Shown piece after piece: positions 1-64,000 of a stretch of 64,000 bases of DNA. Below the pieces are notes generated by a model. The model saw nothing but the letters and a program-made list of their open reading frames with translations, ran no database searches and had not been told where the DNA came from. A program made the translations under genes and the position numbers. How positions within the stretch are numbered: position 1 is the first letter of the stretch; the number at the start of each line of letters is the position of its first letter. The DNA is taken from the NCBI GenBank assembly GCA_013152475.1, contig JAADGH010000213.1, positions 2,271 to 66,270 of the forward strand, given 5' to 3'. This DNA comes from Planctomycetota bacterium (lineage in GTDB: Bacteria > Planctomycetota > Brocadiia > JAADGH01).

Positions 1-54
1 ACCGGAATCTCTCGTGCCTGTTCGGTTATTGTCTTCACTTGGATAGCTCCTGTT

Positions 55-1332
55 CTATGCGCTCTTCACGTGAGCGAGTTCCTGGTAGAGACCCGTCCCC
101 GGCGTGCATTGCGGCCCGCAGTTGCAGAAATAGCGCTCCGGCTTCATACCGAGCTCCGGTCCGAATTTTTCCCACATCTGCACCGACTCCAGGCAGAGCG
201 ACACGGGGATGTCCGGGTTCGCCGCGCGAACCTCGTCGATGAGGAAGCGATAGATCTCCGCGCGGGCGTCGTGCGGGAGCGGGCCGAATTTCTTGCCCTG
301 CATCTCAACGGCGGCCGCTTCCGCGGCTTCGAGCATCTTCGGGTCCATCAGCGAGAGGTCCATCGCCCGCTTCATCTGGTAGACATCCATCCACCCGAAG
401 ACGCACAACGTAATGACGTCCGGCGTGACCCTCTCAAGCAGCAGCTTGACCATGTCGCGGTTTTCCTCGCGCCAGTTCTTTACGGGGAAGACCGGACTGA
501 ATCGAACACGGACGATATAGCCCCTCTCCTGGCACTTGCGCAGCGCCTCAATCCGCTGCTCGGTCGCTGCTGCACCCTTCTCGATCTGCGTGCTCTGGGT
601 CTTGGCCGTGATGCTGAAGGCAACGATGGTTTTGCCCCGGTGATCGAAGTCCAACAGGAAGTCGATGTCGGCGCACTTGCCCAGGTAGAGCAGCAGGTAT
701 TTATCGGGCTTCCGGGCAAAGTAATCGATCAGCAGCTTCGTCCCGCCATACTCCGGCTCGAAGCAGGGCGCGTCGGTGGCGTTGTCCCACTTGAAGAGCG
801 TCTGTTCGGGACAGGCATCCACCCAGTCGTCCATGCGCTCCATCAACTCCTCAAGGTTCAGCATGATCACCATCACATCACCCAGGTGCGCGCAGTAGGA
901 GCACTGGAACGGGCACCCGGCGATGGTGTGGATCTCATGCGCCGGCTGGCACACGCGAACGCCGCTGCCGGCCTTGAACTCCTTCGGCGCGCCGCGGTAG
1001 TCCCAGCCGATGTATCCGGCGAGCTTGCCGCTTGGAAAATCGCCAAGCTTCAGGGCCGGGAATTTTTCGTACCGTGCATCCTGCTCTTGTTTGGTGTGCC
1101 ACTTCATCGTGTTGAAGACGATGGGTGGATCGGCGTAAGGGCGAATTTCGCCCTTCAGTCGCGTCTTGTGCCAGCCGTTGGCCAGACAGAGGCGGCTCAG
1201 CTCGGCATCGTCCACCTTCACCACATCATCCCGCCCCAGGGCCTTGAGCATTCGGTTCATCCGCTCGACACATCGCGGGTCGTCGAACACCTCTTCCGTC
1301 GCGTAGATCGCGCTCGGGTTCATCGGATACAT
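55..1332 (-). CDS. radical SAM protein, SPL/COG1533 (DNA-photolyase-like) family, downstream paralog
   Basis: ORF 55..1602 trimmed to the ATG at 1332 (MYPMNPS...), with GGGGAG 6 nt upstream. Has the CxxxCxxC motif GCPFQCSYCAH. Alignable by eye over most of its length with ORF 1344..2606. Confidence 0.8.
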   Translation of the reverse strand: MYPMNPSAIYATEEVFDDPRCVERMNRMLKALGRDDVVKVDDAELSRLCLANGWHKTRLKGEIRPYADPPIVFNTMKWHTKQEQDARYEKFPALKLGDFPSGKLAGYIGWDYRGAPKEFKAGSGVRVCQPAHEIHTIAGCPFQCSYCAHLGDVMVIMLNLEELMERMDDWVDACPEQTLFKWDNATDAPCFEPEYGGTKLLIDYFARKPDKYLLLYLGKCADIDFLLDFDHRGKTIVAFSITAKTQSTQIEKGAAATEQRIEALRKCQERGYIVRVRFSPVFPVKNWREENRDMVKLLLERVTPDVITLCVFGWMDVYQMKRAMDLSLMDPKMLEAAEAAAVEMQGKKFGPLPHDARAEIYRFLIDEVRAANPDIPVSLCLESVQMWEKFGPELGMKPERYFCNCGPQCTPGTGLYQELAHVKSA

Positions 1333-1343
1333 GATAGACTCCC

Positions 1344-2606
1344 CTATGCCGATTTTTTCTTGGGAACGCTCTTCTGCCCGCAGCAGCAATACAGATTGTC
1401 CGGCGACATCTCCAGATGGTCCGCCAGCATGTCCCACATCGCCCGCTCCTCCGTGCACAGGTTGACGGGTGTGCCGGGGGCAATGCGCTTGATCTCGTCG
1501 ATGTAGTGGGCATATATCTCGGCCCGGACATGGCGCGGGAAGGGCCCGCTGTGCTTGCCGTCCATGTCGGTGGCGTGCTTGCGCATTTCGTCGAGACACC
1601 ACGGGTCGAGATTCTCGGCGCCGAAGATCTGCTCCGCCTCATCGGCCAGCATCATGGCCACCACCCATAGACGGACGGTATCCACATCCGCCGCGGCGAA
1701 CAGCTTCTCCAGCGCAATCGTCGCCTCCTCGCGCCAGTTTTTGTGCGGAACAATCGGCGAAAATCCGGCGCGGACCACATACCCCGCCTCCTGGCACTTG
1801 CGCATGGCCTCCAGGCGCTCGTCGAGGTTGGGGGTGCCGCGCTCGATGGTCTGGGTCTGGGTGTCGGTCGCGACGGTCCAGTAGCACGGCATGTGCTCCT
1901 TGTAGGGCAGGTCGAGCAGGTGGTCGATGTTGTTGCTCTTGGTGTAGACGAGCAGGTATCGGTCGTTCTTCGCAAAGCACTCGCCTAACAGTTCTGACGC
2001 GCCGTACTCCGGCTCAAAGCAGGGGTAGTCGCTGGTCAGGTCGTAGCGGTAGAGCTTCTGTTCGGGGCGCTCTTTGAAGTTCCGTTCGAGCTCTTTGGCG
2101 AACTCCTCCAGGTCGAGCATGAAATTGATGGCATAGCCCATCTGACAGTAGTCGCAGCGGTGGGCGCAGCCGTTGATGGTGTGGATGCTCCACCCGCCCT
2201 GGCAGACGTAGGGCCGCTTCGGGTCGCTGCCGTCGCAGTGGTCGCGCCTGCCGTAGATGCTTGCCGGTCCCTTGCCCGCCAAAGAGTGGGCGATCATGCT
2301 CGCGCGGGGGTTCTTGTACTTCTTCGCCATCGGCTTGATTTTGTCGGGATCCCATACATACGTATTGAAGATGAACAGCGGATCCTGGTCGCGCTTTTCG
2401 ATACCCATCCGAACACGACTGGACTGCACCGGCAGGTCGTCTGAAGCGCCGGCGGCCTCGACCACCATCTCCGTGTCGGTCTCGTCGATTTCCTCGATGG
2501 GCGGGTTCTTCAGACCTTTCATCATTCGTTCGAGTCGCGCGACGGCCTTCGGGTTCTCGTATACCCTTTTGTGAACAAACACTCGCGGCGGGTTCAGGTC
2601 ATACAT
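1344..2606 (-). CDS. radical SAM protein, SPL/COG1533 (DNA-photolyase-like) family, upstream paralog
   Basis: ORF 1344..2657 trimmed to the ATG at 2606 (MYDLNPPRVF...). Has the CxxxCxxC motif GCAHRCDYCQM. The start overlaps the iclR stop by 8 nt (ATGTATGA). Shares blocks with 55..1332, e.g. RKCQE.GY.VR..FSP..P.KNWREE. Confidence 0.8.
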   Translation of the reverse strand: MYDLNPPRVFVHKRVYENPKAVARLERMMKGLKNPPIEEIDETDTEMVVEAAGASDDLPVQSSRVRMGIEKRDQDPLFIFNTYVWDPDKIKPMAKKYKNPRASMIAHSLAGKGPASIYGRRDHCDGSDPKRPYVCQGGWSIHTINGCAHRCDYCQMGYAINFMLDLEEFAKELERNFKERPEQKLYRYDLTSDYPCFEPEYGASELLGECFAKNDRYLLVYTKSNNIDHLLDLPYKEHMPCYWTVATDTQTQTIERGTPNLDERLEAMRKCQEAGYVVRAGFSPIVPHKNWREEATIALEKLFAAADVDTVRLWVVAMMLADEAEQIFGAENLDPWCLDEMRKHATDMDGKHSGPFPRHVRAEIYAHYIDEIKRIAPGTPVNLCTEERAMWDMLADHLEMSPDNLYCCCGQKSVPKKKSA

Positions 2607-3420
2607 TGCTCTCTTCCTTCTGCTCTGACACGGGAATCTCCGGCTCAACATAACCAAGGTCTGTCGATATCTTATTCGCGGTTTCTTTCACCGCCCCTAC
2701 GACGACGTCATGTTCCGATTTTTTGAAGCGAACCCCGGGCATGCCCAGCCCGACCGACGCGACCACCTCGCCGGTGAAGTCGCGGATCGGCGCGGCAATG
2801 GCGAGCACCGTGTTGTTCTCCCGCCAGTATTCCAGGTACCCATCGCGGCGGGCCTGGGCCAAAATCCGATCGAGATCTTCGCGGGAGTGCACATCCTCAC
2901 TCTTGGCGTCTTCGATGGGGTGCACCGCGAGGTATCGCTCCAGCATGTGATCGGGAAGATGCGCCAGCAACACACGGCCACAGACACTCGTGAATCCCGT
3001 GCGAACTAACGAGCGCTCGAAGTTGACCGTGAGCATCTGGTTGCCAGCCGCACGCGCCACGAACAGAATTTCCCCGCCTTCGATCATCGCCACGATAACG
3101 GATTCGTTCAGCCGCTGGGCAAGTTCTTCGATGTGGGGGCGGGCAATTTCGGGGACGCGGAGCGTGCGGCGGTAGGCCCGGCCAAGAGACGCGCAGTTGA
3201 ACCCCAGCCGGTAGCGCTGGCTGGTCGCATCCTTCGCAACGTACCCCTTGGCGACGAGCGTTCGCAGCAGGTTGTGCGCGGTCGGCACTTTCAGGTCCAC
3301 GGCCTTCGCGAGCTCGGTGACGCCAAGCCCCCGCTCCGAGCGCCCGAGCACCTTGAGGATGTCGAGGGCCCGAACAACCGACTGAACAAGGCCGTTTCCG
3401 TTAGCTTTTATATTCAACAT
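2599..3420 (-). CDS. IclR family transcriptional regulator
   Basis: N-terminal wHTH (SVVRALDILKVLGRSERGLGVTELAKAVDLKVPTAHNLLRTLV) followed by an IclR-type effector domain of about 270 aa, the typical length. Confidence 0.9.
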   Translation of the reverse strand: MLNIKANGNGLVQSVVRALDILKVLGRSERGLGVTELAKAVDLKVPTAHNLLRTLVAKGYVAKDATSQRYRLGFNCASLGRAYRRTLRVPEIARPHIEELAQRLNESVIVAMIEGGEILFVARAAGNQMLTVNFERSLVRTGFTSVCGRVLLAHLPDHMLERYLAVHPIEDAKSEDVHSREDLDRILAQARRDGYLEYWRENNTVLAIAAPIRDFTGEVVASVGLGMPGVRFKKSEHDVVVGAVKETANKISTDLGYVEPEIPVSEQKEESNV

Positions 3421-3441
3421 AGTTGAATCCTTTCTCGTATT

Positions 3442-3469
3442 ATTGTATCCTCATTTCCCAGGGTGTCAA
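3442..3469 (-). promoter_or_regulatory. putative sigma70-type promoter of the iclR-rSAM-rSAM operon
   Basis: Minus strand reads TTGACA-N16-TACAAT, about 20 nt upstream of the AAAGGA RBS and the iclR ATG at 3420. Confidence 0.45.
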
Positions 3470-3610
3470 GTAATAGCGGGATTTTTCAGATGAAATTATC
3501 CATAATTGCCTTTTTTCACAGAAGTTAGGATCGGGGAAAATTTTGGAAAAGCCAGACAGGTGACAGACAGGAAGTGCGCACAATCCGTGGCGGGAGCGAT
3601 ATTGGTGGGC

Positions 3611-4093
3611 CTAACCCTGCTTCAGATCGACGGTGCGGATGAGGACCTGCGCTGCCTCGCCGGTGTCGGAGTAGTAGTTTTCGCGGATGTGGTCGAGGGT
3701 AAAGCGGAATCTCTTGTAAAAGTCCTGCGCCCCCACATTGCTGGGGCGGACCTCGAGATACACGGCCTCGATGCCGGCGGTCTTGGCTTGGTCGAAAAGG
3801 AACTCCATGAGGCGGGCGCCAATGCCGCGCCGTCGGAACTGTTTCGCAACTGCGATTTTCTGGAGATGGACCTGACCCAGATGCAGCCGGTACAGGATAT
3901 AGCCGACGACGCGCCCTTCCGCCTCCGCTACATAGCCCCTGTGGTCCGACAGGAGCAACCGCGAGGCGAACGTCCGCCGCCGCCACGGTGTCGGGAACGA
4001 TGCCGACTCGATGGCATGCACCGCGCCCACATCCAAGAGGGACATCTTTCGGATGTTTATTGAAATGGATTGTTCAGCGGCCGCAGCCGACAT
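3611..4093 (-). CDS. rimI: GNAT N-acetyltransferase, RimI-like (ribosomal-protein-alanine acetyltransferase)
   Basis: ORF 3611..4222 trimmed to MSAAAAEQ, 11 nt after the nth stop. Has the acetyl-CoA motif QFRRRGIGARLMEFL and an overall RimI-like layout. Confidence 0.75.
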   Translation of the reverse strand: MSAAAAEQSISINIRKMSLLDVGAVHAIESASFPTPWRRRTFASRLLLSDHRGYVAEAEGRVVGYILYRLHLGQVHLQKIAVAKQFRRRGIGARLMEFLFDQAKTAGIEAVYLEVRPSNVGAQDFYKRFRFTLDHIRENYYSDTGEAAQVLIRTVDLKQG

Positions 4094-4104
4094 GTCCTTC
4101 TCCG

Positions 4105-4755
4105 CTACTTTTTCTCGCGCTTCGGGCAGATCGCCTCGACCGGGCACTCGTCGTGCATCGGCTTCCGCGCCGAGCAGATACGCCGCCCGTGCCAGATCAG
4201 CAGATGTCCCGCCATGATCCACCGCGACGTTGGAAAGACCTCCATCAGGTCTTTCTCCATCTTCTCCGGGTATTTCGTCTCATCGGACAGGCCCATGCGA
4301 TAGCTAAGGCGGAAGACGTGGGTATCGACCACCATCCCCGTCGCCTTGCCGAAGGCCGTGCCGAGGACCACGTTCGCCGTCTTGCGCGCCACGCCGGGGA
4401 GGGTCAGCAGCTCGTCCATGGTTTGCGGCACCACGCCGCCGAAGTTCTCGCAGATCGCCTTGCTTGCGCCGAGGATGCTCTTGGTCTTGTTGCGGTAGAA
4501 CCCAGTGCTCTTGATTTCTTTCTCCAGGGTCGCGGGGCGGAGTTTCGCAAAGTCCGCCGGGGTCCTGTATTTTTTGAACAGGTCCACCGTCACGATATTC
4601 ACCCGCTCATCGGTGCACTGGGCCGAGAGGATCGTGGCGATGAGGAGCTCGAAGGCGTTCTTGTGGTGCAGCGCGCACTTGCAGTCGGGGTACGTCTTTT
4701 TCAGGATATTGAAAATCTTCCGCGCGCGCTTCTTCTTGTCGGCAAGCGATTCCAT
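4105..4755 (-). CDS. nth: endonuclease III (HhH-GPD DNA glycosylase/AP lyase)
   Basis: Has the HhH motif LLTLPGVARKTANVVLG, the VDTHVFR block and a C-terminal FeS-cluster loop (see the finding on its His substitution). Confidence 0.92.
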   Translation of the reverse strand: MESLADKKKRARKIFNILKKTYPDCKCALHHKNAFELLIATILSAQCTDERVNIVTVDLFKKYRTPADFAKLRPATLEKEIKSTGFYRNKTKSILGASKAICENFGGVVPQTMDELLTLPGVARKTANVVLGTAFGKATGMVVDTHVFRLSYRMGLSDETKYPEKMEKDLMEVFPTSRWIMAGHLLIWHGRRICSARKPMHDECPVEAICPKREKK

Positions 4756-5009
4756 TCGATTCTCCGTTTGAGGGGCGTCAACGCCATATCGCCCTTCTAT
4801 GTTACATCAGCCGCGCGAATTTGTCGATAGGGAAACCGCGAAGAGAATGATGAATGTAGAAACCGCGGTTGCTCGCGATCGTCTTTCTTGATCGGAGAAT
4901 CCGGTGGCAACGAAGTGGGATGCGATACGGCCAAGCCAGCCACGATCACGCAACTGACCGCAAAGACGCCGCCACAAACGGCACACGCGGTCTACTGCGA
5001 ATACCGCCC

Positions 5010-5204
5010 TCAGCCAAGCTTTCCGTCGATCTCTCCGTCGCCGAAGAAATCGACCCAGGCGTCTTCGTCCTCGCCAAGCGACGCTACGTCACCGTCGCAG
5101 TTTGGGGCGACACAGTAGCCCTCGTTCTCCAGCAGGGCGACGAGGGCCTCCTCCGTACCATATATAGTCCCGCACTTTGGGCATTTGAGCGGGCTGGCAG
5201 ACAT
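5010..5204 (-). CDS. small Cys-knuckle (zinc-ribbon-like) protein with acidic C-terminus
   Basis: 64-aa ORF with a GGGGAA RBS 5 nt before the ATG. Has CPKC ... CVAPNC cysteine pairs and a D/E-rich tail. Confidence 0.5.
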   Translation of the reverse strand: MSASPLKCPKCGTIYGTEEALVALLENEGYCVAPNCDGDVASLGEDEDAWVDFFGDGEIDGKLG

Positions 5205-5556
5205 GACCGTTCCCCGTGTATCAAAACCTATAAACTAATAACTTTCCTATTATACCACATATCTTGGCCGAATGAGGAGAAAAAATCCTACCCGCGCCGT
5301 TTTTGGCCACGAGTCTACGCGGCGATCTGGCATTTTCTGTTGTTTTGGTGTTCCAGTAGGTGTCCCAGTGTTGTGAGAGGAAGAAATCTGAATCCGTGAG
5401 AACCGAGCGGGAATGCGGTCGTGTGATTGGCATAACCCATTGGAAAATGGTAAGATACGGGCATTAAACATATCCGATCTACCCTAACCCAACAGGTGAA
5501 TGCCATGGGCTACATTCTAAGCGCTTTAACCAAAGTGAGTTGTGATTTTCTCTGGG

Positions 5557-5614
5557 TATAATGTGCGTTGCGTTCAACCTCCACCATGATACCGACCCTT
5601 TGGTTGGGTGGAGG
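5557..5614 (+). promoter_or_regulatory. perfect TATAAT box followed by an 8-bp GC-rich hairpin that includes the Shine-Dalgarno of the downstream HTH ORF
   Basis: TATAAT at 5557-5562. CCTCCACC (5578-5585) pairs with GGTGGAGG (5607-5614). GGAGGAG lies 8-10 nt before the ATG at 5625. Confidence 0.35.
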
Positions 5615-5624
5615 AGATCTGCCC

Positions 5625-5835
5625 ATGCCCGGTTGCACCAAACTTCGCCCTGCGTCCGAAGCCGAACGGGCCGAGCTGGAACGTCTCGTTCGGAGCAATC
5701 CCGATGCGCGGGTCCTTCGTCGAGCTCAGATTGTCCGACTACGGCTTCTGGGCCACAAGCACGGGGAGATCGCCGAACTGCTCGGGCACTCGATGCCGTT
5801 GGCGGCAGTCCCTCCTTTTCCAGCGAGAGAAATGA
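5625..5835 (+). pseudogene. IS630-family-like transposase N-terminal HTH fragment (relic, no DDE domain)
   Basis: The translation LRPASEAERAELERLVRSNPDARVLRRAQIVRLRLLGHKHGEIAELLG resembles IS630/Tc1-type transposase N-termini. The reading frame decays after about 75 aa. A possible frameshifted continuation (..TRCRWRQ..) is seen in another frame. No catalytic domain follows. Confidence 0.4.
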
Positions 5836-5889
5836 CATGCACCCGACCGATCGCTCTTGGAATTAGACACCATCGAAGACGATTTTTCC

Positions 5890-5918
5890 TTGACACGCTA
5901 TGGCTCTTGTTTTACTTT
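5890..5918 (+). promoter_or_regulatory. putative promoter of the 6000-20853 operon
   Basis: TTGACA (5890-5895)-N17-TACTTT (5913-5918), about 80 nt upstream of the ATG at 6000. Confidence 0.3.
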
Positions 5919-5999
5919 ATGTAGCTCTTGCGGAGGGGGCGCGATTGGATCAGTCACAAGAGGGCGGAGGGAAATCACAGCTTCAAGCATAAGGATAGC

Positions 6000-7970
6000 A
6001 TGGGAGAGATTGACTTCCGAAAGCAGACCGGCGGAGGTGTTACGTTCCGCGCAGTCGTTCTTGGCCTCCTCTTGGTGTCCTTCCTCTCGGCCATTGTTCC
6101 TTACAGCGACTATTACCTTCACAACACACCGCTTACGGGCAACCATTTTCCTATCGGCGTCGTCTTTCTCTTTCTTTTTCTCTGTCTCGGCGTAAATACG
6201 GTTGTGCGCAACTTCTTCCGCGGCGCCGAGCTCTCCTCCGGCGAGCTGCTGACGGTGTGGTGCATGATGCTTGTCTCGGCGGGGCTTGCCTCCACGGGGC
6301 TGGCGCGGTATTTCTTTGCCATGCTCATCGGGCCGTTCTATTACGCCACGCCCCAGAACCGCTGGGCCGAGACGATCCACCGGCATATTCCAAAGGCCCT
6401 GTGCCCCTCTCAGGACCCGATCAGTCCGGTGATCTCCTATTTCTTCGAGGGCATGCCGCCCGACGCGACCATTCCGTGGTCGGCATGGCAGCGGCCGCTG
6501 ATCCTGTGGGGCATCCTGATCCTTATGCTCTACGGCCTCATGTTCTGCCTCTGCGCGATCCTCCGCAAGCAATGGGCCGAGCGCGAGCGGCTCAACTTCC
6601 CCCTGATCCAACTGCCCGTCGAGATGGCCGCCCCACCCGAACCCGGGTCGCTCATCAATTCCTTCTTCAAGAGCAAGGCCATGTGGATCGGGTTCATCAT
6701 CCCCGTGTTCCTCTATTTTCTGTCCGGGATGCACCGACTGTACTGGGGGCGATACTGGCCGCAGCCGCGCCTCTTTATCTGGCTGTGGAGCTTCTTCAAC
6801 TCCGAGCCTTGGCGCCACATGCGCCTCATGCGGCTGGGCATCTATCCGTCGATCATCGGGTTCACGTATCTCCTCACGCTTGAGGTGTCGCTCAGTTTCT
6901 GGTTCTTCTACTTCTTTATGCGCATGGAATACCTCCTCTGCGCCGTGCTCTGGCAGCCGATCTGGGGCGACTATTCCTCCCGTGCCATCCATCAGCAGGC
7001 CGGCGCGTTTCTCATGATGGCGGTCCTCCTGCTGTGGCGGGCCAGATCGCATCTCAGGGACGTGGTGGGCAAGGCCTTCAACAGCGATTACCCCGTGGAC
7101 GACTCGGAGGAGCCCCTATCCTACCGGACGGCCTTTTTCGGGCTGATCGGCCTGACCATCGGCGTGTGCGTGTGGTGCTCATACCTGGCGAACATGTCGG
7201 TCTTCTTCACCCTTGTGGCGCTTATTCTCCTTCTGACGATCCTCATGGTGCTTACTCGAGTGGTCGCGCAGGGCGGGCTGATCTTCGTCTCGCAGAATTT
7301 CCAGCCCTATGACATTATGACCACCACCTTCGGCTCGGCTACCATTGGCCCATCGACGCTGACGATTCTGGCCATTCAGAACATCGTCTTCATCCACGAC
7401 TCCCGCGAGGTCATGATGCCCAATATCATGAACTCTTTCAAGATCGGTGACAACCCCCGCATCAACCAGCGCGTCCTCTGCGCCGCCCTCTTCCTCAGCG
7501 TCATCGTCGGCATGATTGTGGCGGGGTATTTCTACCTCAAGTTGATGTACACCTACGGCGCGTCGAACCTCCAGCGGTGGGACCTGCGCCGGATATTCCT
7601 CTGGCGCTTCAACTCCCTGGTCTGGCGGATCCGAAGGCCGCGCTTCACCAACTGGCTGCTGCTGCGCTGGATGGGCTATGGCGCGGTGCTGATGGCCGGG
7701 TTATATTATATGAGCACACGGTTCTACTGGTGGCCGTTCCATCCGCTGGGTTTGCTCATGGCGAACACCTACCCGATGGAATGCTTCTGGTTTTCCATCT
7801 TTGTGGGGTGGTTCCTGAAGTCCTCGATCCTGAAGTATGGCGGGGGGCGGACCTATAAGAACATGCGCCCCTTCTTTCTCGGGTTGATCCTGGGGGAGGC
7901 GTTTATTGCGGGCTTCTGGGCCGCTTACGGGTTCCACGTGGGGCGCTGGTTGGTCAGAGTGTTGCCATAG
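6000..7970 (+). CDS. large polytopic inner-membrane protein, uncharacterised family
   Basis: ORF 5928..7970 trimmed to MGEIDFRK (AAGGA RBS). Has many hydrophobic helices throughout and no soluble domain. Confidence 0.8.
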   Translation: MGEIDFRKQTGGGVTFRAVVLGLLLVSFLSAIVPYSDYYLHNTPLTGNHFPIGVVFLFLFLCLGVNTVVRNFFRGAELSSGELLTVWCMMLVSAGLASTGLARYFFAMLIGPFYYATPQNRWAETIHRHIPKALCPSQDPISPVISYFFEGMPPDATIPWSAWQRPLILWGILILMLYGLMFCLCAILRKQWAERERLNFPLIQLPVEMAAPPEPGSLINSFFKSKAMWIGFIIPVFLYFLSGMHRLYWGRYWPQPRLFIWLWSFFNSEPWRHMRLMRLGIYPSIIGFTYLLTLEVSLSFWFFYFFMRMEYLLCAVLWQPIWGDYSSRAIHQQAGAFLMMAVLLLWRARSHLRDVVGKAFNSDYPVDDSEEPLSYRTAFFGLIGLTIGVCVWCSYLANMSVFFTLVALILLLTILMVLTRVVAQGGLIFVSQNFQPYDIMTTTFGSATIGPSTLTILAIQNIVFIHDSREVMMPNIMNSFKIGDNPRINQRVLCAALFLSVIVGMIVAGYFYLKLMYTYGASNLQRWDLRRIFLWRFNSLVWRIRRPRFTNWLLLRWMGYGAVLMAGLYYMSTRFYWWPFHPLGLLMANTYPMECFWFSIFVGWFLKSSILKYGGGRTYKNMRPFFLGLILGEAFIAGFWAAYGFHVGRWLVRVLP

Positions 7971-7991
7971 AGAGGGGAAAAGGAAGGGATA

Positions 7992-10900
7992 ATGCGTAAC
8001 GTCCGGATTGCATGTCACATCCTCCTGCTCCTTGCCCTCCCTGCTGCGGGGGCCTCCGCGCAGGGCGCAGGGGACGACATCGGCAGCCGCGCGGCGCTCA
8101 AGCGCACCATCGAATACCTCTCTTCCATCAACAGCCGCGTCACCGGCTATGCCGGCTGCGACGAGGCGGCTGCGTATGTGGAGATGCGCTTCCGCGAGTT
8201 GGGCCTCAGCAATATTGCGAGCGAGGAGTTCAAGCTGGCTGTGCCCGTGGACAGGGGGGCGCTCTTGACCGTCGGGAAGGGAAAAAACGCCAAAGAAATC
8301 CTCATCCACAGCCTGTGGCCCAACATGGTTCGCACCTCCAAGCTCCCGCCCACGGGGATCACGGGCTGCCTTATATACGGCCGCGGGGGCTACATGCTGG
8401 ACTTCAATGGGAAGGATGTCAAGGACAGCATCGTCTTGATGGAATTCAGCTCATCCACTCGCTGGCTGAACGCCGCACAGTTGGGCGCAAAGGCGATCAT
8501 CTTTATCGAACCACCTGGGGATATTCTGTTCCGCACCGATGCGGAGGAAAAATTCTTCGAGATTCCACTGCCCATGCCCCGCTTTTGGATCGCAAAGGCC
8601 GATCTCGCGGCGCTCGTGAAGGCGTTGGGCGTGAAGGCCCCACCGGTCGAGAACCGCCGCAAGCTCGAAATCAGCTTGCGCGAGGTCTTGTCCAAGAAGC
8701 GGCACTCCGTTCGGATCAAGGCCGACATGGCCTGGGAGATGCGCACGGCGCGCAACATCATCGCCACCATTCCCGGCACCGACCGCGAGCTTCGCAAGGA
8801 TACGATTATCCTCGAGGCCTACTATGATTCCATCTCGATCGTCCCCGGCCTGGCGCCGGGCGCTGAATCGACCTGTGGCCTGGCGATGATGCTCGAGCTG
8901 GCGCGATGGGCCGTCAAGCACCCCCCCCGGCGAACCCTCAAATTCGTTGCGGCGCCGGGGCATTTCGAGGCCCTGGCGGGCATCCGAGAGTATTCGAAGA
9001 AGCACTACTACACCCGGTACGAGCCGGAAGAGTCCTCAGAGCAGGAGGCCCGCGAAGAAGAAAAGGCCGAGCTGGAACAGGCCGAGCGCGAGGGGGTGCG
9101 AAAGCCCGGCCACCTCATGATCTCCCTCGATCTGTCCAGCGGGGAGAACCAGCTGGCTCTTTTCTACAAAGGGCATTTCTACGACCAATGGGCCGCTTGG
9201 GGCGAAGGACAGGAGGGGCGGCACCAGCGCCAGTTCATCCGCCTCGCCGAGCGAATCATGACGTACTACGAGGACCTCGACTCCGCCGAGTTTGACTCCA
9301 CACTCCTCAACGGCGTCGTGCCGAAACGGGATCGAGACTGGCAATCGATGGTCCCAGGCAAGATTGCCCTCGACAGCGAGGTGGTATGTCTCGCAGGCCG
9401 GCAGGCCGTGGCGTTTGTTACGGCCAACGACTCCCGGAGTTATGTAGACACGCCGCTGGATGTCGTCGCGAAGGTTCGATTTGACAATCTCGAGGCCCAG
9501 GCGAAGCTCTTGATCGCCCTGTTTGGGAAGATCTTCAACGACCCGGAGCTCCCGCTCACCGATAAACTGCACCAGGGATGGGTGGGCGACTCCTTCGGCA
9601 AGGTGCGCGAGGACCTCCTGCTGGCATACCTTCCCGAGACGGCCATCCCCGGCGCCGTCGTCGGCGTCCTGCTCACCAACGAAACGAAACCGCTGTTCGG
9701 CGTCCGGCCGCGGGCCTACACCATCAGCGAGTCGCATGGATTGTTCGAGTTCTTCGGCCTGGACCGGAACGCGCGGCCCTACTGGCGGAATGTTGTGGCC
9801 TTCAAACTGGACCCCAAGGACGGCAGCATCTCGTGGGCCTTGAAGCCGCGAAGCGAAAACCGTCAGTTCGGCCTGCATCCGATCTGGTGGCGGAGGCGGA
9901 ATAAGGACTGGACGAAACGGGCCATCGACATCCGCCTGCCCGTGTTTCAGTGCACCTCATGGGTGATCTACGACCTGATCGACCAACTGGACCTGCAAAG
10001 CCTGGGGAAGCTGACGGTGCTGGACGCGAGCACAAACGCGAAGCCGCGCAAGGCCGTCTACTTCCTGGGGGAGGTGGGGGAGGGCACGTCCTTTTCCGAA
10101 CCGTGCGCCGTGGTATTTACCGAGCCGGACACGCACATCAAGCTGACCATGGAGCCGCGCGGCCGTGGCATCCAGCAACAGCGCCTTACCCTCCTGAATG
10201 TTCCCCCCGGCATCGTGACGGTCGTCAATGTGCGGACCAACAAGGAACTGGCCATATTTCCGGGGCACAAGGGCGAGGTGGACGCGGTGGCCTTCGCCCC
10301 CGACGGGGTGACTGTCGCGTCGGGCGGCGAGTCGGGGCTCTGCCGCATATGGCCCCTGGCCGTTCACAAGGAGGGGGAGACCGTGAAGGGGGAGGTGCTT
10401 CGGGGACATACGGCCCGGATCAACGACCTGGATTTTTCGCCCGACGGCCGATTCCTGGTGTCGGCGTCGGACGATCACACGTGCCGCGTCTGGGACTGGA
10501 AACGCAAGGAAGAGATCGGGCGGTTCGAGCAGCACGGGGCGCCGGTGCTGTCTGCTCGGTTCTCCCCGGACGGGCGGCGCGTGGTTTCGGGCAGCGCCGA
10601 CGGGAAGGTGTGGATCTGGCCGATTCGCCCTGACAAGAAGGCCAAGATCGAACCGAAGAGCGTTCTCCTTGCCGGGCACACAGGCGGGGTGAACGCGGTC
10701 GCGTTTTCTCCGGACGGAACGCGGGTGGTTACCGGTTCCGACGACATGACGTGTCGCGTCTGGGACGCGGCCACCGCAAAGGTCCTTTGTACGTTTGCGG
10801 GGCACCGCGGCGCGGTGAACGCCGTCGCGTTCTCGCCGGATGGGAAGCGTGTGGCGTCAGGGTCGGACGATACCACATGCCGCGTCTGGAACGCAGAGAA

Positions 10901-13859
10901 CGGGACCGGGCAACTGGTCCTTGAGGGGCACACGGGCGACATCCTGACCCTTCTCTTTTCGCGGGACGGGAAGGAAGTCGTCACGGCAGCAGATGACGGG
11001 ACCAGCCGCCGGTTCGACGCCGCTACGGGCAAGGAAATCCAGCGGCAGGACGTACGGGCCTGGGACGTGGCGCGGCTGGGCTTGCGAAAGGGGGACCCGA
11101 TCCTTGCCATGATGGACCCCTCTCGGCGCAAAGAGAGCCAGGAGGGCGTCGGTTTCGCGCCGGTACCCGGCAAGTCCGAGAATTTTATCTACAACACCTC
11201 ATACCGCGTGGCCCGGGATATGTGGGGGCTGGATGCCTTCCGGATCGAGAAGCTGCGCGAGACGGGCATCGCAAACAAGCGTGTGGATGAGCTGCACTCC
11301 CTGGCCGGGCGGTGTCTCCACAAGGCGAAGAAGCATTGGCGACAAAGGAACTACGACAAATTCCTCGATGCGGTCCGATCGTCCTGGGCCTTCGAGTCGG
11401 GGGCCTACCCCCATGTCCACCGGACGGCGAATGACGTGCTCATCGGGATTATGTTCTACTTCGCCGTGCTTATGCCCTTTGTTTTCTTCTGTGAGCGGCT
11501 GCTCATCGCCGCCGCCGACATCCGCCGACAGCTCATGTGGCTGGGGATCATCTTTCTGATCGTCTACCTCATCCTGTATGGGGTGCATCCGGCCCTCCGG
11601 CTGTCGAGCACGCCGATTATCATTATCGACGGGTTCTTCATGATCGCCTTGGGTCTGCTGGTGATCTTCTATATCCTGAACAAGTTTAATCAACAGATGG
11701 AAGACGCCCGGGCCAAGTCCACGTTTGTCCACCGGACCGATGTGGCCCGGGGCTCTGCGGCGGCGGCAGCCTTTCTGCTGGGCATCTCGAACATGCGGAA
11801 GCGAAAGGTCCGCACGGCCCTGACGTGCATTACCTTGATCTTGCTCACGTTTTCGCTTCTTTCGCTCGCGTCCTTCGAGACCGAGCTGCGCTCCTACAAG
11901 GTGGCCACAAAGTACAACAAACCCTACGAGGGAGTGCTCCTTCGGCGGCTCAACTGGGCGCCCATCGAGGAGCACGCCTATTATACACTTTTGGAACACT
12001 TCCGCGACGCCGGCGGGCTGTGCTGCCTTCGGTCGTGGATTTCTCCGGAACGGGGCCAGAACCTTGCTCTGGATGTGACCAACGTGGAGAACCCGCGGTG
12101 GGGGGCCTATGCGGCCAGGGGCGTTCTGGGGCTGGATCCGCGCGAGCCAGAACTGACCGGGCTGGACAGACACCATCTCAAAGGCGCACGATGGTTTACC
12201 GGGAAAGAGGAACGGTATCCCTTCGTCTGCCTGCTGCCAAAACATATGGCTGAGGAAATCGGAATCGAACTGAAGCCGAACCAGCCGCCGCCGCAGGTGC
12301 GACTGCTTGGCAACGACCTGGATGTGATCGGAATCTTCGACGACTCCATCGGCATGCTCGACCACATTCGTCTCGAACACTTTCGCAAGCCTCCTGAAGG
12401 CGAGGATTTGGACGCCTGCAAGAAGGGCGAGTGGTATGTCTGCCCGTACTGTGGGGAGCAGTTCGCCTCCAAGACAGGTTTCTACGGCACCACGGACCTT
12501 GACAGCGAGCCGCTCACACCGGTGGACTTTGCAGAGATGCAGGAGCGTCACGAGGAAGAGGAGTCTCTGGACCTGCAGGAGGAGGACGAGAGCGGGACCA
12601 AGAGCACGAAGAGCGAGCTGCTGCCGGACCCCGATGACTACTACCACCAGGATCCGGGCAACGTGGTGATCGTGCCCAACGACCTCGCCATCAAGATGGG
12701 CGCGACGATTCGCTCGATCGGTGTGAAGCTGCAGGGCCGGAAGGTAAAGCAGATCGTCGAGAAGTTCACGCAGCGGACGAATCTGCTGCTCTTCACCGGT
12801 GTCCCCGTTTCGCCGGAGGAGGAGGCGCGGGGGTCGAAGGGCGTTTACCTCTACCGGTCGAGAGGGCAGCTCTCGGTGAAGGGCATTGCGAACCTGCTTG
12901 TGCCGATGGCGATTGCCGGCCTGATCGTCTTCAACACCATGCTTGGCTCGGTGTATGAGCGAATGAAGGAGATCAGCATCTACGCCTCGGTGGGTCTGGC
13001 GCCTATGCACATCTCCGCCCTCTTTCTCGCGGAGTCGACGGTGTATGCCATCATCGGCGCTGTGGTGGGGTATCTGATCGGGCAGATTGGGGCGCGGTTC
13101 CTCACGCTGAATTTCCCGAACATCGGGCTGAACCTGAACTATTCCTCGACGGCCGCGGTCTGGGCCACGATGATGGTGATCGGGATCGTCATTCTGTCCA
13201 CGGCCTATCCGGCGCGCAAGGCGGCGCAATTGTCCGTGCCCGATGAGACGCGGAAGATGAAGCTGCCGAAGCCGGAAGGGGACATATGGAAATTCGTGTT
13301 CCCCTTCACCGTCAGGCACACGGAGACGATTGCCGTGAGCATGTTCCTCCACGACTACTTCACCTCCCACGACGAGGACGCACTGGAGGGGTTCACTGCG
13401 GACGAAGTGGGTCTGGCCGAGAAGGAAGCGGGGGACAGGACGGTGTACATCCTGACGAGCAAGGTATGGGTGCAGCCGCTTGACATGGGCATCAGCCAGT
13501 GGGTGAAGATCACGACCTTCCCCGATCCCACCGATGAACAGCTTTACCTGATGGAGTTCGAAATCCACCGAGAGAGCGGCGAGGTGGAGGCATGGGGGCG
13601 GATGAACGTGGGGTTCTTGCGGTTGGTGCGGAAGCAGCTCCTCATCTGGCGGCTGGTCGAGTCCGACTACAAGAAACGGCTCGACATGCGCGGACGCGCC
13701 GTTCTGGCCGGAGAGCCCGTGCCCCCGCCGTATGAGGATGAGCCGGAGGCCGAGGAGACCGAAACGGCCTCGGAATCCGCGCAGGGGGGAGAGGATGGCG
13801 ACGACGAGGCGCTCGATCCCGAAGAGTTCAGGAGTGAAGGAAGCGGAACGACTACGTGA
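7992..13859 (+). CDS. 1955-aa fusion protein: signal peptide, degenerate PA/M28 peptidase-like domain, WD40 propeller, 3 TM helices and an FtsX/MacB-type permease with a large extracytoplasmic loop and acidic tail
   Basis: AAGGAAGGG RBS. Signal peptide ILLLLALPAAGASAQG. M28-like block LEAYYDSISIVPGLAPGAESTCGLAMMLELAR. At least six WD40 units (GH..FSPDG....DD.TCRVWD). FtsX TM1 RKRKVRTALTCITLILLTFSLL. FtsX C-terminal helices LVPMAIAGLIVFNTMLGSVYERMKEISIYASVGL...AYPARKAA. Confidence 0.9.
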   Translation: MRNVRIACHILLLLALPAAGASAQGAGDDIGSRAALKRTIEYLSSINSRVTGYAGCDEAAAYVEMRFRELGLSNIASEEFKLAVPVDRGALLTVGKGKNAKEILIHSLWPNMVRTSKLPPTGITGCLIYGRGGYMLDFNGKDVKDSIVLMEFSSSTRWLNAAQLGAKAIIFIEPPGDILFRTDAEEKFFEIPLPMPRFWIAKADLAALVKALGVKAPPVENRRKLEISLREVLSKKRHSVRIKADMAWEMRTARNIIATIPGTDRELRKDTIILEAYYDSISIVPGLAPGAESTCGLAMMLELARWAVKHPPRRTLKFVAAPGHFEALAGIREYSKKHYYTRYEPEESSEQEAREEEKAELEQAEREGVRKPGHLMISLDLSSGENQLALFYKGHFYDQWAAWGEGQEGRHQRQFIRLAERIMTYYEDLDSAEFDSTLLNGVVPKRDRDWQSMVPGKIALDSEVVCLAGRQAVAFVTANDSRSYVDTPLDVVAKVRFDNLEAQAKLLIALFGKIFNDPELPLTDKLHQGWVGDSFGKVREDLLLAYLPETAIPGAVVGVLLTNETKPLFGVRPRAYTISESHGLFEFFGLDRNARPYWRNVVAFKLDPKDGSISWALKPRSENRQFGLHPIWWRRRNKDWTKRAIDIRLPVFQCTSWVIYDLIDQLDLQSLGKLTVLDASTNAKPRKAVYFLGEVGEGTSFSEPCAVVFTEPDTHIKLTMEPRGRGIQQQRLTLLNVPPGIVTVVNVRTNKELAIFPGHKGEVDAVAFAPDGVTVASGGESGLCRIWPLAVHKEGETVKGEVLRGHTARINDLDFSPDGRFLVSASDDHTCRVWDWKRKEEIGRFEQHGAPVLSARFSPDGRRVVSGSADGKVWIWPIRPDKKAKIEPKSVLLAGHTGGVNAVAFSPDGTRVVTGSDDMTCRVWDAATAKVLCTFAGHRGAVNAVAFSPDGKRVASGSDDTTCRVWNAENGTGQLVLEGHTGDILTLLFSRDGKEVVTAADDGTSRRFDAATGKEIQRQDVRAWDVARLGLRKGDPILAMMDPSRRKESQEGVGFAPVPGKSENFIYNTSYRVARDMWGLDAFRIEKLRETGIANKRVDELHSLAGRCLHKAKKHWRQRNYDKFLDAVRSSWAFESGAYPHVHRTANDVLIGIMFYFAVLMPFVFFCERLLIAAADIRRQLMWLGIIFLIVYLILYGVHPALRLSSTPIIIIDGFFMIALGLLVIFYILNKFNQQMEDARAKSTFVHRTDVARGSAAAAAFLLGISNMRKRKVRTALTCITLILLTFSLLSLASFETELRSYKVATKYNKPYEGVLLRRLNWAPIEEHAYYTLLEHFRDAGGLCCLRSWISPERGQNLALDVTNVENPRWGAYAARGVLGLDPREPELTGLDRHHLKGARWFTGKEERYPFVCLLPKHMAEEIGIELKPNQPPPQVRLLGNDLDVIGIFDDSIGMLDHIRLEHFRKPPEGEDLDACKKGEWYVCPYCGEQFASKTGFYGTTDLDSEPLTPVDFAEMQERHEEEESLDLQEEDESGTKSTKSELLPDPDDYYHQDPGNVVIVPNDLAIKMGATIRSIGVKLQGRKVKQIVEKFTQRTNLLLFTGVPVSPEEEARGSKGVYLYRSRGQLSVKGIANLLVPMAIAGLIVFNTMLGSVYERMKEISIYASVGLAPMHISALFLAESTVYAIIGAVVGYLIGQIGARFLTLNFPNIGLNLNYSSTAAVWATMMVIGIVILSTAYPARKAAQLSVPDETRKMKLPKPEGDIWKFVFPFTVRHTETIAVSMFLHDYFTSHDEDALEGFTADEVGLAEKEAGDRTVYILTSKVWVQPLDMGISQWVKITTFPDPTDEQLYLMEFEIHRESGEVEAWGRMNVGFLRLVRKQLLIWRLVESDYKKRLDMRGRAVLAGEPVPPPYEDEPEAEETETASESAQGGEDGDDEALDPEEFRSEGSGTTT
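10263..11024 (+). repeat. intragenic tandem ~126-nt (42-aa) WD40-coding repeats
   Basis: Six consecutive units with recurring nucleotide strings, e.g. gacga...acgtg(c/t)cgcgtctgg(g/a)ac, encoding DD.TCRVW(D/N). Confidence 0.85.
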
Positions 13860-15811
13860 GCATTCTCCAAGAAGACTATTTATCCATACGTGAGCTTCAG
13901 GAAGAACCGCAGGAATACCAGGAAGGGTTTGGCTGGAAGGCCGTGATCGGCGGCCTTTTTGTCGGCTTCTTAATGGTTCCGGGCAACATGTTCCTGGAGC
14001 TTATGGTCGGGAGCCACATCGGGGCCGCAGCGGACTGGGTGACGGTCATCATCTTCATGGAGATCGCCAAGCGCTGCCGGTCGAAGCTGACGAAACAGGA
14101 GATCGTCATCCTCTACATGATCGCGGGCGGCGTACTGGGCAGCGCCACCGGGGGGTACTTCAAGACCTTTATCTGGAACCAGTATTTCGTGCGATCGGAG
14201 GCGGCGGTCAATTTCGGGATCGGCGAGCGTATTCCCATCTGGGTCGCCGCCCCGCCGGAGTCGGAGGCCTACAAGATCCGGTCCCTGCTCCACCGGGACT
14301 GGTGGCCCCACATCGCCTTGATCGGGATCGGCATTATCTGGGGGCGGCTCAACCTCTACTCTCTGGGCTACACCTTCTTCCGGCTCACGTCGGACATCGA
14401 GCGCCTGCCGTTTCCGCTGGTTCCCATCGCGGCCCAGGGCATCACCGCCCTGGCCGAGTCCGATAAAGAGACCTGGCGCTGGAAGTGTTTCAGCATCGGC
14501 GCCACCATCGGCATCGTCTTCGGGGCGATCTATATCGGTGTGCCGACGCTCACGGCGGGCATTTTAGGGAAACAACTCCAGATTATTAAAGTACCCTTTT
14601 ACGACTTCACCCGGAATCTCGAGACGATCCTTCCCGCCGTGCCGATCAAATTACCGACCAACCTGGGTCAGGTGTTCATCGGGTTCGTCTTGCCCTTCTG
14701 GATGATCATGGGGTCGGCCATTGCCGGCGTCATCGGCCAGCTTGTCATGAACCCGATCCTGTACCGATGCGGTATCCTGGTGAAATGGCACCCGGGCATG
14801 GGGTTCATCGAGACGAGCATCGCCAACAATCTCGACTTCTGGCTGAGCTGGGGGATCGGCGTGGCCCTTGCCGTCGCACTGATCGGCTTTTACGAGGTCA
14901 TCAAGACGCTGTGGAAGGCCAGGACGCAGAAAAAGGAGTACCAGCACATCTATGAACCGCCGAAGGGGCGGGGGGACATACCCGTTCCGCTGTCGATCCT
15001 CTTCTACATCGCCACGACATCCTGGAAGATCATCCTCTGTCACATGCTGGTGCCGAAATTCCCGGTCTGGATTATGGTTGTCTTCGGCTTCCTCTATACC
15101 CCGCTCATGTCCTACATCTCGGCCCGCATGGTGGGCCTGACGGGACATGGCGTGGGCTTTCCCTACATTGATGACGCGGCCTATATCCTGAGCGGCTATA
15201 AGGGCATCGACATATGGATGGCCCCCATGCCGATGGGCAACTATGGAGGGCAGGCGGCAAGTTTCCGAAAGACGGAGCTGACGGAAACGCGCTTCACCAG
15301 CCTCTTCAAGATGCAGCTCTACATCATTCCGCTGGCCTTCTTCTGCAGCCTGTTCTTCTGGTCCTTCATCTGGCGTATGGGCAAGATACCCTCTCACCTC
15401 TACCCCTACGCCGCAATCTATTGGCCCATGGGGGCGTTTCAGCGCGCCTTCTGGCTGACGGCCACCACCACGGGCAATGAGTTCTTCTTGAGCGCAATCA
15501 AGTTCCGGGTGATCGGCGCGGGCCTGACCTTCGGCATGGTCGGCTATCCGATCATGCGGATTCTGGGGTTGCCCACGCTGTTGCTCTACGGCATGATTCG
15601 CGGCATGGCGACGGACCCGATGGACTGCATCCCGGAGGTGCTGGCTGCGTTCACGGGAAGATGGTACTTTGCGAAGCGATTCGGCGAGCAGAACTGGCGC
15701 CGATACACCCCCATCCTGGCGGCGGGATTCGGGTGCGGAATGGGCCTGATCGGCATGGTCTGTGTGGCGGTGAGCCTGGTCTCGAAGGCCATTTCGTCCC
15801 TTCCTTTCTGA
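13856..15811 (+). CDS. large polytopic membrane protein, possibly OPT-superfamily-like transporter
   Basis: The GTG start overlaps the upstream stop (GTGA). The N-terminal pattern FGWKAVIGGLFVGFLMVPGNMFLELMVGSHIGAAADWVTVIIFMEIAKR...KQEIVILYMIAGG is reminiscent of OPT N-termini (weak, by eye). Hydrophobic throughout. Confidence 0.82.
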   Translation: MSILQEDYLSIRELQEEPQEYQEGFGWKAVIGGLFVGFLMVPGNMFLELMVGSHIGAAADWVTVIIFMEIAKRCRSKLTKQEIVILYMIAGGVLGSATGGYFKTFIWNQYFVRSEAAVNFGIGERIPIWVAAPPESEAYKIRSLLHRDWWPHIALIGIGIIWGRLNLYSLGYTFFRLTSDIERLPFPLVPIAAQGITALAESDKETWRWKCFSIGATIGIVFGAIYIGVPTLTAGILGKQLQIIKVPFYDFTRNLETILPAVPIKLPTNLGQVFIGFVLPFWMIMGSAIAGVIGQLVMNPILYRCGILVKWHPGMGFIETSIANNLDFWLSWGIGVALAVALIGFYEVIKTLWKARTQKKEYQHIYEPPKGRGDIPVPLSILFYIATTSWKIILCHMLVPKFPVWIMVVFGFLYTPLMSYISARMVGLTGHGVGFPYIDDAAYILSGYKGIDIWMAPMPMGNYGGQAASFRKTELTETRFTSLFKMQLYIIPLAFFCSLFFWSFIWRMGKIPSHLYPYAAIYWPMGAFQRAFWLTATTTGNEFFLSAIKFRVIGAGLTFGMVGYPIMRILGLPTLLLYGMIRGMATDPMDCIPEVLAAFTGRWYFAKRFGEQNWRRYTPILAAGFGCGMGLIGMVCVAVSLVSKAISSLPF

Positions 15812-15818
15812 GGCGGCG

Positions 15819-17477
15819 ATGAAAGCAAGCACAAAGAGGTTCCTGATTGCGTTCGGCTATCTCGCCACGCTGGCGTGGATCGTCCCCGCGTTCATGCACA
15901 TCGTGTATCAGTCTGTGGAACAGCACCACATCTTCGCCATGCTCCGAACCGTCCGGTACAATCAAGACGAACCGGCGATCGGCGAGGCCGAGAAGGGCCT
16001 CAGCGAGTTCGGCTTGGAGGGCCTCATCTATGTCATTCAGGAATTGAAACAAGATGAGGAGCGTGACCGGCGAATCAAACTGACCAATGTGTTGGAGCGA
16101 TTCCTGACGGGCGATTCGGACCGCGGCCGCTGGGGATGGGGCGAGAATCACGCCCTGCGTCAGCTTCTCGATACCTGGCCGAAAACACCCGGGCGAAGGA
16201 TGGCCGAGCTGAACATGGAGCAGATGAAGGAGATCCTGTTACACAGGAAACCGGGGGAACTCAAGCCGCACGAACGGCGGCAGCTCCTGAACTTCGCAAT
16301 TGAGTATGCCCTGATCACCTTGCGGTGGGACATTGACGAGAAGACCCAGGTCTTTCGGAACCGAGGGGAGCGGCTTCGGTTCAGCGAGTTTTTGGCGCTT
16401 GTGCGCAGCGAGCAGCTCCGAATGCAATTCCAGGTGACGGAGGCGAAGCCCGAAGTCGAGCTCAGCGGCGATCAGATGAAGCGCGCGGAGGACTTCGCCA
16501 AGGATTGGCTGGACAAGGAGGCGGGGCTGAGTAACAAGCTTGGACAATCCGAAGAGGCCGATCTCGCCTGGAAACTCCAGGGCTTCCTCGGCGGAGCCCC
16601 CGTTGCCTTCGTCCCCGAAGAGTGCGACAAGATGATCCGGATACTGGAGGACCAGCGGGCGAAGGAGGCGATGCTTTCCCCCAAGCTGTTGCCTGCGGCA
16701 TACGCCTCCTTGCAGCAAAAACTCCGCATGTTTTCGGACGGGGCGGCGGTGCGCTTTCCGGATGAGGACATGAAAGACGTCTGCACGAGGCTGGAGAAGT
16801 TCAAGGATGACTACATCAGCTACGCCGTCGAGATGAAGTTCAAAAAAACCACGGAAGGCCACTTTCTCAAACTGAAAGACGCAGGCGTCAATCTGTTCGA
16901 CATCCGCAGGGACGAGGTGCCCGTTGTCCTGAAGATCATCCACGAATGCCGGCGGGAGTATGCCTACGCGCGGGTCCAGATGGCCCGCACGGCGCGGCGG
17001 ATCGTTCTCGACCTGACGGGGCGGCGGGTTCGGTTTCAGACCCTTGTGAGAGACCTGAGCCCGGACCTGGGAATTTTCGAACATATCAAAAAGGCATGGA
17101 AGGCCAAGAACGACGAGATCGTCATGCTCGATCTCATCGACCTGCTGCAGGACGATGACTTCGGCGTGCGAGTGAACATCTCCGATGCGCTCGTCGCCAT
17201 CGGAAATCCCGCCGTCTATTACCTGGTCGAACAACTGAAGAAGGAGCGGGTCAACTCCACGGCTGTCGTCCCCACGCGGGACAAGAGCCGGGCCGAGCGG
17301 GAAAAAGAGCTCAACGCCAAGAACACCCAGGCGCGCAAGGCGGTGGCCATGATCCTGGGGCGAATCGGATCGAAGGAAGCGGAGTTTCAACTCCAGCTGA
17401 TGACTCGAGACCCCGTCATTGGCGCAACCTGCCACAAGGCCCTCGAACGGCTGCGCAGGCAGAAAGCGAGGAAATGA
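15819..17477 (+). CDS. N-terminally anchored alpha-helical protein with C-terminal HEAT/PBS-lyase-like repeats
   Basis: TM helix FLIAFGYLATLAWIVPAFMHIVY. C-terminal LLQDDDFGVRVNISDALVAIGNPAVYYLV and ARKAVAMILGRIGSKEA repeats. The start lies 7 nt after the upstream stop. Confidence 0.78.
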   Translation: MKASTKRFLIAFGYLATLAWIVPAFMHIVYQSVEQHHIFAMLRTVRYNQDEPAIGEAEKGLSEFGLEGLIYVIQELKQDEERDRRIKLTNVLERFLTGDSDRGRWGWGENHALRQLLDTWPKTPGRRMAELNMEQMKEILLHRKPGELKPHERRQLLNFAIEYALITLRWDIDEKTQVFRNRGERLRFSEFLALVRSEQLRMQFQVTEAKPEVELSGDQMKRAEDFAKDWLDKEAGLSNKLGQSEEADLAWKLQGFLGGAPVAFVPEECDKMIRILEDQRAKEAMLSPKLLPAAYASLQQKLRMFSDGAAVRFPDEDMKDVCTRLEKFKDDYISYAVEMKFKKTTEGHFLKLKDAGVNLFDIRRDEVPVVLKIIHECRREYAYARVQMARTARRIVLDLTGRRVRFQTLVRDLSPDLGIFEHIKKAWKAKNDEIVMLDLIDLLQDDDFGVRVNISDALVAIGNPAVYYLVEQLKKERVNSTAVVPTRDKSRAEREKELNAKNTQARKAVAMILGRIGSKEAEFQLQLMTRDPVIGATCHKALERLRRQKARK

Positions 17478-18268
17478 TGGGGGCGCGCATCTTCAGGGTC
17501 CTGTTGGCGGCGGCCGTCATTTCCATTTTTGCTTCCGTGGCCATCGGGACGTATCTGCGCGGCAAACAGGCGTGTTTTGTGGTGACCCTTTCCCCCGAGG
17601 GCGAGCCCGCAGAGGGCGTCATCCAGGCGGTGGTCAAGGCGCTTTCCCGCCGGACCGCCCAGTATGGCAAGGACTTCGGGGTTGTTCGGAGCACGATCTC
17701 TGCGGAGGAAGACGGTCCCATCACGATGAAGATCTGGGCGGAGGGTGAAATCGATGGGTTTCTGCGCTGTCTTACGCAGACGGGGGAGATGGAGTTTCGC
17801 CTCGTGAAGGGAAGGGGGAAGGATCAAAAGCCTGATGCCGAGCACGAGCTGGTCTCATGGCGCCAGGAGTACTATAGCATTCGGGAACTCGGCCAGAAGG
17901 TCGTGGAGGTGATGCCGTTCCTCGTCAGAAAGAAGCCGGAACATCGGGTGCGGTCCTTTGCGTCCGTATCGTGCCGGACGGAAGGGCTGGGGGGCAACCC
18001 CGTCATTACACTCCAGCTCCATCCCGAGGACGCCCGCGCCCTGAATCAGGTCCGTCGGGCGAACACGGGGAAGGAGATGGCTGTGGTGATCGACGGGGCC
18101 GTCCTGGTCTCCGCGGTGGTCGCCGGTTCGGTGGAGACGGACCGGATCGAGATTCGCGGCATCCGCGGCGTGATAGAGGCCCGTCGTGTCGCCGCCATGC
18201 TGGAAATCGGCGCGTTGCCGGTGAAACTCACGGTTACGAAGGTTGAGAAGGTCAAATCAGCGACATGA
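17474..18268 (+). CDS. membrane-anchored SecD P1-head-like domain protein (no SecDF transmembrane core)
   Basis: ATGA overlap with the upstream gene. TM helix FRVLLAAAVISIFASVAIGTYL. GEMEFRLV and GGNPVITLQL..DARALNQVRRANTGKEMAVVIDGAVLVSAVVAGSVETDRIEIRG.....EARRVAAMLEIGALPVKL match the SecD periplasmic head pattern. Confidence 0.72.
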   Translation: MMGARIFRVLLAAAVISIFASVAIGTYLRGKQACFVVTLSPEGEPAEGVIQAVVKALSRRTAQYGKDFGVVRSTISAEEDGPITMKIWAEGEIDGFLRCLTQTGEMEFRLVKGRGKDQKPDAEHELVSWRQEYYSIRELGQKVVEVMPFLVRKKPEHRVRSFASVSCRTEGLGGNPVITLQLHPEDARALNQVRRANTGKEMAVVIDGAVLVSAVVAGSVETDRIEIRGIRGVIEARRVAAMLEIGALPVKLTVTKVEKVKSAT

Positions 18269-20853
18269 ACGATTTCGTCCGAAAATATCTCGTCATTGCC
18301 CTGGTTATGGCGTTTGCCGCGTGCAGCGTCGGGTACGGGATTTGGGCCGCCCTGAACACCAGAGAAGCCGGACTGAAGGAGGATGCGGACAAACTGGCCG
18401 CCCAGGACGAAAGCGTTCGGAAGGCGGCGCGGGAGCGGCTGCTGAACGCCGGCATCCGTTCGATCAATCCCCTGCTTCGGGCGGTCAAATTGGGCGACCT
18501 CGATCTTCGCATCGCCGCGACTGAACTGCTGGGCGAGGTGGGAAGGCGTGACCAGGAACGCCTCGTGGACGCGAACATTGAGAAAGTGGTGAAGACCCTG
18601 GCCGAGGAAATTGCCAAGGAATCCCCCAGCGGAGGCTTTGTGATCGTGTCGCCCAGCCATGAAATGCGGGTGCGCGTGGCGCGGGCGCTGGGGCAGTACT
18701 CCTCCGAGGCGAGCGTGGAGCTGCTCCTTGTCCTGCTCGACGACAAGGAACAAGATGTCCGTCTTGCAGCGCGCGACTCGCTTGTCAGCGCCGGGATCCG
18801 CGGCTCGCGTGTGCTGGCGCGGCGCTTGGCGGACAAAAAGCGGGGGAAGAACCCGCTCCTGGCGAATGCGGTGGATGCCCTCGTTCAGAACATCGTCAAG
18901 GATGTGCTGGACAAGAACGCCTACGGGGATGTTCGCATGCGTGCGGCCCGCGCGCTTCGCGACCTCGGGGGCTCGCGCATCGAAAATGCCAAGGGGATGG
19001 TGGAGCTGATGCTCAACGAGGACGGGGAACTGCGGCTGCGCAAGGTGGCGGCCGACGTAGTGCCCGACATCGCCCCGGACCGGTTGAGGCCGCTCGCGCC
19101 CGAGCTGAAAAAGGGCCTGGAGAAGGATGAGGAAGGCGCGATCTCGATCAAGAACGGGACCATCGCCCTCGGTGTGGCCAAGAGCCTTGCGCGGATTGGT
19201 GAGCCGGAGGGGATGGAGTACGTCATCGAGTGCCTGGAAAACGGCGATGCCATGGTCCGCCTGTCGGCCGCGGAGGCATTGAATGAGCTCGGCGTCAAGG
19301 CAAAGAAGGAGATCATCAAGAACCTGGACAATCCGGCCGCCATGGTTCGCGGGCCGGTGTTGCGCGTGCTTCCTGATGTGGAAGCTCGGCCGGAGGCGGA
19401 GAAGGAGTTGATGGAGGGCCTGGACGACACCGACGGCGACGTCCGTACGGCGGCCGCCATCGGTCTGGGACGGATGGGCGATGACGATGCCATTCCCAAG
19501 CTCATCTCGCGCCTCGATGACCGCCGCTCGCGGGTCCGGCACTATGCCGAGTGGGCCGTTCAGGACATGGGGCCGGCCGCAAAGCCTTACCTGGAGGCCA
19601 CCCTGGCCTCTCGCACAGACTGGCCCTGCGAGAGCTTCGTGGCCGTTGTCTCGGACATGGTGATTGATGCCTTCAAGCGCCGGGGGCTTGCCACGCGGAA
19701 GGATGCGGTGGATGAGGCGATCCTGGAGGAGCTGGAGTTCCGGCGTATGAATCTGCCCACGCCGTGGGCGGTTCGTGTCGTTGTGAAAGGGGAGAACGGA
19801 AAGGACCTGGCACCCCTCATCCTGGATGTGCGCGAGGTGTTTGTGTTTCTCACCACCCTCTCGCGGATGACCGGCGTGCCGCAGGAGCGTTTGCTGTTCA
19901 TGGGGCGGGATGTGGTGGAATGCCTGGAACGCCGCGGAATTCGGTTTCAGATGTTCGACCAGCTTGATCCCTCACTGAAAAAGGGTCCCAAGAACGTCGT
20001 GCCGCTGCAATACAGCTCCTTCTACATGATCGCGGGGATGCTGGGGATCCTTGGGGACAAGGGGTCCGTGCCTGCCCTTCTGAATGCGCTGGAGTCCGGC
20101 GACCTCGACCTGCTGTCTCCGGCGGCGTGGGCGATCGGCATGATTGCCGACAGAACGGCGGGCCCATTGCCTGAGGAGGAGAAGATCGTCGAAAAATTTA
20201 TGGATCTGGCGCTGAACAGCAAGCCCGGAGCGAATGACCCGACCGCGGTAAAGACGGCCCACATGCTGGTTCGTGAAAAATCCGTCGAGGCGCTCGGAAA
20301 AATTGCCGATCCGAAAGCGAAACCTACCTTGCAGAATATCCTCGTCTGCGACGACCAGGGCCGCGTCCGGACCGCCGCCAGCATTGCCATCGCAAAGATT
20401 GATGGCGGCGAACGACGCATTTTGTTTGACCAGTACGTGGACATCCTTGACCACCATGAAGACCAAAGCGTCCGCACCGCCGCGACGAAGAAGATCGGCG
20501 AGCTCGGCAGCTTTGAGGCCAGGAATCTACTGCTCGGACTGATCCGCAAGGAAAAGGAATATGCCCCCGTGCTGGACGCGGCTGAGGCCGCCCTCAAGAC
20601 CCTGACCGGCAAGGACTACAGCAAGGAAGTCACTGCGAAACGTCTTGATGTCCCCAAGGAAGAGGAAAAAACTGAGGAGTCGAAGAAAGCCGAGGAAACA
20701 AAAAAAACCAAAGACTTGAACGCCCCCGTCGCATCCACTCCCAAGGCATCCAAATCCGTGCCGCCCAAACCGGCCGGGAAGCCCAAGGGGAAAGCGATCC
20801 CACCGAAGGGGTCTTCCAAGAAATCGAACCAACCTGCTGCACCCGGGCCGTAA
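18265..20853 (+). CDS. N-terminally anchored HEAT-repeat protein with Lys/Pro-rich basic C-terminal tail
   Basis: ATGA overlap. TM helix YLVIALVMAFAACSVGYGIWAAL. Many HEAT-like units (D..VR.AA..ALG.IG). The last ~70 aa form a K/P/E low-complexity region. Confidence 0.85.
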   Translation: MNDFVRKYLVIALVMAFAACSVGYGIWAALNTREAGLKEDADKLAAQDESVRKAARERLLNAGIRSINPLLRAVKLGDLDLRIAATELLGEVGRRDQERLVDANIEKVVKTLAEEIAKESPSGGFVIVSPSHEMRVRVARALGQYSSEASVELLLVLLDDKEQDVRLAARDSLVSAGIRGSRVLARRLADKKRGKNPLLANAVDALVQNIVKDVLDKNAYGDVRMRAARALRDLGGSRIENAKGMVELMLNEDGELRLRKVAADVVPDIAPDRLRPLAPELKKGLEKDEEGAISIKNGTIALGVAKSLARIGEPEGMEYVIECLENGDAMVRLSAAEALNELGVKAKKEIIKNLDNPAAMVRGPVLRVLPDVEARPEAEKELMEGLDDTDGDVRTAAAIGLGRMGDDDAIPKLISRLDDRRSRVRHYAEWAVQDMGPAAKPYLEATLASRTDWPCESFVAVVSDMVIDAFKRRGLATRKDAVDEAILEELEFRRMNLPTPWAVRVVVKGENGKDLAPLILDVREVFVFLTTLSRMTGVPQERLLFMGRDVVECLERRGIRFQMFDQLDPSLKKGPKNVVPLQYSSFYMIAGMLGILGDKGSVPALLNALESGDLDLLSPAAWAIGMIADRTAGPLPEEEKIVEKFMDLALNSKPGANDPTAVKTAHMLVREKSVEALGKIADPKAKPTLQNILVCDDQGRVRTAASIAIAKIDGGERRILFDQYVDILDHHEDQSVRTAATKKIGELGSFEARNLLLGLIRKEKEYAPVLDAAEAALKTLTGKDYSKEVTAKRLDVPKEEEKTEESKKAEETKKTKDLNAPVASTPKASKSVPPKPAGKPKGKAIPPKGSSKKSNQPAAPGP

Positions 20854-20858
20854 TTTCC

Positions 20859-20887
20859 TTGACACCCAAGAGCAAAGCGATTAGAAT
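20859..20887 (+). promoter_or_regulatory. near-consensus sigma70-type promoter upstream of purA
   Basis: TTGACA (20859-20864)-N17-TAGAAT (20882-20887), immediately after the HEAT gene stop. Confidence 0.5.
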
Positions 20888-21080
20888 GCATACTTGCAGT
20901 GTGTGTACGCACATGCGCAGAGCGGAGTTTAAAACTCATTTGTACCAGCGTTTGCTTCATGTCAACACATCCAGTTTGTCCTCATAGTCCCGGCGTCCCT
21001 CCTGTGACGCGCCGGAACTGGGGACGCCCGTCCCGATGTCAGATGAAACGACCCGTATGATTGTCGATAGGGAGCGACAG

Positions 21081-22358
21081 ATGTGCCCAAATATGTCCGT
21101 TGTTGGTATGCAGTGGGGTGATGAGGGGAAAGGGAAAATCATCGACCTCTGTACCGAGGAATTTGACGTCATCGTTCGCTACCAGGGCGGAAGCAACGCG
21201 GGACACACGGTGGTCGTAGGCGAAAAGAAATTCGTTCTCCATCTGGTTCCCTCGGGTATTCTACACGAGCGCAAGCTCTGCGTGGTGGGGAATGGCGTGG
21301 CCTTCGACCCGCCCCTCTTTATCGAGGAGATGGAGGGGCTGCGCCGGGAGGGGGTAGAGATCAAGGACAACCTGAAGGTCAGCGACAGGGCGCATGTGGT
21401 CTTTCCATACCACAAAGTCCTGGACCAATTGGGCGACGGCAGAGGCGGCGACCCAAAGATCGGCACCACCGGGCGGGGAATCGGCCCGTGCTACACCGAC
21501 AAGATGGCGCGGTGCGGCTTCCGCGTGGCGGAGCTCCTCGACGGGGAACACTTCCGCGAGAAGCTGAAATGGGTCCTGGAGGCGAAAAACCTGGAGATTC
21601 GGACACGATACGAACAGGACCCGCTTTCCTACGACGAAATCGCCGATACCTTCAGCGGATACGCCGAGACCATCCGGCCCTTTGTGGCCGATACGGTGAC
21701 CTTGCTGGACCAGGAGATGAAGCGGGGCGCGCGAATCCTCTTCGAGGGGGCCCAGGGCAGCCTGCTCGACGTTGACTTCGGCACCTATCCGTTCATCAGC
21801 TCCTCGAACGCCAGCGCCTGCGGCGTGTCGGTCGGCGCCGGTGTGCCGCCGAGGGCCGTAGGCAAGGTGCTTGGCATTATGAAGGCCTACACAACGCGGG
21901 TGGGCGAGGGCCCGTTCCCCACAGAGCTCACCGGCGATCATGGCGAGGAACTGCGGCAGAAGGGGGGCGAGTTCGGCGCCACAACCGGTCGGCCGCGGCG
22001 ATGCGGCTGGTTGGACGCGGTGGCCGTGCGTCATGCGGCTACGATCAACGGCGCCGCCAACGTGGCGCTTACCAAGCTCGATGTGCTGAGCGGCCAGAAG
22101 AATGTGAACATCTGCACGGCATACCGCTGCAATGGCGAGACGCTGACGCACTTCCCGGCCAATACCGCAGTGCTGGACCATGTCGAGCCCGTCTACGAGA
22201 CATTCTCGGGATGGGACGAGGATATCTGCGGCGCCAGAAAGTTCAGCGATCTGCCCTCCGAGGCAGGCGCATACGTCCGGGCCATCGAGGACGCGGTCGA
22301 GCTGGATGTGGAGATCATCTCCGTGGGGAGCGAGCGGGACGAGATCATTCGCGTGTAG
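21081..22358 (+). CDS. purA: adenylosuccinate synthetase
   Basis: ORF 21036.. trimmed to the ATG at 21081 (GGGAG 6 nt upstream). Has the QWGDEGKGK P-loop and the GTTGRGIGP and GATTGRPRRCGW motifs. Confidence 0.93.
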   Translation: MCPNMSVVGMQWGDEGKGKIIDLCTEEFDVIVRYQGGSNAGHTVVVGEKKFVLHLVPSGILHERKLCVVGNGVAFDPPLFIEEMEGLRREGVEIKDNLKVSDRAHVVFPYHKVLDQLGDGRGGDPKIGTTGRGIGPCYTDKMARCGFRVAELLDGEHFREKLKWVLEAKNLEIRTRYEQDPLSYDEIADTFSGYAETIRPFVADTVTLLDQEMKRGARILFEGAQGSLLDVDFGTYPFISSSNASACGVSVGAGVPPRAVGKVLGIMKAYTTRVGEGPFPTELTGDHGEELRQKGGEFGATTGRPRRCGWLDAVAVRHAATINGAANVALTKLDVLSGQKNVNICTAYRCNGETLTHFPANTAVLDHVEPVYETFSGWDEDICGARKFSDLPSEAGAYVRAIEDAVELDVEIISVGSERDEIIRV

Positions 22359-22368
22359 AGGACCTTCG

Positions 22369-23100
22369 GTGAGCGACGAGGAACGGCAACAGCGGGCGCC
22401 CAAACATGTGGCCATCATCATGGACGGCAATGGGCGCTGGGCGCGACGCCGGGGTCTGAGGCGGACCGAAGGACACGCAGCGGCCATTGAGACGGTTCGC
22501 GGGATTATCCGCGCCTGCGCGCGCAAGGGCATCGAGCAATTGACGCTCTATGCCTTCAGCACCGACAACTGGAAGCGACCCAAGTCCGAGATCAGTTTTC
22601 TCATGCGTCTCCTGGCAAGATACCTTGTGGATGAGCGCAAAGAGATCCTGGAGAACAACCTGCGCTTTACGAGCATCGGCGACCGAAGCCGCCTCCCCAA
22701 GGCTGTCGTGCGAGAGCTTGAGAAAACGGAGAATCTGAGCCGCAAAAACACCGGCATGCTCGTCTGCCTGGCGTTGAACTACGGGGGGCGCGACGAAATC
22801 GCTGCGGCCGCGAAACGCATAGCACGCGATGTGGCCGAGGGAAAACTGAACCCCGATGAGATCGACCAGGAACGGTTCTCCAGCTACCTCTACACCGCCG
22901 GCATGTCGGATCCCGATCTCCTGATCCGCACGGCGGGAGAGCTGCGGCTGAGCAACTTCCTGCTTTGGCAGATATCATACAGCGAGTTCTGGTTTACCGA
23001 CGTCTGCTGGCCGGATTTCCGGGAAAAGCATCTTGATCGGGCACTCAAGGACTACCACGACCGTGAGCGGCGGTTCGGCGCCCTGGAGAAAAAGGCTTGA
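22369..23100 (+). CDS. uppS: di-trans,poly-cis-undecaprenyl-diphosphate synthase
   Basis: In-frame GTG at 22369 just after the purA stop. Has the HVAIIMDGNGRWA, DNWKRP and RTAGELRLSNFLLWQISYSEF motifs. Confidence 0.92.
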   Translation: MSDEERQQRAPKHVAIIMDGNGRWARRRGLRRTEGHAAAIETVRGIIRACARKGIEQLTLYAFSTDNWKRPKSEISFLMRLLARYLVDERKEILENNLRFTSIGDRSRLPKAVVRELEKTENLSRKNTGMLVCLALNYGGRDEIAAAAKRIARDVAEGKLNPDEIDQERFSSYLYTAGMSDPDLLIRTAGELRLSNFLLWQISYSEFWFTDVCWPDFREKHLDRALKDYHDRERRFGALEKKA

Positions 23101-23936
23101 CCATGCTGCGCGCCCGGTTGCAGGTGGGAACTATCATCATCGCCTTCATGTGCCTGGCCTTTGCGGCGGACTATGTCTGGCAGCAGCCGCTCATCGTGGC
23201 CGGAATCTCGGGTCTGGTGGGGGCCCTGGGGGCCTACGAGCTGTGCGCCATGGCGCGGCGCGCAGGCAGGGAGCCGTTTCGCGGCCTTGCGGTGGGAGGG
23301 ACGGTGGCATGTATTGCTGCGGCCTGTATCCCGGAGGACGGGAGCTTCGGGTGGCGCTGTGGCGATGTGCTGGCTGTGCTTCTCGTTGTTCTGGTGGCGG
23401 CGGCTCTGCTTCGGCAGCGGCTCCGCGGGACGCTTCGCGGCGCGTTGGTCAACGCGGGCATAACGGTGTTTGTGGTACTGTATGTGGGGTTGCTGTTGTC
23501 CTTCGTCATGCGGATTCGGCTCCTGTCGAACGGCGGGCTGGCGGGTGTGGCCCTGGTGGTCTTTGCGCCGAAGTTGGGCGATGTGGGGGCATACGCCTTC
23601 GGCAACCTGGTGGGTGGGTGGAAGCTTGCGCCGATGATCAGTCCGAACAAAACCGTATCGGGGTCGATGGGGGGGCTGATCGTCTCGGTTGTCGTGGGGG
23701 TGGCGGTGTGCCTCATATCGGGGCTGTTCGCCTTTTGGCCGGCGTTGGGTGTGAGCGCCATGATCGGTATTCTGGGCCAGTTGGGGGACTTGTCGGAGTC
23801 GGTGATCAAACGGGACCTTGAGGCCAAGGACTCGAGTTCGAGCCTGCCGGGTTTTGGGGGAGTGTTGGACATCCTGGACAGTCTCCTCTTTGTCGCTCCG
23901 GCGCTGTATGTCGTGCTGAGACTGAGCGGGGCGTAG
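23097..23936 (+). CDS. cdsA: phosphatidate cytidylyltransferase (CDP-diglyceride synthase)
   Basis: ATGA overlap with uppS. Polytopic. Has SPNKTVSGSMGG and a CdsA-like signature SVIKRDLEAKDSSSSLPGFGGVLDILDS. Confidence 0.88.
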   Translation: MTMLRARLQVGTIIIAFMCLAFAADYVWQQPLIVAGISGLVGALGAYELCAMARRAGREPFRGLAVGGTVACIAAACIPEDGSFGWRCGDVLAVLLVVLVAAALLRQRLRGTLRGALVNAGITVFVVLYVGLLLSFVMRIRLLSNGGLAGVALVVFAPKLGDVGAYAFGNLVGGWKLAPMISPNKTVSGSMGGLIVSVVVGVAVCLISGLFAFWPALGVSAMIGILGQLGDLSESVIKRDLEAKDSSSSLPGFGGVLDILDSLLFVAPALYVVLRLSGA

Positions 23937-23948
23937 ACGGCTGGACGG

Positions 23949-24896
23949 GTGATGAAGGAAAGCATCCTACTGGAAAGCGAAGACGAAGCCATAGCGCTTC
24001 GCGGCAGCCGCGACAGGCACGTGGCCATGATCCGCGACGCCTTCCGCGTGGAGATCATCCCCGATGGGACGACGCTCCGGCTCTCCGGGGAGGCGGAACC
24101 GGTGGCCCGTGTCAGGAATGTGATCGCACGGCTCTGCGAAGTGGCCGGGCAAAAGGGGGTCGTTCGCGTGGTCGACGTGGAGGAGGCCATCAGCGGGGAG
24201 CGGCGGCTGGAGGTCTCGCATGACGGCAAGGACGGCATGCCCATCGTCTCGGGGGTGGTCGCCCGGACCGGCGGCCAAGCGGCTTATGTGCGCGCCATGC
24301 GAAAGTTCGATCTGGTCTTCTGCATCGGACCTGCCGGGACGGGGAAGACATACCTTGCCGTTGCCGCCGCGGTGGCGGCGCTCAAGGAAAACCAGGTCCG
24401 TCGAATCGTTCTGGCCCGTCCGGCGGTGGAGGCCGGGGAGAAGCTGGGCTACCTGCCGGGCGACATGCACGCGAAGGTGAATCCCTATCTCATGCCCCTG
24501 TATGATGCACTGCGGGACATCATGGGCGTCGAACAGATGACGCGATACATCGAGCACAACATCATCGAGATCTCCCCGCTGGCCTACATGCGGGGGCGGA
24601 CACTCAATGATGCGTTCGCGATCCTTGACGAGGCGCAGAACTGCACGAAGATGCAGATGAAGATGTTTCTCACTCGCCTGGGCATGCGCTCGCGCAGCGT
24701 GGTGACGGGCGACATCAGCCAGGTCGATCTGCCCTCGGGCGAGATGTCAGGGCTGATGCACGCGTGCAGTATCCTGGGGGGGGTGCGCGGGGCCAAGTTT
24801 ATCCGGCTGGGGCCGAAGGATATCGTACGGCACCGGCTGGTTCAGGACATTGTGGATGCATACGACGCCCACGAGAGGGGCGAGAGGGAGTCGTAG
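23949..24896 (+). CDS. phoH: PhoH family ATPase (YbeZ-like)
   Basis: Has Walker A GPAGTGKTYLAVA, the RPAVEAGEKLGYLPGD block and Walker B AILDEAQN. Confidence 0.92.
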   Translation: MMKESILLESEDEAIALRGSRDRHVAMIRDAFRVEIIPDGTTLRLSGEAEPVARVRNVIARLCEVAGQKGVVRVVDVEEAISGERRLEVSHDGKDGMPIVSGVVARTGGQAAYVRAMRKFDLVFCIGPAGTGKTYLAVAAAVAALKENQVRRIVLARPAVEAGEKLGYLPGDMHAKVNPYLMPLYDALRDIMGVEQMTRYIEHNIIEISPLAYMRGRTLNDAFAILDEAQNCTKMQMKMFLTRLGMRSRSVVTGDISQVDLPSGEMSGLMHACSILGGVRGAKFIRLGPKDIVRHRLVQDIVDAYDAHERGERES

Positions 24897-24899
24897 GCG

Positions 24900-27104
24900 A
24901 TGGCCATACGGTGGAAGAAAGCGAAAGGTCGGCGTGTCGCGCCCGAGCGGGCCCGAGCCGTCGGGAACCGGCGACGTTTCGACGCCCTTCCCTCGCCGCG
25001 GGGCATCAGCCGTGTTTTCATTATTTTGCTCTTCTACGTGGCCACGGTGGCCCTCCTCTTCTTCGGGAATCCTCCTTTGGATATTCGGCCCGGCGAGGTG
25101 GCGCACAAGCACTATATCTCCCGCGTGCGCTTTACGTGCGAAGACCAGGAGCTTACGGAGAAGCTGCGGGAGGCCAAGCGGCAGGAACAACCGAACGTCT
25201 ATGTTTCCGACAGGGGGATCGTCACGGCCATGTCGGATGCCGTGACGGCCGAGCTGAAAGGCGGCCTTCTGGCGGGGACGGGGGCGGATGGCAAGTCGTC
25301 CAAGCGAACGGCCCTGTTGGCCGAGATCAAGAAGATGGGGGCCAAGCAGGCCGCTGACGCGGTGAGGGCGATTTTCGTCGACGCCCGACGACGGGGTGTG
25401 ATCGACGACCTGAAACGGACGACGGAGACGAAGTTGAACAACCGGGTGATTGTTGTTCTCGACAAGCCGGAAGGCGTGGAACGACAGGTGCGTGTGGATG
25501 AGACCATCAGCCTGCAGAACGGCTTGAAGGAGTTTCTGAAAGAGGAGATTGGACTCCATTTTTCCAAACTTCCCGAGGAGGCAAGAACGGAGATTCTGTC
25601 CATCCTGTTGCGGAACTTCAAGTTCACGACGCTGAAACTCGATGCGGGGGAAACGGCAAAGGCCCGGGAAGAAGCGGCCAAGACCGTGCCCCCGCAGATG
25701 CGGACAATTGAAAAGGGCGCGGTGCTCCTCGCCCAGGGCGCGACGACGACGCCCTACGATGCCTATCTGCTCGAACAGGAACGTGCGGAGTACGCCCGGT
25801 CGGAGCCGGCTGTCCGGCGGATAGAGAAGCTGGTGGGCAGCATACTGCTCGTCCTGATCGCGTTTGTCATTCTGGGAGTATACATCTACCGCTTTGAGGG
25901 GTCGCTGGTTCGGTCGAATAACCGGCTCTTCATGCTTGCGACGCTCTGTTTCGCCACCCTGTTCATTGCGAAACTGTTCGTATTCAAGGCGTGGCCGCTG
26001 TTCCTGGTGCCAGTGCCTCTGGTGGGTATCATCGTGGCGCTGGCCTATGGGCAGCAGTTTGCATTGATGCTTACGTTTGCCGTCGCGGCGTTCATTGCTG
26101 TGGTTGCCGGCCACAGCTTTGATTTCTTTATTATCTTCATGGCCGGCGGTGCGGCGTCGGTGCTCGCCACACGGAATGTCCGGAACCGCACCCGGTTGAT
26201 TCACGTGGGGATCCTGGCCGGGGTGGTGCTCTGCGCGGCCACATGGACGGTGGGCCTGCTGGGGGGACAGAGAATCACGAGGCTCTTCTGGGAATCCCTT
26301 ATGTTCCGCGACGGACTCCTGGCCCTGGGCAACGGTGTTTTGGTGGGCCTGGCGGTTACGAGTCTGCTACCGCTGATCGAGAAGGCCTTTGGGATCATGA
26401 CGGACATTAGCCTCCTCGAATGGTGCGACCAGAACCAACCCCTCCTGCGCAGGCTGGTCCTCGAAGCGCCGGGGACCTATCACCACAGCCTCGTGGTCGG
26501 CAACCTGGCCGAGGCCGCTGCCGAGGCGATTGGCGCCAACGCCCTCCTGGCCAGGGCCGGGGCCTACTTCCATGACATCGGCAAGCTCAACAAACCGGAG
26601 TATTTCGTCGAGAATGTGGGCAACGACCACAGCCGTCATGACCATCTGAGCCCGACAATGAGCACACTGATTATCACCGCCCACACGAAAGACGGCGCGG
26701 AGTTGGCCGATCACTACGATCTCCCGGGCCCGATCCGGGACATGATCCTCCAGCATCACGGCACAACGCTGGTGGAGTTCTTTTACGAAAAGGCGAAGCG
26801 AATGGCGGCCGACAACGGCGGTCCCGCTGCGGACGAGGATTTCTTCCGATACCGGGGGCCGCTGCCCCGGTCCAAGGAAGCAGGGATCGTGCTCCTGGCC
26901 GACTCCGTGGAGTCGGCCTCGCGAACCCTTTCCGAGCCGACGCCCGCGCATGTGCGGCAGTTGGTTCGGGAGGTATCGGCAAAGAAGCTGATGGATTCAC
27001 AGTTCGTGGAATCGGGCCTGACGCTGACCGACATCCGGCAGGTCGAGGATGTCCTGATCCGGGGCTTGACGGCGATCTTCCACAGCCGGATTCGATATCG
27101 GTGA
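24900..27104 (+). CDS. pgpH: 7TM-receptor HD/HDIG phosphohydrolase (PgpH/YqfF-like, candidate c-di-AMP phosphodiesterase)
   Basis: Extracytoplasmic N-domain, seven hydrophobic helices, and an HD domain HHSLVVGNLAEAAAEAIGANALLARAGAYFHDIGK ... HHG. Confidence 0.85.
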   Translation: MAIRWKKAKGRRVAPERARAVGNRRRFDALPSPRGISRVFIILLFYVATVALLFFGNPPLDIRPGEVAHKHYISRVRFTCEDQELTEKLREAKRQEQPNVYVSDRGIVTAMSDAVTAELKGGLLAGTGADGKSSKRTALLAEIKKMGAKQAADAVRAIFVDARRRGVIDDLKRTTETKLNNRVIVVLDKPEGVERQVRVDETISLQNGLKEFLKEEIGLHFSKLPEEARTEILSILLRNFKFTTLKLDAGETAKAREEAAKTVPPQMRTIEKGAVLLAQGATTTPYDAYLLEQERAEYARSEPAVRRIEKLVGSILLVLIAFVILGVYIYRFEGSLVRSNNRLFMLATLCFATLFIAKLFVFKAWPLFLVPVPLVGIIVALAYGQQFALMLTFAVAAFIAVVAGHSFDFFIIFMAGGAASVLATRNVRNRTRLIHVGILAGVVLCAATWTVGLLGGQRITRLFWESLMFRDGLLALGNGVLVGLAVTSLLPLIEKAFGIMTDISLLEWCDQNQPLLRRLVLEAPGTYHHSLVVGNLAEAAAEAIGANALLARAGAYFHDIGKLNKPEYFVENVGNDHSRHDHLSPTMSTLIITAHTKDGAELADHYDLPGPIRDMILQHHGTTLVEFFYEKAKRMAADNGGPAADEDFFRYRGPLPRSKEAGIVLLADSVESASRTLSEPTPAHVRQLVREVSAKKLMDSQFVESGLTLTDIRQVEDVLIRGLTAIFHSRIRYR

Positions 27105-27119
27105 GGGGGGAACGGAAGA

Positions 27120-27578
27120 ATGAGAATTCAGATCGGCGACTTCCGGCGGGGCATGCGAATCGACCGCCGGGGGCTGACGGCGCTTCTGCGGCGCGCCTTA
27201 CGGGGGCGAAAGGGGGAGGTGAGCGTGGCCGCCGTCTCCAGACAGAAGATCCGAGCGATCAATCGGCAGTTTCTCGGACGAGATCGCGAGACGGACGTCA
27301 TTGCGTTCGATCTCGCCGATTCGGAGGAAAAGGCGAGTGGGGCGGTGATCGGAGAGATTGTGGTCTCTCTCGATCGGGCGCGATCCGAGGCCAAGCGGCG
27401 CGGTCATTCCGCGCGGGTGGAGTTGGCCCTCTATGTCGTGCACGGGGCGTTGCACCTGTTGGGAATGGACGATGCGAACGCGGCCGACGCGGCGGCGATG
27501 CGTCGAGCCGCGAGGGAGATTTTGAGAAAAGGCGGGTTCGCCCTCTCGAACTCCGCCGGGCATCTTTTGGAGGACTAA
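27120..27578 (+). CDS. ybeY: rRNA maturation endoribonuclease YbeY
   Basis: Has VVHGALHLLGMDD, a variant of the metal motif H-x3-H-x5-H. The size and the phoH/corC gene context fit YbeY. Confidence 0.9.
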   Translation: MRIQIGDFRRGMRIDRRGLTALLRRALRGRKGEVSVAAVSRQKIRAINRQFLGRDRETDVIAFDLADSEEKASGAVIGEIVVSLDRARSEAKRRGHSARVELALYVVHGALHLLGMDDANAADAAAMRRAAREILRKGGFALSNSAGHLLED

Positions 27579-27585
27579 CGGCTCC

Positions 27586-28878
27586 TTGTATCTCTACGAC
27601 AATGGTCTGACCTCGACGTTCTGGGGCCTGTGTGTGCTGTGGTGGTTGTTCTTCCTCGGCTCATCGTTCTTCGAGGTCGCTTTTGGGACCTTCTCACCGT
27701 CGCGGCTTGGCGATCGACCCTGGTGGCGCGAGCGCAGGAGCCTGCTGGAAAGGTATCTCGATAAAACCGAGCGGATGCGCCTGCTGTGCGTCGGCGCTGT
27801 GCTGGCATCCACAGTGGCCTTTAGCGTGGTGGTGAGTTTCGGTGTGTCGGAGATGGCCGACACACTGGCCGTGGGGGGCGAAAGGCCGCCCGTGCTGGTG
27901 GGCGTGTTTTTTGTTACATTGCTCTTGCTCATGGTGGGCCGGGTCTTCGGCAGGGCAGTTGGGGTGCGTTTCAACGAAGGCATTGTCTCGGGGAGTGTCC
28001 GGCTGCTGTATCCGATTTCCATCGTCTGTGAGCCGCTGCTTCGCCTTCGGGCTGCGTTCGATCACCTGCTTGCGGCCAAGGATACGTCGGTCGGCGACGA
28101 GCTGGCCGATGAGATTCGATCCGCCGTGGAGAACGGCGAGAGCGAGGAGCCGCTGGAGGATGTACACCGAGAGATGATCCAGAGCATCGTTGAGTTCCGC
28201 GATGTCGAGGTGCGCGAGATCATGACCCCGCGAACCGAGGTGGCGGGCATCGAGATCGGCACACCGCTGAGCGAGGCGCGACAGATTGTTGTGGATGAGG
28301 GGCACACCCGCCTGCCCGTCTATGAGAATGATCTGGACAACGTGGTGGGCATCCTCAACGCCAAGGACCTGATCGGACGGATCGGGCGGCCGGGATGGGA
28401 GTCGGTTCATCTGAAGGACATCATGCGGAAGGCGCGCTATATCCCGGAGACGAAAAAGATCGACGAACTCTTTGAAGAGCTCCGCGCCCAGAAGACCCAC
28501 ATGGCGATCGTCCTGGACGAGTATGGCGGCACGGCGGGTGTGGTGACCATCGAGGACATCCTTGAGGAGATCGTCGGGGAGATCGAGGACGAATATGACG
28601 CCGAAACACGGGAGGCGGTGGAGCACATCGATGCCGACACGATTGAGGTCGACGCGAGGATGCGCGTCGGGGAACTGAACGACATTCTGCCCCTTGACAT
28701 CCCAGAGGATGATGATTTCGATACGGTGGGGGGGTTCGTGTTTTCTCACCTCGGGCGGATTCCCCGAGTGGGAGAGCGATTCGATTACGGCGGTGTGGAA
28801 ATCACGGTCCTGGATGGGAGCGAGCGGTGCATCAATCGCCTGCGGCTGTCGAAGCGAAAAGGGGGGGGATCGGCCTGA
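27586..28878 (+). CDS. corC: CNNM/CorC-TlyC family protein (DUF21 TM domain, CBS pair, CorC_HlyC)
   Basis: TTG start. TM N-domain, CBS region (VREIMTPRTEV...VDEGHTRLPVYE..LDNVVGILNAKDL) and the C-terminal transporter-associated domain. Confidence 0.9.
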   Translation: MYLYDNGLTSTFWGLCVLWWLFFLGSSFFEVAFGTFSPSRLGDRPWWRERRSLLERYLDKTERMRLLCVGAVLASTVAFSVVVSFGVSEMADTLAVGGERPPVLVGVFFVTLLLLMVGRVFGRAVGVRFNEGIVSGSVRLLYPISIVCEPLLRLRAAFDHLLAAKDTSVGDELADEIRSAVENGESEEPLEDVHREMIQSIVEFRDVEVREIMTPRTEVAGIEIGTPLSEARQIVVDEGHTRLPVYENDLDNVVGILNAKDLIGRIGRPGWESVHLKDIMRKARYIPETKKIDELFEELRAQKTHMAIVLDEYGGTAGVVTIEDILEEIVGEIEDEYDAETREAVEHIDADTIEVDARMRVGELNDILPLDIPEDDDFDTVGGFVFSHLGRIPRVGERFDYGGVEITVLDGSERCINRLRLSKRKGGGSA

Positions 28879-29642
28879 TGGCCTACTGCAAATCGGAGGC
28901 GATTGTTCTCCGGCGGTTTGACTACAGCGAGACCAGCCAGATCGCATGGGTGTACACCCGCGAGTACGGCAAAGAAAAACTGATCGCCAAAGGCGCCAAG
29001 CGGTTGACCAAGAACGCCCTCGGTGCGCTGGACCCGCTGACGCACATCCACGTGGTGTATCTGGATCGTCAGAGGGAGGGCCTGCGCACGCTCACGGAGT
29101 GGGACCTGCTGGATAGTTTCTATGGTCTGAGAGAAGACCTTGACAGACTCTATCTGGCATCGTATGCTGTACAGTTGGTCAGCGATCTGACCGAGGATGG
29201 GGAAGCGAACCCGCGGGTGTTCGAGATCCTCCTTCGGGTCCTCAAGCGGTTGTGCCAGGAAGGGGATCACCGCAAACTGGTGTTTGCCTTCGAGCTGGCC
29301 TTGCTGCGGTCGGTGGGGTTCCTGCCTCGGCTGGTTCGGTGCGCCCATTGCGGGTGCGATTTGGCGGCGGGGGGGCGGAGATATTTCAGCATCCGCGAGG
29401 GGGGGGCGCTGTGTGAAGAATGCGGCGGTGTGGACACGGAAGCGAGCCCCGTTTCGCCGGCGATGCTGCCCGTTATGTCGGTGCTGGCCCATGGCGACCG
29501 GGCCCAGGTAGATCGTCTGGTTTTGCCGCCGGAGGTCGGGGTGGAGATGCGCCGCGTGATGAACATGCACCTGTCCGCCCTGCTGGGCAGGGAGCCGAAG
29601 CTGACGAAACATCTGAATTTCGAGATGAGGAAGATATCTTGA
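28878..29642 (+). CDS. recO: DNA repair protein RecO
   Basis: ATG overlaps the corC stop (TGATG). N-terminal OB fold AIVLRRFDYSETSQI. Zinc finger CAHCG..17..CEECG. Confidence 0.88.
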   Translation: MAYCKSEAIVLRRFDYSETSQIAWVYTREYGKEKLIAKGAKRLTKNALGALDPLTHIHVVYLDRQREGLRTLTEWDLLDSFYGLREDLDRLYLASYAVQLVSDLTEDGEANPRVFEILLRVLKRLCQEGDHRKLVFAFELALLRSVGFLPRLVRCAHCGCDLAAGGRRYFSIREGGALCEECGGVDTEASPVSPAMLPVMSVLAHGDRAQVDRLVLPPEVGVEMRRVMNMHLSALLGREPKLTKHLNFEMRKIS

Positions 29643-31207
29643 ACCGAAGTTGGATAGGGCCGGTTGGGGTTGTTTTGATCCTGTGCTGGACCGGCGGCGC
29701 CTGGGCCGACTGGGTCTGGCACAAGGAGCGTGGCTGGATCGAGACGGGAGCCCTGCCCCGAAACACGGACCAGGAATGGTACGACCATGCCCTGGCCCTT
29801 CTTACCGATGAGAAGTATGAAAGCGCGTTGGCAGAGTTCAAGGACCTGGCCAAGTCTTCAGGCGGGGAAGAGCTTGGGGAGCGGGCCGAGGTCCGATGCG
29901 TGGAGTGCTGCTATCGGATGGGCAAGGGGTGGGACGCTTACCGTCGGGCGGAGGCGTTCTTTGCGGCGCACCCAGGTTCGCGCTTTGCGGATGAGGTGCT
30001 GACGTTGGAGTTTCGAGCCGGGGTGGGTCTGCTGGAGCGCGAGAAACGCTCGGGCGTCACGGTGCTGGAGGCGGTATTGGCCCGCCGGGCGGACGGCCCG
30101 CTGGCCGACGACTGCTATTTCGAGATCGGGAAATATCATCAGAGAAGAAAACACTACGGCCGGGCGCAGGTTTGCTACGGGAATGTGGTGGACAAGTTTC
30201 CCGATAGCGAGCTGGCGCCGGAGGCGCTCTTCGCCGCGTCGGTCTGTGCGCTGTATAAAAGCCGCGAGCGAAGGCCGCCGGCTGTCGAAAAAATGGCGGA
30301 GGCGCAGGCGAATCTGGAGCACTACCAGAAGGCCTATGGCAAGCGGCCGGGTGCGCGGGACGTGTCGCTCTACATCCAGATTGCGGAGGGCCTCCAGCAC
30401 TACAAACAAAAGTACGAGATTCGCTTTTTCTATGGTCTGCTCTATTACGCCGGGGAGCGGTACAAGAAGGCGCTGAATACCCTCTGGAAGTGTGCGAAAA
30501 AACTGAAGGGGACGGATCTCGGAGGTGAGGCGCGGTACTATGCCGGCGAATGCCAGTTCCACATGAAACAATACTACAAGGCATTTAAGACGTTCGAGAA
30601 GTTCTTCGAGGAAAACCCGGGTCACGTTCGACAGACCGATGCGGGCAGGAGGCAGTTCGATATCTGTGCCCTCCTGAAGAAGGAGAACCTCAAGACCGCG
30701 GCGTGGGCCTATGAGCGTGTGGTGCAGCGCTCGCCGTACAGTGCTTTTGCCGATGACGCGCAGATGGAGCTGGGCAACTGTTGGTTTGAGTTGGGGAGCT
30801 ACGGCGAGGCGCGGACGGCCTACGAGGCCCTGCTGAAGGCCTACCCCGACAGCGAGTGGTACGGCGCGGCGATCTTCCAAGCGGGGCGGTGCTACCTGGA
30901 CGAAAGCAAGCACGTAAACGTCGGCACGTCACTTCAACTGAAGGCGGAGGAACGGTTCGACGAATACATCACCAAGTATCCCACGGGGATCAAGGTGGCC
31001 GATGCGCGGAACTACATGAAGGAGATCAAGGAACTGAAGGCGAAGCAGCACTTCGAGGTGGGGGAGTTCTACCTCCGGGTGAAACAGCCCGCGGCGGCCC
31101 TGGTATACTTCGAGGTGATCAAGCGCGACTTTGCGGACACGAAATGGGCTTCCCTTGCCGATGAAAAGGCAAGGAAGATTCGCAACGGGAGGCGAGGCAA
31201 GGGATGA
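29639..31207 (+). CDS. secreted tetratricopeptide-repeat protein (BamD/YbgF-like repeats)
   Basis: In-frame TTG at 29639 preceded by GAGGAAG. Signal-like VGVVLILCWTGGAWA. Has repeated TPR units with ...YY.G.C....Y..A...F. Confidence 0.7.
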   Translation: MNRSWIGPVGVVLILCWTGGAWADWVWHKERGWIETGALPRNTDQEWYDHALALLTDEKYESALAEFKDLAKSSGGEELGERAEVRCVECCYRMGKGWDAYRRAEAFFAAHPGSRFADEVLTLEFRAGVGLLEREKRSGVTVLEAVLARRADGPLADDCYFEIGKYHQRRKHYGRAQVCYGNVVDKFPDSELAPEALFAASVCALYKSRERRPPAVEKMAEAQANLEHYQKAYGKRPGARDVSLYIQIAEGLQHYKQKYEIRFFYGLLYYAGERYKKALNTLWKCAKKLKGTDLGGEARYYAGECQFHMKQYYKAFKTFEKFFEENPGHVRQTDAGRRQFDICALLKKENLKTAAWAYERVVQRSPYSAFADDAQMELGNCWFELGSYGEARTAYEALLKAYPDSEWYGAAIFQAGRCYLDESKHVNVGTSLQLKAEERFDEYITKYPTGIKVADARNYMKEIKELKAKQHFEVGEFYLRVKQPAAALVYFEVIKRDFADTKWASLADEKARKIRNGRRGKG

Positions 31208-31683
31208 GACGAAGCGCAGTCCTGCTGGTGTGCCTCTTGGCGGGGTGTGGCTACAGTTCACGGTCGGTCCTGAAGAGCGGAGTGGGATCGGTTTACGTCC
31301 CAATTTTTGACAACAAGACGTTCCGCCGCGAACTGGAGTTTTCGCTCACAGAGGCGGTGAAAAACGAGATTCTGTACAAAACCCAACTGAAGATCGCCCC
31401 AAAGAAGAAAGCCGACTCGATTCTCACGGGCGAGATTGTGGAGTATAAGGAGCGTGTCCTTACCGAGGATACCAACGATGACGTGATGGAAACGCGCGTA
31501 TTCATCTACATCAATGTTCGTTGGATTGATCAGCGCACCGGGCGTGTGATCATGAAGCGAGACCGTCTGGTGCGCCCGACGGAATTCGTTGTTGCCAAGG
31601 GGGAAACGCTTGCCACCGCGAATGCCGAGTCATTCGACGACCTGGCCGAGTTGATCGTCCAGGCGATGGAAGCGGACTGGTAG
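31204..31683 (+). CDS. lptE: LptE-like outer-membrane lipoprotein
   Basis: ATGA overlap. Lipobox LLAGCGY. The ~160 aa size and the VYVPIFDNKT...E...... pattern fit the LptE family. Confidence 0.6.
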   Translation: MRRSAVLLVCLLAGCGYSSRSVLKSGVGSVYVPIFDNKTFRRELEFSLTEAVKNEILYKTQLKIAPKKKADSILTGEIVEYKERVLTEDTNDDVMETRVFIYINVRWIDQRTGRVIMKRDRLVRPTEFVVAKGETLATANAESFDDLAELIVQAMEADW

Positions 31684-31695
31684 AAGGAGCAGGTT

Positions 31696-33723
31696 GTGGA
31701 CCCAAAAAAAACTCGCAGACCGGACCGAAGGCGTCTTCCCGACCTTGATGGGGACCAGGAGCGGCCGCCGCGGATGCGCGGTCTGCTGTTGTGGATCATT
31801 ATTTTCACAGGCGCAGCCCTGTTCGTGTACATGGTGCATAAGTCGTCGAAGGGCGAGCGGGAGAAGGCCCCGCTGAGCCAGTTTCTCACCGACCTGGATT
31901 CGGGCGCTGTGGCGGAAGTGACTGCCCGAAGCAGCGAGGTCGAATGGCGCACGCGCGAGGGCGGCAGCGTTCAGCATACGGCGAAGACCAGCCCGGACTA
32001 TATCAAGGAAATCATTAAGAAGATTGACGGGATCAACGCAAAGCACGGGCGAACCGGCGGGCAAATCGTCCTGAAATACGATCAGTCGAACGAGCTCCTG
32101 TGGGGCTTCCTCATCCAGATCTTTCCGTGGATCCTGTTCATCTTCATTGCCTGGTTTTTCCTGTTCCGGCAGCTCCGTTCTCCCGGTGGCACGGGGGGCG
32201 TGCTCTCCTTCGGCCGTAGCCGGGCGCGCCTGGCGAACAAAGAGCACACGGGCGTCACCCTCGACGACGTGGCCGGGATCGACGAGGCAAAGGAGGACGT
32301 GACGGAGATCATCGCGTTCCTGCAGAACCCCACGAAGTTTCAACGCCTGGGCGGGCGCATCCCCCGCGGCGTCCTGCTTGTCGGCCCGCCGGGCACGGGC
32401 AAGACCCTTTTGGCCAAGGCCATCGCCGGAGAGGCGGACGTGCCCTTCTTCAGCGTGAGCGGGTCGGACTTCGTCGAGATGTTCGTCGGCGTGGGCGCCT
32501 CGCGCGTCCGCGACCTCTTCCGCCAGGCGAAGGAGAACCATCCATGTATCATCTTCCTTGATGAGATCGACGCCGTGGGTCGGCGCCGCGGCTCCGGGCT
32601 CGGCGGCGGGCACGACGAACGGGAGCAGACGCTGAACGCCATCCTGGTCGAGATGGACGGCTTTGAGCGCGACGAGGGCATTATCATGCTGGCGGCCACC
32701 AATCGGCCGGATGTCCTCGATGCTGCGCTGCTCCGGCCGGGGCGGTTTGATCGCGAAATCATCATTGATATGCCGGACCTGATGGGCCGCCAGGAGATCC
32801 TGGCCGTCCATGCCCACAAGATCAAGTTGGCGTCCAATGTGGACCTGACTGTGATCGCACGGGGCACGCCGGGCTTTTCCGGGGCGGACCTGGAGGCGAT
32901 CATCAACGAGGCCGCTATCATCGCAACCATGCGCGAAAAGGAGGCCGTGACAGTCGAAGACCTCGAAGAGGCCCGCGATAAAGTTCGATGGGGGCGGCAG
33001 AAGCGCAGCAAGGTGATGGACGAGGAGGACAAGAAAATAACGGCCTATCACGAGGCCGGGCATACGCTGATTGGAAAACTAATCCCCGAGGCGGAGCCGA
33101 TCCACAAGGTGTCGATCATCCCGCAGGGCCGCGCCCTCGGCGCCACGATGTACCTGCCGGAGAAAGATCACTATCACATGCAGAAGAACAAACTCCTTGC
33201 CTACATTTGCGCCAGCCTCGGGGGGCGCGTTGCCGAGGAGATGTTTTGCGATGACATCTCGTCCGGCGCGCAGAACGACTTCGAGCAAGCCACGGAGATC
33301 GCGCGGCACATGGTCTGCAAGTGGGGCATGAGCGAGAAGATGGGGCCGATTAACTACATCGACTCCGAAGAGCACCTCTTCATCGGTCGCGAGATCACCC
33401 GCACGCGCCTGCACAGCGAGGCCACCGCCATCGCCATCGACAATGAGATCAAACGCATCATTGACGAATGCTATGAGCGGGTGCAGAAGCTCATGCTCGA
33501 TCACAAGGTGGAAGCCGAGCGCATCGCCGAAGCGCTCCTGAAACACGAAACCCTTCACAGCGGCGAGATCGATCAGGTCATGGAGGGCAGGGAAATCCAG
33601 CGGCCGCAACCCGCGCCGAAGAAACCACCGGACAAACAAGCCGAACCTGAAGCAGCGAAGGAAAAGAAACCGCACCTCGAAGGCGAGGAGCTCAGCGGCG
33701 GGCCGGAGCTGGCCAAGGCGTGA
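31696..33723 (+). CDS. ftsH: ATP-dependent zinc metalloprotease FtsH
   Basis: AAGGAG RBS and a GTG start. Has Walker [14 protein letters not shown], Walker [32 protein letters not shown] and the HEAGH zinc site. Confidence 0.96.
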
Positions 33724-34577
33724 GCGGGGACAGGGTGCGTCGGAGGCGGAACATCCTCAAAGACCTGGGCCTGGGTCGGCGCACCCTGGTCATGGCCATC
33801 CTGAATGTCACCCCCGATTCCTTTTCAGACGGGGGGCGGTTTTTTGACCCCCCCGCCGCCGTCGCGCACGCCCGCCGCATGATCGCAGAGGGGGCGGACC
33901 TCATCGACATCGGGGGTGAATCCACCCGCCCCGGCGCAGAACGCCTGTCAGCCGAAGAGGAGCTCAAACGGGTGCTCCCGGTGATTGAGGCCCTGCGGAG
34001 CGATTCCGATGTCGCCATCTCGATCGATTCGTGGAAGGCAGGCGTGGCCCGCGAGGCCATTGCTGCCGGGGCGGATATGATCAACGACATCGGCGGCCTT
34101 CGCCTCGACGCCGCGATGGCGGAGCTGGCGGCGGAGACGGGCGCCGCCGTGGCGATCATGCACATGCAGGGCACGCCCCAGACGATGCAGAAGGACCCGA
34201 CGTACGACGATGTGGTGGAAGACATCAAGATCTTCCTACGAGAGAGCATCGAGCGCGCCCTGGCCGCAGGGGTGGATCGGGACAGCATCCTGATCGATCC
34301 CGGTATCGGCTTTGGCAAGACGCTGGAGCACAACCTGGAAATCCTGCGCCGGCTGCGTGAGTTCAGCGACTTGGGCGTGGCGGTGCTGATCGGGACGTCG
34401 CGCAAGTCGTTCCTCGGAAAGATTCTTGACGTTCGAGCGGAAAAGCGTATGATCGGCACCATGGCCACGGTGGCCCTGGCCGTGAGGGAAGGGGCGAGCG
34501 TCGTGCGCGTCCATGACGTGCGCGAAGCGGTCGAGACGGTGCGTGTGGCCGACGCGATTTGCAGACAGGGAAGCTGA
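33720..34577 (+). CDS. folP: dihydropteroate synthase
   Basis: GTGA overlap with ftsH. Has the ILNVTPDSFSDGG, DIGGESTRPG and INDI.G motifs. Confidence 0.92.
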   Translation: MSGDRVRRRRNILKDLGLGRRTLVMAILNVTPDSFSDGGRFFDPPAAVAHARRMIAEGADLIDIGGESTRPGAERLSAEEELKRVLPVIEALRSDSDVAISIDSWKAGVAREAIAAGADMINDIGGLRLDAAMAELAAETGAAVAIMHMQGTPQTMQKDPTYDDVVEDIKIFLRESIERALAAGVDRDSILIDPGIGFGKTLEHNLEILRRLREFSDLGVAVLIGTSRKSFLGKILDVRAEKRMIGTMATVALAVREGASVVRVHDVREAVETVRVADAICRQGS

Positions 34578-34581
34578 GAGC

Positions 34582-35349
34582 GTGCAGACACTGAAGCCCA
34601 TTATCGAGATCGCGCTGATTTTCCTTCCTGTGTACTGGATGCTGCGCTTCATGCAGGGCAGCATCGGCGCGGGTATCCTGCGGGGTCTCGTGCTGCTGCT
34701 GGTGGGCGCGCTGATCTTTCTGGCGGTTATTACAAAGGGGATGGCGCTCGATAACATCGAGTGGCTGGCCAAGGGATTTCTGGTCTTCACACCGATCTAC
34801 ATCGTGATTCTGTTCCACCCGGAGCTGCGGCGGGCACTGATCCGAATTGGCCAGAAACCCCTTGTCGGTCGGCTGCTCAAGAGCGAGATATCGGCGGCGT
34901 CGGAGATCGTGGAGGCCGCTATTGTCCTGAGCAAGAACAAGATCGGGGGCTTGATAGCCATCGAGCGCGACGTGGGGCTGGGCAGCTTTATCGAGCGGGG
35001 GATCAAGATCGAGGGCCAGGTCAGCAGCGAGCTGCTTGTAACGATCTTCTGGCCGGGCACGCCGCTCCACGACGGCGCGGTTGTCATACGCGGCTCGGAT
35101 GTCATTGCCGCCGGCTGCCTCTTCCCGCTGACGGAGCGGGCCGATTTCGGCAGGCCGGTGGGCACACGGCACCGCGCGGCGATCGGCATCACGGAGCAGT
35201 CCGATGCGGTCTGCGTCATCGTGTCGGAGGAAACGGGGGGGATCTCTGTTGCGGTGGAGGGGCAGATTACCCACGATCTCGACCGCGTGGCGCTGCGCAA
35301 AGTCATCGAAGAACTTACCGTGGGCACGCGCGAGACCGAGGAGCCGTAG
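34582..35349 (+). CDS. cdaA: diadenylate cyclase CdaA (three N-terminal TM helices plus DAC domain)
   Basis: In-frame GTG at 34582, 4 nt after the folP stop. Has the DAC motifs LHDGAVVI and GTRHRAAIGITEQSDA. Confidence 0.9.
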   Translation: MQTLKPIIEIALIFLPVYWMLRFMQGSIGAGILRGLVLLLVGALIFLAVITKGMALDNIEWLAKGFLVFTPIYIVILFHPELRRALIRIGQKPLVGRLLKSEISAASEIVEAAIVLSKNKIGGLIAIERDVGLGSFIERGIKIEGQVSSELLVTIFWPGTPLHDGAVVIRGSDVIAAGCLFPLTERADFGRPVGTRHRAAIGITEQSDAVCVIVSEETGGISVAVEGQITHDLDRVALRKVIEELTVGTRETEEP

Positions 35350-35351
35350 GC

Positions 35352-36413
35352 ATGTTCATCGAGATGGTGACAAAGAACCTGGAAACGAAGGCGATGGCGC
35401 TGATGATCGCCGTTGCACTGTGGTACTATGCGCTCAACGAGCATTCCGGCAAATGGTCGTGCTATGTGCCGGTGGTGGTTGAGGCCGATGACGATGTCGC
35501 CATTCTGAACGAACCGCAGGAGTCGATCTATGCCACGTTTAAGGGGCCGGAGAAACTCATTCGTGACCTGAAACAGGAGCACCAAAGTGGAAACGTGAAA
35601 GCCGTCTGCCGGATCGAGGTTGGCGCCGACTCGACGCTCACGGAGAGAGAATTTAAGATACAGTTCAAAGATGCCCGGGATTTTACGGGCGTGCCGGAGG
35701 GGGTGTGGCTCGACTCGGTTCCGTCGCCGGAGTACATCCAGATCATCGCCATGCGTCACAGTGCGAGGAGCCTGCCCGTTAAGCTGCAAACCGAGGGCAA
35801 TGTGCCGCCGGGGTATGAGATCGTTCCCAACAGCGAGGCCATCTTTCCGGCCGAGGTCACGGTGAAGGGGCCGAAGAAGGCCCTCGATGCGGCCAAGTTC
35901 GTCTATACGAAGCCCTTCCGTATCTCGGAATGGCCTACGCTTGGGGGGGAAAAAGTCAGCATTAACGATACCATTGGGCTGGAACAAGTCCTTCGCGTTC
36001 AGACGCCTAATGGCGAAAAGACCTACCCCGTAACGTGCGAGGGGACGGTGCAGTTTTGGATCGATCTGGTGCGAAAACGGGAGGAAATCACGATCAGCAA
36101 GATCCCGCTCAAGGTCCTGCAACCCCCGGGTTTTCCATACGCCGCCCGGCCCGTGGAGGAGCGCATCGAGATCAAGGTGCGGGGGCCGAAAGCCATGCTG
36201 ACCAAGTTGAACAATAAGAATGTGACGGCCTATGTGGATGTCAGCGGGTTGCAGCCGACCAAGGCGCCGCACAACCTATCCATTGGTTATGTCCTGCCCG
36301 TCGAGGTCCAGGGCAAGGTGGAGGTGACGGTGAATCCCGCGAAGACAGGCGTGGATGTGCTGGCGCCGCCGAAGCCGCCAAAGACCAAGGAGAAGCCGCC
36401 GGCAAAACAGTGA
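35352..36413 (+). CDS. cdaR: YbbR-domain protein (CdaR-like regulator of CdaA)
   Basis: ATG 2 nt after the cdaA stop. N-terminal TM helix, then repeated YbbR-like beta-rich modules. Position is directly downstream of cdaA. Confidence 0.78.
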
Positions 36414-36451
36414 ATGGCGGAGCAAGATACAGAGGAGGGAGACGGACAGCC

Positions 36452-37177
36452 ATGACGGAACTTGGTGTCAACATTGACCACGTCGCGACGGTGCGGCAGG
36501 CCCGAAGGACGTTCGAGCCGGACCCGGTGGGGGCAGCCTTTGCCGCCGACCGAGGGGGGGCCGATGGCATCACCATCCACCTGAGAGAGGATCGGCGCCA
36601 CATCCAGGATCGCGACTTGGAGCTCCTCCGTAAGGTCGTGTTTACCAAACTCAATCTCGAGATGGCCACATCCGAGGAGATCATCCGGATCGCCCTCCGG
36701 ACTGTGCCGGACCAGATCACCCTGGTGCCGGAGAAGCGCCAGGAGGTGACCACCGAGGGCGGGCTCGACGTCAAGTCACAGGTCAAGAAACTGGCCAAGG
36801 TCGTATCGCGCCTTCAGAAGAAAGGGATCGTGGTGAGCCTGTTCATCGATCCTGAATCGGAACAGATCGAGGCAAGCCGCGACGCGGGCGCCGACGCCAT
36901 CGAGCTCCACACCGGGGAATATGCGAACGCGCCGAGGGCAAAGAGGCAAATGGCCGAGCTGAACCGCCTGGTTCGCGGCGCCGACAAGGCCCGAGACATC
37001 GGACTCATCGTCAATGCGGGGCACGGATTAACCTACAAGAATGTGGGCCCCATCATCCGGGAGCTGCGGGCGGCCGAGCTGAACATCGGCCACAGCATCA
37101 TCGCCCGGGCTATTTTTGTGGGTCTGGAGGAGGCGGTGCGACAGATGAAGGAACTCATCGTCCAATATTCCACATGA
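36452..37177 (+). CDS. pdxJ: pyridoxine 5'-phosphate synthase
   Basis: [18 protein letters not shown]... matches the PdxJ N-terminus, followed by [12 protein letters not shown] and TLVPE blocks. The longer GTG start at 36410 is less likely. Confidence 0.93.
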
Positions 37178-37204
37178 ACTCGATCACAGGAGGAGACCGA
37201 ATCC

Positions 37205-38089
37205 ATGTTTCACGGATGCATTGTTGCTCTCGTTACACCGTTCCGAAGCAATGGCGACGTTGATTTCAAGAGGCTCGATGAGCTGATTGATTTCCATCTG
37301 GCGCAGGGAACGGATGCCATCTCCCCGTGCGGCACAACCGGCGAGTCGCCCACCCTGTCGCACGCAGAGCATGAGGCCGTCATCGAGGGCGTTGTTAAGC
37401 GAGTGCGCGGGCGGGTGCCGGTGATCGCGGGGACGGGGTCGAATTCGACGAGCGAGGCCATCCGCCTCACCCGGTTTGCCGAGAAGGTCGGCGCCGACGG
37501 GGCCCTGCTCGTGTCGCCGTACTATAACAAACCCGAGCCCGAAGGGATGTACCAGCATTACGCGGCCATCGCGAGAGCGGTGGGCATTCCGTTGGTTTTG
37601 TATAACGTGCCCGGCCGTACAGGACGGGCCATCGAGCCGACGACCGTCGCCAAGTTGTCCACGATCAAGAACATCGTGGCGGTCAAGGACGCCAGCGGGG
37701 ACCTCGACGTAGCGAGCGAGATCCGGTCGCTTTGCGATATTACCATCCTGTCGGGCGATGACTCCCGTACGCTGCCGCTGATGGCCGTGGGCGGCAAGGG
37801 CGTGATCTCCGTGGTTGCGAATATCGTTCCGCGAGACGTCAAGAAGATGATCGCCGCGTTCGACAGGGGCGACACCGCCGGCGCGGAGAGGGTGCACCGA
37901 AGGCTCTTTCCCCTCTGCAAGGCGATGTTCTACGAGTCGAATCCCATTCCTGTGAAAACGGCCATGAAGATGCTGGGCCGCCTGAACGGTGTGATGCGTC
38001 TGCCGTTGAGCAAGATGAGCGCCGGGAAGGCGCGGATGCTTCGCGGCGAGTTAAAGAAGTACGGTCTGATGAAGGGAACCAAGCGCTGA
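37205..38089 (+). CDS. dapA: 4-hydroxy-tetrahydrodipicolinate synthase
   Basis: AGGAGGAG RBS. Has the G.IVALVTPF, GTTGES.TLS..EH and YNVP.RT motifs. Confidence 0.94.
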   Translation: MFHGCIVALVTPFRSNGDVDFKRLDELIDFHLAQGTDAISPCGTTGESPTLSHAEHEAVIEGVVKRVRGRVPVIAGTGSNSTSEAIRLTRFAEKVGADGALLVSPYYNKPEPEGMYQHYAAIARAVGIPLVLYNVPGRTGRAIEPTTVAKLSTIKNIVAVKDASGDLDVASEIRSLCDITILSGDDSRTLPLMAVGGKGVISVVANIVPRDVKKMIAAFDRGDTAGAERVHRRLFPLCKAMFYESNPIPVKTAMKMLGRLNGVMRLPLSKMSAGKARMLRGELKKYGLMKGTKR

Positions 38090-38649
38090 TGGATCGGGAG
38101 AAGATGGAAAGAGCGGTGCGCCTGATGCTCGAAGGGATGGGGGAGGACCCCGATCGCCCCGGGTTGCGCGCCACCCCGGCGCGAGTGGCGCGCATGTACG
38201 AGGAAATCTTTTCGGGCATTGGGGAAGACGCCTGCGAGGTCCTGAAGGTCCTGCACTCGGAGAACCACGACGAGATCGTTCTCGTGAAGGATATCCCGTT
38301 CTACTCGGTTTGCGAGCATCACATGCTGCCCTTCCTCGGCGTGGCCCACGTGGCGTACATTCCGCAGGAGGCCCGAATTACCGGCATCAGCAAGCTTGCC
38401 CGGGTGGTGAAGTTGGAGTCGCAGCAGCTCCAGGTGCAAGAGCGGCTGACGACGGCGGTTGCCGAAGACATCATGAAGGTGCTGAAGCCGAAAGGGGTCA
38501 TGGTGGTGATGGAGGCCGAGCACCTGTGCATGACGATGCGAGGCGTTAAGGCCCCGGGAAGCAGGACGGTCACGTCTGTCGTCCGTGGCATCTTCCGAGA
38601 GAACCCCGCCACTCGCGCCGAGACCATGGCGCTCATCAGGAGCTCCTGA
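38089..38649 (+). CDS. folE: GTP cyclohydrolase I (FolE type 1)
   Basis: TGATG overlap with dapA. Has the F.S.CEHHMLPF..GVAHVAYIP and KLARVV motifs. Confidence 0.94.
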   Translation: MDREKMERAVRLMLEGMGEDPDRPGLRATPARVARMYEEIFSGIGEDACEVLKVLHSENHDEIVLVKDIPFYSVCEHHMLPFLGVAHVAYIPQEARITGISKLARVVKLESQQLQVQERLTTAVAEDIMKVLKPKGVMVVMEAEHLCMTMRGVKAPGSRTVTSVVRGIFRENPATRAETMALIRSS

Positions 38650-38662
38650 GCGGAGGCATGCT

Positions 38663-39451
38663 GTGCTGATCGAGGAACGATACGCGCGACAACTTTCCCT
38701 GCCGGAGATCGGCCCGGAAGGACAGAAGAAGATCTGCGGGGCGTCCGTGCTGTGCGTGGGCGTTGGGGGGCGGGGCAGCGCCGCGATCCAGTACCTTGGC
38801 GCTGCGGGTGTGGGGCGGCTGGGGCTGGTGGACAGGGAGACGGTGGCGATTACAGACCTTCAGCGCCAAGTCGTGCACACCATGACACATCTGGGCGCGC
38901 CCAAGGTCTTTTCGGCCGAGCACGCCCTGCGGGAACGCAACCCGGAGCTTCGCATCGAGGGCTATCCGGTGGATATGTCCGCCGAAAATGCCATCGACAT
39001 CCTATCGCGATACGATGTGGTGCTGGACTGCTCGGACAACTTCGAGACGCGCTTCCTGGTCAACGACGCATGCTTTTTTGCCCAACGTCCTCTGGTTTCC
39101 GGCAGTGTGTTTCAATGGGGGGGACAGGTGACTACATTTCTCCGCGTGGACAACGGGCCGTGCTACCGATGCATGTTTGCCGAGGGCGCGCAGGACGATG
39201 TTCTGCCGCCGGAGGAAGAGGCCGGTGTGTGTGGCGTCGCCTCCGGTGTCATTGGCCTTCTCCAGGCGGGCGAGGCCCTGAAGCTGATCCTGGGCGTGGG
39301 ACATATCCTACACGGACGGCTGCTGATCTTCGACTCTCTGGCCACGTCCTTCCGAACGGTTCATGTGCGGAAGGACCCCGACTGCGCGCTGTGCGGCATT
39401 CAGCCTACCATCACTGGAGTAGGCGAAGCGAGTGAGGCCTTACCGGTCTGA
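38663..39451 (+). CDS. moeB: HesA/MoeB/ThiF family adenylyltransferase
   Basis: In-frame GTG at 38663 (GGAGG 6 nt upstream). Has RY.RQ, the GVGG.GS nucleotide loop, CSDNFETRFLVNDAC and the cysteine pairs CYRC ... CALC. Confidence 0.85.
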   Translation: MLIEERYARQLSLPEIGPEGQKKICGASVLCVGVGGRGSAAIQYLGAAGVGRLGLVDRETVAITDLQRQVVHTMTHLGAPKVFSAEHALRERNPELRIEGYPVDMSAENAIDILSRYDVVLDCSDNFETRFLVNDACFFAQRPLVSGSVFQWGGQVTTFLRVDNGPCYRCMFAEGAQDDVLPPEEEAGVCGVASGVIGLLQAGEALKLILGVGHILHGRLLIFDSLATSFRTVHVRKDPDCALCGIQPTITGVGEASEALPV

Positions 39452-40750
39452 ACCCTCGGCGACTTTCGCTTCCGCCTCTGCCACTGCCTCCTTATATCGT
39501 CCATTGTCAGGGTCGAGATGGGCGGCCTCTCGATAGGCGGCGAGGGCCTGTTTGCTCTGCCCGTTCGCCAGGTGCGCTGATCCCAGGGCATGGTAGGCAA
39601 GGGCCTGGTCCGGGAAGACACGTACCACGTGGTCTGCGGCCTTGACGGCCTTCTTCCTCTGTTTGGTCTGAATGTAGAAGTCGATCAGGCGTAGATGGTA
39701 GTAGATGCTATGCGGGTTCAGGTCAATGCCTTTCTGGAATTCCTCCTCGGCGGCGTTCAGATCGCCCTTCCGGTGAAACAGGTCGCCGAGCAGCATGTGC
39801 GCGGCGTGATCGGAGGGCCTCTCTTTGACGAGTTCCCCGGCGATCTGCACTGCCTCATCCGTCTTGCCTCCGCTTCGCAGCGAGACCGCCAGCTCGCGCC
39901 GGAGGATGTAGCTCTTTGGGGTTTTCTTCAGCCAGCGCCGCAGGAAGAACACGGCCATCAGGTGTTGTCGCATGTGGTTAAGCAGTGTGGCCAGTTGTTG
40001 CTTCGTGTTGTCGGGTGCGTCGGTGGCCTGCCGGCACAGAGAGATGCACTCGCGCAGGGCCGCCGAGTGCTCTTTCTTTTCACGAAGGAAGCGAACGGAC
40101 GCGATTCGGAGCGCCCAATCGTCCCCGGCAAAGCGGCGGAGTTCATAGGCGCTGTGGGTGAAGGTCCAGATGGCATCGAATACGGCGGGCAGACGCGTCG
40201 GGTCAAGCTCGACGGCGCGGCGGAAGGGGGAGATCCATTGCTGGTTGCCTCCTCGTTTCAGGTGTTGCCGGCCCACCTGTTCGTGGAAATTTGCGTTGCA
40301 GGGGGCAAGCTTCAGGGCTTGATCATATGCCTTCTCGGCCTGGCCCGGATCGCCTTTCAGCAGGTTGCAGTTCCCGAGCTCGAAGTAGCCGGCGGCGTTG
40401 GTGGGTTCGGCCTTCAGCGCGGCCTGGAGATGGTCCTCAGCCTGTTTTAGGAGGGTATGGTTGGCCTTGAGATCGGCCTCGGCGGCGCGCATGGATTCAC
40501 GGGCGGCGGCGCGATGGTAGAGCGCGTTGCCGGGGGCCAGGCGAATGGCCCGATTTAGCAGCTCCCATCGGGCGTCGGAAGCGTCCGGGGTGTTGGATGC
40601 CGCAATGTAGGATCGATACGCGACGTATCCCTTTACAGCGCTGAGAGTTACGGCCGCCGCTACGAACGTGGCGAGGAGGATGGGAAGCCTTGTTTTCAGA
40701 CGGGCGAGGCGCATTGCACGTGTACTTGTTCCTGGCGAAATTGTTGCCAC
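39440..40750 (-). CDS. membrane-anchored tetratricopeptide-repeat protein
   Basis: N-terminal TM helix LPILLATFVAAAVTLSAV, then multiple TPR units (A...Y..AL.L.P.N). The 3' end overlaps the moeB 3' end by 12 nt. Confidence 0.75.
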   Translation of the reverse strand: MATISPGTSTRAMRLARLKTRLPILLATFVAAAVTLSAVKGYVAYRSYIAASNTPDASDARWELLNRAIRLAPGNALYHRAAARESMRAAEADLKANHTLLKQAEDHLQAALKAEPTNAAGYFELGNCNLLKGDPGQAEKAYDQALKLAPCNANFHEQVGRQHLKRGGNQQWISPFRRAVELDPTRLPAVFDAIWTFTHSAYELRRFAGDDWALRIASVRFLREKKEHSAALRECISLCRQATDAPDNTKQQLATLLNHMRQHLMAVFFLRRWLKKTPKSYILRRELAVSLRSGGKTDEAVQIAGELVKERPSDHAAHMLLGDLFHRKGDLNAAEEEFQKGIDLNPHSIYYHLRLIDFYIQTKQRKKAVKAADHVVRVFPDQALAYHALGSAHLANGQSKQALAAYREAAHLDPDNGRYKEAVAEAEAKVAEGSDR

Positions 40751-40871
40751 AGCATCATGCTAACATGGCCAAGAGGGTCGTGCAACTGGTTTCTCGGGTC
40801 TGGCGGGGCGCAGAGGTGGGATGTGCTGCACATCGTTGGACGACAAAATGGCTAAATGTGCCATTTCAGGC

Positions 40872-40900
40872 TTGACAAGTGGGGCACACCGTGGTTCAAT
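40872..40900 (+). promoter_or_regulatory. possible promoter of the FecR-domain/EPS gene set
   Basis: TTGACA (40872-40877)-N17-TTCAAT (40895-40900). Confidence 0.3.
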
Positions 40901-41030
40901 AAAAGGGCGGATTTGTGGGGAGAGTACACATCTGCAACACACGCATAAGGGGATAGATCACGTTCGGTCTGTCCGCCAGTAATGCTCTGTACCCGCAGGC
41001 TGAGAAGTCGCCGACACGGCGTCGGGAGGT

Positions 41031-41972
41031 GTGATGATGAGAGGCCCCATTCGTTTTATGTCTGTTATGGCGGTTCTCGCATGGGCTTTCCTCGGCAGCA
41101 GCGCACAGGCGCAGAGGAGCATCGGGCGCGTTCATCGTTTTTCGGGAGAGTTCGAAATCCAACATGAGGGGCACATCCTTGTACCGGCGAAGGCCGGTCC
41201 CCTGTTCCGTAATGCGAACCTCTATTCCGGGGACACGGTGCGCACCGGCAGAGGGGCGGCGGAGCTGTTGTTCGAAGATGCGTCCATGCTGAAGATGGAC
41301 AGCCACACGGTTGTGCAGCTTGACGAGAGCAAGCTTGGTGCGGGCGAGCGGTCGGAACGGAACATCCGGGTGGTGGTGGGCCGCGTCTGGTGTAAGATCC
41401 GGCAGTCGAGCGGGAAGCAACAGACGATTTTTGAGGTGCCCGATGGGGTGGCTGCGGTCCGGGGGACTATTCTGGAGGTCTGGGTTGACGACCTGGGCAA
41501 TTGGGATATCTATGTCCACGAAGGCATGGTCGAGGTCACGGACTACCGAGTTGGCGCTATGTTTGCGATTTTCGCGGGTTGTGGGGTTGAGCTGACGCAG
41601 ATGGGCGAGAACGAAGTGGAACTGAAATGTCACGGTGCGGGCAAGGGTACGGTGAAGGGCATGGATGTGTTTTTCCGCGCGGCGCCCATTTACAAGCCCG
41701 ATGGAAGCGTGATGCTCGTACCGCCTATGGTAAAAGACTTCACCGACGGGGATGTGCTGCGCGTGACGCACAACCCGGATGGCACCTACGAGTTTACTGA
41801 AGTGCAAGGCAAGGTGGCGGTCTTGAAGATACGGCCTGGGGAGGATACGCTGCTGCTTCCGTGGTGGCTTGATGACCCGGTTATTCCGCGGCGGTTGGTC
41901 GGCAGTCCGGGCATCGGCCGGGCCGGCGAAGGGGGGCTGCCTCCGGCCACAGTGATCAATCCCGGCGGCTGA
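41031..41972 (+). CDS. secreted FecR-domain protein
   Basis: Signal peptide VMAVLAWAFLGSSAQAQ. FecR-like block ...LYSGDTVRTGRGAAELLFEDASMLKMDSHTVVQLDE. The true start may be the ATG at 41034 or 41037. Confidence 0.7.
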   Translation: MMMRGPIRFMSVMAVLAWAFLGSSAQAQRSIGRVHRFSGEFEIQHEGHILVPAKAGPLFRNANLYSGDTVRTGRGAAELLFEDASMLKMDSHTVVQLDESKLGAGERSERNIRVVVGRVWCKIRQSSGKQQTIFEVPDGVAAVRGTILEVWVDDLGNWDIYVHEGMVEVTDYRVGAMFAIFAGCGVELTQMGENEVELKCHGAGKGTVKGMDVFFRAAPIYKPDGSVMLVPPMVKDFTDGDVLRVTHNPDGTYEFTEVQGKVAVLKIRPGEDTLLLPWWLDDPVIPRRLVGSPGIGRAGEGGLPPATVINPGG

Positions 41973-42047
41973 TCGATTTTGTGCAAGCATTTTGGCGTTG
42001 CTTGTTTGCGTGATCGCTCTTTACCCGTGTATCCCGAAGGGAAACCG

Positions 42048-43430
42048 ATGTCACGAACGGCAAAGGTGCTTTTGACCTCTGTGCTCTTGAGCGTGGCCCT
42101 TCAACTCGGTGTGGGGATGGCGCAGGACCCGAAGGTAGGCACGACAACGCTTCACAACTTCCGACGCCGAGGCGAAGCGGCGCAGCGATTCGACGCCGGC
42201 CGCGGTCGCTCACGTCTGCCGGAAGTGGACCTCTCGCTCGAGACGCCCGCGGAGGGGGTGGAAGAGGAGGAGCCGCTCTTTCTTGAGGGCCTGGCGAAAA
42301 TGCTTCGCGTGCATGGCGGAGTGGGCTTTCAGGAGAAGTATTCGAACAACATATTTCTCCGTGCGGGCGGCGCCATTCCAGGTCGGCACACGCCGGGCGA
42401 TTTTATCCACATGATATCGCCTAGCCTACACCTCGAGACGCCGTCCAAGAGAATGCCGATCAAGGTGGATTATACTCTGGACATCATTCGCGCGGGGCAG
42501 TTCGAGCACTTCGATACCGAAGAGCACAATCTCTCTGCGGTTACGGACCTGAAAATCACCCCGAGGCTCACACTGAGGATTTCGGACGTGTTGCAGAGGG
42601 CGGGCGTGGAGCCCCGGGAACCAGATGCGACCATCGTGAATTACTATTCGAACGAGTCCGAGGCCTCGCTCACGTACAATTTCGGTGAGAGGGGGAGGGT
42701 GCAGGGCGGCTTCCGGCATGGTTTGGCGCGGTTCGATTTGCGTAGATTCAGGTCCTCAGAATACGACACCGACACTGTTTTTGTGAAGGGATATCACAGA
42801 ATACTCCCCCGCGTCGGTGTGATCGCGGAAACGAGCCATGAGTGGGTGGACAACAAAGAGTTTATGATCGACAACGAGAGAGACCGCGTTGGCGGCGGAT
42901 TGCAGTGGGATATTACGTCGAGGCTGAAGGGAAGCGCGCTTCTCGGGTATGAAATACTGCATCTGGAGTCGTCGCCGAATGACCATGGACTGTATGGCCA
43001 TGCGGAGTTGGTTTACGACTACTCGCGTCAGCTCCGGTTTGGGCTGTACGCCGACCGGTCACTACGCGAGACGACCCTGGTGGCGGAAAACGTCTCCTAT
43101 GGTCGGGCCTTTGATGACACGCAGTTGACGCTGAACTCCATTTACAAGATCACGCGCAGGATCAGCTTCCTCAGTGGTGTGTTCGCCATCATTGACGATT
43201 ACAAGACACCTCCGTACGGGGTGAAGCGGTTCCTGATCAGTTCGAACCAGGACAGCCGGGCCCGGAAGGACGACCTGTTTGGCTTCTCCCTGGGGCTGCG
43301 ATGGCAGCCGAGCCGATATGTGAGTCTCGGGGCTACGTATGAGCACCAGAAGAACCGCTCCAACATTCGCAGGCCCGATTTCGACTACGAAGAGGGCGTG
43401 TTCCTCTTGAACGCCTCGCTGGGGTTCTAA
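42048..43430 (+). CDS. putative outer-membrane beta-barrel protein (EPS-locus associated)
   Basis: ORF trimmed to MSRTAKVLLTSVLLSVALQLGVGMAQ (signal peptide, GAAGGGAA RBS). Alternating amphipathic strands. The C-terminus ...LNASLGF ends in Phe. Confidence 0.6.
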   Translation: MSRTAKVLLTSVLLSVALQLGVGMAQDPKVGTTTLHNFRRRGEAAQRFDAGRGRSRLPEVDLSLETPAEGVEEEEPLFLEGLAKMLRVHGGVGFQEKYSNNIFLRAGGAIPGRHTPGDFIHMISPSLHLETPSKRMPIKVDYTLDIIRAGQFEHFDTEEHNLSAVTDLKITPRLTLRISDVLQRAGVEPREPDATIVNYYSNESEASLTYNFGERGRVQGGFRHGLARFDLRRFRSSEYDTDTVFVKGYHRILPRVGVIAETSHEWVDNKEFMIDNERDRVGGGLQWDITSRLKGSALLGYEILHLESSPNDHGLYGHAELVYDYSRQLRFGLYADRSLRETTLVAENVSYGRAFDDTQLTLNSIYKITRRISFLSGVFAIIDDYKTPPYGVKRFLISSNQDSRARKDDLFGFSLGLRWQPSRYVSLGATYEHQKNRSNIRRPDFDYEEGVFLLNASLGF

Positions 43431-43497
43431 TCTGCGAATGGAAGCCAACGTGCAGCCTCCCGCAAAGACGTACCCCTGACTGGAAAGGAGGTTCCCC

Positions 43498-44592
43498 ATG
43501 GCACGTTCCATGTCGGCCGCATTCGCGGCGCTTGTGTGTTCCCTTCTGATTGGATCGGCCTCCTTCGGGCAGCAGGTCCAGGAATTCCGATTCGGGCCCG
43601 AGGACGGCCTCCGTATTCAGGTGTGGGATCACGATGACCTGACCCGGGAAGTCACCCTGGACCGCAACGGGGACTTCAAATTCCCTCTCATCGGTACCGT
43701 CCATGCCAAGGGGCTTACCCTCAACGAGGTGCAGAAACTTCTGACCGAGAAGCTCGCGGACGGTTACATTGTCAATCCACAGATCAATGTGGAAATCGCC
43801 GCCCATCGCAGCCGGAGCATCACCGTCATCGGCCCGGTCGAGAACCCGGGCGCCATCCAGATCACGCACAATATTACCCTCATGGATCTGCTGGCGAAGG
43901 TCAATGTGCAACAGGAAAAGGCCGACGACATTCTTCGCATCCTCCACCCCCGGCGAGAGAAAGGAATGGACGCCACCGGCGCTCTCCCCATTGAGGTGAA
44001 CTGGAAGAAGCTCATGGAGGGCCAGACAAAATACAACTATGAACTTACCGACGGCGATGTCGTCGTCTTTCGATGGAAAACCGACCGCCGCGTGTTTGTC
44101 CTCGGGGAGGTGAAGAACCCCGGCCCCGTACCGCTCAAGCCCGATATGAGAATCATGGATGCCATCGCCGGCGCGGGGGGGCCGACCGACGCGGAGGTGG
44201 AGGAGCTGATCCTCATCCAGCGGCCCACGAATTTCCCCGGCGAGAACGACCCCGGCATCCAGCGGTTGAGCTTCCCTGATGTCTGCTCAGGGAAGGTGGG
44301 AATGGACATAATCCTCGAGGACGGCAATACCCTCTTCATACCCGAGTGCGACAAGAAACTGGTCTTCGTTCATGGCTATGTGCAGAAGCCGGGGGCCTTT
44401 GAGTGGACCCCCCGCATGACCATCGAGAAGGCAATAGCCACGGCCGGTGGCCTGAGCGAATTCGGCACGTGGAAGGGTGTGCGGATTACGCGTGACAAAG
44501 GCAACCGCCACAAGACGATGAAGCGCGTGGAGTCCCGAGCGGACGAAGTGCTGCCGGGGGACATTATTTACGTGCCGGAAACATGGTTTTAA
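43498..44592 (+). CDS. polysaccharide export protein (Wza/Poly_export plus SLBB domains)
   Basis: AAGGAGG RBS and a signal peptide. Has the D.L.I.VW......V..DG.I..PLIG.V...GLT..E....L motif. Confidence 0.88.
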   Translation: MARSMSAAFAALVCSLLIGSASFGQQVQEFRFGPEDGLRIQVWDHDDLTREVTLDRNGDFKFPLIGTVHAKGLTLNEVQKLLTEKLADGYIVNPQINVEIAAHRSRSITVIGPVENPGAIQITHNITLMDLLAKVNVQQEKADDILRILHPRREKGMDATGALPIEVNWKKLMEGQTKYNYELTDGDVVVFRWKTDRRVFVLGEVKNPGPVPLKPDMRIMDAIAGAGGPTDAEVEELILIQRPTNFPGENDPGIQRLSFPDVCSGKVGMDIILEDGNTLFIPECDKKLVFVHGYVQKPGAFEWTPRMTIEKAIATAGGLSEFGTWKGVRITRDKGNRHKTMKRVESRADEVLPGDIIYVPETWF

Positions 44593-44610
44593 GCCGGGGA
44601 GCATTTCGCG

Positions 44611-46851
44611 TTGGCTAAGGAAGCGCCGAAGTCAGAAAAAAAAACCGAGGCGGATGTCCGCATCCAGGAATACGTCTGGGTGCTGCAAAACCGCCGGTGG
44701 CTGATTATCGGCTGCGCCGTCGTGTCTGCCGTGCTGGTTCTTGTGTTGAGCATTGGCAAGAAGCCCCGCTACAGCGCCACTGTGCAGATCCAGATTGATC
44801 CGGCACGCACCCGCGAAACCCTGAAGCGCGTTGAGGCCCCGCCCGTTGCGGGATACGAGGACCGCGCCTACCTTGAAACGCAGTTCGAGCTGTTGAAAAG
44901 CGATCCGCTGTGTGATGCGGTCATCAACGACTTACGACTCGATCAAGTGGAGGAATTCAACAGCACAAAGCCGGAGTCCATCACGGACTATGTGCGCAAA
45001 TGGACCAATGGTCTGCTCCATATGTTCGACGAGCCGGTTTCGGACCCGGAGCAGATCGAGCGCGGCAAGCGAGCGAACCGCCTCCGGCGGTTCCACACGC
45101 GGCTTTCGGTCTCCCCCATCGAAGGAAGCAGGCTGGTGGAGATCTCTTTCTGGTCCTATCAGCCCAAGCTGGCCGCCGATGTGGCGAATGCGATCGCCAA
45201 GAAGCACATCGAGCTCGATCTGAAACGACGCCTCGGGTCGTTGGAGGATGTGTTTGACTATCTCGAAAAACAACAGGAGGCCTACCGGAAGAGCATGATG
45301 GAGACCGAGGAGAAGTTCCAGAAATATCGAAGGGAACACGACATCGTCGGTCTCGATGACCAGAAGAATATCGTGGCGAAAAAACTGCAGCAGCTCAACC
45401 TCGATCTGCTTGAGGCCGAAAACCGCCTGCGCCGGGCGGAGACGTCGTACAACAAGCTGGTGGAGGTGCAAAAGGCGGGGGGGGTTATCGAGGCCGTGCC
45501 GGAGATCGCCGAAAACCATGTGCTTCAAGATCTGAAGGCCAATTACTTGAAGCTGTTGCTGAAGAAGGAGGAATACTCCAAACGCTACGGTCCCAAACAC
45601 CCGAAAATGATCGCCCTCAATGCACAGATCACGATGCACAAGGAGAAGGTCGATCGCGAGATCAAACTGGCCGAGATGGCCCTCAAGAACAAGTACGAAA
45701 ACGCCGCAGGGGATGTGAAACGGCTCCGCGCAGCGCTCGAAGAAGAAAAGAAGCGCGAGCGCGATCTGGCGGAGAAGGGCATCCAATACAAGGTGCTCCA
45801 GCGCGAGTTGGAGAGCAACGAGGAGGTCTTCAAGGAAGTCCTGGGCAAGGTGAAGGAGAGCGCCGGGGAGATGGACTACCACACGTCCAACATCAAGGTG
45901 GTCGTCCCCGCGACGATCCCGCCCAGGCCCACCAACCTGCACCGCATCCGAAACCTGTTCATGGGCATTGTCCTCGGCGTGGGCCTCGGCGTGGGCCTTG
46001 CGTTCTTCCTGGAGTACCTCGACAACTCCATTCGCACCATCGAAGACATCGAGGAGCACATCGAGCTCCCCTTTCTCGGCCCGATCGCAAAGATGGAAGG
46101 AAAAATTGAGGACGATTGGCCCAAGACACTCGTAGCGCAACACGAACCCGAGTCCCAAGTGGCCGAAGGCTTCCGCACCGTGCGGACAAACATCATCTTT
46201 TCCACATCGGAGGAGAGCCGAAAAACCCTGATGGTCACGAGTGCAACACCGCGTGAGGGCAAGACCACCGTCGCCGCAAACCTTGCCGTGGTCCTGGCGC
46301 GGACCGGCAGGAAGGTGCTTCTCGTCGATGCCGACATGCGTCGCCCGAATGTGCACCGGCTCTTCGACCTCGAAAACCCGAGGGGGCTCAGCTCCATTCT
46401 CACCAAGCAGGAATTCCTCTGCAACGCGGTCCAAGAGTCCGGCATCGAGAACCTGACCGTACTCACCGCCGGACCCGTCCCGGCAAACCAAACGGAACTG
46501 CTCGGATCGGCCGCGACGGAGGAGTTTCTGAAGGAGGCGCAGAAGACCTACGACATCATCCTCTTCGACTCCCCCCCGGTTGGCAGCGTCTCCGACGCGG
46601 TCATCCTTTCCAAGTACGTCGGCGGGATCGTGGTGGTCATCGGTTGCGGCGGCGCCTCGCGGTGGATCATCAGGCGCGCCGTTCAACAGCTTCGGGATGT
46701 GGAGGCAAAGCTCATCGGGGTTGTGTTGAACAACGTGGATATGCTGCGCGACGGGTACGCCCGTTATCACTACTACCGCTACTACCGCGACTACGCCGAA
46801 GGCGGCAAGAAGGAAAAGCAAGACCGGCAATCGGCCTCCAAGGAGGCATAA
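44611..46851 (+). CDS. polysaccharide co-polymerase / tyrosine autokinase (Wzc/EpsG-like)
   Basis: Wzz N-domain with a TM helix, a long coiled coil, a second TM, then the P-loop kinase TSATPREGKTTVAANLA, VLLVDADMRRP and a Tyr-rich tail YARYHYYRYYRDY. Confidence 0.9.
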   Translation: MAKEAPKSEKKTEADVRIQEYVWVLQNRRWLIIGCAVVSAVLVLVLSIGKKPRYSATVQIQIDPARTRETLKRVEAPPVAGYEDRAYLETQFELLKSDPLCDAVINDLRLDQVEEFNSTKPESITDYVRKWTNGLLHMFDEPVSDPEQIERGKRANRLRRFHTRLSVSPIEGSRLVEISFWSYQPKLAADVANAIAKKHIELDLKRRLGSLEDVFDYLEKQQEAYRKSMMETEEKFQKYRREHDIVGLDDQKNIVAKKLQQLNLDLLEAENRLRRAETSYNKLVEVQKAGGVIEAVPEIAENHVLQDLKANYLKLLLKKEEYSKRYGPKHPKMIALNAQITMHKEKVDREIKLAEMALKNKYENAAGDVKRLRAALEEEKKRERDLAEKGIQYKVLQRELESNEEVFKEVLGKVKESAGEMDYHTSNIKVVVPATIPPRPTNLHRIRNLFMGIVLGVGLGVGLAFFLEYLDNSIRTIEDIEEHIELPFLGPIAKMEGKIEDDWPKTLVAQHEPESQVAEGFRTVRTNIIFSTSEESRKTLMVTSATPREGKTTVAANLAVVLARTGRKVLLVDADMRRPNVHRLFDLENPRGLSSILTKQEFLCNAVQESGIENLTVLTAGPVPANQTELLGSAATEEFLKEAQKTYDIILFDSPPVGSVSDAVILSKYVGGIVVVIGCGGASRWIIRRAVQQLRDVEAKLIGVVLNNVDMLRDGYARYHYYRYYRDYAEGGKKEKQDRQSASKEA

Positions 46852-46878
46852 CCATGCACCGGAGGTGCGGGCGCCGCG

Positions 46879-48270
46879 ATGGGCACGTCTAACCACATCT
46901 TATCCCGTGCCTGCGACGCGGTCATCAACGCCGGGATGGTATTTCTCCTTCTCTTTCCCCCGTTTTTTTTCGGCTCCGTCTCCCCGGGCGGACGCCTTCT
47001 TGTCGAAGTGGCAGCCATGGTCGTCTTCGTGGCGTGGCTCTGGCGGCCGCGCGGGGAAGCGGGCTACCTCTCCGGCTCGCGATCCTACACCTCCCGCCTG
47101 CCGAAACTTGCGCTGATTCCACTGGGCGGGTTCTGCGCATACGTCTTTCTGCAGACGGTGCCGCTGCCGGCCGATATGATCGCGGCCCTCTCTCCCGCCA
47201 CTGTCGCCCAGCACCGCATGGCCCCTGGTCTGGGCGAGAGACTGACCCTCAGCCTCAGCCCGGAACGAACCACGAATGACCTGCTCTTGCTCTACGCGTG
47301 CGTGGCGGTTTTCCTTGTCGCGGCGTTTCCGACCAAAGGGCAGATCAACCGGCGAAGGCTCAGCGTGATCCTTGTCGGGACAGGCGTGGCCGTTTCCCTT
47401 CTTGCCATACTCCAGAAGGCCACTCAACACGGGAACGCGAAGATCTACTGGGCCATCTCCTGCCGCCAGGACCCCTGCGGTCCCTTTGTCAACCCGAGTG
47501 ACTTCGCCGGGTATGTCATTCTCTTGATTCCCATCGCCCTGGCGGTTGGCTTTGGCCGGTCGCCGGGCGCGGGGCCGAGAGGATCGGGGAAATGGACGGT
47601 GTTCGGTGTTGTCTCGGCTGTCATCATGACGATTGCGCTGGTGTTGAGCGCGTCGCGGAGCGGGATCGCCGGCGTTCTGGTTGCGGTGGCGCTCCTGAGC
47701 GTTACGCTGGCAATCGGGGCCCGGAGCCGGAGGAAGCGAGTTGCCGTCATCACCGCGGCGGTTCTCATCTGCGTGCTTGGTGCGTGGGCGGCGACATCGC
47801 GCCTCATGGAGAAGATGGAGCGCGCCGGGGTGGCCTGGGGGGAGCGGGCGCTCCTGTGGCGGGAGTCGAGCGTCCTTGCGCGCGACTTTCGGATATGCGG
47901 GACGGGCCTCGGCACCTTCGGCGTGGTCTTCCCCCAGCACCGGAAGGGCCTGACGCAGCAGGTGAGTTTCACAAATGCGGAGAATGACTTTCTGGAGCTG
48001 CTTATCGAAACCGGGCTCATCGGCGGTGTGCTGTTCGGGACGTTTCTCGGGCTCTGGGCGGCCTCCGGGGTGCGTGCGGCGTCCGCAATGTTCGGCGGGT
48101 TCCGGGCCGCGCTGATCTGCGGGGCCGGGGCCGGCTGCGCGGCGATGCTGGTTCACGATTTCTTTCACTTCAGTCTTCGTATCCCGGCCAATGCGGTACT
48201 GTTCGCTGTCTGCCTGGCCCTGTTGCACCCCGCGTCGAGAGGATCGGGGAAAGGATCATCCGATGATTAG
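46879..48270 (+). CDS. O-antigen ligase/polymerase-like (Wzy_C) membrane protein 1
   Basis: Polytopic. Has the SASRSGIAGVLVAV and ENDFLELLIETGLIGG blocks typical of Wzy_C. Confidence 0.78.
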   Translation: MGTSNHILSRACDAVINAGMVFLLLFPPFFFGSVSPGGRLLVEVAAMVVFVAWLWRPRGEAGYLSGSRSYTSRLPKLALIPLGGFCAYVFLQTVPLPADMIAALSPATVAQHRMAPGLGERLTLSLSPERTTNDLLLLYACVAVFLVAAFPTKGQINRRRLSVILVGTGVAVSLLAILQKATQHGNAKIYWAISCRQDPCGPFVNPSDFAGYVILLIPIALAVGFGRSPGAGPRGSGKWTVFGVVSAVIMTIALVLSASRSGIAGVLVAVALLSVTLAIGARSRRKRVAVITAAVLICVLGAWAATSRLMEKMERAGVAWGERALLWRESSVLARDFRICGTGLGTFGVVFPQHRKGLTQQVSFTNAENDFLELLIETGLIGGVLFGTFLGLWAASGVRAASAMFGGFRAALICGAGAGCAAMLVHDFFHFSLRIPANAVLFAVCLALLHPASRGSGKGSSDD

Positions 48271-49357
48271 GATAATCAATGTGGTGGGCGCCCGGCCGAA
48301 CTTCATGAAGATGGCGCCGATCCTGGCGGAGATGGATGCGCCGGGGTGCTTCGATCCGATTCTTGTCCACACGGGCCAGCACTACGACGACAACATGTCG
48401 GGCGACTTCTTCCGGGACCTGGGCCTTCGAGAACCGGACGTGAACCTGGATGTGGGTTCGGCTTCCCATGCCGTCCAGACGGCGGAGGTCATGCGGCGGA
48501 TCGAGCCGGTGATCCTGGAGCGGAAGCCGGACGTTGTGCTCGTGGTCGGCGATGTCAACTCCACCCTCGCCGCGGCCCTTGTCAGCGCAAAGCTGCACGT
48601 GCCCGTGGCCCATGTGGAGTCCGGGCTTCGGAGCTTCGACCGGGCGATGCCCGAGGAGATCAATCGGATCGTGACCGACGTCCTGTCCGACTATCTCTTT
48701 GCCAATGACGGGGATGCGGCGGAAAACCTGGGGCGGGAGGGGATTGCCCCGGAGAAGGTTCACGTCGTCGGTGATGTCATGGTGGACACGCTCCTGATGA
48801 ACCTCGACCGGGCGCGGACGTCCGGTATCCGCGACCGGCTCGGTCTGGTCGGCGACTACGCCGTTCTCACCCTCCACCGGCCGAGCAATGTGGACGACCC
48901 GGCGGCGCTGCGCGAGGTCCTTGGCGCGCTGGCGGACCTCAAGGAGGACCTGACCATCGTCTTTGCCATCCACCCGCGAACGAGAAAACGCATCGCGGAG
49001 TTTGGCCTGCAAGACGTGCTGGAGGCATCGGGCGCACTCACGGTGGACCCGTTGGGCTATCTCGACTTTCTCGCCCTGCAGGCGAACGCGCGTGTGATTC
49101 TGACGGACTCCGGCGGCATTCAGGAAGAGGCCTTCACGATGGGTGCGCCCTGCGTGACGCTGCGCGACACGACGGAGCGGATGTATACGATCGAGCAGGG
49201 GGGGAATGTGCTGGTTGGCCATAACCGGGCAAGGATTGTCGTCGAGGTCCGTCGTGTATTGAAGAAAGGAGCGGAGCGCATCGCGGAGCCGAGAAGGGAC
49301 CGTGCGGGCGCCGCGAAGAAGATCGTTGAGATACTGGCCCGGCATCCGACGCCATGA
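48263..49357 (+). CDS. wecB: UDP-N-acetylglucosamine 2-epimerase (non-hydrolysing)
   Basis: Trimmed to MIRIINVVGARPNFMKMAPI, overlapping the upstream stop by 8 nt. Has the HTGQHYD, GDVNST, HVESGLRSFD and TDSGGIQEE motifs. Confidence 0.93.
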   Translation: MIRIINVVGARPNFMKMAPILAEMDAPGCFDPILVHTGQHYDDNMSGDFFRDLGLREPDVNLDVGSASHAVQTAEVMRRIEPVILERKPDVVLVVGDVNSTLAAALVSAKLHVPVAHVESGLRSFDRAMPEEINRIVTDVLSDYLFANDGDAAENLGREGIAPEKVHVVGDVMVDTLLMNLDRARTSGIRDRLGLVGDYAVLTLHRPSNVDDPAALREVLGALADLKEDLTIVFAIHPRTRKRIAEFGLQDVLEASGALTVDPLGYLDFLALQANARVILTDSGGIQEEAFTMGAPCVTLRDTTERMYTIEQGGNVLVGHNRARIVVEVRRVLKKGAERIAEPRRDRAGAAKKIVEILARHPTP

Positions 49358-50742
49358 GCAGGACCATCTTATTTATCTCGAAGTTCCTCTGGACCACCGG
49401 AGAGCGCGCCGGTGTGCAGGTGGTCTACCGTGCGCTTCGGGCCTACCGTGATGCGGGGTATGATGTGCGCCTCTTCGTTCCGACAAACACCCGCCGGACG
49501 CCCCGGAAAGTTGTATACGACGGCATGATTGTCGAGAACATCTACGTCGATGTTTGGCCATTCGGCGGCGCCTGCGACTACCTCGGATATCGTCCGCGAG
49601 ACCTGTCGCCGCCCGTTCTTTCCTCCCTGCTGTGGCGTGCGACGATCTTGATCTTCACCATGAAGGCCGTCGCGCGGGGGGTGCGGATTGCGCGTGGTCG
49701 TAACGTTGCGCTTGTGTACGCCTTCAGTGCCTTCGCGTGCCCGGCTGCCTACCTGATATCCTTCCTGACGGGCTTACCGGTGGTTACGCGCCTGATCGGT
49801 ACCACCCGGTTTTTCGACGCCCTGCAGAGACGCTTCGGCGCGATTGTGCAACACCTGTGGTGGATCGCAATCAAGGGCGCGCGAGATTTGATTATCACGA
49901 CAAATGACGGTTCGCGTACGAAGGATGCCTGCCTGCGCCTCGGTGTGGAGGAGAAAAGGATTCGGTTTTGGCTCGACGGGATCGAGAAGGGCCCGTTCCG
50001 CAAACGCGCGAACCCGGCCCTTCGGAAGAAGCTGGGCATCCCCAAGAGTGCGGCGGTGCTCGGCATGTTCACGCAGCTTATTCGCTATCGTGGCGTTCAC
50101 CGCGCCATCAATGCCATGGCCGAGGTCGCCAAGCGATCTCCCGATGCACGGCTCCTTATCGTCGGTGACGGCATCGAGCGGTTGCGGCTCGAACGGCAGG
50201 TCGCCGCGCTGGGCCTGCGGGATGCCGTCATGTTTCTGGGTCGCGTGCCGTGGGCCGAGGTGGCGGGGCTTATGAAGATCGTGGACATCTGCGTGGCCTG
50301 TGGCGACGGGTCGAACCTGCCGAATTCAATTCTCGAAGCGATGGTCTCCGGCCGGTGCGTCGTTATCCGCGATACGGGCGGCATGGGGGAGGTTATACAG
50401 AACGGCGAAAACGGCCTGCTGGTTTCCGCCGATGAGGGAAAGGCGCTTGGCCGTGCGCTTGTGGACCTTGTTCGGGACAAGATGCGCCGCCAGAGGCTTG
50501 GGCGCAATGCGCGTAAATGGGCGGCGGAAAACATCCCCGACTGGCCGGAGCGCATGGCTCGGGAGATCGAGACGATCGAGCGCGATGTCCTTGCCGAGGT
50601 CCCGAATCACGACCGAGGCGCCTTGTGGGCTGCGCTCTTCGGGATGCTCGCCTTGGCTTGGTTTCTGGCGTTCAACATCGCTTACTATTGCGGTCAGATG
50701 GGTCTTGTGAGGAGGGCCTGGTCGGCGTGGTTAGGCAATTGA
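49354..50742 (+). CDS. glycosyltransferase family 4 (GT-B) with C-terminal TM segment
   Basis: ATGA overlap. Has the E..G motif region NSILEAMVSGRCVVIRDTGGMGEVIQNGENGLLV. Terminal hydrophobic helix ALWAALFGMLALAWFLAF. Confidence 0.85.
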   Translation: MSRTILFISKFLWTTGERAGVQVVYRALRAYRDAGYDVRLFVPTNTRRTPRKVVYDGMIVENIYVDVWPFGGACDYLGYRPRDLSPPVLSSLLWRATILIFTMKAVARGVRIARGRNVALVYAFSAFACPAAYLISFLTGLPVVTRLIGTTRFFDALQRRFGAIVQHLWWIAIKGARDLIITTNDGSRTKDACLRLGVEEKRIRFWLDGIEKGPFRKRANPALRKKLGIPKSAAVLGMFTQLIRYRGVHRAINAMAEVAKRSPDARLLIVGDGIERLRLERQVAALGLRDAVMFLGRVPWAEVAGLMKIVDICVACGDGSNLPNSILEAMVSGRCVVIRDTGGMGEVIQNGENGLLVSADEGKALGRALVDLVRDKMRRQRLGRNARKWAAENIPDWPERMAREIETIERDVLAEVPNHDRGALWAALFGMLALAWFLAFNIAYYCGQMGLVRRAWSAWLGN

Positions 50743-50746
50743 GACA

Positions 50747-52708
50747 ATGAACGCGCTTGTCGGCGCCATCACACTCTTCCTGCTCAACATGATCGCTGTT
50801 GGCATCGGCCTGCCGGTGCTGCGGTGGGTGTTGGGACGCGAGGACTTGCGACTGGAGCATCTCCTGGCCTCGCTCGCGGTCGGCATGGGAATTATCGGCA
50901 CGCTCGTCCTGTTTCTGGGGCTTGTCGGTGGTCTGTATGTGTGGGCGGCGTGGGTGTTCGTGGTTGTGTTGCTGGCCTGCGCACTGCCGGGGCTGAGGCG
51001 GGTCGCCGGTGAATGGGGGAGAGGTGTGCAACCGGCAATGCCTCAACTGAGCACTGTGGGCTGGGTGATGCTTTTCTTCATCGCCCTCCATGCGCTCATG
51101 AACCTCGCGGTGGCGCTGACCCCCCCGACGGAGGCCGACACGCTCATTTACCATCTATTGCTTCCCAAAAAATATGTCGAGGCGCACCGGATCTACTTCA
51201 TGGGCGAATCCTACTTTGCGACCATGGGGTATCTGATGGAGTGCCTGTATACGCTGGGCCTGCTTGTGGGGTCCGACCGTCTGCCCGCGCTTCTCCAGTT
51301 CGAGTTCGGCCTCCTGACAGCGACCCTGATTGCTCTCTGTGCGCGCCGATGGTTTGGGCTGAGGGACTCGCTCGTTCCCGCGGCCATTTTCTATTGCATG
51401 CCCATCACGGCGGTGTCATCGACAAGCGCCATGGTCGAAATGGCCGCCGTCTTCTACAGCCTGTTGGGGGTTTTCTTTGCCATTGAGTTTCTTCAAGGTG
51501 GAGACCGGAAGCGGCTCGTAACGGCCGGCATCTGTGTGGGGCTAACGGCTGCGATCAAGCTTCTGGGATTTCTCACATGCGCCGGTCTGCTTGTGGTCGT
51601 TTTCGTTGGATCGATGACCATGCTGAAACGAGGGAAAAGGGCGATAGTGGATGCCGCTATCCCTGCGGCAGTCGCCTTGGCCGTGGTATCGCCGTGGCTC
51701 CTTCGCAATCTCGTATGGTGCGGCAATCCGTTTTTCCCCGAACTCTACGGCCTCTTCGGGGCGTCGCACTGGAACGATTACTCCCACAGCGTAGTTGCCG
51801 AGATCCATCGCGGCTATGCCGGACGGTATGCTGGCCGGCCGTTTTTCGGGCTTTTCACTGCGCTCTGGCGGCTGACCAATTTCACGGAACCGGGGCGGTC
51901 AGTGTCGTCCAGCGTTGGTCCGCTGTATGTGGCGCTGCTTCCCTTCTGTGTTTGGGCCGCGGTACGAAGTTGTGTTGCCCGTATGCTCTTTGTGTTTGCT
52001 GTCTTGTACTATATAATGTGGTACTATACGGCGCCGTATGTTGACTTGCACCACCTGATGCCGGCGCTGCCCGCGCTGGCGCTGATCGGCGCGGCAGGGC
52101 TGTCTGCGTCGTCTCTCTGTCGAGGGCGGTTGAAGATTGTGCCCACAGGTTTCGTCGTCGTCGCCTTGCTGTATAGCTACGCTGTGACGGCGATTTACGC
52201 GGCGCAGTTTGCCCCATATGTCTTCGGCAGGACCGGGCGCGACGACCTGCTGCGACGAACAACCTGGTATTATGACGACATCGTTTGGATGAATCGGAAT
52301 CTCGGGAAGGAAGACAAGGTGGCGATGGCTGTCGCACCGACGTACTACCTGGACATCCCGCACATCCACTTGGCGCCCTATCGCCAGGGGTGGATCGATT
52401 TTTCGAAGGTGCACGGCGCGGGCGAGGTGGCGCAGGCGCTGCGACGCAAGGGCGTGACGCACGTTTTCGTGGTGATGAATAGCCTCAGCGATGACATGGT
52501 GCGGTCGCTGCCGACGCTGGGTCCGTATGTGGATGCCATGCGCAGGTTCGTGGATTCACCCCATGTGTTTCTGGTCCACATCAATCCCTTCGGGCAAAAG
52601 GGGAGCCGAAAGCCCGCGTGGGCTCGTGGGCGGCGGCAGTTGTGGGAGACGCGCGTATATAAATTGGCGCCGGACGGGGGGGAAAGGCCGGCTACCGAGG
52701 CGCAATAG
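50747..52708 (+). CDS. polytopic membrane protein, putative GT-C (ArnT/PMT-like) glycosyltransferase
   Basis: About 12 N-terminal helices with an early acidic loop (PPTEADTLIYH), followed by a soluble C-terminal domain. The family call is tentative. Confidence 0.6.
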   Translation: MNALVGAITLFLLNMIAVGIGLPVLRWVLGREDLRLEHLLASLAVGMGIIGTLVLFLGLVGGLYVWAAWVFVVVLLACALPGLRRVAGEWGRGVQPAMPQLSTVGWVMLFFIALHALMNLAVALTPPTEADTLIYHLLLPKKYVEAHRIYFMGESYFATMGYLMECLYTLGLLVGSDRLPALLQFEFGLLTATLIALCARRWFGLRDSLVPAAIFYCMPITAVSSTSAMVEMAAVFYSLLGVFFAIEFLQGGDRKRLVTAGICVGLTAAIKLLGFLTCAGLLVVVFVGSMTMLKRGKRAIVDAAIPAAVALAVVSPWLLRNLVWCGNPFFPELYGLFGASHWNDYSHSVVAEIHRGYAGRYAGRPFFGLFTALWRLTNFTEPGRSVSSSVGPLYVALLPFCVWAAVRSCVARMLFVFAVLYYIMWYYTAPYVDLHHLMPALPALALIGAAGLSASSLCRGRLKIVPTGFVVVALLYSYAVTAIYAAQFAPYVFGRTGRDDLLRRTTWYYDDIVWMNRNLGKEDKVAMAVAPTYYLDIPHIHLAPYRQGWIDFSKVHGAGEVAQALRRKGVTHVFVVMNSLSDDMVRSLPTLGPYVDAMRRFVDSPHVFLVHINPFGQKGSRKPAWARGRRQLWETRVYKLAPDGGERPATEAQ

Positions 52709-54103
52709 ATGGAAGAACGGATCATTCCATTCGTAGGCGTGATGTTGCTGCTGGCGCTGGCCCTCTGGCGCAAGCCGGCCATTTTGGTGGCGCTGCTTGC
52801 CGTGGGAAGCGAGTATCTCCGGGCCGTGTTTGGGCTGATCGGCATCTCGGACCGAGCCGAGTTCATCCATGTCTTGCTTCCGGCCGCCTTCGGGGCGGCG
52901 ATCGCGATCCTGCCCATCAAACTCTACACGGAACGTCGGCTCCACCGCGTGGTACTGCGAGAAGTGGTGGCCGTGTCCCTTTGCGCCATGCTCTTCGGTG
53001 CGATTGTGGTGCTGGGGATGATGCGCTCCCCGGCCGATGTGCGACTCTATGGACGGAGCAAAGTCCTGAAGTTTCTCCTCGCATGCTTCTTCCAGTTTTT
53101 TTTCGTGTTGCTTTTCATCATCGACAGACGTGAGATCCGGCACTGCATGATCTTCATGCTGGGTTGTGCGTTCCTCCAAACCGTCTCGATCTTTCTTGTG
53201 CGGGGCAGCGAGGCGTTTCATACATACTTCTACTACGTGGACCCTCCGGACCGGATCGGTCCCATCGTCCTGGTGCAGGGGCTTGAAATGGGGTATCGAT
53301 TCAGTCTGTACACGGTTATGCTGTACTTGCTCTGTCTCTACTTTCGTTGGCCCCCCGTGCGATTGATGCTTTTTGGGTTGGCCGGTTTTTCCGCATTCCT
53401 CTGCTTCATGACCGCCTGCCGGGGGGCGATGCTCTTCGCCGTCATTCTTGTTTTGGGGGTCACAGTGGTCTGGTACCGATTTCGAGTCGTGCCGGTCGTG
53501 CTGATCGTGCTGCTGATCGCGCCGCTTGTGTTGGTGTTCCGCAGCCTTGCGCCCGGGCTGCACCAGGAGCGGTGGTCAGAGTTGACCGGGGAGATGGGAC
53601 TCGGCTCGTCCCGGGCCTACATGGTCGGCTGGGCGCTCCGGGATGCACAGCGGCACCTGTTGCTCGGCGGGGGGGCGGGCGCCGGGGCGCATATGCCCCC
53701 GGTCCTGGAGCAGCGGAAGCTGGGGTGGTATTTTTCCGATGGCATCGACCGCGTGTATCCGCACAACGGCCCGGTGGAGGTGTTGCATGAGTTTGGGATT
53801 GTCGGCCTGGTTCCGTACCTTCTCTTTTTCGGACTTACGGCATGGAAGGGTCTGCGGACATTGTTTCGCCTGGAACCGCGCTCCGAGGGCTTCCTTCTGT
53901 GCCTTTGGTGCCTCACGATGTTCGGGCAGGACTGCATGCGGCTGATGATCAGCGGAGACATCAGCGATTCCTTCCGGGCATGGATATTCGCGGGCATGAT
54001 CCTGGCATTCGTCAGGGCGAAGACAGTTGAGCAGGAGGAGGCCGCCGAGGCCGAAGAGCCCGGCGAAGACAGCGTGCCGGAAATGGCCCCATCAGGTCCA
54101 TGA
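52709..54103 (+). CDS. O-antigen ligase/polymerase-like (Wzy_C) membrane protein 2
   Basis: The start is directly adjacent to the upstream stop. Polytopic. Has the TACRGAMLFAVILVL and YPHNGPVEVLHEFGIVGLV blocks. Confidence 0.75.
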   Translation: MEERIIPFVGVMLLLALALWRKPAILVALLAVGSEYLRAVFGLIGISDRAEFIHVLLPAAFGAAIAILPIKLYTERRLHRVVLREVVAVSLCAMLFGAIVVLGMMRSPADVRLYGRSKVLKFLLACFFQFFFVLLFIIDRREIRHCMIFMLGCAFLQTVSIFLVRGSEAFHTYFYYVDPPDRIGPIVLVQGLEMGYRFSLYTVMLYLLCLYFRWPPVRLMLFGLAGFSAFLCFMTACRGAMLFAVILVLGVTVVWYRFRVVPVVLIVLLIAPLVLVFRSLAPGLHQERWSELTGEMGLGSSRAYMVGWALRDAQRHLLLGGGAGAGAHMPPVLEQRKLGWYFSDGIDRVYPHNGPVEVLHEFGIVGLVPYLLFFGLTAWKGLRTLFRLEPRSEGFLLCLWCLTMFGQDCMRLMISGDISDSFRAWIFAGMILAFVRAKTVEQEEAAEAEEPGEDSVPEMAPSGP

Positions 54104-54963
54104 CTCACATGGCGCGATCGAGAAGCGAAGACAGGAAAGCGGGGGTCGATTGGTGGGAGACCAATCCACTGGTCTACGACCGCTGGGGTCGCGAACCCAT
54201 CGAGGCGAAGCCCGGGAGCCGGGAATACTTTTCGGAGATCGACGAGCGCCTCTTCCGTGCGGTTGAGCCGGCAACCGAGAACGGCGGCAGGCCCTTCGGC
54301 GCGTGGATTCCATATGACCGTCTGCGGGGCAAACGCGTCCTCGACCTGGGCTGTGGATCGGGTGTGCACGCGGGCCTCTTGGCGGCGAATGGTGCAAGGG
54401 TAGCCGCCTGCGATTTAACACAGAGCGCGACGCGCCTGACGAAAACGCGCATGGAGGTTGGCCGCACGGCTGCGGCCGTTGCACGCGCCGATGCTGCGGC
54501 CCTGCCGTTCAGCGACGGCGCCTTCGATCTCGTTTGGTCCTGGGGGGTGATCCATCATTCATCGCGGATGGATGGCTGCGTTGCGGAGATTGCTCGCGTC
54601 CTCCGCCCCGGCGGCGAGGCGCGGGTTATGGTCTACAACCGTGACTCCATCGGCTACTGGGTGAATATCGTTCTGCTGAAGGGGCTGCTCTTGGGCCGGC
54701 TGGCGTACCTGTCGCGAAGGGAACTGGCGGACGAACACAGCGACGGACACATCGCCGCCTTCTTAACAAGGCGGGGCGCGGCGGGATTGTTCCGGCGATG
54801 CTTTGATCGGGTTACGGTGCAGGTGTGGGGCCAGCGGAGCGAAGCCCTTCCACTGCCCCGGCGACTGCGGCGGGCGCTTCTTTCCGTGATCCCCGACGCA
54901 TTGATTCGTGCTGTGGTGCGAAGGCTCGGCGGGTTTCTGTTTGTCATTGCAAGGAAAGGTTGA
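54100..54963 (+). CDS. class I SAM-dependent methyltransferase
   Basis: ATGA overlap. Has motif I VLDLGCGSGVHAGLLA and motif post-I/II ...DLVWSWGVIHH. Confidence 0.85.
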   Translation: MTHMARSRSEDRKAGVDWWETNPLVYDRWGREPIEAKPGSREYFSEIDERLFRAVEPATENGGRPFGAWIPYDRLRGKRVLDLGCGSGVHAGLLAANGARVAACDLTQSATRLTKTRMEVGRTAAAVARADAAALPFSDGAFDLVWSWGVIHHSSRMDGCVAEIARVLRPGGEARVMVYNRDSIGYWVNIVLLKGLLLGRLAYLSRRELADEHSDGHIAAFLTRRGAAGLFRRCFDRVTVQVWGQRSEALPLPRRLRRALLSVIPDALIRAVVRRLGGFLFVIARKG

Positions 54964-54977
54964 CGGCATAAGCAGGC

Positions 54978-56876
54978 ATGTGCGGTATTTGCGGACGATA
55001 TAACTTCGACCCGGCTGACAAGGTGGCGGCGTCCACCATCCGCGAGATGCGCGATACGATGGCGCACCGCGGGCCCGACGACGCCGGGGAACGCCTGTCC
55101 GGCGCGTTCGGCATGGGCGCGCGGAGGTTGAGCATCATCGACCTGCAGGGCGGCGGCCAGCCGATCTCGAATGAGAGCGGTTTGGTGTGGGCCGTGCTGA
55201 ACGGGGAAATCTACAACTTCCGCGAGCTCCGTGACGACCTCATGAAGAAGGGGCATGTCTTCCGCACCGATGTGGATACGGAGGTCATCCCCCATGCCTA
55301 CGAGGAGTACGGAGACGACTGCGTCCGGCGCTTCAACGGCATGTTTGCCATCGCCATCTGGGATGAAGGGCGGCGCCGGCTGCTCGTCTTCCGCGATCGC
55401 TTTGGGATCAAACCGGTTTATTATTACACGAATACGAAATGCTTTCTTTTTGCCTCAGAAATCCGGGCCATACTGCACGACCCGCACGTCCCTCGGCGCT
55501 TGAACCGCCAAGCCGCCTGGGACTACATGCACATCGGCTGTGTGTGCGCCCCCGACACGATCCTGGAGGGCATCCGCAAGCTCCCGCCGGGGCAGTGCAT
55601 CGAGGTAAAAGACACATCGGTCCGGACGCGGCGGTGGTGGTCGCTGTCTGATGAGGTGAACCGCGTGAGCGATCCGCGTCCCCCGGAAGAAGCGGTGCGG
55701 GAACTGCTGGACGATGCGGTGCGCCTGCGCCTCGTCGCGGATGTTCCGCTGGGTATCTTCCTGAGCGGTGGCGTGGACTCCGCTGCGATCACGGCGGCGG
55801 CCGCGTCGGCGAAACGGCGTCCGATTCGCACGTTCACGATCGGGTTTCCCGTGAAGCCGTACGACGAGCGAAGGGCGGCCGCAGCCACCGCGCGATTCTG
55901 CGGAGCCGAACACGAGTTCCTGGTGGTCCAGCCCGACGCGATGCACATTCTGGGCGAGGTGGTCGAGCACCTTGAAGAGCCCATGGCCGATCCGGCGGCC
56001 ATCCCGCTCTATTACCTCTGCAAGATGGCCAAGGGGAAGGTCAAGAGTGTCCTCGTCGGCGACGGAGGCGATGAGCTGTTCGCCGGCTACGCAAGATATT
56101 ACTGGGACAAGTGGGCTCGCGCCTATCGGTATGTGCCGCGGCTCCTTCGCGAGTGTGTCATCGGCCCGCTGGCATCGTTTCTGCCCGAGACGATGCACTC
56201 GGACTGGCGGAACTTCTGCCGCAGGGCGCGGAAATTTGCCGTGACCTCCGGCCTGCCCCTTCCTGAGCGATGCTGTGCGTGGAGCCGGATTCTATCGCCG
56301 GATGCGCGTAACGAGTTGCTGACGCGGGCCTTCAGAGGCGATGGCCTGTCGGGTACGGAGCGGATCTATCTTCGCCTCGCCGGCGAATCGCGCACAAGCG
56401 ATCCCCTCCGGCAGATGCAATACATCGACGTCCACACGATGCTGGGCGAGAAACTGCTCCTGAAGGCGGACAAGATGAGCATGGCGCACTCGATCGAAGT
56501 ACGGGTGCCGTATCTTGATCACCGCCTGGTTGTCTACGCGCTAAGCCTCCCTGCAAAGCTGAAGGTGCGGGGCGCGCAGATGAAATGGATCCTGAAGCGG
56601 TCTCTGGCGAACAGGATCCCCGGCCGGGTGCTGGCCGAAGAGAAGCGCGGGTTCCGCGTTCCGATCTCGGTATGGTTTCAGGGAAAGCTGTCGGATTTCG
56701 CCAGCGAGATACTCGCCGAAGAAGAGATGAAGAAGATCGGCCTCTTTGATCCGAAAGCGGTCAGCCGTCTCCTTCGCCTCCACCGCGAGCAGGTGCGCGA
56801 CGCCGAGATGGCCATCTACGCGCTTATGGTCTTTCGGCTGTGGCACGCGACCTACCTGGAAGGAGCGCGGGTATGA
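54978..56876 (+). CDS. asnB: asparagine synthase (glutamine-hydrolysing) family amidotransferase
   Basis: N-terminal MCGI nucleophile, an Ntn amidotransferase domain and the PP-loop FLSGGVDSAAI. Confidence 0.92.
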   Translation: MCGICGRYNFDPADKVAASTIREMRDTMAHRGPDDAGERLSGAFGMGARRLSIIDLQGGGQPISNESGLVWAVLNGEIYNFRELRDDLMKKGHVFRTDVDTEVIPHAYEEYGDDCVRRFNGMFAIAIWDEGRRRLLVFRDRFGIKPVYYYTNTKCFLFASEIRAILHDPHVPRRLNRQAAWDYMHIGCVCAPDTILEGIRKLPPGQCIEVKDTSVRTRRWWSLSDEVNRVSDPRPPEEAVRELLDDAVRLRLVADVPLGIFLSGGVDSAAITAAAASAKRRPIRTFTIGFPVKPYDERRAAAATARFCGAEHEFLVVQPDAMHILGEVVEHLEEPMADPAAIPLYYLCKMAKGKVKSVLVGDGGDELFAGYARYYWDKWARAYRYVPRLLRECVIGPLASFLPETMHSDWRNFCRRARKFAVTSGLPLPERCCAWSRILSPDARNELLTRAFRGDGLSGTERIYLRLAGESRTSDPLRQMQYIDVHTMLGEKLLLKADKMSMAHSIEVRVPYLDHRLVVYALSLPAKLKVRGAQMKWILKRSLANRIPGRVLAEEKRGFRVPISVWFQGKLSDFASEILAEEEMKKIGLFDPKAVSRLLRLHREQVRDAEMAIYALMVFRLWHATYLEGARV

Positions 56877-58921
56877 GGATCGTCATCAATGCGGTCTCGG
56901 CCAAGATGGGTGGCGCGGCCACGTATCTCCGACACCTCGCCCGTGCGCTCAAGAATTTGCCGGGGGACGACGAATACATCCTGATCGTGCCCGGAGAGGC
57001 CCGGACAGAGTGCGCGCAGCTTGTGGGAGGGAGGGCCCTTGTCCTTGGTTCGTGCCGGGCGAACCGAAGCGCGCTCCATCACTTCGTGTGGGAGCAAGTC
57101 TATCTGCGCCTGCTCCTCGTGATCCATCGTGTTGACCTGCTTATCAATACGTCGGCCTTCGGCCTGATCTGGCCGCCATGTCCGCAGACCATCATCCTGC
57201 GGAATCCCATCGCCTTCTCCCGGCGATATCCCATTCACTTGAAGCGGACGGGGGACGGCCGCCGCGTGCTCGATGTCTTTCTCCGCCGCGAGATGATGCG
57301 CATCTCCGGCCACTGTTCCGCGAAGGTCTTCGTGCCGACGGACAGCATGGGTGAACGGGTCCTTCGATGGCTGCCCCAGTTGCGCTCGAAGATCGTGACG
57401 AATCATTACGGCGTCGAGGCGCCGCCGGCGAAAAAGGCCCCGCCGTTCCGGGTCAAAGACTTTGACGCCTGCGTGCCGTCGGATGCCGTGGTTCTGCTCT
57501 ACGTCAGCCACTACGCGCGCCACAAGAACTTCGATACGCTGGTCTCGGCCATCCCACTGATTCAGCATCGACTGAACCGCCCGGTGCGTGTTGTCGTAAC
57601 GGCCCGAATCGGTGAGGGGGTCCGGTGGTGCGGATGGGACACATCCGTCACGGCGCAGAAGATGCGCGTGCTCGGCGTCGAGGATGCAGTGATACAGCTC
57701 GGCACGATACCGCATCCAGACCTGCCGGCGCTTTACCGGTGGTGCGATCTGTTCGTGTTCCCTTCCTACCTGGAATCGTTCGGCCAACCCCTGGCGGAGG
57801 CCATGGCCTCCGGTCTGCCCGTTGTGGCCTCGGACGAGCCGGTCTGCCGCGAACTGTGCGGCGACGCCGCGCGGTACTTCGATACCTTTGATCCCCAATC
57901 CCTGGCGAGTGCGGTGGCGGATGCCCTGGGAAACTCTGCGCTTGCTAAGTCCATGTGCCGCAAAGGGATGGAACGCGCGGCGCAGTTCTCGTGGGGGCGG
58001 CATTTCCAGGAGTTGCTCCGCGAAGCAAAAGCGGTTTCCGGCAGAAAAGTGCGCCGACCCATCGTGGTAGGGAGCGGCGTTTCGGTTCTTCTGATCACAT
58101 TCAATGAGGACCCGAACATCCGGAAGTGTCTGGAGAGCCTGCGCTGGGCGGATGGAGTGTTCGTGGTGGATTCGTTCAGCACGGATCGCACCGTCGAGAT
58201 CTGCAGAGAATTCGCGGATGCGAATGTGGTGGTCGCGCAGCACCCGTTCGAAGACTATGCCTCGCAACGGAACTGGGGCCTGAAGAACCTTCCCTTTGAC
58301 ACGGATTGGGTCTTCGCCCTGGACGCCGACGAGGTGGTCCCGCGTGCGCTGGCCGACGAGGTCGTTGAAAAAGTGAAACGCGATGACGGTCGGTGCGCGG
58401 GATACCTCGGCCGGGACCGACACATCTTTCTCGGCCGCCCGATCCGCCAGGCCACGCGAAACATTGTGCGGCTGTTCCGTCGCGGGCAGGGCCGGTATGT
58501 GCGATCGGTGAATGAGAAGCTGGCCATCGAGGGAAACCTTGGCCAGTTGTCCAACCGTGTGCTTCACGATACGCGCAAGGGGCTTGCCGATTGGGTGGCG
58601 AAGAACAACCGCTATACGACGATGGAAGCTGCGGAATACCTTCGCACAAAGCGAGGGGGAGGGGGGAGGGTTTCTGTCAGGGAGGTGCTGACGCGCGCCG
58701 ATCGCCGCCGCATCGCCCTGAAAAACCTGTTTGTGCGGATGCCCTGTCGTGCGATTCTGAAGTTCTTGTATGTGTTCCTGTGGCGGCGGGGGATTTTCGA
58801 CGGCGTCCCCGGCCTGATTTACAGCGGCCTTACGGCATGGGTTGAATTTCAAATCGGCATCAAGGTCTTCGAAATGGAACTTCGCGAACGCGAAATCAAG
58901 AAGGTGGCGGCGAACAGATGA
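56873..58921 (+). CDS. bifunctional glycosyltransferase: N-terminal GT4 (GT-B) fused to C-terminal GT2 (GT-A)
   Basis: ATGA overlap with asnB. GT4 block FPSYLESFGQPLAEAMASGLPVVASD. GT2 block VSVLLITFNEDPNIRKCLESLRWADGVFVVDSFSTDRT ... ALDADE. Confidence 0.85.
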   Translation: MRIVINAVSAKMGGAATYLRHLARALKNLPGDDEYILIVPGEARTECAQLVGGRALVLGSCRANRSALHHFVWEQVYLRLLLVIHRVDLLINTSAFGLIWPPCPQTIILRNPIAFSRRYPIHLKRTGDGRRVLDVFLRREMMRISGHCSAKVFVPTDSMGERVLRWLPQLRSKIVTNHYGVEAPPAKKAPPFRVKDFDACVPSDAVVLLYVSHYARHKNFDTLVSAIPLIQHRLNRPVRVVVTARIGEGVRWCGWDTSVTAQKMRVLGVEDAVIQLGTIPHPDLPALYRWCDLFVFPSYLESFGQPLAEAMASGLPVVASDEPVCRELCGDAARYFDTFDPQSLASAVADALGNSALAKSMCRKGMERAAQFSWGRHFQELLREAKAVSGRKVRRPIVVGSGVSVLLITFNEDPNIRKCLESLRWADGVFVVDSFSTDRTVEICREFADANVVVAQHPFEDYASQRNWGLKNLPFDTDWVFALDADEVVPRALADEVVEKVKRDDGRCAGYLGRDRHIFLGRPIRQATRNIVRLFRRGQGRYVRSVNEKLAIEGNLGQLSNRVLHDTRKGLADWVAKNNRYTTMEAAEYLRTKRGGGGRVSVREVLTRADRRRIALKNLFVRMPCRAILKFLYVFLWRRGIFDGVPGLIYSGLTAWVEFQIGIKVFEMELREREIKKVAANR

Positions 58922-60366
58922 AGGTCACGTTCCTCGAACCGTCGGCGTTGAAGGGTCGCAAGAATGTGGAGCGGGTGTTCGGCTGTACCTACAGTCACTA
59001 TCCTTTTCCCAACATCTTCGCGCTGACGTGCGCCGCGGTCGTGAGGGAGAAGGGCCATGATGTGGCCTACCTGGATGCTGCCACAGCCGGCTGGGCGTGC
59101 GATCGGTTCGCGGAGTACGTGCGAGGTGATGACAGCTCGGCGTATTGCATCTACGGCGTCAACCTGTCGAAGCGGGATGATCTGGCCGCCTTGCGTTTGA
59201 TCCGGTCGCGGCGGGGCCCGCGCCCGGCGGTGATCTTTTTCGGCCCCGGGCCGACGTGGGCGGTGGGGGACTACCTTGCGGATGCCCGGTGCTTTGTCGT
59301 TCGAGGGGAGCCGGACTATGCGCTGGGCGAGTTGGTCGATGCCATTGCGGACAAAGGGATGTCGCTTGGATCGGTGAAGGGAATTGCCTACACATCGCAG
59401 GGAAAGGTTTCCGAAACGGGAGAGCGCCCGCCGATCGAGGACCTCGATGCGCTCCCGCTCCCGGCCCGCGACCTGCTGGATTGTGATCTCTATTTCAACC
59501 CGAAACTCGGGACGACGCCGTTCACCGCCATGCTGACCTCGCGGAGCTGCCCGTATCGGTGCATCTACTGCGTGCCGAATTCCTTGAGTTTTGCGCGGGA
59601 GCTCGAATACCGCCGGTTTCATCAAAACGAAAAACCACCCGTTCGACTGCGGAGCGCGGCAAGCGTGATCGAAGAGTTCCGGACCCTACATGGTGACGGC
59701 TATCGCGCCGTGAGCATCATCGACGACCAGTTCCTTTGGAACCGGGAGCGGACGAAGGCGATCTGCGAAGGCATCCGAGGGCTTCGGATGGACTGGGGCT
59801 GCCTTGCGCGGGTGGATCACATTGACGAGGACGTCGTCAGCGCGATGGCCGCCGCCGGGTGCCGGTATGTGGATATCGGGATCGAGTCCTTCGATCAGCG
59901 GACGCTCGATTTCGTGAAAAAGGGAACGACAGTCGAGCGGGCTTACCGGGCCGTTGACATTATCAAACGCGCCGGGATTTCCGTGAAAGTGAATATGCTC
60001 CTTGGCGCGAGTCCGTTCGAGACGCGGGCGAGCATCCTGCGGAACATGCGGATCGTGCGGGAACTCGCCCCCAGCGCCGTGATGTTCAGTATCGTCAGTC
60101 CCTTTCCGGGGACCGACTTCCACCGGATGGCGGTGCGGGAAGGGTGGCTCACCGGCGAGCAATATCGGGCGGTTGACGTGCAGAAGCGTTCGATAGTATC
60201 CTATCCAAACATAAAAGCGACGGAACTGGAGGCCCTGGTGCGGCGGGGCAACTGGATGTTCTATCTGATGCCCGGGTTCCTGTTGCGGAACCTGACGCGG
60301 GTGAGGTCCCTGCGGGGGTTGCTGCGAGGGGCGAGGAGTCTGGCACGGAAGTTGAGCGGAGCCTGA
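58918..60366 (+). CDS. B12-binding-domain radical SAM protein
   Basis: ATGA overlap. N-terminal Rossmann-like B12-binding region. Has the CxxxCxxC motif SRSCPYRCIYCV. Confidence 0.88.
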   Translation: MKVTFLEPSALKGRKNVERVFGCTYSHYPFPNIFALTCAAVVREKGHDVAYLDAATAGWACDRFAEYVRGDDSSAYCIYGVNLSKRDDLAALRLIRSRRGPRPAVIFFGPGPTWAVGDYLADARCFVVRGEPDYALGELVDAIADKGMSLGSVKGIAYTSQGKVSETGERPPIEDLDALPLPARDLLDCDLYFNPKLGTTPFTAMLTSRSCPYRCIYCVPNSLSFARELEYRRFHQNEKPPVRLRSAASVIEEFRTLHGDGYRAVSIIDDQFLWNRERTKAICEGIRGLRMDWGCLARVDHIDEDVVSAMAAAGCRYVDIGIESFDQRTLDFVKKGTTVERAYRAVDIIKRAGISVKVNMLLGASPFETRASILRNMRIVRELAPSAVMFSIVSPFPGTDFHRMAVREGWLTGEQYRAVDVQKRSIVSYPNIKATELEALVRRGNWMFYLMPGFLLRNLTRVRSLRGLLRGARSLARKLSGA

Positions 60367-61850
60367 TGTTGCATCTCCTGATCACATGCGTGGGCGCGTT
60401 TGCCGCGTCCTTTGCCACGGCCCTACTGATCACGCCGTGGGTGGGCCGAGTGGCCGCGCGCATCGGCGCGGTGGACGAGCCGGGCCCGCGAAAGATCCAT
60501 ACGACGCCCAAGCCGTGCCTCGGGGGCGTCGGGCTCTATCTGGCTTGCCTTGTCCCGGTCGTGGCGTCCTACCTCCTGTATGCATGTGGGAATGGGTTCA
60601 TGGCGGACGCCATCGGCGAGGATGTGGCACAGCTCTGGGTTATCACGGTCCTGAGCGGGGGCATCCTCCTTCTCGGGGTGTGCGACGACATCAAGGGGCT
60701 GGGGGTTGGGCCGAAGCTGATCGTCGAGATCGGCGCAGCGTTGCTGCTGTATTCTGTGCATATTCGATTCAGCTATATTACGAATCCATTCGGGGGGGCG
60801 TCCATCGCACTGGGATGGTTTTCGCCGATTGCGACGGTGCTCTGGGTCGTTGGCGTCACAAACGCGATCAACTTTCTTGATGGAGTGGACGGCTTGGCCG
60901 CCGGCGTGGCGGCCTTTGTGGGCTTGACGCTCTGTGTGGGTGCGTTGCAGGCAGGGGATGTGTTGTGTGCGATCCTCGCCCTGAGTGCGGCCGGTGCGGC
61001 GATTGGATTTCTGCGGTACAACTTCCCGCCCGCCCGGATTTTCATGGGCGATTCCGGCGCGCTGTTCCTCGGGTTCTTCCTCGCAACGATCTCACTCAAG
61101 GCATTGCTCAAGGGCACGGCCGCCGTGTCGATTCTCCTCCCCATGGTTGCGCTTGGCGTTCCCATCTGGGACAGTCTGCTTGCCGTCACCCGCCGCGCGA
61201 TGGACGGTCGATCGATCTTTTCGGCGGACGACGGTCATGTTCACCACCGCCTCCTCAAGCGGGGCCTGAGCCAGCGACAGGTGGCGCTGACGCTTTACGG
61301 CGTGACGGTGCTTCTGTGCACCGCCGCCATCGCACTCATGTTTCTGCGGCGTGCGGAGGCGGTTCTCATCCTCGCAATTCTCGGGGCCTTTGGATATGTC
61401 ACATCGCGATGGCTCGGTACGCAACTGCCCCGATTGCGCATGACGGGCACGTTCGAGGGCAACGTAGTGGATCGGCTCGCCGCCCGGCTTGCCAATACGA
61501 AAGACGCCGCCCGGCGGTGGCAGGTTTTCTGTTCGGCGCTCGATGTGATTACTGTTGTGTCGGCCGAGTTCATCCCGTCGGAGCGCGACTTGGATCTGGG
61601 GGAGATGAGGGGCAAGGCATGGCGGGTTGAAGGCGCGAAGGCGGCGCCTTTGACCGTCCCTATCCTGGTGGATGGGCGGCGCGTGGGCCGCTTTATGTTG
61701 TGTTGGACCGACGAACGGGAGGCGCCGCGAGGGCTCAGAGGCGACATGGCCAAACAGCTTGGCGAGTTGTTTGTGGAGCATTTCGGGTGCGCGGGTGCGG
61801 AGGCGGGTCCCATTGAGGACAGCGAGGAGCATGGCGAAGAGCCGGCCTGA
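60366..61850 (+). CDS. polyprenyl-phosphate HexNAc-1-phosphate transferase (WecA/MraY family) with a ~130-aa C-terminal extension
   Basis: TGATG overlap. Has the DD.KGL, NAINFLDGVDGLAAG, MGDSGALFLGF and VHHR motifs. Confidence 0.88.
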   Translation: MLHLLITCVGAFAASFATALLITPWVGRVAARIGAVDEPGPRKIHTTPKPCLGGVGLYLACLVPVVASYLLYACGNGFMADAIGEDVAQLWVITVLSGGILLLGVCDDIKGLGVGPKLIVEIGAALLLYSVHIRFSYITNPFGGASIALGWFSPIATVLWVVGVTNAINFLDGVDGLAAGVAAFVGLTLCVGALQAGDVLCAILALSAAGAAIGFLRYNFPPARIFMGDSGALFLGFFLATISLKALLKGTAAVSILLPMVALGVPIWDSLLAVTRRAMDGRSIFSADDGHVHHRLLKRGLSQRQVALTLYGVTVLLCTAAIALMFLRRAEAVLILAILGAFGYVTSRWLGTQLPRLRMTGTFEGNVVDRLAARLANTKDAARRWQVFCSALDVITVVSAEFIPSERDLDLGEMRGKAWRVEGAKAAPLTVPILVDGRRVGRFMLCWTDEREAPRGLRGDMAKQLGELFVEHFGCAGAEAGPIEDSEEHGEEPA

Positions 61851-62730
61851 GTTTATACCCATCAAGGCGTTGCCGGAACTGGCGGGGGTCCATGTCCTCA
61901 CGTTCGACATCGAGGACTGGTTTCACTTATGCGAAATCAAGTCTGTCCGGAACAAGACGGACTGGCCCGGGCTGACCTCGCTTGTCGTGCGGGAGACGCT
62001 CTCGATCCTTGAACTTCTCGACCGGCATGGCGTGCGCGCCACGTTTTTCATTCTGGGATGGGTTGCAGAACGGCATGCGGAGCTTGTGAGGGAGATTGCC
62101 ATGCGCGGGCATGAGATCGCAAGCCACGGATATGCCCATGAGCTCGTCTACCGGATGTCACGGGCGGACTTCCGAGATGACCTGCAACGCAGTCTCGATA
62201 TCTTGTGCGATGTTGCGGGAAACGGGATCAAGGGATATCGCGCGCCGAGTTTCTCAATCACCAACGGCTGTGAATGGGCCTTTGAGGTCATGGCTGAGAT
62301 GGGGTTGGAGTACGACGCGTCGTTGTTTCCCGCCGCGCGGGGCGAAGGAGGGTATCGGGGATTGGAGAATGCGGGGGCGCACGCTATCCAGATGAGCGGC
62401 GGGGAGAGGCTGTTCGAGATTCCCATGTCCGTTGTGCGGGTTGCGGGACTCTCGATTCCGTTTAGCGGCGGGGGATACCTTCGGCTGCTGCCGGGAAACC
62501 TGTTGGTCTATCTGTCCCGCCGGCTCGGCCGGCAGGGGATCCCGGCGGTGGTTTATCTCCACCCCCGCGACATGACGCCGCATCAGCCGCGGGTGTCGAT
62601 GCCCTGGCATCGCCGGTTCAGATCGTACGTTGGATTGGGGAGCGCAAGGGCGAAGCTTGAGCTTCTGCTTCGGGAGCTGCGATTTATTGCCTGTGAGGAC
62701 TACCTGTGGGGATGTCGCGGGGCGCTATGA
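61831..62730 (+). CDS. polysaccharide deacetylase (NodB fold, DUF3473/PEP-CTERM-locus type)
   Basis: Trimmed to MAKSRPEF. Has the LTFDIEDWFH, TFFILGWVAERH, HEIASHGYAHE and YRAPSFSI motifs. Confidence 0.85.
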   Translation: MAKSRPEFIPIKALPELAGVHVLTFDIEDWFHLCEIKSVRNKTDWPGLTSLVVRETLSILELLDRHGVRATFFILGWVAERHAELVREIAMRGHEIASHGYAHELVYRMSRADFRDDLQRSLDILCDVAGNGIKGYRAPSFSITNGCEWAFEVMAEMGLEYDASLFPAARGEGGYRGLENAGAHAIQMSGGERLFEIPMSVVRVAGLSIPFSGGGYLRLLPGNLLVYLSRRLGRQGIPAVVYLHPRDMTPHQPRVSMPWHRRFRSYVGLGSARAKLELLLRELRFIACEDYLWGCRGAL

Positions 62731-63911
62731 AGATTCTCATTCTCACACCGCGATACCCGTTTCCGCCGATTGGCGGCGACAAGCTCCGCATCTGCCATAT
62801 CTCTCGCTTTCTGGCGAAGCGTGATCACGACCTGACGCTCCTATCGCTGGTGGGAGGGGAGGATGTTGAGGGACGAGGTGAAGAGGTCTTCTCTCGGATC
62901 GTAACCTGTGTCCAGACAGAGAGTATGAGCTACGCCAGTAGCCTTGTGGGGTTGTTTTCCCGCGAACCGCTGCAAGTCGCATATTTCTATTCGCGAAAAT
63001 TTCAGAAGCTCGTCGATGCCGAGCTACGGGGCGGCGCGTACGATGCCGTTCTTTGCCATTTCGTTCGCACCGCTCAGTTTGTCCGGAGGCGAACGGCCAT
63101 TCCCCGCGTTTGCGAAATGACGGATGCCTTCTCCAAGTACTACGAAGAGGTCATCCGTCGGCGAAGGCGTGGCGTCCGAAATCTCCTCTACCGCGCCATC
63201 GAGTTCCGGCGCATGCGACGGTACGAACGGGAGGTGGGTCGAGAGTTTGATCGATGCGTTGTTGTGTCGCATACGGATATGGAGTATATTGCGGCTGGCG
63301 ATGCTGGGTTGCGTGCGAAACTGGCCGTCATCCCAAATGGTGTGGATTGCGATCGGCTTAGGTTCTATGGTGGGTCGTATGATGACCGCCTGATCGTGTT
63401 CATGGGCAACATGCGAACGCTGCGAAACGCCGATGCGTGCATCCACTTCGTAGAGGATATCCTGCCCCGTGTGCGGCGAAAGATGCACGGCGTGCGGTTC
63501 AAGATTATCGGGGCCGAGCCGCGTCGCGAGGTGCGACGGCTTGGCGAACGAAATGGCGTTACGGTTACAGGTCGCGTGAACGACATCCAGTCCGAGGCAT
63601 GCCGGGCCGCAGTGAGTGTCTGTCCCCTTCGATTGGGTGTGGGGGTTCAGAACAAGGTTCTGGAGTCCATGGCGATGGGGGTCCCGGTGGTCAGCTCGCA
63701 GGTTGGAGTTGAGGGGTTGGATGTCAGACCGGGACGGGACCTTCTGGTGGGTCGGTCGCCAGATGAATTTGCCGGGCATGTGCTCACCTTGCTGCGTTCG
63801 CCAGAGCGGCGGCGGCGCGTGGCAACGGCGGCGCGCAGGCGGGTGGAGGAGGATTATTCCTGGGAGGGGCGACTTGCGGCGTATGAACAGATATTCCAAG
63901 ACTTGCAATGA
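62727..63911 (+). CDS. glycosyltransferase family 4 (GT-B)
   Basis: ATGA overlap. N-terminus MKILILTPRYPFPPIGGDKLR. C-terminal GVQNKVLESMAMGVPVVSS. Confidence 0.85.
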   Translation: MKILILTPRYPFPPIGGDKLRICHISRFLAKRDHDLTLLSLVGGEDVEGRGEEVFSRIVTCVQTESMSYASSLVGLFSREPLQVAYFYSRKFQKLVDAELRGGAYDAVLCHFVRTAQFVRRRTAIPRVCEMTDAFSKYYEEVIRRRRRGVRNLLYRAIEFRRMRRYEREVGREFDRCVVVSHTDMEYIAAGDAGLRAKLAVIPNGVDCDRLRFYGGSYDDRLIVFMGNMRTLRNADACIHFVEDILPRVRRKMHGVRFKIIGAEPRREVRRLGERNGVTVTGRVNDIQSEACRAAVSVCPLRLGVGVQNKVLESMAMGVPVVSSQVGVEGLDVRPGRDLLVGRSPDEFAGHVLTLLRSPERRRRVATAARRRVEEDYSWEGRLAAYEQIFQDLQ

Positions 63912-64000
63912 AGCGAAACGACCAGACGAAATCTTATAGGAAGGCCTACGACGGGCTTGCCGGCGCGATGCCGGGCCTCGCGGAATGGCGGAACACGGAG
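63908..64000 (+). CDS. 5' end of a further coupled ORF (truncated by window end)
   Basis: The ATG at 63908 overlaps the upstream stop (ATGA). The open frame MKRNDQTKSYRKAYDGLAGAMPGLAEWRNT... runs to the window edge. No function can be assigned. Confidence 0.3.
   Translation, partial: MKRNDQTKSYRKAYDGLAGAMPGLAEWRNTE

Follow-up and report, generated by a model that had tools for sequence, protein, structure and literature searches.

Spore photoproduct lyase (SPL), a lyase for which catalytic use of SAM has been proposed, has an H-atom donor cysteine (C141 in B. subtilis, C140 in G. thermodenitrificans) and a relay tyrosine located right after the third cluster cysteine (Y99 and Y98, respectively). 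In DesII, BtrN, AprD4 and the anaerobic sulfatase maturase anSME, SAM radical chemistry dehydrates, deaminates or oxidises sugar carbons without O2, and the auxiliary clusters of BtrN and anSME act as electron acceptors; these enzymes, which serve in biosynthesis or as maturases, have a C-terminal domain of the SPASM/twitch or another type. Aerobes use oxygenases for the parts of glycans that resist hydrolases, and aerobic algal-glycan degraders carry out P450-dependent sugar demethylation. To our knowledge, the breakdown of such hydrolase-resistant parts in anoxic sediments and guts is largely without a known route.

Here we analyse a locus in a 64,000-nt window (the whole stretch of DNA under study) from a marine Planctomycetota genome with ~100 sulfatase candidates. 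The locus is a seven-gene operon of iclR, rSAM-A, rSAM-B, a PF12831 flavoprotein gene, rSAM-C, a DUF1847 gene and rSAM-D. We give a probability of roughly 60% to the reading that this operon is controlled by its IclR protein and that its radical enzymes act on sugars or glycan-derived molecules in oxygen-independent catabolism.

An iclR gene heads a seven-gene operon

The features of the locus are as follows:

3494..3507, no strand: perfect 14-bp palindrome AATTATGGATAATT, candidate IclR operator
3469..3442, minus strand: sigma-70-like promoter TTGACA-N16-TACAAT, matching at 11/12 positions
3420..2599, minus strand: iclR, open reading frame with translation (273 aa), HTH_IclR and IclR_C domains
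2606..1344, minus strand: rSAM-A (420 aa), radical SAM enzyme of predicted SPL fold, CAHRCDYC motif, CCCG at the C-terminus
1332..55, minus strand: rSAM-B (425 aa), radical SAM enzyme of predicted SPL fold, CPFQCSYC motif, CNCGPQC at the C-terminus
1..38, continuing past the window, minus strand: 5' end of the PF12831 FAD-dependent oxidoreductase gene (405 aa), GTG start at 38..36, AGGAG 8 nt upstream
outside the window, downstream (contigs C48:1-2308 and C83:3813-6011): rSAM-C (442 aa), DUF1847 (185 aa) and rSAM-D (422 aa)

The iclR stop codon (TGA, 2601..2599) and the rSAM-A start codon (ATG, 2606..2604) both lie within ATGTATGA, giving an 8-nt overlap with AAGGAAGAG directly upstream, and the N-terminus of rSAM-A is in register with those of its family (alignment A1). 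The rSAM-A stop codon TAG is followed by the 11-nt GGGAGTCTATC and then by the rSAM-B ATG, and the Shine-Dalgarno-like GGGGAG of rSAM-B straddles the rSAM-A stop. An earlier interpretation made from the DNA alone (the sequence-only reading) had described this overlap, the 11-nt gap with its ribosome-binding site over the stop, the promoter upstream of iclR, and CxxxCxxC motifs with Cys-rich C-termini in both enzymes; coordinates, sequence and translations bear it out on each of these points. Both promoter hexamers are identical in a genome of the same genus. The palindrome occurs once in the window and had 0 matches in 100 shuffles; since its counterpart in the same-genus genome is only partly palindromic, its assignment as a candidate IclR operator is weak. 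No riboswitch was found at the operon. A 501-aa plus-strand open reading frame at 1..1506 was rejected as a gene, being an antisense shadow of GC-rich DNA.

The sequence-only reading had counted two radical SAM paralogs and supposed that the operon may continue beyond nt 1; it does continue, and two was an undercount, as the operon has four, together with the flavoprotein and the DUF1847 protein. The flavoprotein, encoded by gene 4, matches PF12831 above its cut-off (330.3 bits, profile positions 1-416 of 416), and the DUF1847 protein scores 130 bits. The seven-gene extent depends on an exact 91-bp overlap that joins contigs C83 and C48 and lies inside paralogous genes; once joined, rSAM-C aligns with the same-genus protein P0272 along 100% of its length at 85% identity, and synteny with that genome supports the join, short of proof. 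Neither a hydrolase nor a transporter gene is among the operon's members in the studied genome. The operon's neighbours are genes for MutY, Nth and an IS110 transposase; nth (upstream of the promoter) and the convergent MutY gene are separate transcription units.

The enzymes are not spore photoproduct lyases, though they resemble them

rSAM-A and rSAM-B are 35% identical over their full length (E 2e-79) and belong to the radical SAM superfamily: rSAM-A matches PF04055 at 30.2 bits (cut-off 29.5), and rSAM-B, at 21.9 bits, falls under that cut-off yet is matched by the SPL model. Both match the Pfam SPL family PF20903 only partially, and against NCBIfam TIGR04070 they reach 51.7 bits (rSAM-A) and 78.8 bits (rSAM-B) of the required 400, over approximately positions 72-254 of 338. 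Alignment with the Geobacillus thermodenitrificans enzyme places SPL Cys140 opposite Asn184 in rSAM-B and Leu in rSAM-A; at least 90% of family members have Asn here, and a cysteine six residues further on (PCFEPE, C190) is not invariant. SPL Tyr98 falls in an SPL insertion ('ylq') that is missing from these proteins, and the residue after C147 is Ala in rSAM-B, Gln in rSAM-A and variable across alignment A1. From the profile scores and the missing Cys/Tyr pair it follows that rSAM-A and rSAM-B are not SPL, and their proposed exclusion from the bona fide SPL clade thus holds.

The predicted structure of rSAM-B (AF2, pLDDT 92.6) points to an SPL-type partial TIM-barrel radical SAM fold: the nearest solved structure is SPL 4fhg (Foldseek E 4e-16, TM 0.57/0.70), and SPL structures take the first six places among the PDB matches (E 4e-16 to 2e-14), followed by biotin synthase (E 3.5e-6). 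Shared with SplB of G. thermodenitrificans (PDB 4FHC/4FHG) are the CX3CX2C motif, whose third cysteine follows an aromatic residue, a TSD-like motif (ATD/TSD), and core K, E, R, GY and W residues. Identity to SplB, however, is only 14-16%, and unlike SplB the family has an extra ~100-residue N-terminal domain and a C-terminal CxCG motif, is acidic (pI 5.6-5.8), and occurs in 10-17 copies in sugar-gene contexts of non-spore-forming phyla. Weak matches to TIGR03886 (lyase_spl_fam), NF038135 (Rv2578c), NF033668 (PA0069), TIGR04470 (mobile pair protein B) and DUF1848 reach 10-40 bits against cut-offs of 360-437.

These proteins represent a small, uncharacterised family of ~420 residues with an SPL fold and a SAM-cleaving CX3CX2C motif, lacking the SPL hydrogen-relay Cys/Tyr; a literature search found neither a paper on the family nor a characterised member. 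Several features define it: firstly, C140, C144, Y146 and C147 do not vary among 36 sequences; secondly, the N-terminal domain and a WDNxTDxxCFEPEYG signature are family-specific; thirdly, four more cysteines (C128, C380, C403 and C405) are invariant and may form a second metal site. Residues at the superfamily level, Cys 128 and Cys 380 included, are common to the family and to SPL-like/COG1533 families, whereas the closest out-group proteins (350-400 aa) have no N-terminal domain and carry Gly-Glu in place of the family's Asp-Asn at 183/184. The combination of Asn for the SPL cysteine, WDNxTDxxCFEPEYG and the C-terminal CxCG lets the family be distinguished, which corrects the labels 'spore photoproduct lyase' and 'DNA repair photolyase' on hundreds of metagenomic proteins. 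Searches with Pfam and NCBIfam profiles detected no SPASM/twitch domain or TIGR03942 match in rSAM-A or rSAM-B at E <= 1, no sequence relationship to DesII, BtrN, AprD4 or anSME, and no B12-binding domain, a 13.9-bit match to KedN5 being confined to 17 residues and put down to chance. No signal peptides were found in the proteins.

The family is multiplied in sulfatase-rich genomes

Family members number 11-12 in the studied genome, 17 in a genome of the same genus and 10 in one of the same order; their tandem arrays reach five genes, and one operon contains six radical SAM genes. Other genomes of the class have 0-3 copies, and within the class all eight strict-family genomes have at least 13 sulfatase matches. 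Overall, all genomes in which the family was seen are metagenome-derived and belong to glycan-degrading phyla. The operon's four radical SAM proteins are ancient paralogs: ~35-42% identical, they fall into four deep clades of the tree (A, B, C and D) that are common to Planctomycetota, Armatimonadota, Lentisphaerota, Kiritimatiellota, Poribacteria and Hydrogenedentota.

This distribution bears on whether the proteins might nonetheless repair or modify DNA in the manner of SPL, or serve a mobile element or defence. SPL is their best Pfam, NCBIfam and fold match, some of their nearest out-group relatives are fused to ParB and thus DNA-associated, MutY, Nth and IS110 transposase genes surround the operon, and the same-genus arrays have AbiEi and antitoxin genes nearby. 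We nevertheless regard such a function as extremely unlikely: the catalytic Cys and Tyr are missing, scores lie 5-8 times under the SPL cut-off, 10-17 copies per genome stand in tandem arrays, the proteins are acidic, and IclR/AraC regulation in sugar-gene contexts fits DNA repair badly, as does the separate transcription of nth and MutY. In addition, PADLOC models gave no match to rSAM-A, rSAM-B or the flavoprotein, and only weak generic HTH matches to IclR. Copy number, tandem arrays and carbohydrate-gene neighbourhoods instead favour metabolism over DNA repair, as the sequence-only reading had suggested.

Paralogs are combined in different ways

Gene order differs between related genomes: IclR-A-B-FADox in the studied genome, IclR-B-FADox-FADox-A-... 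in the same-order genome (a cluster of IclR, one radical SAM gene, two FADox genes and five more radical SAM genes), and IclR-A'-A-[six genes]-B in the same-genus genome, where A and B lie ~11.5 kb apart with GH-type genes in between. The tight translational coupling of rSAM-A and rSAM-B, and the joint occurrence of clades A, B, C and D in the clusters of three related genomes, would suit an obligate heteromer of A and B (or of all four), or fixed consecutive steps on one substrate. The variable order and spacing argue against this, as do the single family members found in 74/82 loci, the B-clade protein P0017 that stands alone at its locus (L010), and the complete CX3CX2C motif with all invariant residues retained in every paralog. 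The two-step or heteromeric reaction that had been considered for A and B is thus quite unlikely; more probably, each paralog takes a different substrate or decoration.

The IclR regulator travels with the family in part of its range

IclR contains both domains expected of its class (PF09339, 58.9 bits, cut-off 22; PF01614, 96.1 bits, cut-off 24), a two-domain architecture it shares with PcaR/PobR, KdgR and BhcR. In the NCBIfam profile search it fits no named equivalog (PcaR/PobR, BhcR, KdgR, AllR, IclR) and, unlike these regulators, lies far below the equivalog cut-offs of 275-350: its best scores are 134.5 bits for PcaR/PobR, 130.4 for BhcR and 99.5 for KdgR, against 284.75, 350 and 275. As with catabolic IclR regulators, the gene leads and overlaps the operon that is presumably under its control.

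The closest relatives of this IclR (60-85% identity) are those that adjoin the same radical SAM family in other genomes. The same-genus ortholog is 85% identical; in the same-order genome an IclR gene likewise heads family genes; and in two MAGs, one of Kiritimatiellae and a further one of Planctomycetota, family members have IclRs of 60-67% identity 16-27 nt upstream, those in the other phylum directly preceding C-clade members. The proposed conservation of the pairing between iclR and COG1533 genes therefore stands insofar as it recurs in these genomes but not as a general rule, since IclR is next to a family member in 4/82 loci (78 fetched and 4 from the studied genome), with the same-genus ortholog in L093 as an additional case. 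Other copies adjoin an AraC-type regulator, as does one paralog in the studied genome that follows such a gene, or none. We propose that IclR probably keeps the operon repressed as long as no pathway metabolite is bound.

Gene neighbourhoods point to sugar catabolism

The same-genus IclR ortholog leads a same-strand cluster of ~27 kb with the order IclR, A', A, DUF6259/CBM, GH42-like, GH123_N, Amidohydro_2, B, followed by GH1-like, FADox, C, C', DUF1847, DUF1284/GNAT and D. Across the 82 loci the most frequent neighbours are GFO_IDH_MocA (14), URO-D (9) and sulfatase (9), raw counts from genomes that are glycan-rich; GH140, GH2, GH123, PL11, PcRGLX, ThuA and 3-keto-disaccharide hydrolase also recur, and URO-D/MttB methyltransferases are among the sugar-related neighbours. 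The neighbourhoods are heterogeneous, with no universal partner gene across the 82 loci. Together, these contexts, the source of all functional evidence, support a catabolic role, and because sugar genes surround the family in glycan-eating bacteria, oxygen-free radical chemistry on carbohydrates is probable.

The same neighbourhoods allow two further explanations to be weighed. If the paralogs modified peptides or proteins, as RiPP-type enzymes or as post-translational maturases or activases of partner enzymes, then the tandem radical SAM genes common in RiPP clusters, the sulfatases at 9/82 loci, the Cys-rich DUF1847 and DUF1284 proteins within clusters, and the fusion of a divergent family member (P0185, 1048 aa) to a YcaO domain would find a ready explanation, the last at least for that member. 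We consider this unlikely on several grounds: neither a SPASM/twitch domain nor, in a Pfam profile search, an RRE domain was found in rSAM-A or rSAM-B; the gaps along the operon start (-8, 11 and 16 nt) are too short for precursor peptides; the genome already has its own canonical anSME elsewhere (C8, 397.8 bits) and FGE-domain proteins; most loci hold one member with no conserved protein partner; and IclR or AraC regulators with hydrolase, oxidoreductase and lactonase-type neighbours form a catabolic pattern. Biosynthesis of a cofactor, lipid or natural product, with IclR as pathway regulator, is a rather improbable alternative. Radical SAM enzymes with stoichiometric SAM use are typically biosynthetic, the paralogs have a flavoprotein and small Cys-rich proteins as companions, and GNAT and glycosyltransferase genes occur near some loci; yet PKS, NRPS, terpene and fatty-acid synthase genes are absent from every cluster examined, degradative GH, PL, sulfatase and esterase genes dominate the neighbours, and the family is patchy in the class and restricted to sulfatase-rich genomes.

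Under the preferred reading, sugar catabolism, the family enzymes would be cytoplasmic and self-sufficient, acting on sugars or small glycan-derived molecules, while electron supply or removal, or a further step, would probably fall to the flavoprotein and the Cys-rich DUF1847 protein. Since the pathway looks catabolic, we speculate that the chemistry is most plausibly either a redox-neutral lyase, isomerase or elimination reaction that regenerates SAM, or a radical dealkylation; the catalytic SAM use of SPL would be a useful mechanistic analogy for the former. By analogy with BtrN and anSME, the four extra invariant cysteines could hold an electron-acceptor cluster.

A bolder version, which we put forward only tentatively and hold to be doubtful, is that the family constitutes a new class of 'carbohydrate-active enzymes', one that works by radical SAM chemistry and independently of oxygen. 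Its paralogs would then each remove or rearrange a hydrolysis-resistant feature of complex marine or plant glycans, such as methyl ethers, deoxy or branched sugars, or anhydro bridges, possibly alongside flavoproteins and corrinoid-type methyl-transfer proteins (the URO-D, MttB and RDH/QueG-like neighbours). If true, this would fill the place of an anaerobic counterpart to P450-dependent sugar demethylation. Occurrence in glycan-specialist phyla, tandem arrays and catabolic-type regulation make the family a concrete, testable candidate for this missing anaerobic glycan chemistry.

The iclR operon continues across a contig boundary

The operon lies on the minus strand and opens with an IclR-type regulator gene followed by two radical SAM genes, rSAM-A and rSAM-B, whose products are 35% identical end to end:

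3494-3507: 14-bp perfect palindrome AATTATGGATAATT, ~25 nt upstream of the -35 hexamer, unique in the window
3469..3442, minus strand: promoter TTGACA-N16-TACAAT, upstream of iclR
3420..2599, minus strand: iclR, 273 aa
2606..1344, minus strand: rSAM-A, 420 aa
1332..55, minus strand: rSAM-B, 425 aa

The tight gene coupling, the promoter, the CxxxCxxC motifs and the Cys-rich C-termini described in the sequence-only reading were all borne out. The iclR stop and the rSAM-A start overlap by 8 nt (common bases ATGTATGA, with AAGGAAGAG immediately upstream, both read directly from the sequence), and the TAG stop of rSAM-A is separated from the rSAM-B ATG by only 11 nt (GGGAGTCTATC), so that the Shine-Dalgarno-like GGGGAG straddles the rSAM-A stop. 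The rSAM-B stop is followed after 16 nt, with AGGAG within, by a GTG at 38..36. Both promoter hexamers are identical in a genome of the same genus (hereafter the sister genome), and the flanking bases have diverged. The palindrome at 3494-3507, which has a 6-2-6 arrangement, was noticed by eye, and its conservation in the sister genome is poor or partial; it is a possible candidate for the IclR operator. A repeat-finding tool returned no inverted repeats in the promoter region, and positions 1..6000 of the window contained no Rfam elements or riboswitches. A 501-aa plus-strand frame at 1-1506, antisense to rSAM-B and rSAM-A, was rejected as a gene and is a shadow ORF, as is typical of GC-rich DNA.

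The operon had been suspected to run past the first nucleotide of the window, and this proved correct. In the source assembly (6.5 Mb, 250 contigs; the window is C48:2271-66270), rSAM-B is directly followed by a gene for a 405-aa FAD-dependent oxidoreductase (PF12831, 330 bits; FADox) and by a third family member truncated by the end of contig C48. The last 91 bases of contig C83 are exactly the first 91 bases of C48, and joining the two contigs yields intact rSAM-C (442 aa), a DUF1847 protein (185 aa, 130 bits) and rSAM-D (422 aa). This join is supported because the reconstituted rSAM-C matches its sister-genome counterpart over its whole length (85% identity) and because the gene order FADox, rSAM-C, DUF1847, rSAM-D is the same in that genome. 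The operon is thus longer than first described.

Beyond rSAM-D lie a thioredoxin/HEAT gene, a MutY-NUDIX fusion and an IS110 transposase, all convergent (C83:171-3808). Upstream of the operon, at 3611-4755 of the window, are endonuclease III (nth) and GNAT genes, and the nth-iclR neighbourhood is also present in the sister genome. The operon has DNA-glycosylase genes on both sides, and the flanking genes appear to be transcribed separately from it. For the remainder of the window (6000-64000), a rough ORF call places nearly all genes on the plus strand. They include genes for secreted or membrane proteins of very large size (one, at 7992-13859, has 1955 aa), genes of housekeeping appearance and an apparent polysaccharide biosynthesis block at ~44-64 kb, none of them obviously linked to the operon.

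The source genome holds 11-12 family members in total. A second array comprises three members adjoining sulfatases and is split across contigs C172 and C21 by another 91-bp overlap; its third copy (C21:645-1900) occupies two reading frames, covering query residues 1-290 and 292-413; either the gene is a frameshifted pseudogene or the assembly is wrong here. One of two further single copies follows an AraC-type regulator gene, and the other lies near genes for a 3-keto-disaccharide hydrolase and a GFO oxidoreductase. Both contig breaks (C83 end/C48 start and C172 end/C21 start) fall within radical SAM paralogs, with overlaps of exactly 91 bases each. Evidently the assembler split contigs at repeats common to the paralogs, and the arrays are therefore under-represented in the contig-level annotation.

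The paralogs form a distinct branch beside spore photoproduct lyase

The nearest Pfam/NCBIfam model to these proteins is that of spore photoproduct lyase (SPL), which they match only partly, scoring 52-79 bits where the cut-off is 400. When they are aligned to the SPL structures of G. thermodenitrificans, the hydrogen-donor Cys140 pairs with Asn in rSAM-B or Leu in rSAM-A, and Tyr98 falls in an insertion absent from both. The proteins thus lie outside SPL. Residues invariant among 36 diverse family members comprise the cluster cysteines C140, C144 and C147 with Y146; D183, D187 and E192-P193-E194, within the signature WDNxTDxxCFEPEYG; and four extra cysteines, C128, C380, C403 and C405 (the CxCG motif). 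An AlphaFold model built from this alignment is confident (pLDDT 92.6), and the solved structures that match it best are the six SPL entries (TM 0.57/0.70), which other radical SAM enzymes trailed by ten orders of magnitude.

Of 1.84 billion representative proteins searched with a profile, only 256 matched at E < 1e-30, and clustering at 50% identity leaves a few dozen groups of full-length members with the N-terminal domain. Proteins of 350-400 aa come next in relatedness; they are without this domain and carry Gly-Glu in place of the family Asp-Asn. Some of them are ParB fusions: among these more distant SPL-like proteins, P0210, P0243 and P0244 are fused to ParB N-terminal and HTH domains. 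A GH43 match ahead of the radical SAM domain of P0339 was rejected as a true fusion, since it is an 82-position fragment, probably a gene remnant or gene-call artefact. Homologs are named 'spore photoproduct lyase', 'DNA repair photolyase' or 'hypothetical' in databases. An exact-match query with the protein from the window itself returned no record, we found no paper or curated model describing the family, and literature searches on related domains and glycan topics turned up nothing relevant. The family is a new form of SPL-like radical SAM enzyme that can be recognised by its signature.

The operon brings together old paralogs

A locus search with a single protein recovered the sister genome only; the wider set came from an alignment-based search. 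All homologs found derive from metagenome-assembled genomes or metagenomes, of Planctomycetota (including Phycisphaerae and non-anammox Brocadiia), Kiritimatiellota, Lentisphaerota/Victivallales, Armatimonadota (including Zipacnadia), Poribacteria, Hydrogenedentota and Desantisbacteria. Public sequencing runs, from marine and hydrothermal metagenomes, contained only 5-8% of the sampled words and gave no evidence of transcription. Among 30 relatives of the source genome, the same-genus genome carries 17 copies, a same-order genome 10 and other genomes of the class 0-3; the family has undergone lineage-specific expansion.

In a tree of 106 sequences, rSAM-A, -B, -C and -D fall in four deep, well-supported clades, each of which contains sister-genome orthologs as well as sequences from other phyla. 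This makes the tandem genes old paralogs brought together, and recent tandem duplication was rejected. The earlier suggestion that rSAM-A and rSAM-B act as a heteromer or two-step pair was not supported: the genes are ordered differently in different genomes, most loci carry a single copy, and every paralog keeps the complete catalytic motif.

IclR regulators and carbohydrate-related genes accompany the family

The pairing with iclR recurs in other genomes. In the sister genome, an IclR 85% identical to that of the operon leads a same-strand cluster of ~27 kb in the order IclR, A', A, DUF6259/CBM4_9, GH42-like/CBM, GH123_N, Amidohydro_2, B, a weakly GH1-like gene, FADox, C, C', DUF1847, DUF1284/GNAT and D; its glycoside-hydrolase block also includes two genes without annotation, of 318 and 377 aa. 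The source genome has no close ortholog of this block, and the present operon therefore corresponds to the sister cluster minus the block. The same-order genome has IclR (4-nt overlap), a radical SAM gene, two FADox genes and five more radical SAM genes. Two further IclRs precede C-clade members: one, 67% identical to that of the operon, by 27 nt in a Kiritimatiellae metagenome-assembled genome, and one, 60% identical, by 16 nt in another metagenome-assembled genome of Planctomycetota. Around the former are genes for an alcohol dehydrogenase, an aldo-keto reductase, two URO-D proteins and a GH2-like protein; around the latter, GH5/35-like, creatininase-family and SASA-esterase genes. The regulator travels with the family across phyla, and the iclR/radical SAM finding is real and extends further than first described.

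Across 82 loci (78 fetched and four from the source genome), 74 hold one family member only. Neighbours differ between loci, and the recurrent ones are carbohydrate-related.

Recurrent neighbours of the family (raw counts, 82 loci)
GFO_IDH_MocA oxidoreductases: 14
URO-D proteins: 9
Sulfatases: 9
RDH/QueG-like ferredoxins: 6
GH140, GH2, GH123, PL11, PcRGLX-like, ThuA: smaller numbers

All eight of the genomes that carry the strict family have at least 13 sulfatase matches each, and the source genome has ~100 sulfatase candidates and 24 FGE-sulfatase-domain matches, many of the latter within very large ORFs. Sulfatase maturation as the main reading was rejected, since the genome encodes one canonical anaerobic sulfatase maturase elsewhere (C8:1412-2494) and most loci are without sulfatases.

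Two modules are conserved. In Armatimonadota (L070, L074, L078, L084 and L088), a PcRGLX-like lyase, a reductive-dehalogenase/QueG-like Fe-S protein, the radical SAM protein and a GH140 apiosidase-like protein are encoded in that order, sometimes followed by a sulfatase; in Planctomycetota (L032:9524-14433 and L040:3367-8493), the radical SAM gene is followed by GH123-like, MttB-family methyltransferase and URO-D genes. Both place a D-clade member beside families that are normally corrinoid-dependent, which hints at a corrinoid or methyl-transfer theme around the family.

A proposed role in carbohydrate catabolism

A metabolic role instead of DNA repair, as first proposed, is supported by gene context, which more specifically favours a link to carbohydrate catabolism. 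DNA repair is unlikely: the proteins fail the SPL membership tests, and 10-17 copies per genome, acidic proteins (pI 5.6-5.8) and IclR/AraC regulation fit it poorly. The radical SAM proteins have no signal peptide, and models of anti-phage defence gave no matches. We hypothesize that the paralogs would be self-sufficient radical enzymes, each acting on a different sugar-derived substrate, with IclR as an effector-responsive repressor of the operon and the flavoprotein and DUF1847 protein as putative redox helpers. Because the enzymes are taken to be catabolic, general radical SAM enzymology would make a SAM-regenerating reaction (lyase, isomerase or elimination) or a radical dealkylation the most plausible chemistry; SPL itself is thought to regenerate SAM. 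For part of the family we retain a peptide- or protein-modifying role as a less likely rival to carbohydrate catabolism, in view of one divergent member, P0185 (1048 aa), in which a family-type radical SAM domain is fused to YcaO.

Follow-up and report, generated by a model that had tools for sequence, protein, structure and literature searches.

The six-gene membrane-protein unit in the 64-kb window (the whole stretch of 64,000 nucleotides analysed here, from a Planctomycetota bacterium) proved to be a Planctomycetota-specific elaboration of a widespread and uncharacterised module. What is conserved is smaller than the unit itself: its second and third genes (g2 and g3), often joined by the first (g1), are present across many bacterial phyla. 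g2 encodes the hallmark protein of the system and g3 a partner genetically locked to it, and the WD40 insert of g2, together with g4, g5 and g6, constitutes a set of Planctomycetota-specific add-ons.

Among 60 informative loci, i.e. related loci with enough flank, g2 immediately precedes g3 in 42, covering at least 10 phyla, and the pair is carried by Planctomycetota, Armatimonadota, Abditibacterium, Gemmatimonadota, Latescibacterota, WS1, Desulfobacterota, Elusimicrobiota, Omnitrophota and Desantisbacteria. All g2-containing loci have g3 either adjacent or split from g2 only by g1, with a spacing of at most 179 nt except where g1 sits between, and look-ups starting from g2 returned an adjoining g3-type gene in five of five cases. 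g1 was found in 26 of the 60 loci, each time adjoining g2 or g3. The same linkage ranking emerged from unbiased ORF clustering; linkage was far above chance only for the g2–g3 pair (± g1), and the six genes together did not co-occur beyond chance. Counting against the reading proposed below, solitary g3 paralogs occupy 18 of the 60 loci and form separate clades. The g2 family comprises 1,213 clusters at 50% identity (E ≤ 1e-30), and a full-text literature search on DUF6785, DUF6784, PF20581 and 'FtsX-like permease' combined with M28 returned no paper on the module. The complete unit is common only to the window and one close relative, a Planctomycetota MAG (MAG129) with the identical six genes in identical order. 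An earlier note on this DNA had proposed an undescribed envelope system that combines, among other parts, two transporter-like proteins with a mechanotransmission module of MacB/FtsX type. That the genes make up an uncharacterised, syntenic and envelope-associated system with this core stands, but the six-gene extent does not, with only g2–g3 (± g1) keeping their order beyond the closest relative.

The six co-directional genes, all on the + strand, are present as that note had delimited them. They encode a 656-aa polytopic membrane protein with DUF6785 and DUF6784 (g1, 6000..7970), a 1955-aa giant type VII ABC permease of the MacB/LolCE/FtsX fold (g2, 7992..13859), a 651-aa OPT/YSL-fold secondary transporter (g3, 13856..15811), a 552-aa helical protein with an N-terminal anchor and a weak resemblance to HEAT repeats (g4, 15819..17477), a 264-aa protein with one N-terminal TM segment and a periplasmic domain like SecD P1 (base and head) (g5, 17474..18268), and an 862-aa HEAT/ARM-repeat protein, also anchored at its N-terminus, whose basic tail is rich in Lys and Pro (g6, 18265..20853). 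The five junctions, in order 21 nt, −4 (GTGA), 7 nt, −4 (ATGA) and −4 (ATGA), were likewise as first read, and terminator-like sites within the unit are rarer than in shuffled sequence. A hydropathy scan bore out the membrane association of all six products: g1 and g3 are rich in TM segments, g2 combines about seven of them with a signal peptide, and g4, g5 and g6 each have one hydrophobic stretch, at the N-terminus. Profile searches upheld the domain calls (WD40, FtsX and, weakly, PA and M28 in g2, the SecD head in g5, HEAT in g6 and weakly in g4). Upstream of g1 the GC content falls to 0.54 at 4500–6000, the lower-GC region noted before. Downstream, the near-consensus promoter-like site for purA (20859..20887, + strand; TTGACA, 17 nt, TAGAAT; 11 of 12 matches), also seen earlier, marks the boundary of the unit, and purA itself follows at 21036–22358 (Pfam E 2.8e-178). 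The envelope-precursor genes uppS and cdsA adjoin the unit in the window and in locus L001.

The accessory genes are confined to few lineages. g4 (HEAT_2, E 1e-6) is limited to Planctomycetota, and an HMM of its relatives placed homologs directly 3' of g3 in five of the Brocadiaceae/Planctomycetota loci (E 1e-15 to 5e-5). g5 matches SecDF_P1_head (PF22599, E 1.2e-14) and positions 31–238 of TIGR01129 secD (E 5e-17), an alignment that spans SecD TM1 and the P1 base and head; unlike SecDF, it lacks the 12-TM proton-conducting membrane domain and consists of an anchored P1 domain on its own, seen in only a few Planctomycetota (homologs at L001, L007 and L014 only). The most lineage-specific member is g6 (HEAT_2, E 4e-41), present only in the window and L001; at L007 an oppositely oriented gene of glycogen-debranching type sits in its place, and both g6 and the WD40 insert are missing even from relatives with 60–63% identity.

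The architecture of g2 (all coordinates on the + strand) is composite. A probably cleavable signal peptide, judging by an ASA|QG cleavage-type motif, occupies aa 1–24 (7992..8063; hydrophobic segment aa 4–22) and is followed by a periplasmic PA/M28 aminopeptidase-like head (aa ~30–730; 8079..10181; Pfam M28 E 5e-6, PA E 4e-4), whose best matches among PDB sequences included the PA-aminopeptidase 2ek8 (3.4e-7) and YwaD (6e-4). Family alignments revealed that the first Zn-ligand His is replaced by Tyr or Phe and the Glu-Glu pair by His324 and a variable residue, and the whole family is devoid of the canonical M28 catalytic residues. The earlier note saw no intact catalytic site, but the site has not decayed at random: an alternative set of Asp, His and Arg residues (D279, H324, D480, R482, D490) is conserved without exception, which suggests a defined, still functional pocket. 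Nicalin, Nicastrin and the transferrin receptor are inactive M28/PA ectodomains that serve as receptors in membrane complexes, and g2 resembles them in retaining the fold with an altered zinc site and a membrane-complex tether; they are, however, eukaryotic and single-pass, and the likeness, with a marginal match of the head to Nicalin (E 0.11), is one of fold family that shows no specific relationship. A WD40 β-propeller insert follows (aa ~735–1047; 10194..11132; Pfam WD40 E 3.4e-64 in six stretches, about seven repeats by domain call), which is missing from the 63%-identical homolog P0121 and from all loci but L001.

In the C-terminal half of g2, a helical stalk with three extra TM helices (aa ~1048–1240; 11133..11711) is conserved family-wide: tblastn with this segment ('g2mid') matched every locus holding that portion of a g2-type gene, an AF2 model of aa 1031–1955 (pLDDT 77.9) places helices there at model residues 36–211, and the region is collinear with positions 17–207 of the PADLOC model PDLC01991. 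The FtsX-type module (aa ~1258–1750; 11763..13241), supported by Pfam FtsX (E 6e-14), AF2 and Foldseek, runs from an elbow helix through TM1, a ~330-aa periplasmic domain, TM2, the coupling helix (VYERMKEISIYASVGLAPMH) and TM3 to TM4, and some homologs match MacB_PCD (PF12704). With the C-terminal half as query, Foldseek returned LolE, LolC, MacB, Spr0695 and HrtB (E 1e-8 to 1e-4, prob 1.0) and, more weakly, BceB (prob 0.69) and FtsX; equivalog scores are far under the cut-off for LolC/LolE (25.7 vs 473) and negligible for FtsX (19 vs 255). The cytoplasmic C-terminal domain (aa ~1765–1906; 13284..13709; AF2 topology β-α-β4-α2) is kept in every locus holding the 3' end of a g2-type gene and found no match in Pfam; Foldseek matches to START, PYL and Bet v 1 (E 0.03–0.1, prob 0.8–0.96) tentatively make it a START/Bet v 1-like helix-grip domain.

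Set against the type VII ABC systems (the MacB superfamily: MacAB-TolC, LolCDE, FtsEX-EnvC, HrtBA, BceAB and especially YbbAP-TesA), g2 shares the 4-TM FtsX fold with a large TM1–TM2 periplasmic domain, elbow and coupling helix, and its orthologous clusters encode a cognate ATPase of LolD/MacB/FtsE type. As in YbbAP-TesA and FtsEX, a mechanotransducer is paired with a periplasmic hydrolase-type module; in g2, however, this module is fused in cis and devoid of canonical catalytic residues, and three TM helices, the helical stalk and the conserved cytoplasmic C-terminal domain are added. The system differs further in that any partner permease it has is a minimal FtsX of 220 aa, all but devoid of a periplasmic domain, in that MFP, TolC, LolA and EnvC partners are absent, in that the locus in the window's lineage lacks an ATPase, and in the obligate linkage of g2 to OPT/YSL-fold proteins, which to our knowledge is unreported for any characterised type VII system.

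The assignment of g3 derives from its predicted structure (AF2 pLDDT 82, pTM 0.82), for which the sole real Foldseek matches were barley Yellow Stripe 1 (HvYS1; 7wst and 7wsr, E 4e-11, TM 0.61–0.69). The fold agrees with this reference of the OPT/YSL family (TC 2.A.67) over ~670 columns, with similar length, a TM-rich architecture and many invariant charged residues, but sequence identity is just 13–14% and g3 stays under the Pfam OPT threshold, which one of 15 family members exceeds; its homologs are annotated as 'peptide transporter' or OPT. g1 belongs to PF20581 (DUF6785, E 5.9e-153) and PF20580 (DUF6784, E 1.6e-31). Comparison of the g1 and g3 families by hhalign (87.8% probability, E 3.3e-6, 394 collinear columns, including a common ERLxFPL motif) identifies g1, at the level of sequence profiles, as a remote paralog of g3 and would therefore place it in the OPT/YSL superfamily as well, more distantly than g3. 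Two ~650-aa transporter-like proteins had been recognised earlier, and this is borne out with a superfamily now attached; since g3 has an OPT/YSL fold, the accompanying statement that nothing matches a known family was too strong. We know of no OPT member that cooperates with an ABC-type partner. OPT proteins are proton symporters of oligopeptides or metal chelates, and genome context suggests that the prokaryotic members often transport peptides (PMC3061005; PMC9691689); prokaryotic OPTs belong to the YSL subdivision, and the characterised members are all proton-coupled importers (PMC3061005).

No protein with a Walker-A motif and ABC signature, and no small FtsX gene, is encoded across the 64-kb window, nor was either gene found within 10 kb of the Planctomycetota and Abditibacterium loci. 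The absence of an NTPase noted earlier is not intrinsic to the system: in other phyla, orthologous clusters carry an ABC ATPase of LolD/MacB/DevA/FtsE type (25 of the 60 loci), with high scores in the LolD and DevA models, and a small FtsX partner with 4 TM helices (22 of the 60). The coupling and elbow helices of g2 are invariant in loci with and without the ATPase alike; because the coupling helix is retained in a window lacking the enzyme, the cognate ATPase is likely encoded in trans, elsewhere in the genome.

We propose, at a probability of roughly 45%, that the g2 module performs ATP-driven periplasmic capture of a peptide-like ligand and hands it to OPT-type importers. By analogy with other type VII ABC systems, ATP binding and hydrolysis in the cytoplasm, by an ATPase most likely encoded elsewhere, would move the periplasmic domains, with the coupling helix and then the stalk formed by TM1 and TM2 relaying the motion. 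The M28-like head, in which the canonical Glu-Glu pair and the first zinc-ligand His are missing, would not work as a classical aminopeptidase but would receive or gate a peptide-like ligand, one whose N-terminus is free. The captured ligand would pass to the proton symporters g3 and g1, which may heterodimerise as suggested by dimeric HvYS1, and be imported; the WD40 propeller, the helical/HEAT protein g4, the HEAT protein g6 and g5, whose SecD-P1-like head would bind polypeptides, would be periplasm-facing, membrane-anchored accessory scaffolds gained in the window's lineage. In favour are the M28/PA head, oligopeptide transport in the OPT family (PMC3061005; PMC9691689), a PqqD-type peptide chaperone at 13 of the 60 loci, the SecD-P1-like domain in the window's lineage and the precedent of YbbAP-TesA, in which a periplasmic hydrolase acts alongside a type VII ABC transporter (PMC12646458). 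On the other side, the ATPase and small FtsX are missing from the window and from the 10-kb surroundings of the Planctomycetota and Abditibacterium loci, the sub-threshold Pfam score of g3 weakens the OPT assignment, the M28-like pocket may bind a non-peptide ligand, and HvYS1, the sole solved OPT relative, carries a metal chelate.

A lipid or glycolipid substrate is what the START-like domain and the Desulfobacterota clusters, tightly packed operons that include a histidine phosphatase and glycosyltransferases of GT4/GT1 and GT28 (MurG/MGT-like) type, point toward, and they bring in a fairly improbable alternative, an extractor or exporter of hydrophobic envelope molecules after LolCDE, YbbAP-TesA, HrtBA and DevBCA. 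Here the FtsX permease would extract its substrate (a lipid, a glycolipid or a compound linked to a lipid) from the outer leaflet of the cytoplasmic membrane and offer it to the hydrolase-like head; flipping or recycling of the head group would fall to the OPT-like proteins, and binding of the lipid precursor to the START-like domain. LolE, LolC, MacB and HrtB as closest structural neighbours, the LolD- and DevA-like scores of the ATPase and the YbbAP-TesA precedent (PMC12646458) fit this reading. Yet the glycosyltransferase linkage was encountered solely at Desulfobacterota-type loci and not in Planctomycetota, Armatimonadota, WOR-3 and Elusimicrobiota, the START-like assignment is weak (E 0.03–0.1), the LolC/LolE equivalog score is far too low, the module lacks a membrane-fusion protein, a LolA-like carrier and a TolC-like partner, and characterised OPT members all import (PMC3061005).

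The FtsX fold and the hydrolase-like domain fused to it in cis also recall FtsEX systems, described as signal transmitters that activate periplasmic hydrolases. A corresponding role in cell-wall or envelope remodelling, in which ATP-driven motion toggles the M28-like head and the OPT-like proteins recycle released (muro)peptides, is improbable: the head lacks canonical catalytic residues family-wide, the FtsX equivalog score is negligible, division and peptidoglycan genes do not recur in neighbourhoods that differ completely from phylum to phylum, and the one adjacency in its favour, uppS and cdsA, is confined to the window and its close relative. Less probable again is the earlier note's own proposal of a self-contained, operon-specific, NTPase-independent six-protein machine for envelope-spanning capture or insertion. 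The tight or overlapping spacing, six membrane-associated products, a window without NTPase and the shared order in MAG129 agree with it, but the synteny data largely refute it: conservation beyond the closest relative is limited to g2–g3 (± g1), close relatives dispense with g6 and the WD40 insert, orthologous clusters encode an ABC ATPase, the coupling helix is invariant, and the annotated genes of the window and related loci include no outer-membrane or membrane-fusion component.

RiPP-like export and maturation, with a PqqD-type chaperone delivering a peptide whose N-terminus the M28-like head trims after export, is very unlikely even though the cluster is accompanied at 13–14 of the 60 loci by genes of PqqD-like (RRE) type and for a conserved cytoplasmic protein of ~318 aa that is rich in Cys, and type VII ABC systems include bacteriocin exporters (cf. 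the NCBIfam matches of the cluster ATPase), since both companions are missing from the window and most phyla, precursor-peptide and maturase genes were not seen, the catalytic residues for trimming are gone and OPT proteins are importers. Equally unlikely is a ligand-gated membrane effector in defence or signalling, with the C-terminal domain as a divergent CARF-type nucleotide sensor. g2 and its homologs do match PDLC01991, 'CARF_m8--CARF_LolE_TM' (E 1.7e-49 to 1.6e-59), strongly and collinearly from the stalk through the three TM helices and the FtsX region to past TM4, and the match of the Elusimicrobiota homolog reaches ~100 residues into the C-terminal domain; the C-terminal domain of the window's g2, however, does not match the model's CARF part, its topology and Foldseek neighbours are not Rossmann- or CARF-like, the 64-kb window holds no CRISPR repeat family, no nucleotide cyclase occurs among the annotated neighbours of related loci, and these neighbourhoods consist of housekeeping or metabolic genes without defence context. 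A second PADLOC candidate family, 'CARF_m8--CARF_Beta-galactosidase_LolE_TM', differs from g2 in its β-galactosidase-like rather than M28-like head; because this ~1,800-aa model bears another enzyme-like head, it suggests that giant FtsX/LolE-type permeases with interchangeable heads form a broader class.

What is new here is that a giant FtsX-type permease (g2) is invariably paired with an OPT/YSL-fold protein (g3), and that the permease bears a fused pseudo-aminopeptidase head. When 185,579 species genomes were scanned with the g3 alignment, at least 596 were found to carry a relative, and the best 80 loci were taken for analysis. With the addition of loci fetched by exact-protein look-up, these represent Planctomycetota (including Brocadiaceae), Armatimonadota, the cultured Abditibacterium utsteinense, Gemmatimonadota, Latescibacterota, WS1, Desulfobacterota (including the cultured Desulfogranum marinum), Omnitrophota, Desantisbacteria and Elusimicrobiota. 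Counts refer to those 60 loci, out of these best 80 of at least 596, in which 7 kb or more of sequence precedes g3. A g2-type gene lies directly upstream of g3 in 42 of the 60, and other recurrent neighbours are g1 (26), an ABC ATPase of the LolD/MacB/DevA/FtsE type (25), a minimal FtsX of 220 aa (22), a Cys-rich protein of ~318 aa, here p318 (14), and a PqqD-like protein (13); g4, g5 and g6 recur in a single locus, that of a close relative. The ranking of neighbours was unchanged by annotation-free ORF clustering. Full clusters most often read small FtsX, ATPase, G2, G1, G3, and in some of them p318 and PqqD come next. The distance between G2 and G3 never exceeds 179 nt except where G1 stands between them. 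Starting from G2 homologs, a G3-type neighbour was found in five of five loci, among them a WOR-3 locus and a 3,053-aa G2 variant. Solitary g3 paralogs occupy 18 of the 60 loci and fall in separate clades. Those of Latescibacterota and Gemmatimonadota (L016, L017, L022-L028) have a different conserved neighbourhood, which includes genes for a signal-peptide protein of ~173 aa (upstream) and for a LexA-like repressor and an aldo-keto reductase (downstream). Exact translational coupling was rejected as a conserved feature; the 4-nt g2-g3 overlap recurs in just three loci, though adjacency is universal.

In the window, the six co-directional genes g1 to g6 (6000-7970, 7992-13859, 13856-15811, 15819-17477, 17474-18268 and 18265-20853, all on the forward strand) are joined as the earlier note had read them, by a 21-nt gap, a 4-nt overlap (GTGA), a 7-nt gap and two further 4-nt overlaps (ATGA in both). 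The claim that every product is membrane-associated was borne out by hydropathy, which indicated that g1 and g3 are polytopic, that g2 has a signal peptide and about seven TM helices, and that g4-g6 are each anchored by a single hydrophobic segment at the N-terminus. Within the unit, terminator-like sites are rarer than in shuffled sequence, and the promoter proposed to precede purA corresponds to an 11/12 promoter-like site at 20859-20887. While these observations stand, their interpretation survives only in part: the six genes are not a conserved unit, the real one being limited to g2-g3, with or without g1, and much more widely distributed than had been proposed; the system is ATPase-linked in other phyla; and we found no supporting evidence that the products form a machine crossing the whole envelope. 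No Pfam family of HlyD/MacA membrane-fusion proteins or of outer-membrane ducts occurs in the six products or in the gene tables of the related loci.

Analysis of g2 indicated, from the N-terminus, a signal peptide, a PA/M28-like region, a WD40 propeller (Pfam E 3e-64), a helical stalk with three TM helices, an FtsX module (Pfam FtsX E 6e-14) and a C-terminal domain of ~200 aa. Full-length searches against the PDB were swamped by WD40 matches, and the protein was therefore searched domain by domain. Pfam, AlphaFold2 and Foldseek agree on a four-TM FtsX fold with an extracytoplasmic domain between TM1 and TM2; the model of residues 1031-1955 (pLDDT 77.9) matches LolE, LolC, MacB, Spr0695 and HrtB over 520-555 aligned columns (prob 1.0, E 1.5e-8 to 1e-4) and, more weakly, BceB (prob 0.69) and FtsX. 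Scores are far below the NCBIfam equivalog cut-offs for LolC (25.7 vs 473), FtsX (19 vs 255) and MacB (32 vs 966). Type VII permeases dock their ATPase through a cytoplasmic coupling helix and an N-terminal elbow helix. In g2, the coupling helix between TM2 and TM3 has an invariant core, ER..EI....GLAP.H (E1656, R1657, E1660, I1661, G1668-P1671 and H1673), and its segment LGISNMRKRKVRTALT is highly conserved outside that core; R1271, R1274 and T1278 are invariant in the elbow helix. At 50% identity (E<=1e-30), the G2 family falls into 1,213 clusters, and its members range from ~1,450 to more than 3,000 aa, which indicates that the periplasmic part is highly expandable. In L090 (3152-14974), the 3,053-aa variant carries added Big_5 domains and is followed by an 858-aa G3-type protein. 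The WD40 propeller is itself an insertion (residues ~735-1047) that is absent from a 63%-identical homolog. At window positions 12417-12455 (g2 aa 1476-1488), a low-confidence loop in the periplasmic domain of the FtsX module contains a Cys-x7-Cys-Pro-x-Cys motif, CKKGEWYVCPYCG, to which only marginal zinc-finger Pfam matches were obtained. The 63%-identical homolog keeps the CPxC pair and has Arg in place of the first Cys, and the motif is not family-wide.

The head of g2 resembles an M28 peptidase with a PA insert (PF04389 E 5e-6, PF02225 E 4e-4), and its matches in the PDB are the PA-aminopeptidase 2ek8 (E 3.4e-7), YwaD and, marginally, Nicalin. When 44 and 29 family members drawn from many phyla were aligned, the predicted set of canonical M28 zinc ligands (His, Asp, Glu, Asp/Glu, His) and catalytic Glu appears incomplete. 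Tyr or Phe takes the place of the first ligand His in 43 of the 44 sequences, such that H-x-D reads [YF][YF]D; the bridging Asp is Glu or Asp; the catalytic/ligand Glu-Glu pair is replaced by an invariant His324 and a variable residue; and in the final D-H motif D480 is followed by Ser or another residue. D279, D480, R482 and D490 are invariant. The alignments show that this putative site is a conserved variant and not the product of random decay, which argues against a canonical co-catalytic zinc aminopeptidase and for a pocket still under selection.

The absence of an NTPase from the unit, as originally proposed, is not shared by the orthologous loci of other phyla, an ABC ATPase being encoded in 25 of the 60. 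No protein of the window carries both a Walker A motif and an ABC signature. Neither an ABC ATPase nor the small FtsX is found in the 64-kb window or within 10 kb in the Planctomycetota or Abditibacterium loci, and the P-loop matches among real window genes are limited to a probable FtsH-like protein and PhoH. The elbow helix and the coupling helix (VYERxxEI..Y.S.GLAP.H) show the same invariance whether or not the locus has an ATPase, from which we infer that an ATPase encoded elsewhere may energise the system. The small FtsX partner (220-240 aa) has at least 7,582 clusters at 90% identity (E<=1e-15), a family much larger than G2, and it probably serves other systems too. In the top 120 matches of a search with it, those with an organism name, a minority, all belong to Armatimonadota, WS1 and other non-Planctomycetota.

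The partners of g2 belong to a different superfamily. No Pfam hit was obtained for g3 itself, which does not reach the PF03169 gathering threshold; one of 15 family members matches PF03169 (E 2.8e-8), some homologs carry a precomputed PF03169 match, and homologs are annotated as 'peptide transporter' or OPT. The AlphaFold2 model (pLDDT 82, pTM 0.82) matched only barley Yellow Stripe 1 in Foldseek (7wst and 7wsr, E 4e-11, prob 1.0, TM 0.61-0.69), the next match having a probability of 0.2. By sequence, the g3 and g1 family profiles returned nothing or noise from the PDB, and the fold search was needed. The other partner, g1, is a DUF6785 protein (510 bits against a cut-off of 25, E 6e-153) with a DUF6784 match (109 bits against 26.4, E 1.6e-31). 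The two family profiles align with 87.8% probability (E 3e-6) over 394 collinear columns that include a shared ERLxFPL motif, a value that was 43% with crude locus-derived alignments, and this profile match indicates that g1 and g3 are diverged paralogs of the OPT superfamily within one operon. Yellow Stripe 1 (HvYS1) is a proton-coupled symporter of the OPT family and forms dimers (PMC9691689). Characterised OPT members import oligopeptides or metal chelates; the prokaryotic ones, apparently mostly peptide transporters as judged by genome context, were without biochemical characterisation as of a 2011 review (PMC3061005). Our search returned no later work on their biochemistry.

Type VII ABC systems (Lol, FtsEX, MacAB, Bce and YbbAP) hold a central place in envelope biology and serve as targets for antibiotics, and to our knowledge every newly understood member has revealed another use of mechanotransmission. 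Since all parts of the module fall in known superfamilies, we regard it as a variant of these systems and not as a categorically new one. No substrate passes across the membrane through type VII systems such as FtsEX-EnvC, LolCDE, MacAB and YbbAP-TesA (PMC12646458), in which ATP moves periplasmic domains. The pairing within the module suggests a primary/secondary hybrid transport mechanism. In the most far-reaching reading, to which we give a probability of about 0.3, g2-g3(-g1) could be a previously unrecognised hybrid machine that physically joins OPT/YSL transporters to a type VII mechanotransducer bearing a pseudo-aminopeptidase receptor head; capture or gating in the periplasm, driven by ATP, would feed a proton-driven carrier. 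In our tentative main reading, the g2 head would capture or gate a peptide-like ligand at the expense of ATP, and the captured ligand would be handed over to the OPT-type importers. This route is favoured by the peptide-flavoured nature of the parts, namely the M28/PA head, the OPT-type proton symporters, the PqqD-type peptide chaperones that accompany the module in some phyla and the SecD-P1-like polypeptide-binding domain in the lineage of the window.

The main rival to peptide capture and hand-over is that the module extracts or exports a hydrophobic or glycolipid molecule. The structural neighbours of g2 are Lol-, Hrt- and YbbAP-like, its last ~140 residues bear a weak resemblance to helix-grip domains of the START/Bet v 1 type (prob 0.8-0.96, E 0.03-0.1), and the linkage to glycosyltransferases in Desulfobacterota is a hint that the substrate there may be glycosylated or lipid-linked. 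We consider it less likely that g2 controls a hydrolase in the manner of FtsEX, or that the module exports RiPPs.

A CARF-type gated effector is likewise less likely. Residues 1091-1779 of g2 and homologs in L002, L004 and L072 give a strong collinear match (E down to 1.6e-59) to the PADLOC model PDLC01991, 'CARF_m8--CARF_LolE_TM', which in the window's g2 covers the TM and stalk part only; the modelled C-terminal domain of g2 is not Rossmann-like, and no CRISPR repeat family occurs in the window. Anti-phage defence was rejected as a main reading, its sole basis being this TM-region match to a CARF-labelled model. As g2 also matches, more weakly, a 1,791-position model with a beta-galactosidase-like head, the PADLOC matches suggest that giant LolE/FtsX-type permeases may form a broader class in which the periplasmic head is interchangeable.

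If the hybrid machine is real, it would bring to at least 10 bacterial phyla a novel principle for the traffic of nutrients or envelope precursors and provide the first functional context for prokaryotic OPTs and DUF6785, on both of which the pairing with an OPT/YSL-fold protein would offer a functional handle. The family is large (~1,200 clusters at 50% identity, with the partner gene in at least 596 species genomes), occurs in many poorly studied phyla and has no literature that we could find: our search returned no paper that mentions DUF6785, DUF6784 or PF20581 or that pairs 'FtsX-like permease' with M28, and nothing relevant on FtsX, M28 and the OPT family together. The cultured carriers Abditibacterium utsteinense LMG 29911 and Desulfogranum marinum DSM 2058 open the hypothesis to direct testing.

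The remaining products of the window's unit are lineage-specific. An anchored helical protein with weak HEAT similarity, g4 has relatives after g3 in five Brocadiaceae/Planctomycetota loci (HMM E 1e-15 to 5e-5). The 264-aa g5 consists of a single N-terminal TM helix and a SecD P1 base-and-head domain (PF22599 E 1.2e-14) with a second hydrophobic stretch inside it; it lacks the 6+6 TM RND-like membrane domain of SecDF (score 62 against a cut-off of 244), and its relatives among the compared loci are confined to L001, L007 and L014. An anchored HEAT-repeat protein with a basic Lys/Pro tail, g6 is found among these loci only in the window and in Planctomycetota MAG129. Other lineages have their own accessories: GT4 and GT28 glycosyltransferases, a histidine phosphatase, STAS and anti-sigma proteins, p318 and PqqD in Desulfobacterota, prepilin-like proteins in Armatimonadota, and a TPR protein in the WOR-3 and L090 loci. 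In L088 (2864-16700) and L089 (939-17054), both of the Desulfobacterota type, the module stands at the distal end of a longer operon whose genes are tightly packed in the order GT4/GT1, histidine phosphatase, GT28_C (MurG/MGT-like), a 266-271-aa protein, small FtsX, ATPase, G2, G1, G3. On the Elusimicrobiota contig L002 (2749-14125), the whole cluster (small FtsX, DUF6785, G2, G3, p318, PqqD, ATPase) is lodged between trpG and trpD of a tryptophan operon, and a second DUF6785 gene lies 4 kb downstream.

Nucleotide synteny with MAG129, the closest relative (~79% identity), runs from 38 nt upstream of g1 through purA, uppS, cdsA, phoH and beyond; its abrupt start at 5962 marks a rearrangement breakpoint just upstream of g1. 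An Rfam scan of the window returned no RNA elements. The interval 4500-5962 has a lower GC content (0.54) and short ORFs without Pfam match, including an HTH-looking fragment at 5627-5866. At 55-2657 on the reverse strand, two adjacent or overlapping ORFs (515 and 437 aa) match spore-photoproduct-lyase-like radical SAM families (PF20903 E 3e-18 and 1e-13) and lie upstream of an IclR regulator at 2599-3420.

Follow-up and report, generated by a model that had tools for sequence, protein, structure and literature searches.

A giant planctomycete protein with a predicted pseudo-M28 ectodomain, a WD40 insert and a MacB-type permease unit, encoded beside an OPT-like transporter

The window analysed here, a 64,000-nucleotide stretch of Planctomycetota DNA, encodes a 1955-residue giant protein that joins a peptidase-like ectodomain to an ABC-type permease. 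We propose, with about even confidence, that the giant protein is a mechanotransducing permease, forming a new branch of the MacB-type (type VII) ABC systems and acting with an OPT-like transporter. The protein begins with a signal peptide and a PA/M28-like ectodomain, followed by six WD40 repeats, one helical stalk, three extra TM helices, the MacB-type permease unit, a cytoplasmic domain and an acidic tail (Table 1). The initial annotation had proposed the same domain order and coordinates, and every element that it listed was found at its place. Its WD40 region (nt 10263–11024) agrees with six Pfam repeats within aa ~740–1020, and its three hydrophobic helices (nt 11430–11690) coincide with the hydrophobic segments aa 1149–1167, 1181–1199 and 1209–1227. 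RKRKVR, the basic stretch placed before FtsX TM1, was located at aa 1269–1274; the extracytoplasmic domain, given as about 335 aa, is 333 aa between TM1 and TM2; the acidic end is a 45-residue tail behind a folded cytoplasmic domain. The topology put forward there, with ectodomain and WD40 outside and the FtsX N- and C-termini inside, is self-consistent: it is in line with hydropathy, and the Lys/Arg counts of the loops, read from the sequence, agree with the positive-inside rule. The predicted signal peptide, MRNVRIACHILLLLALPAAGASA, is followed by QG after the predicted cut; it has one positive n-region, one hydrophobic core (hydropathy peak at aa 4–22) and one AXA site.

Table 1. Features of the giant gene and its neighbourhood (nucleotide positions in the window)
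Feature	Position	Strand	Basis
DUF6785+DUF6784 polytopic protein, upstream	5928..7970	+	Pfam E 7e-153
Giant gene, 1955 aa	7992..13859	+	Single unbroken ORF, ATG start; ORF list and translation
Sec-type signal peptide, aa 1–22, predicted cleavage ASA-QG	7992..8057	+	Sequence and hydropathy
PA + M28-like putative pseudo-peptidase ectodomain, aa ~23–520	8058..9551	+	Pfam M28/PA, PDB profile search, motif columns
Acidic low-complexity loop inside M28-like domain, aa 338–372	9003..9107	+	Main insertion hot spot of the family
Conserved C-terminal part of ectodomain, aa ~521–735	9552..10196	+	Conservation across family
WD40 propeller insertion (predicted), aa ~736–1045	10197..11126	+	Pfam WD40 x6
Periplasmic helical stalk, aa 1046–1145	11127..11426	+	AF2 helices
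Three extra TM helices, aa ~1149–1227	11427..11681	+	Hydropathy, invariant columns, AF2 helices
Cytoplasmic linker, MacB-type N-terminal motif LGISNMRKRKVRTALT, TM1 aa 1277–1295	11682..11876	+	Sequence
Periplasmic core domain, aa 1296–1628	11877..12875	+	PF12704 in homologues, Foldseek
FtsX domain: TM2, coupling helix VYERMKEISIYASVG, TM3, TM4	12876..13226	+	Pfam, NCBIfam, PDB profile, motif conservation
Family-specific cytoplasmic alpha+beta domain, aa 1746–1910 (165 aa)	13227..13721	+	AF2 pLDDT 92.6, pTM 0.88
Acidic disordered tail, aa 1911–1955, and stop codon	13722..13859	+	pLDDT below 50
Partner gene for a putative, divergent transporter of the OPT superfamily (polytopic, 651 aa)	13856..15811	+	Junction sequence, synteny, homologue Pfam
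Three clade-specific operon genes: HEAT-repeat (552 aa), SecDF-P1-head-like (264 aa), HEAT-repeat (862 aa)	15819..20853	+	Pfam

The giant protein is one real polypeptide. In L004, an independent Planctomycetota MAG, we found an orthologue of the same 1955-residue architecture, which is 83% identical over the full length and carries six WD40 repeats at the identical site (E 3e-68). The flanks of the WD40 insert are both colinear with the homologue P0001 (58–63% identity). In GC3 (0.816) the insert does not differ from its flanks, and against L004 it shows a dN/dS of 0.17, which indicates that the insert is under purifying selection. The unusual length and the lack of WD40 in all family members examined other than L004 could point to an assembly or frameshift artefact merging separate genes; such a chimera, named in the initial annotation as one finding that would overturn it, is ruled out by the orthologue, the matching GC3 and the dN/dS value. 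The M28–FtsX fusion itself also recurs in many other genomes, and we regard the probability of an artefact as negligible. An exact-sequence look-up of the protein returned no record, and Rfam, promoter and terminator scans gave no relevant match.

As a whole, the M28–FtsX fusion family contains ~1210 cluster representatives (E<=1e-30; clusters at 50% identity) and is present in at least 595 species genomes, mostly of uncultured phyla. The architecture had been called unusual; this is right for the WD40 insert, seen in two genomes, and wrong for the M28–FtsX fusion, which is common. The initial annotation stated that it knew of no described fusion of M28, WD40 and FtsX, and our literature search, which covered DUF6785, PF02687+PF04389 and combinations of FtsX, M28 and OPT, found no relevant paper and none on the fusion. 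The labels now carried by family members, 'hypothetical protein', 'FtsX-like permease family protein' and 'M28 family peptidase', are uninformative or misleading. We also considered 'short forms' of ~750–890 aa as true variants, and rejected them; most begin midway through the stalk and have the appearance of fragments. P0005/L084, encoded on one low-coverage contig, is the only short form resembling a true variant lacking the ectodomain.

The ectodomain is homologous to PA-M28 aminopeptidases. Pfam Peptidase_M28 (PF04389) matched aa 255–323 with an E value of 5e-6 (26.7 bits, cut-off 21.3), spanning only positions 1–65 of the 193-position profile; Pfam PA matched aa 125–180 below its cut-off (E 4e-4). 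When the family profile was searched against the PDB, the best sequence relatives of aa ~23–520 were the PA-M28 aminopeptidases of Aneurinibacillus (2ek8, E 1e-23) and Bacillus (YwaD, 6hc6, E 9e-22), followed by transferrin receptor (5e-11), nicalin (2e-7) and nicastrin (~8e-3). The order of the M28 and PA segments is shared with the aminopeptidases. Different from these soluble enzymes, the domain of the giant protein is tethered to a membrane machine, lacks the His, Asp and Glu-Glu residues and has one large insertion site. No Pfam or PDB match was obtained for aa ~521–735; compared to L004, aa 373–735 are 86% identical, with a dN/dS of 0.09.

We compared the zinc ligands (His-Asp-Glu-Asp-His) and the catalytic Glu of M28 peptidases with the corresponding columns of 36 aligned family members. 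The zinc His is replaced by Tyr in the giant protein (AH.DS to AYYDS), the bridging Asp position is variable (E, D, S or Q), the Glu-Glu pair is His-Phe in the window protein and non-acidic in the other aligned members, and the last His ligand is Asp. As judged from this alignment, essentially all 36 members carry substitutions at the mapped zinc and catalytic positions; therefore, we did not class the giant protein as an active M28 peptidase, and the domain is best described as a putative pseudo-peptidase, like transferrin receptor or nicastrin. The earlier M28 label thus stands for homology, which is backed by Pfam and the PDB profile search, and falls for the zinc and catalytic residues; 'transferrin-receptor-like', also used at the time, is the better description. 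It might be argued that the remodelled site still cleaves peptides, the protein being an active tethered aminopeptidase that feeds the OPT-like importer. The clear homology to active enzymes, the His common at the catalytic Glu position, the Asp at the last His ligand and the putative membership of the partner in a peptide-transporter family would fit such a role. However, the changes affect each mapped position, the Pfam match is confined to the initial third of the M28 profile, and transferrin receptor, nicastrin and nicalin are M28-fold proteins with comparable losses that are non-catalytic; retained peptidase activity is, in our opinion, very unlikely.

Between the ectodomain and the stalk, this clade appears, from sequence comparison, to have placed a WD40 propeller. 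The six PF00400 repeats together reached an E value of 3e-64, and several whole-propeller models scored above their cut-offs, for example Beta-prop_WDR3_1st (187.9 bits, cut-off 154). The propeller is predicted from sequence; the length of the 310-residue insert is compatible with seven blades, and six canonical repeats are seen. In the insert columns of the alignment, the giant protein has 331 residues, versus 22–42 in the other 35 members. Among the family members examined, WD40 was found in two Planctomycetota genomes only, this one and L004; none of the other members of ~1900–3050 aa that we examined has it. A search with the insert retrieved only generic WD40 proteins of 300–555 aa (at most 45% identity), giving no donor and no further giants, and a metagenome scan with a junction-spanning query retrieved only unrelated WD40 proteins (27–34% identity). 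Other lineages carry other modules (Big_5, LysM-like and unassigned ones) at other sites; at the site equivalent to the acidic loop (P0001 positions 327–443), inserts of 170–760 aa were observed in Poribacteria, Armatimonadota, WS1 and L005. In this family, one loop and one linker serve as insertion sites for binding modules.

The stalk is α-helical in the AF2 model (pLDDT 81.6), whose residue numbers become giant-protein numbers upon addition of 1045. It contains three helices (model residues 24–45, 51–72 and 76–127), and the last one runs on into the first extra TM helix; the stalk is 88% identical to that of L004, with a dN/dS of 0.03. In the region of the extra TM helices, P1162, E1168 and H1199-P1200-A1201 are invariant across the family.

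The C-terminal half of the protein has, by sequence motifs and in the predicted model, the MacB/LolC/FtsX fold. Pfam FtsX (PF02687) matched aa 1639–1748 (E 6e-14, 52.6 bits, cut-off 25.5), where hydropathy places TM2–4 at aa 1629–1738; NCBIfam gave partial matches to MacB, LolC and ADOP, and the PDB profile search identified YtrF (3e-14) and MacB (8e-13). Foldseek with the AF2 model aligned 520–560 columns with MacB (8e-9), LolC/E (4e-8) and HrtB; the YknZ ectodomain was matched at a TMt of 0.56, though with an E value of 0.05. The periplasmic core domain carries one lineage-specific insert containing CxxC and one acidic loop. Pfam MacB_PCD (PF12704) gave no match in the window protein itself; it was found in many homologues, for example P0431 (E 9e-10). 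Hydropathy, the AF2 model and the positive-inside rule all support four TM helices with one large domain between TM1 and TM2 and cytoplasmic termini, the topology defined in PMC5985334. Taken together, the Pfam, PDB profile and fold searches bear out the FtsX/MacB and PA/M28 homologies proposed by the initial annotation.

Two short elements of the permease unit are strongly conserved. In the coupling helix, VYERMKEISIY, residues E1656, R1657, E1660 and I1661 do not vary among 36 members, and the motif NTMLG[SA]VYER..EI is kept in 79 of 84 genes. The MacB-type N-terminal motif before TM1, a feature defined in PMC5985334, is retained whether or not an ATPase gene is linked. Against L004, both elements have dN/dS values of 0.01–0.03.

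TM4 is directly followed by the folded, family-conserved cytoplasmic domain. A fold search with its model gave no match at E<=1e-3; nearly all of the top 50 Foldseek matches are of the helix-grip type (SRPBCC/Bet v 1/START), and they are weak (E 4e-3 to 3e-2, TM 0.26–0.42, rmsd ~10 Å). The acidic tail behind this domain is 40% identical to that of L004, with a dN/dS of 0.54.

The giant protein appears, by synteny, to be half of a conserved pair with the OPT-like transporter, almost always adjoining. The start of the partner gene overlaps the stop of the giant gene (GTGA), and a partner homologue lies downstream at 82 of 84 places, within 1 kb in 71 of these. Database sources label the homologues 'peptide transporter' or 'OPT family' (NCBI). 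Pfam OPT (PF03169) passed its cut-off of 25.8 bits in five of ten partner homologues of 48–62% identity (26.5–37.5 bits), four of which align over OPT positions ~100–620 of 623. The window's own partner missed the cut-off in the Pfam scan, so that its OPT assignment rests on the homologues; among 25 partner sequences derived from the loci, OPT was found in one (E 0.13). Neither the partner nor the DUF6785 protein had a match in PDB sequence and profile searches, and no solved relative was found for the partner. To our knowledge, pairing with a MacB-type permease is not known for any OPT transporter.

The DUF6785 protein encoded upstream is distantly paralogous to the OPT-like protein; BLASTP between the two was not significant, and hhalign of the DUF6785 protein with the partner family gave 93% probability (E 3e-7). 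In L026 and L041, a DUF6785 protein takes the place of the OPT-like partner. P0343 is a natural fusion of the giant protein with a DUF6785-type protein; fusion with the OPT-like partner was considered for P0343 and ruled out by BLASTP. Downstream, each of the three proteins of the clade-specific operon genes has one N-terminal hydrophobic anchor or signal, and start and stop codons overlap. These three genes are syntenic in L001, L004 and partly L007 only.

Of the 83 related loci examined, 39 contain an ATPase of the LolD/MacB clade in the gene cluster; its best matches are LolD (9e-69) and the MacB NBD (7e-68), then DarD, YbbA, DevA and FtsE. A PqqD-like match in the extended cluster was seen at threshold only. 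No ABC ATPase is encoded within the whole window, and in the 45 unlinked loci, among them those of Planctomycetota (L001, L004–L016) and most Omnitrophota loci, no gene for a cluster-type ATPase was seen up to 10 kb away; for this lineage, we thus infer ATP dependence from motif conservation only. The same observations would suit a scaffold that works independently of any ATPase. The FtsX module of this Planctomycetota clade would then have ceased to act as an ABC motor, and the giant protein would be a static membrane anchor organising the OPT-like and DUF6785 transporters and the HEAT and SecDF-head-like periplasmic proteins, with the C-terminal cytoplasmic domain occupying or replacing the NBD site; the folded domain directly after TM4 and the extra periplasmic genes of the clade could also be accommodated. 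However, conservation of the coupling helix and of the TM1 motif is equal in the 45 unlinked and the 39 ATPase-linked loci, at the very low dN/dS given above, and genes of NBDs are commonly unlinked in ABC systems. Lineages possessing the cluster ATPase have the C-terminal domain as well; therefore, this domain is not a substitute for the ATPase. We consider the static scaffold a rather unlikely explanation.

Known type VII ABC systems have proved to spend ATP on mechanical work in the envelope, not on classical transport. For the mechanotransducing permease that we favour, we adopted the mechanotransmission framework and the family-defining features of PMC5985334. The giant protein would dimerise via its FtsX helices; in some phyla it may instead be paired with a small four-TM FtsX protein. 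An ATPase, encoded elsewhere in this Planctomycetota lineage, would dock on the invariant coupling helix, and ATP-driven zipping of the TM helices would shift the periplasmic core domain. The covalently attached pseudo-peptidase ectodomain would be set in motion as well, via the stalk helix that runs on into the first extra TM helix. Together with WD40 (Big_5 or LysM-like modules elsewhere), the ectodomain would be a periplasmic binding platform, not an enzyme. The machine would cooperate with the OPT-like transporter; as a guess, its likeliest job may be the capture or hand-over of peptides or peptide-bearing envelope material.

One further reading places the protein closer to FtsEX, as an envelope-remodelling regulator; the permease would control, or itself be, a module that binds peptidoglycan or the envelope, and released peptides would be recycled by the OPT-like transporter. 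FtsEX systems are reported to activate periplasmic hydrolases with the same fold (PMC7668044, PMC10694151). The partner is a putative member of a peptide-transporter family, and the insert of a Poribacteria homologue (L020:10307-10903) gave a partial LysM match (E 1.5e-5). However, this match spans 24 of 43 profile positions and is limited to one lineage, no hydrolase domain and no EnvC/PcsB-like partner was found in the clusters, and the neighbourhood has no division genes. FtsX-specific NCBIfam models also scored far below their cut-offs, and lower than the MacB and LolC models. An FtsEX-like regulator is, on this evidence, unlikely.

Like MacB, LolCDE, FtsEX, YbbAP and BceAB, the giant protein has one four-TM unit in which a large periplasmic domain separates TM1 from TM2, one N-terminal basic/amphipathic motif before TM1 and one ER..EI coupling helix between TM2 and TM3; its fold matches MacB, LolC/E and HrtB, and the clusters of many relatives hold the LolD/MacB-clade ATPase. 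Different from type VII permeases, ~1270 residues (pseudo-M28/PA, WD40, stalk and three TM helices) precede the permease unit, one conserved 165-residue cytoplasmic domain follows TM4, and the gene is paired with that of an OPT-like transporter, with no ATPase gene nearby in this lineage. These extra features are absent from every arrangement listed in PMC5985334. Coupling of a type VII ABC system to a partner protein has a precedent in YbbAP-TesA (PMC12646458). Compared to the OPT family, close homologues of the partner pass the cut-off, most of them near full-length, whereas the window's partner does not. Like transferrin receptor, nicastrin and nicalin, the giant protein has a membrane-attached ectodomain of M28/PA fold without the metal site, which in those proteins is a receptor or binding subunit. 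Different from these eukaryotic single-pass proteins, it carries its ectodomain in one chain with an ABC-type permease; the ectodomains are distantly related in sequence, and probably lost the active site independently.

Going further, we tentatively raise, as a possible but rather doubtful extension, that the pair forms a hybrid primary/secondary machine, in which an ATP-driven MacB-type mechanotransducer would be physically coupled to the OPT-type transporter and the dead peptidase domain would serve as substrate receptor, for uptake or extraction of peptides or peptide-linked envelope molecules. If true, such machines would be widespread in Planctomycetota, Omnitrophota, Poribacteria, Armatimonadota and other uncultured phyla, and their ectodomain would be an evolvable platform, recruiting WD40, Ig-like and LysM-like modules to alter specificity.

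As a mechanotransducing permease, the family would add to the type VII systems a widespread branch of ~1200 clusters and at least 595 species, in many phyla without cultured models. It would be set apart by a moving payload that, as a pseudo-enzyme ectodomain, is part of the permease itself, by a new cytoplasmic domain and by a conserved secondary-transporter partner, a combination that we did not find described in the literature. The family would also represent a bacterial case of the theme known from transferrin receptor, nicastrin and nicalin, with a dead M28 fold acting as the receptor of a membrane complex.

The giant gene is one unbroken ORF with an ATG start, encoding 1955 residues (ORF list and translation). 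All elements read by the initial annotation, from the signal peptide to the FtsX permease, were located by translation, Pfam and hydropathy where it had placed them. The N-terminus is a typical Sec signal (MRNVRIACHILLLLALPAAGASA/QG; sequence and hydropathy). The PA domain match is sub-threshold; the Peptidase_M28 match scores 26.7 bits (cut-off 21.3) and does not extend beyond the first third of the model. The WD40 propeller contains six repeats (Pfam, E 3e-64), three hydropathy segments separate it from the permease, and the FtsX C-terminal domain scores 52.6 bits (cut-off 25.5). TM1 of the permease follows the RKRKVR motif; one hydrophilic domain of 333 residues lies between TM1 and TM2-4. 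The Lys/Arg counts of the loops obey the positive-inside rule for the proposed topology. Due to the G+C content of 61% and the strong + strand coding evidence, the antisense ORF lying wholly within the gene is most likely a shadow ORF.

Features of the window, with residue numbers of the giant protein
Feature	Window position	Strand	Residues	Remark
Radical SAM genes	55-1602, 1344-2657	-		tandem, overlapping; spore-photoproduct-lyase-like
IclR-type regulator	2599-3420	-		adjoins radical SAM pair
Operon gene 1	5928-7970	+		DUF6785/DUF6784
Operon gene 2	7992-13859	+	1-1955	giant gene
PA domain			125-180	Pfam
Peptidase_M28			255-323	Pfam
Three extra TM helices			within 1149-1227	hydropathy
Permease TM1			1277-1295	hydropathy
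CxxC insert	12384-12491		~1465-1500	periplasmic core domain
Permease TM2-4			1629-1738	hydropathy
FtsX C-terminal domain			1639-1748	Pfam
Antisense ORF	11199-13568	-		789 aa
Operon gene 3	13856-15811	+		651-aa polytopic protein; start overlaps giant-gene stop
Operon genes 4-6	15819-20853	+		HEAT-repeat, SecDF-P1-head-like, second HEAT-repeat
Promoter	20859-20887	+		sigma-70-like, 11/12 consensus positions

Using the C-terminal half of the protein, we found about 50 word-index homologues, most of them 1425-1621 residues in length and with M28 and FtsX, with or without MacB_PCD, as Pfam content. P0001 (1585 aa), the nearest relative, aligns colinearly with the giant protein on either side of the insert, at 58% identity N-terminal and 63% C-terminal to it; between the two parts the giant protein has ∼310 extra residues. 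In a 36-member alignment, the WD40 columns hold 331 residues in the giant protein versus 22-42 in the 35 others. Scanning of species-representative genomes identified an orthologue in Planctomycetota MAG129 (L004), which aligns to residues 1-1955 with 83% identity and also carries six WD40 repeats (E 3e-68). Between these two proteins, the WD40 part is 73% identical (dN/dS 0.17, dS ∼1), compared to 81-97% (dN/dS 0.01-0.15) for the other regions; the GC3 of the insert (0.816) is the same as that of its flanks. Judged from the WD40-bearing orthologue, the P0001 colinearity, the dN/dS and the GC3, the insert is old, in frame and under selection. The assembly or frameshift chimera that the initial annotation named as its own refutation is effectively excluded by the full-length orthologue and these values. 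Among the family members examined, only the window and L004 proteins have WD40 repeats; the insert is a rare lineage-specific elaboration.

The AF2 model of residues 1046-1955 (pLDDT 81.6, pTM 0.68) contains one helical stalk, whose last helix is continuous with the first extra TM helix, followed by a TM bundle, a β-rich periplasmic domain and a compact α+β cytoplasmic domain. Foldseek matched it to MacB (8e-9), LolC/E (4e-8), the pneumococcal Spr0694-0695 transporter and HrtB, and weakly to BceB. Modelled alone, the cytoplasmic domain reached a pLDDT of 92.6; its fold matches are weak but consistent with helix-grip (Bet v 1/START) proteins (no E-value better than 4e-3, TM at most 0.42), and we assign the domain to no fold family. 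Zinc-ribbon-like motifs are unusual outside the cytoplasm; the periplasmic core domain carries an insert (CKKGEWYVCPYCGEQF) with a CxxC knuckle and weak zinc-finger-like Pfam matches. The insert is lineage-specific, common to P0001 and missing from the family member P0003, and is of low model confidence. Two motifs are conserved within the family: an ER..EI coupling helix that follows TM2, which is invariant, and a basic motif preceding TM1, which is nearly so. Both are defining features of the MacB family (PMC5985334); none of the arrangements catalogued in that review resembles the giant protein.

The M28-like assignment of the initial annotation is supported as homology. The family profile matched PA-containing M28 aminopeptidases (2ek8, E 1e-23; YwaD, E 9e-22). 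It also matched three non-catalytic M28-fold proteins: the transferrin receptor (5e-11), nicalin (2e-7) and, with a weak hit, nicastrin. The metal and catalytic positions are substituted in essentially all 36 aligned members: His by Tyr (AYYDS), Glu-Glu by His-Phe or other residues, and the last His by Asp, while the bridging Asp varies (E/D/S/Q). By these replacements the domain is therefore a predicted pseudo-peptidase; a still-active peptidase, as the aminopeptidase matches might imply, is less likely. Residues ∼521-735 are conserved across the family, and no known relative of them was found.

With residues 1046-1955 as query, exhaustive phmmer at E<=1e-30 retrieved 1210 representatives of 50%-identity clusters. 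Relatives are encoded in at least 595 species genomes, including Planctomycetota (with Brocadiaceae), Omnitrophota, Poribacteria, Armatimonadota, Latescibacterota, WS1, TA06, Desantisbacteria, Fervidibacterota and others. Lengths range from about 1450 to 3053 residues, and insertion sites differ between lineages. Poribacteria carry 540-760 residues without Pfam match in one loop of the M28-like domain, where Armatimonadota and WS1 have ∼170, and 115-210 residues in the PA region; in the largest members (2769-3053 aa), Big_5 Ig-like domains precede the M28-like domain. One poribacterial PA-region insert (L020:10307-10903) partially matches LysM (E 1.5e-5, over the first 24 of 43 profile positions), which hints at possible peptidoglycan binding by the ectodomain in this lineage. 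P0005 (L084:794-3244, 816 aa), found on one contig of ∼4x coverage, is an apparent short form, with the C-terminal module behind a different ∼95-residue N-terminus, no M28 module upstream and an OPT-like gene following.

In the window, six genes adjoin or overlap as one operon. Its 3′ boundary is marked by a promoter between the last operon stop and purA (21036); the radical SAM and IclR genes are probably unrelated. The HEAT and SecDF-P1-head-like proteins have one N-terminal hydrophobic anchor or signal each; their genes are translationally coupled to the operon, with synteny confined to the nearest relatives (L001, L004 and, in part, L007). The 651-aa partner has a homologue downstream of the giant gene in 82 of 84 places (83 related loci and the window), at a distance of no more than 1 kb in 71. 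Databases list its homologues, which make up at least 1551 clusters, as 'peptide transporter' or 'OPT family'. Of 10 close homologues, 5 exceed the Pfam OPT cut-off, four of these with alignments to almost the full model; the window's own copy falls below it. DUF6785 is a distant paralogue of the partner (hhalign probability 93%, E 3e-7). Two loci (L026 and L041) lack the partner downstream of the giant gene and have DUF6785 directly upstream of it instead, which suggests that the two polytopic proteins are interchangeable. The family member P0343 (2120 aa), a database representative, ends in a full DUF6785-type polytopic protein (residues 1475-2117, HMM E 7e-181), a natural fusion of giant permease and partner paralogue or, conceivably, a missed stop codon in the assembly.

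One ATPase orthogroup clusters with the giant gene in 39 loci; its best NCBIfam matches are LolD, MacB NBD, DarD, YbbA, DevA and FtsE. It is accompanied by a pair of small cytoplasmic proteins, of which one is weakly PqqD-like, and in some phyla by a four-TM FtsX protein without periplasmic domain. In Poribacteria and Armatimonadota, the extended cluster (L003:17064-19883, with equivalents in ∼40 loci) comprises a 314-aa protein without known family, a ∼155-172-aa protein with a threshold-level match to PqqD (peptide-binding RRE), sometimes the four-TM FtsX protein, and the LolD-like ATPase; none of these genes is present in the window. The ATPase is absent within 10 kb in the 45 other loci, including Planctomycetota and most Omnitrophota loci, and the 64-kb window contains no ABC ATPase; an ATPase-independent scaffold in the window lineage is the main rival reading. 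The coupling-helix motif is kept equally in linked and unlinked loci. We favor a MacB-type mechanotransducer, whose driving ATPase would be encoded elsewhere; an FtsEX-like envelope-remodelling role is less likely.

The mechanotransducer would move its own fused ectodomain, a putative binding platform, and may cooperate with the OPT-like transporter; peptides are the probable substrate. In line with the initial annotation, which knew of no described fusion of this kind, our literature search found no paper on an M28-FtsX fusion, DUF6785 or the giant/OPT-like gene pair, and database names of family members are generic. The known part is a type VII ABC permease; new are its built-in pseudo-enzyme ectodomain, extra TM helices, cytoplasmic domain and OPT-family partner.
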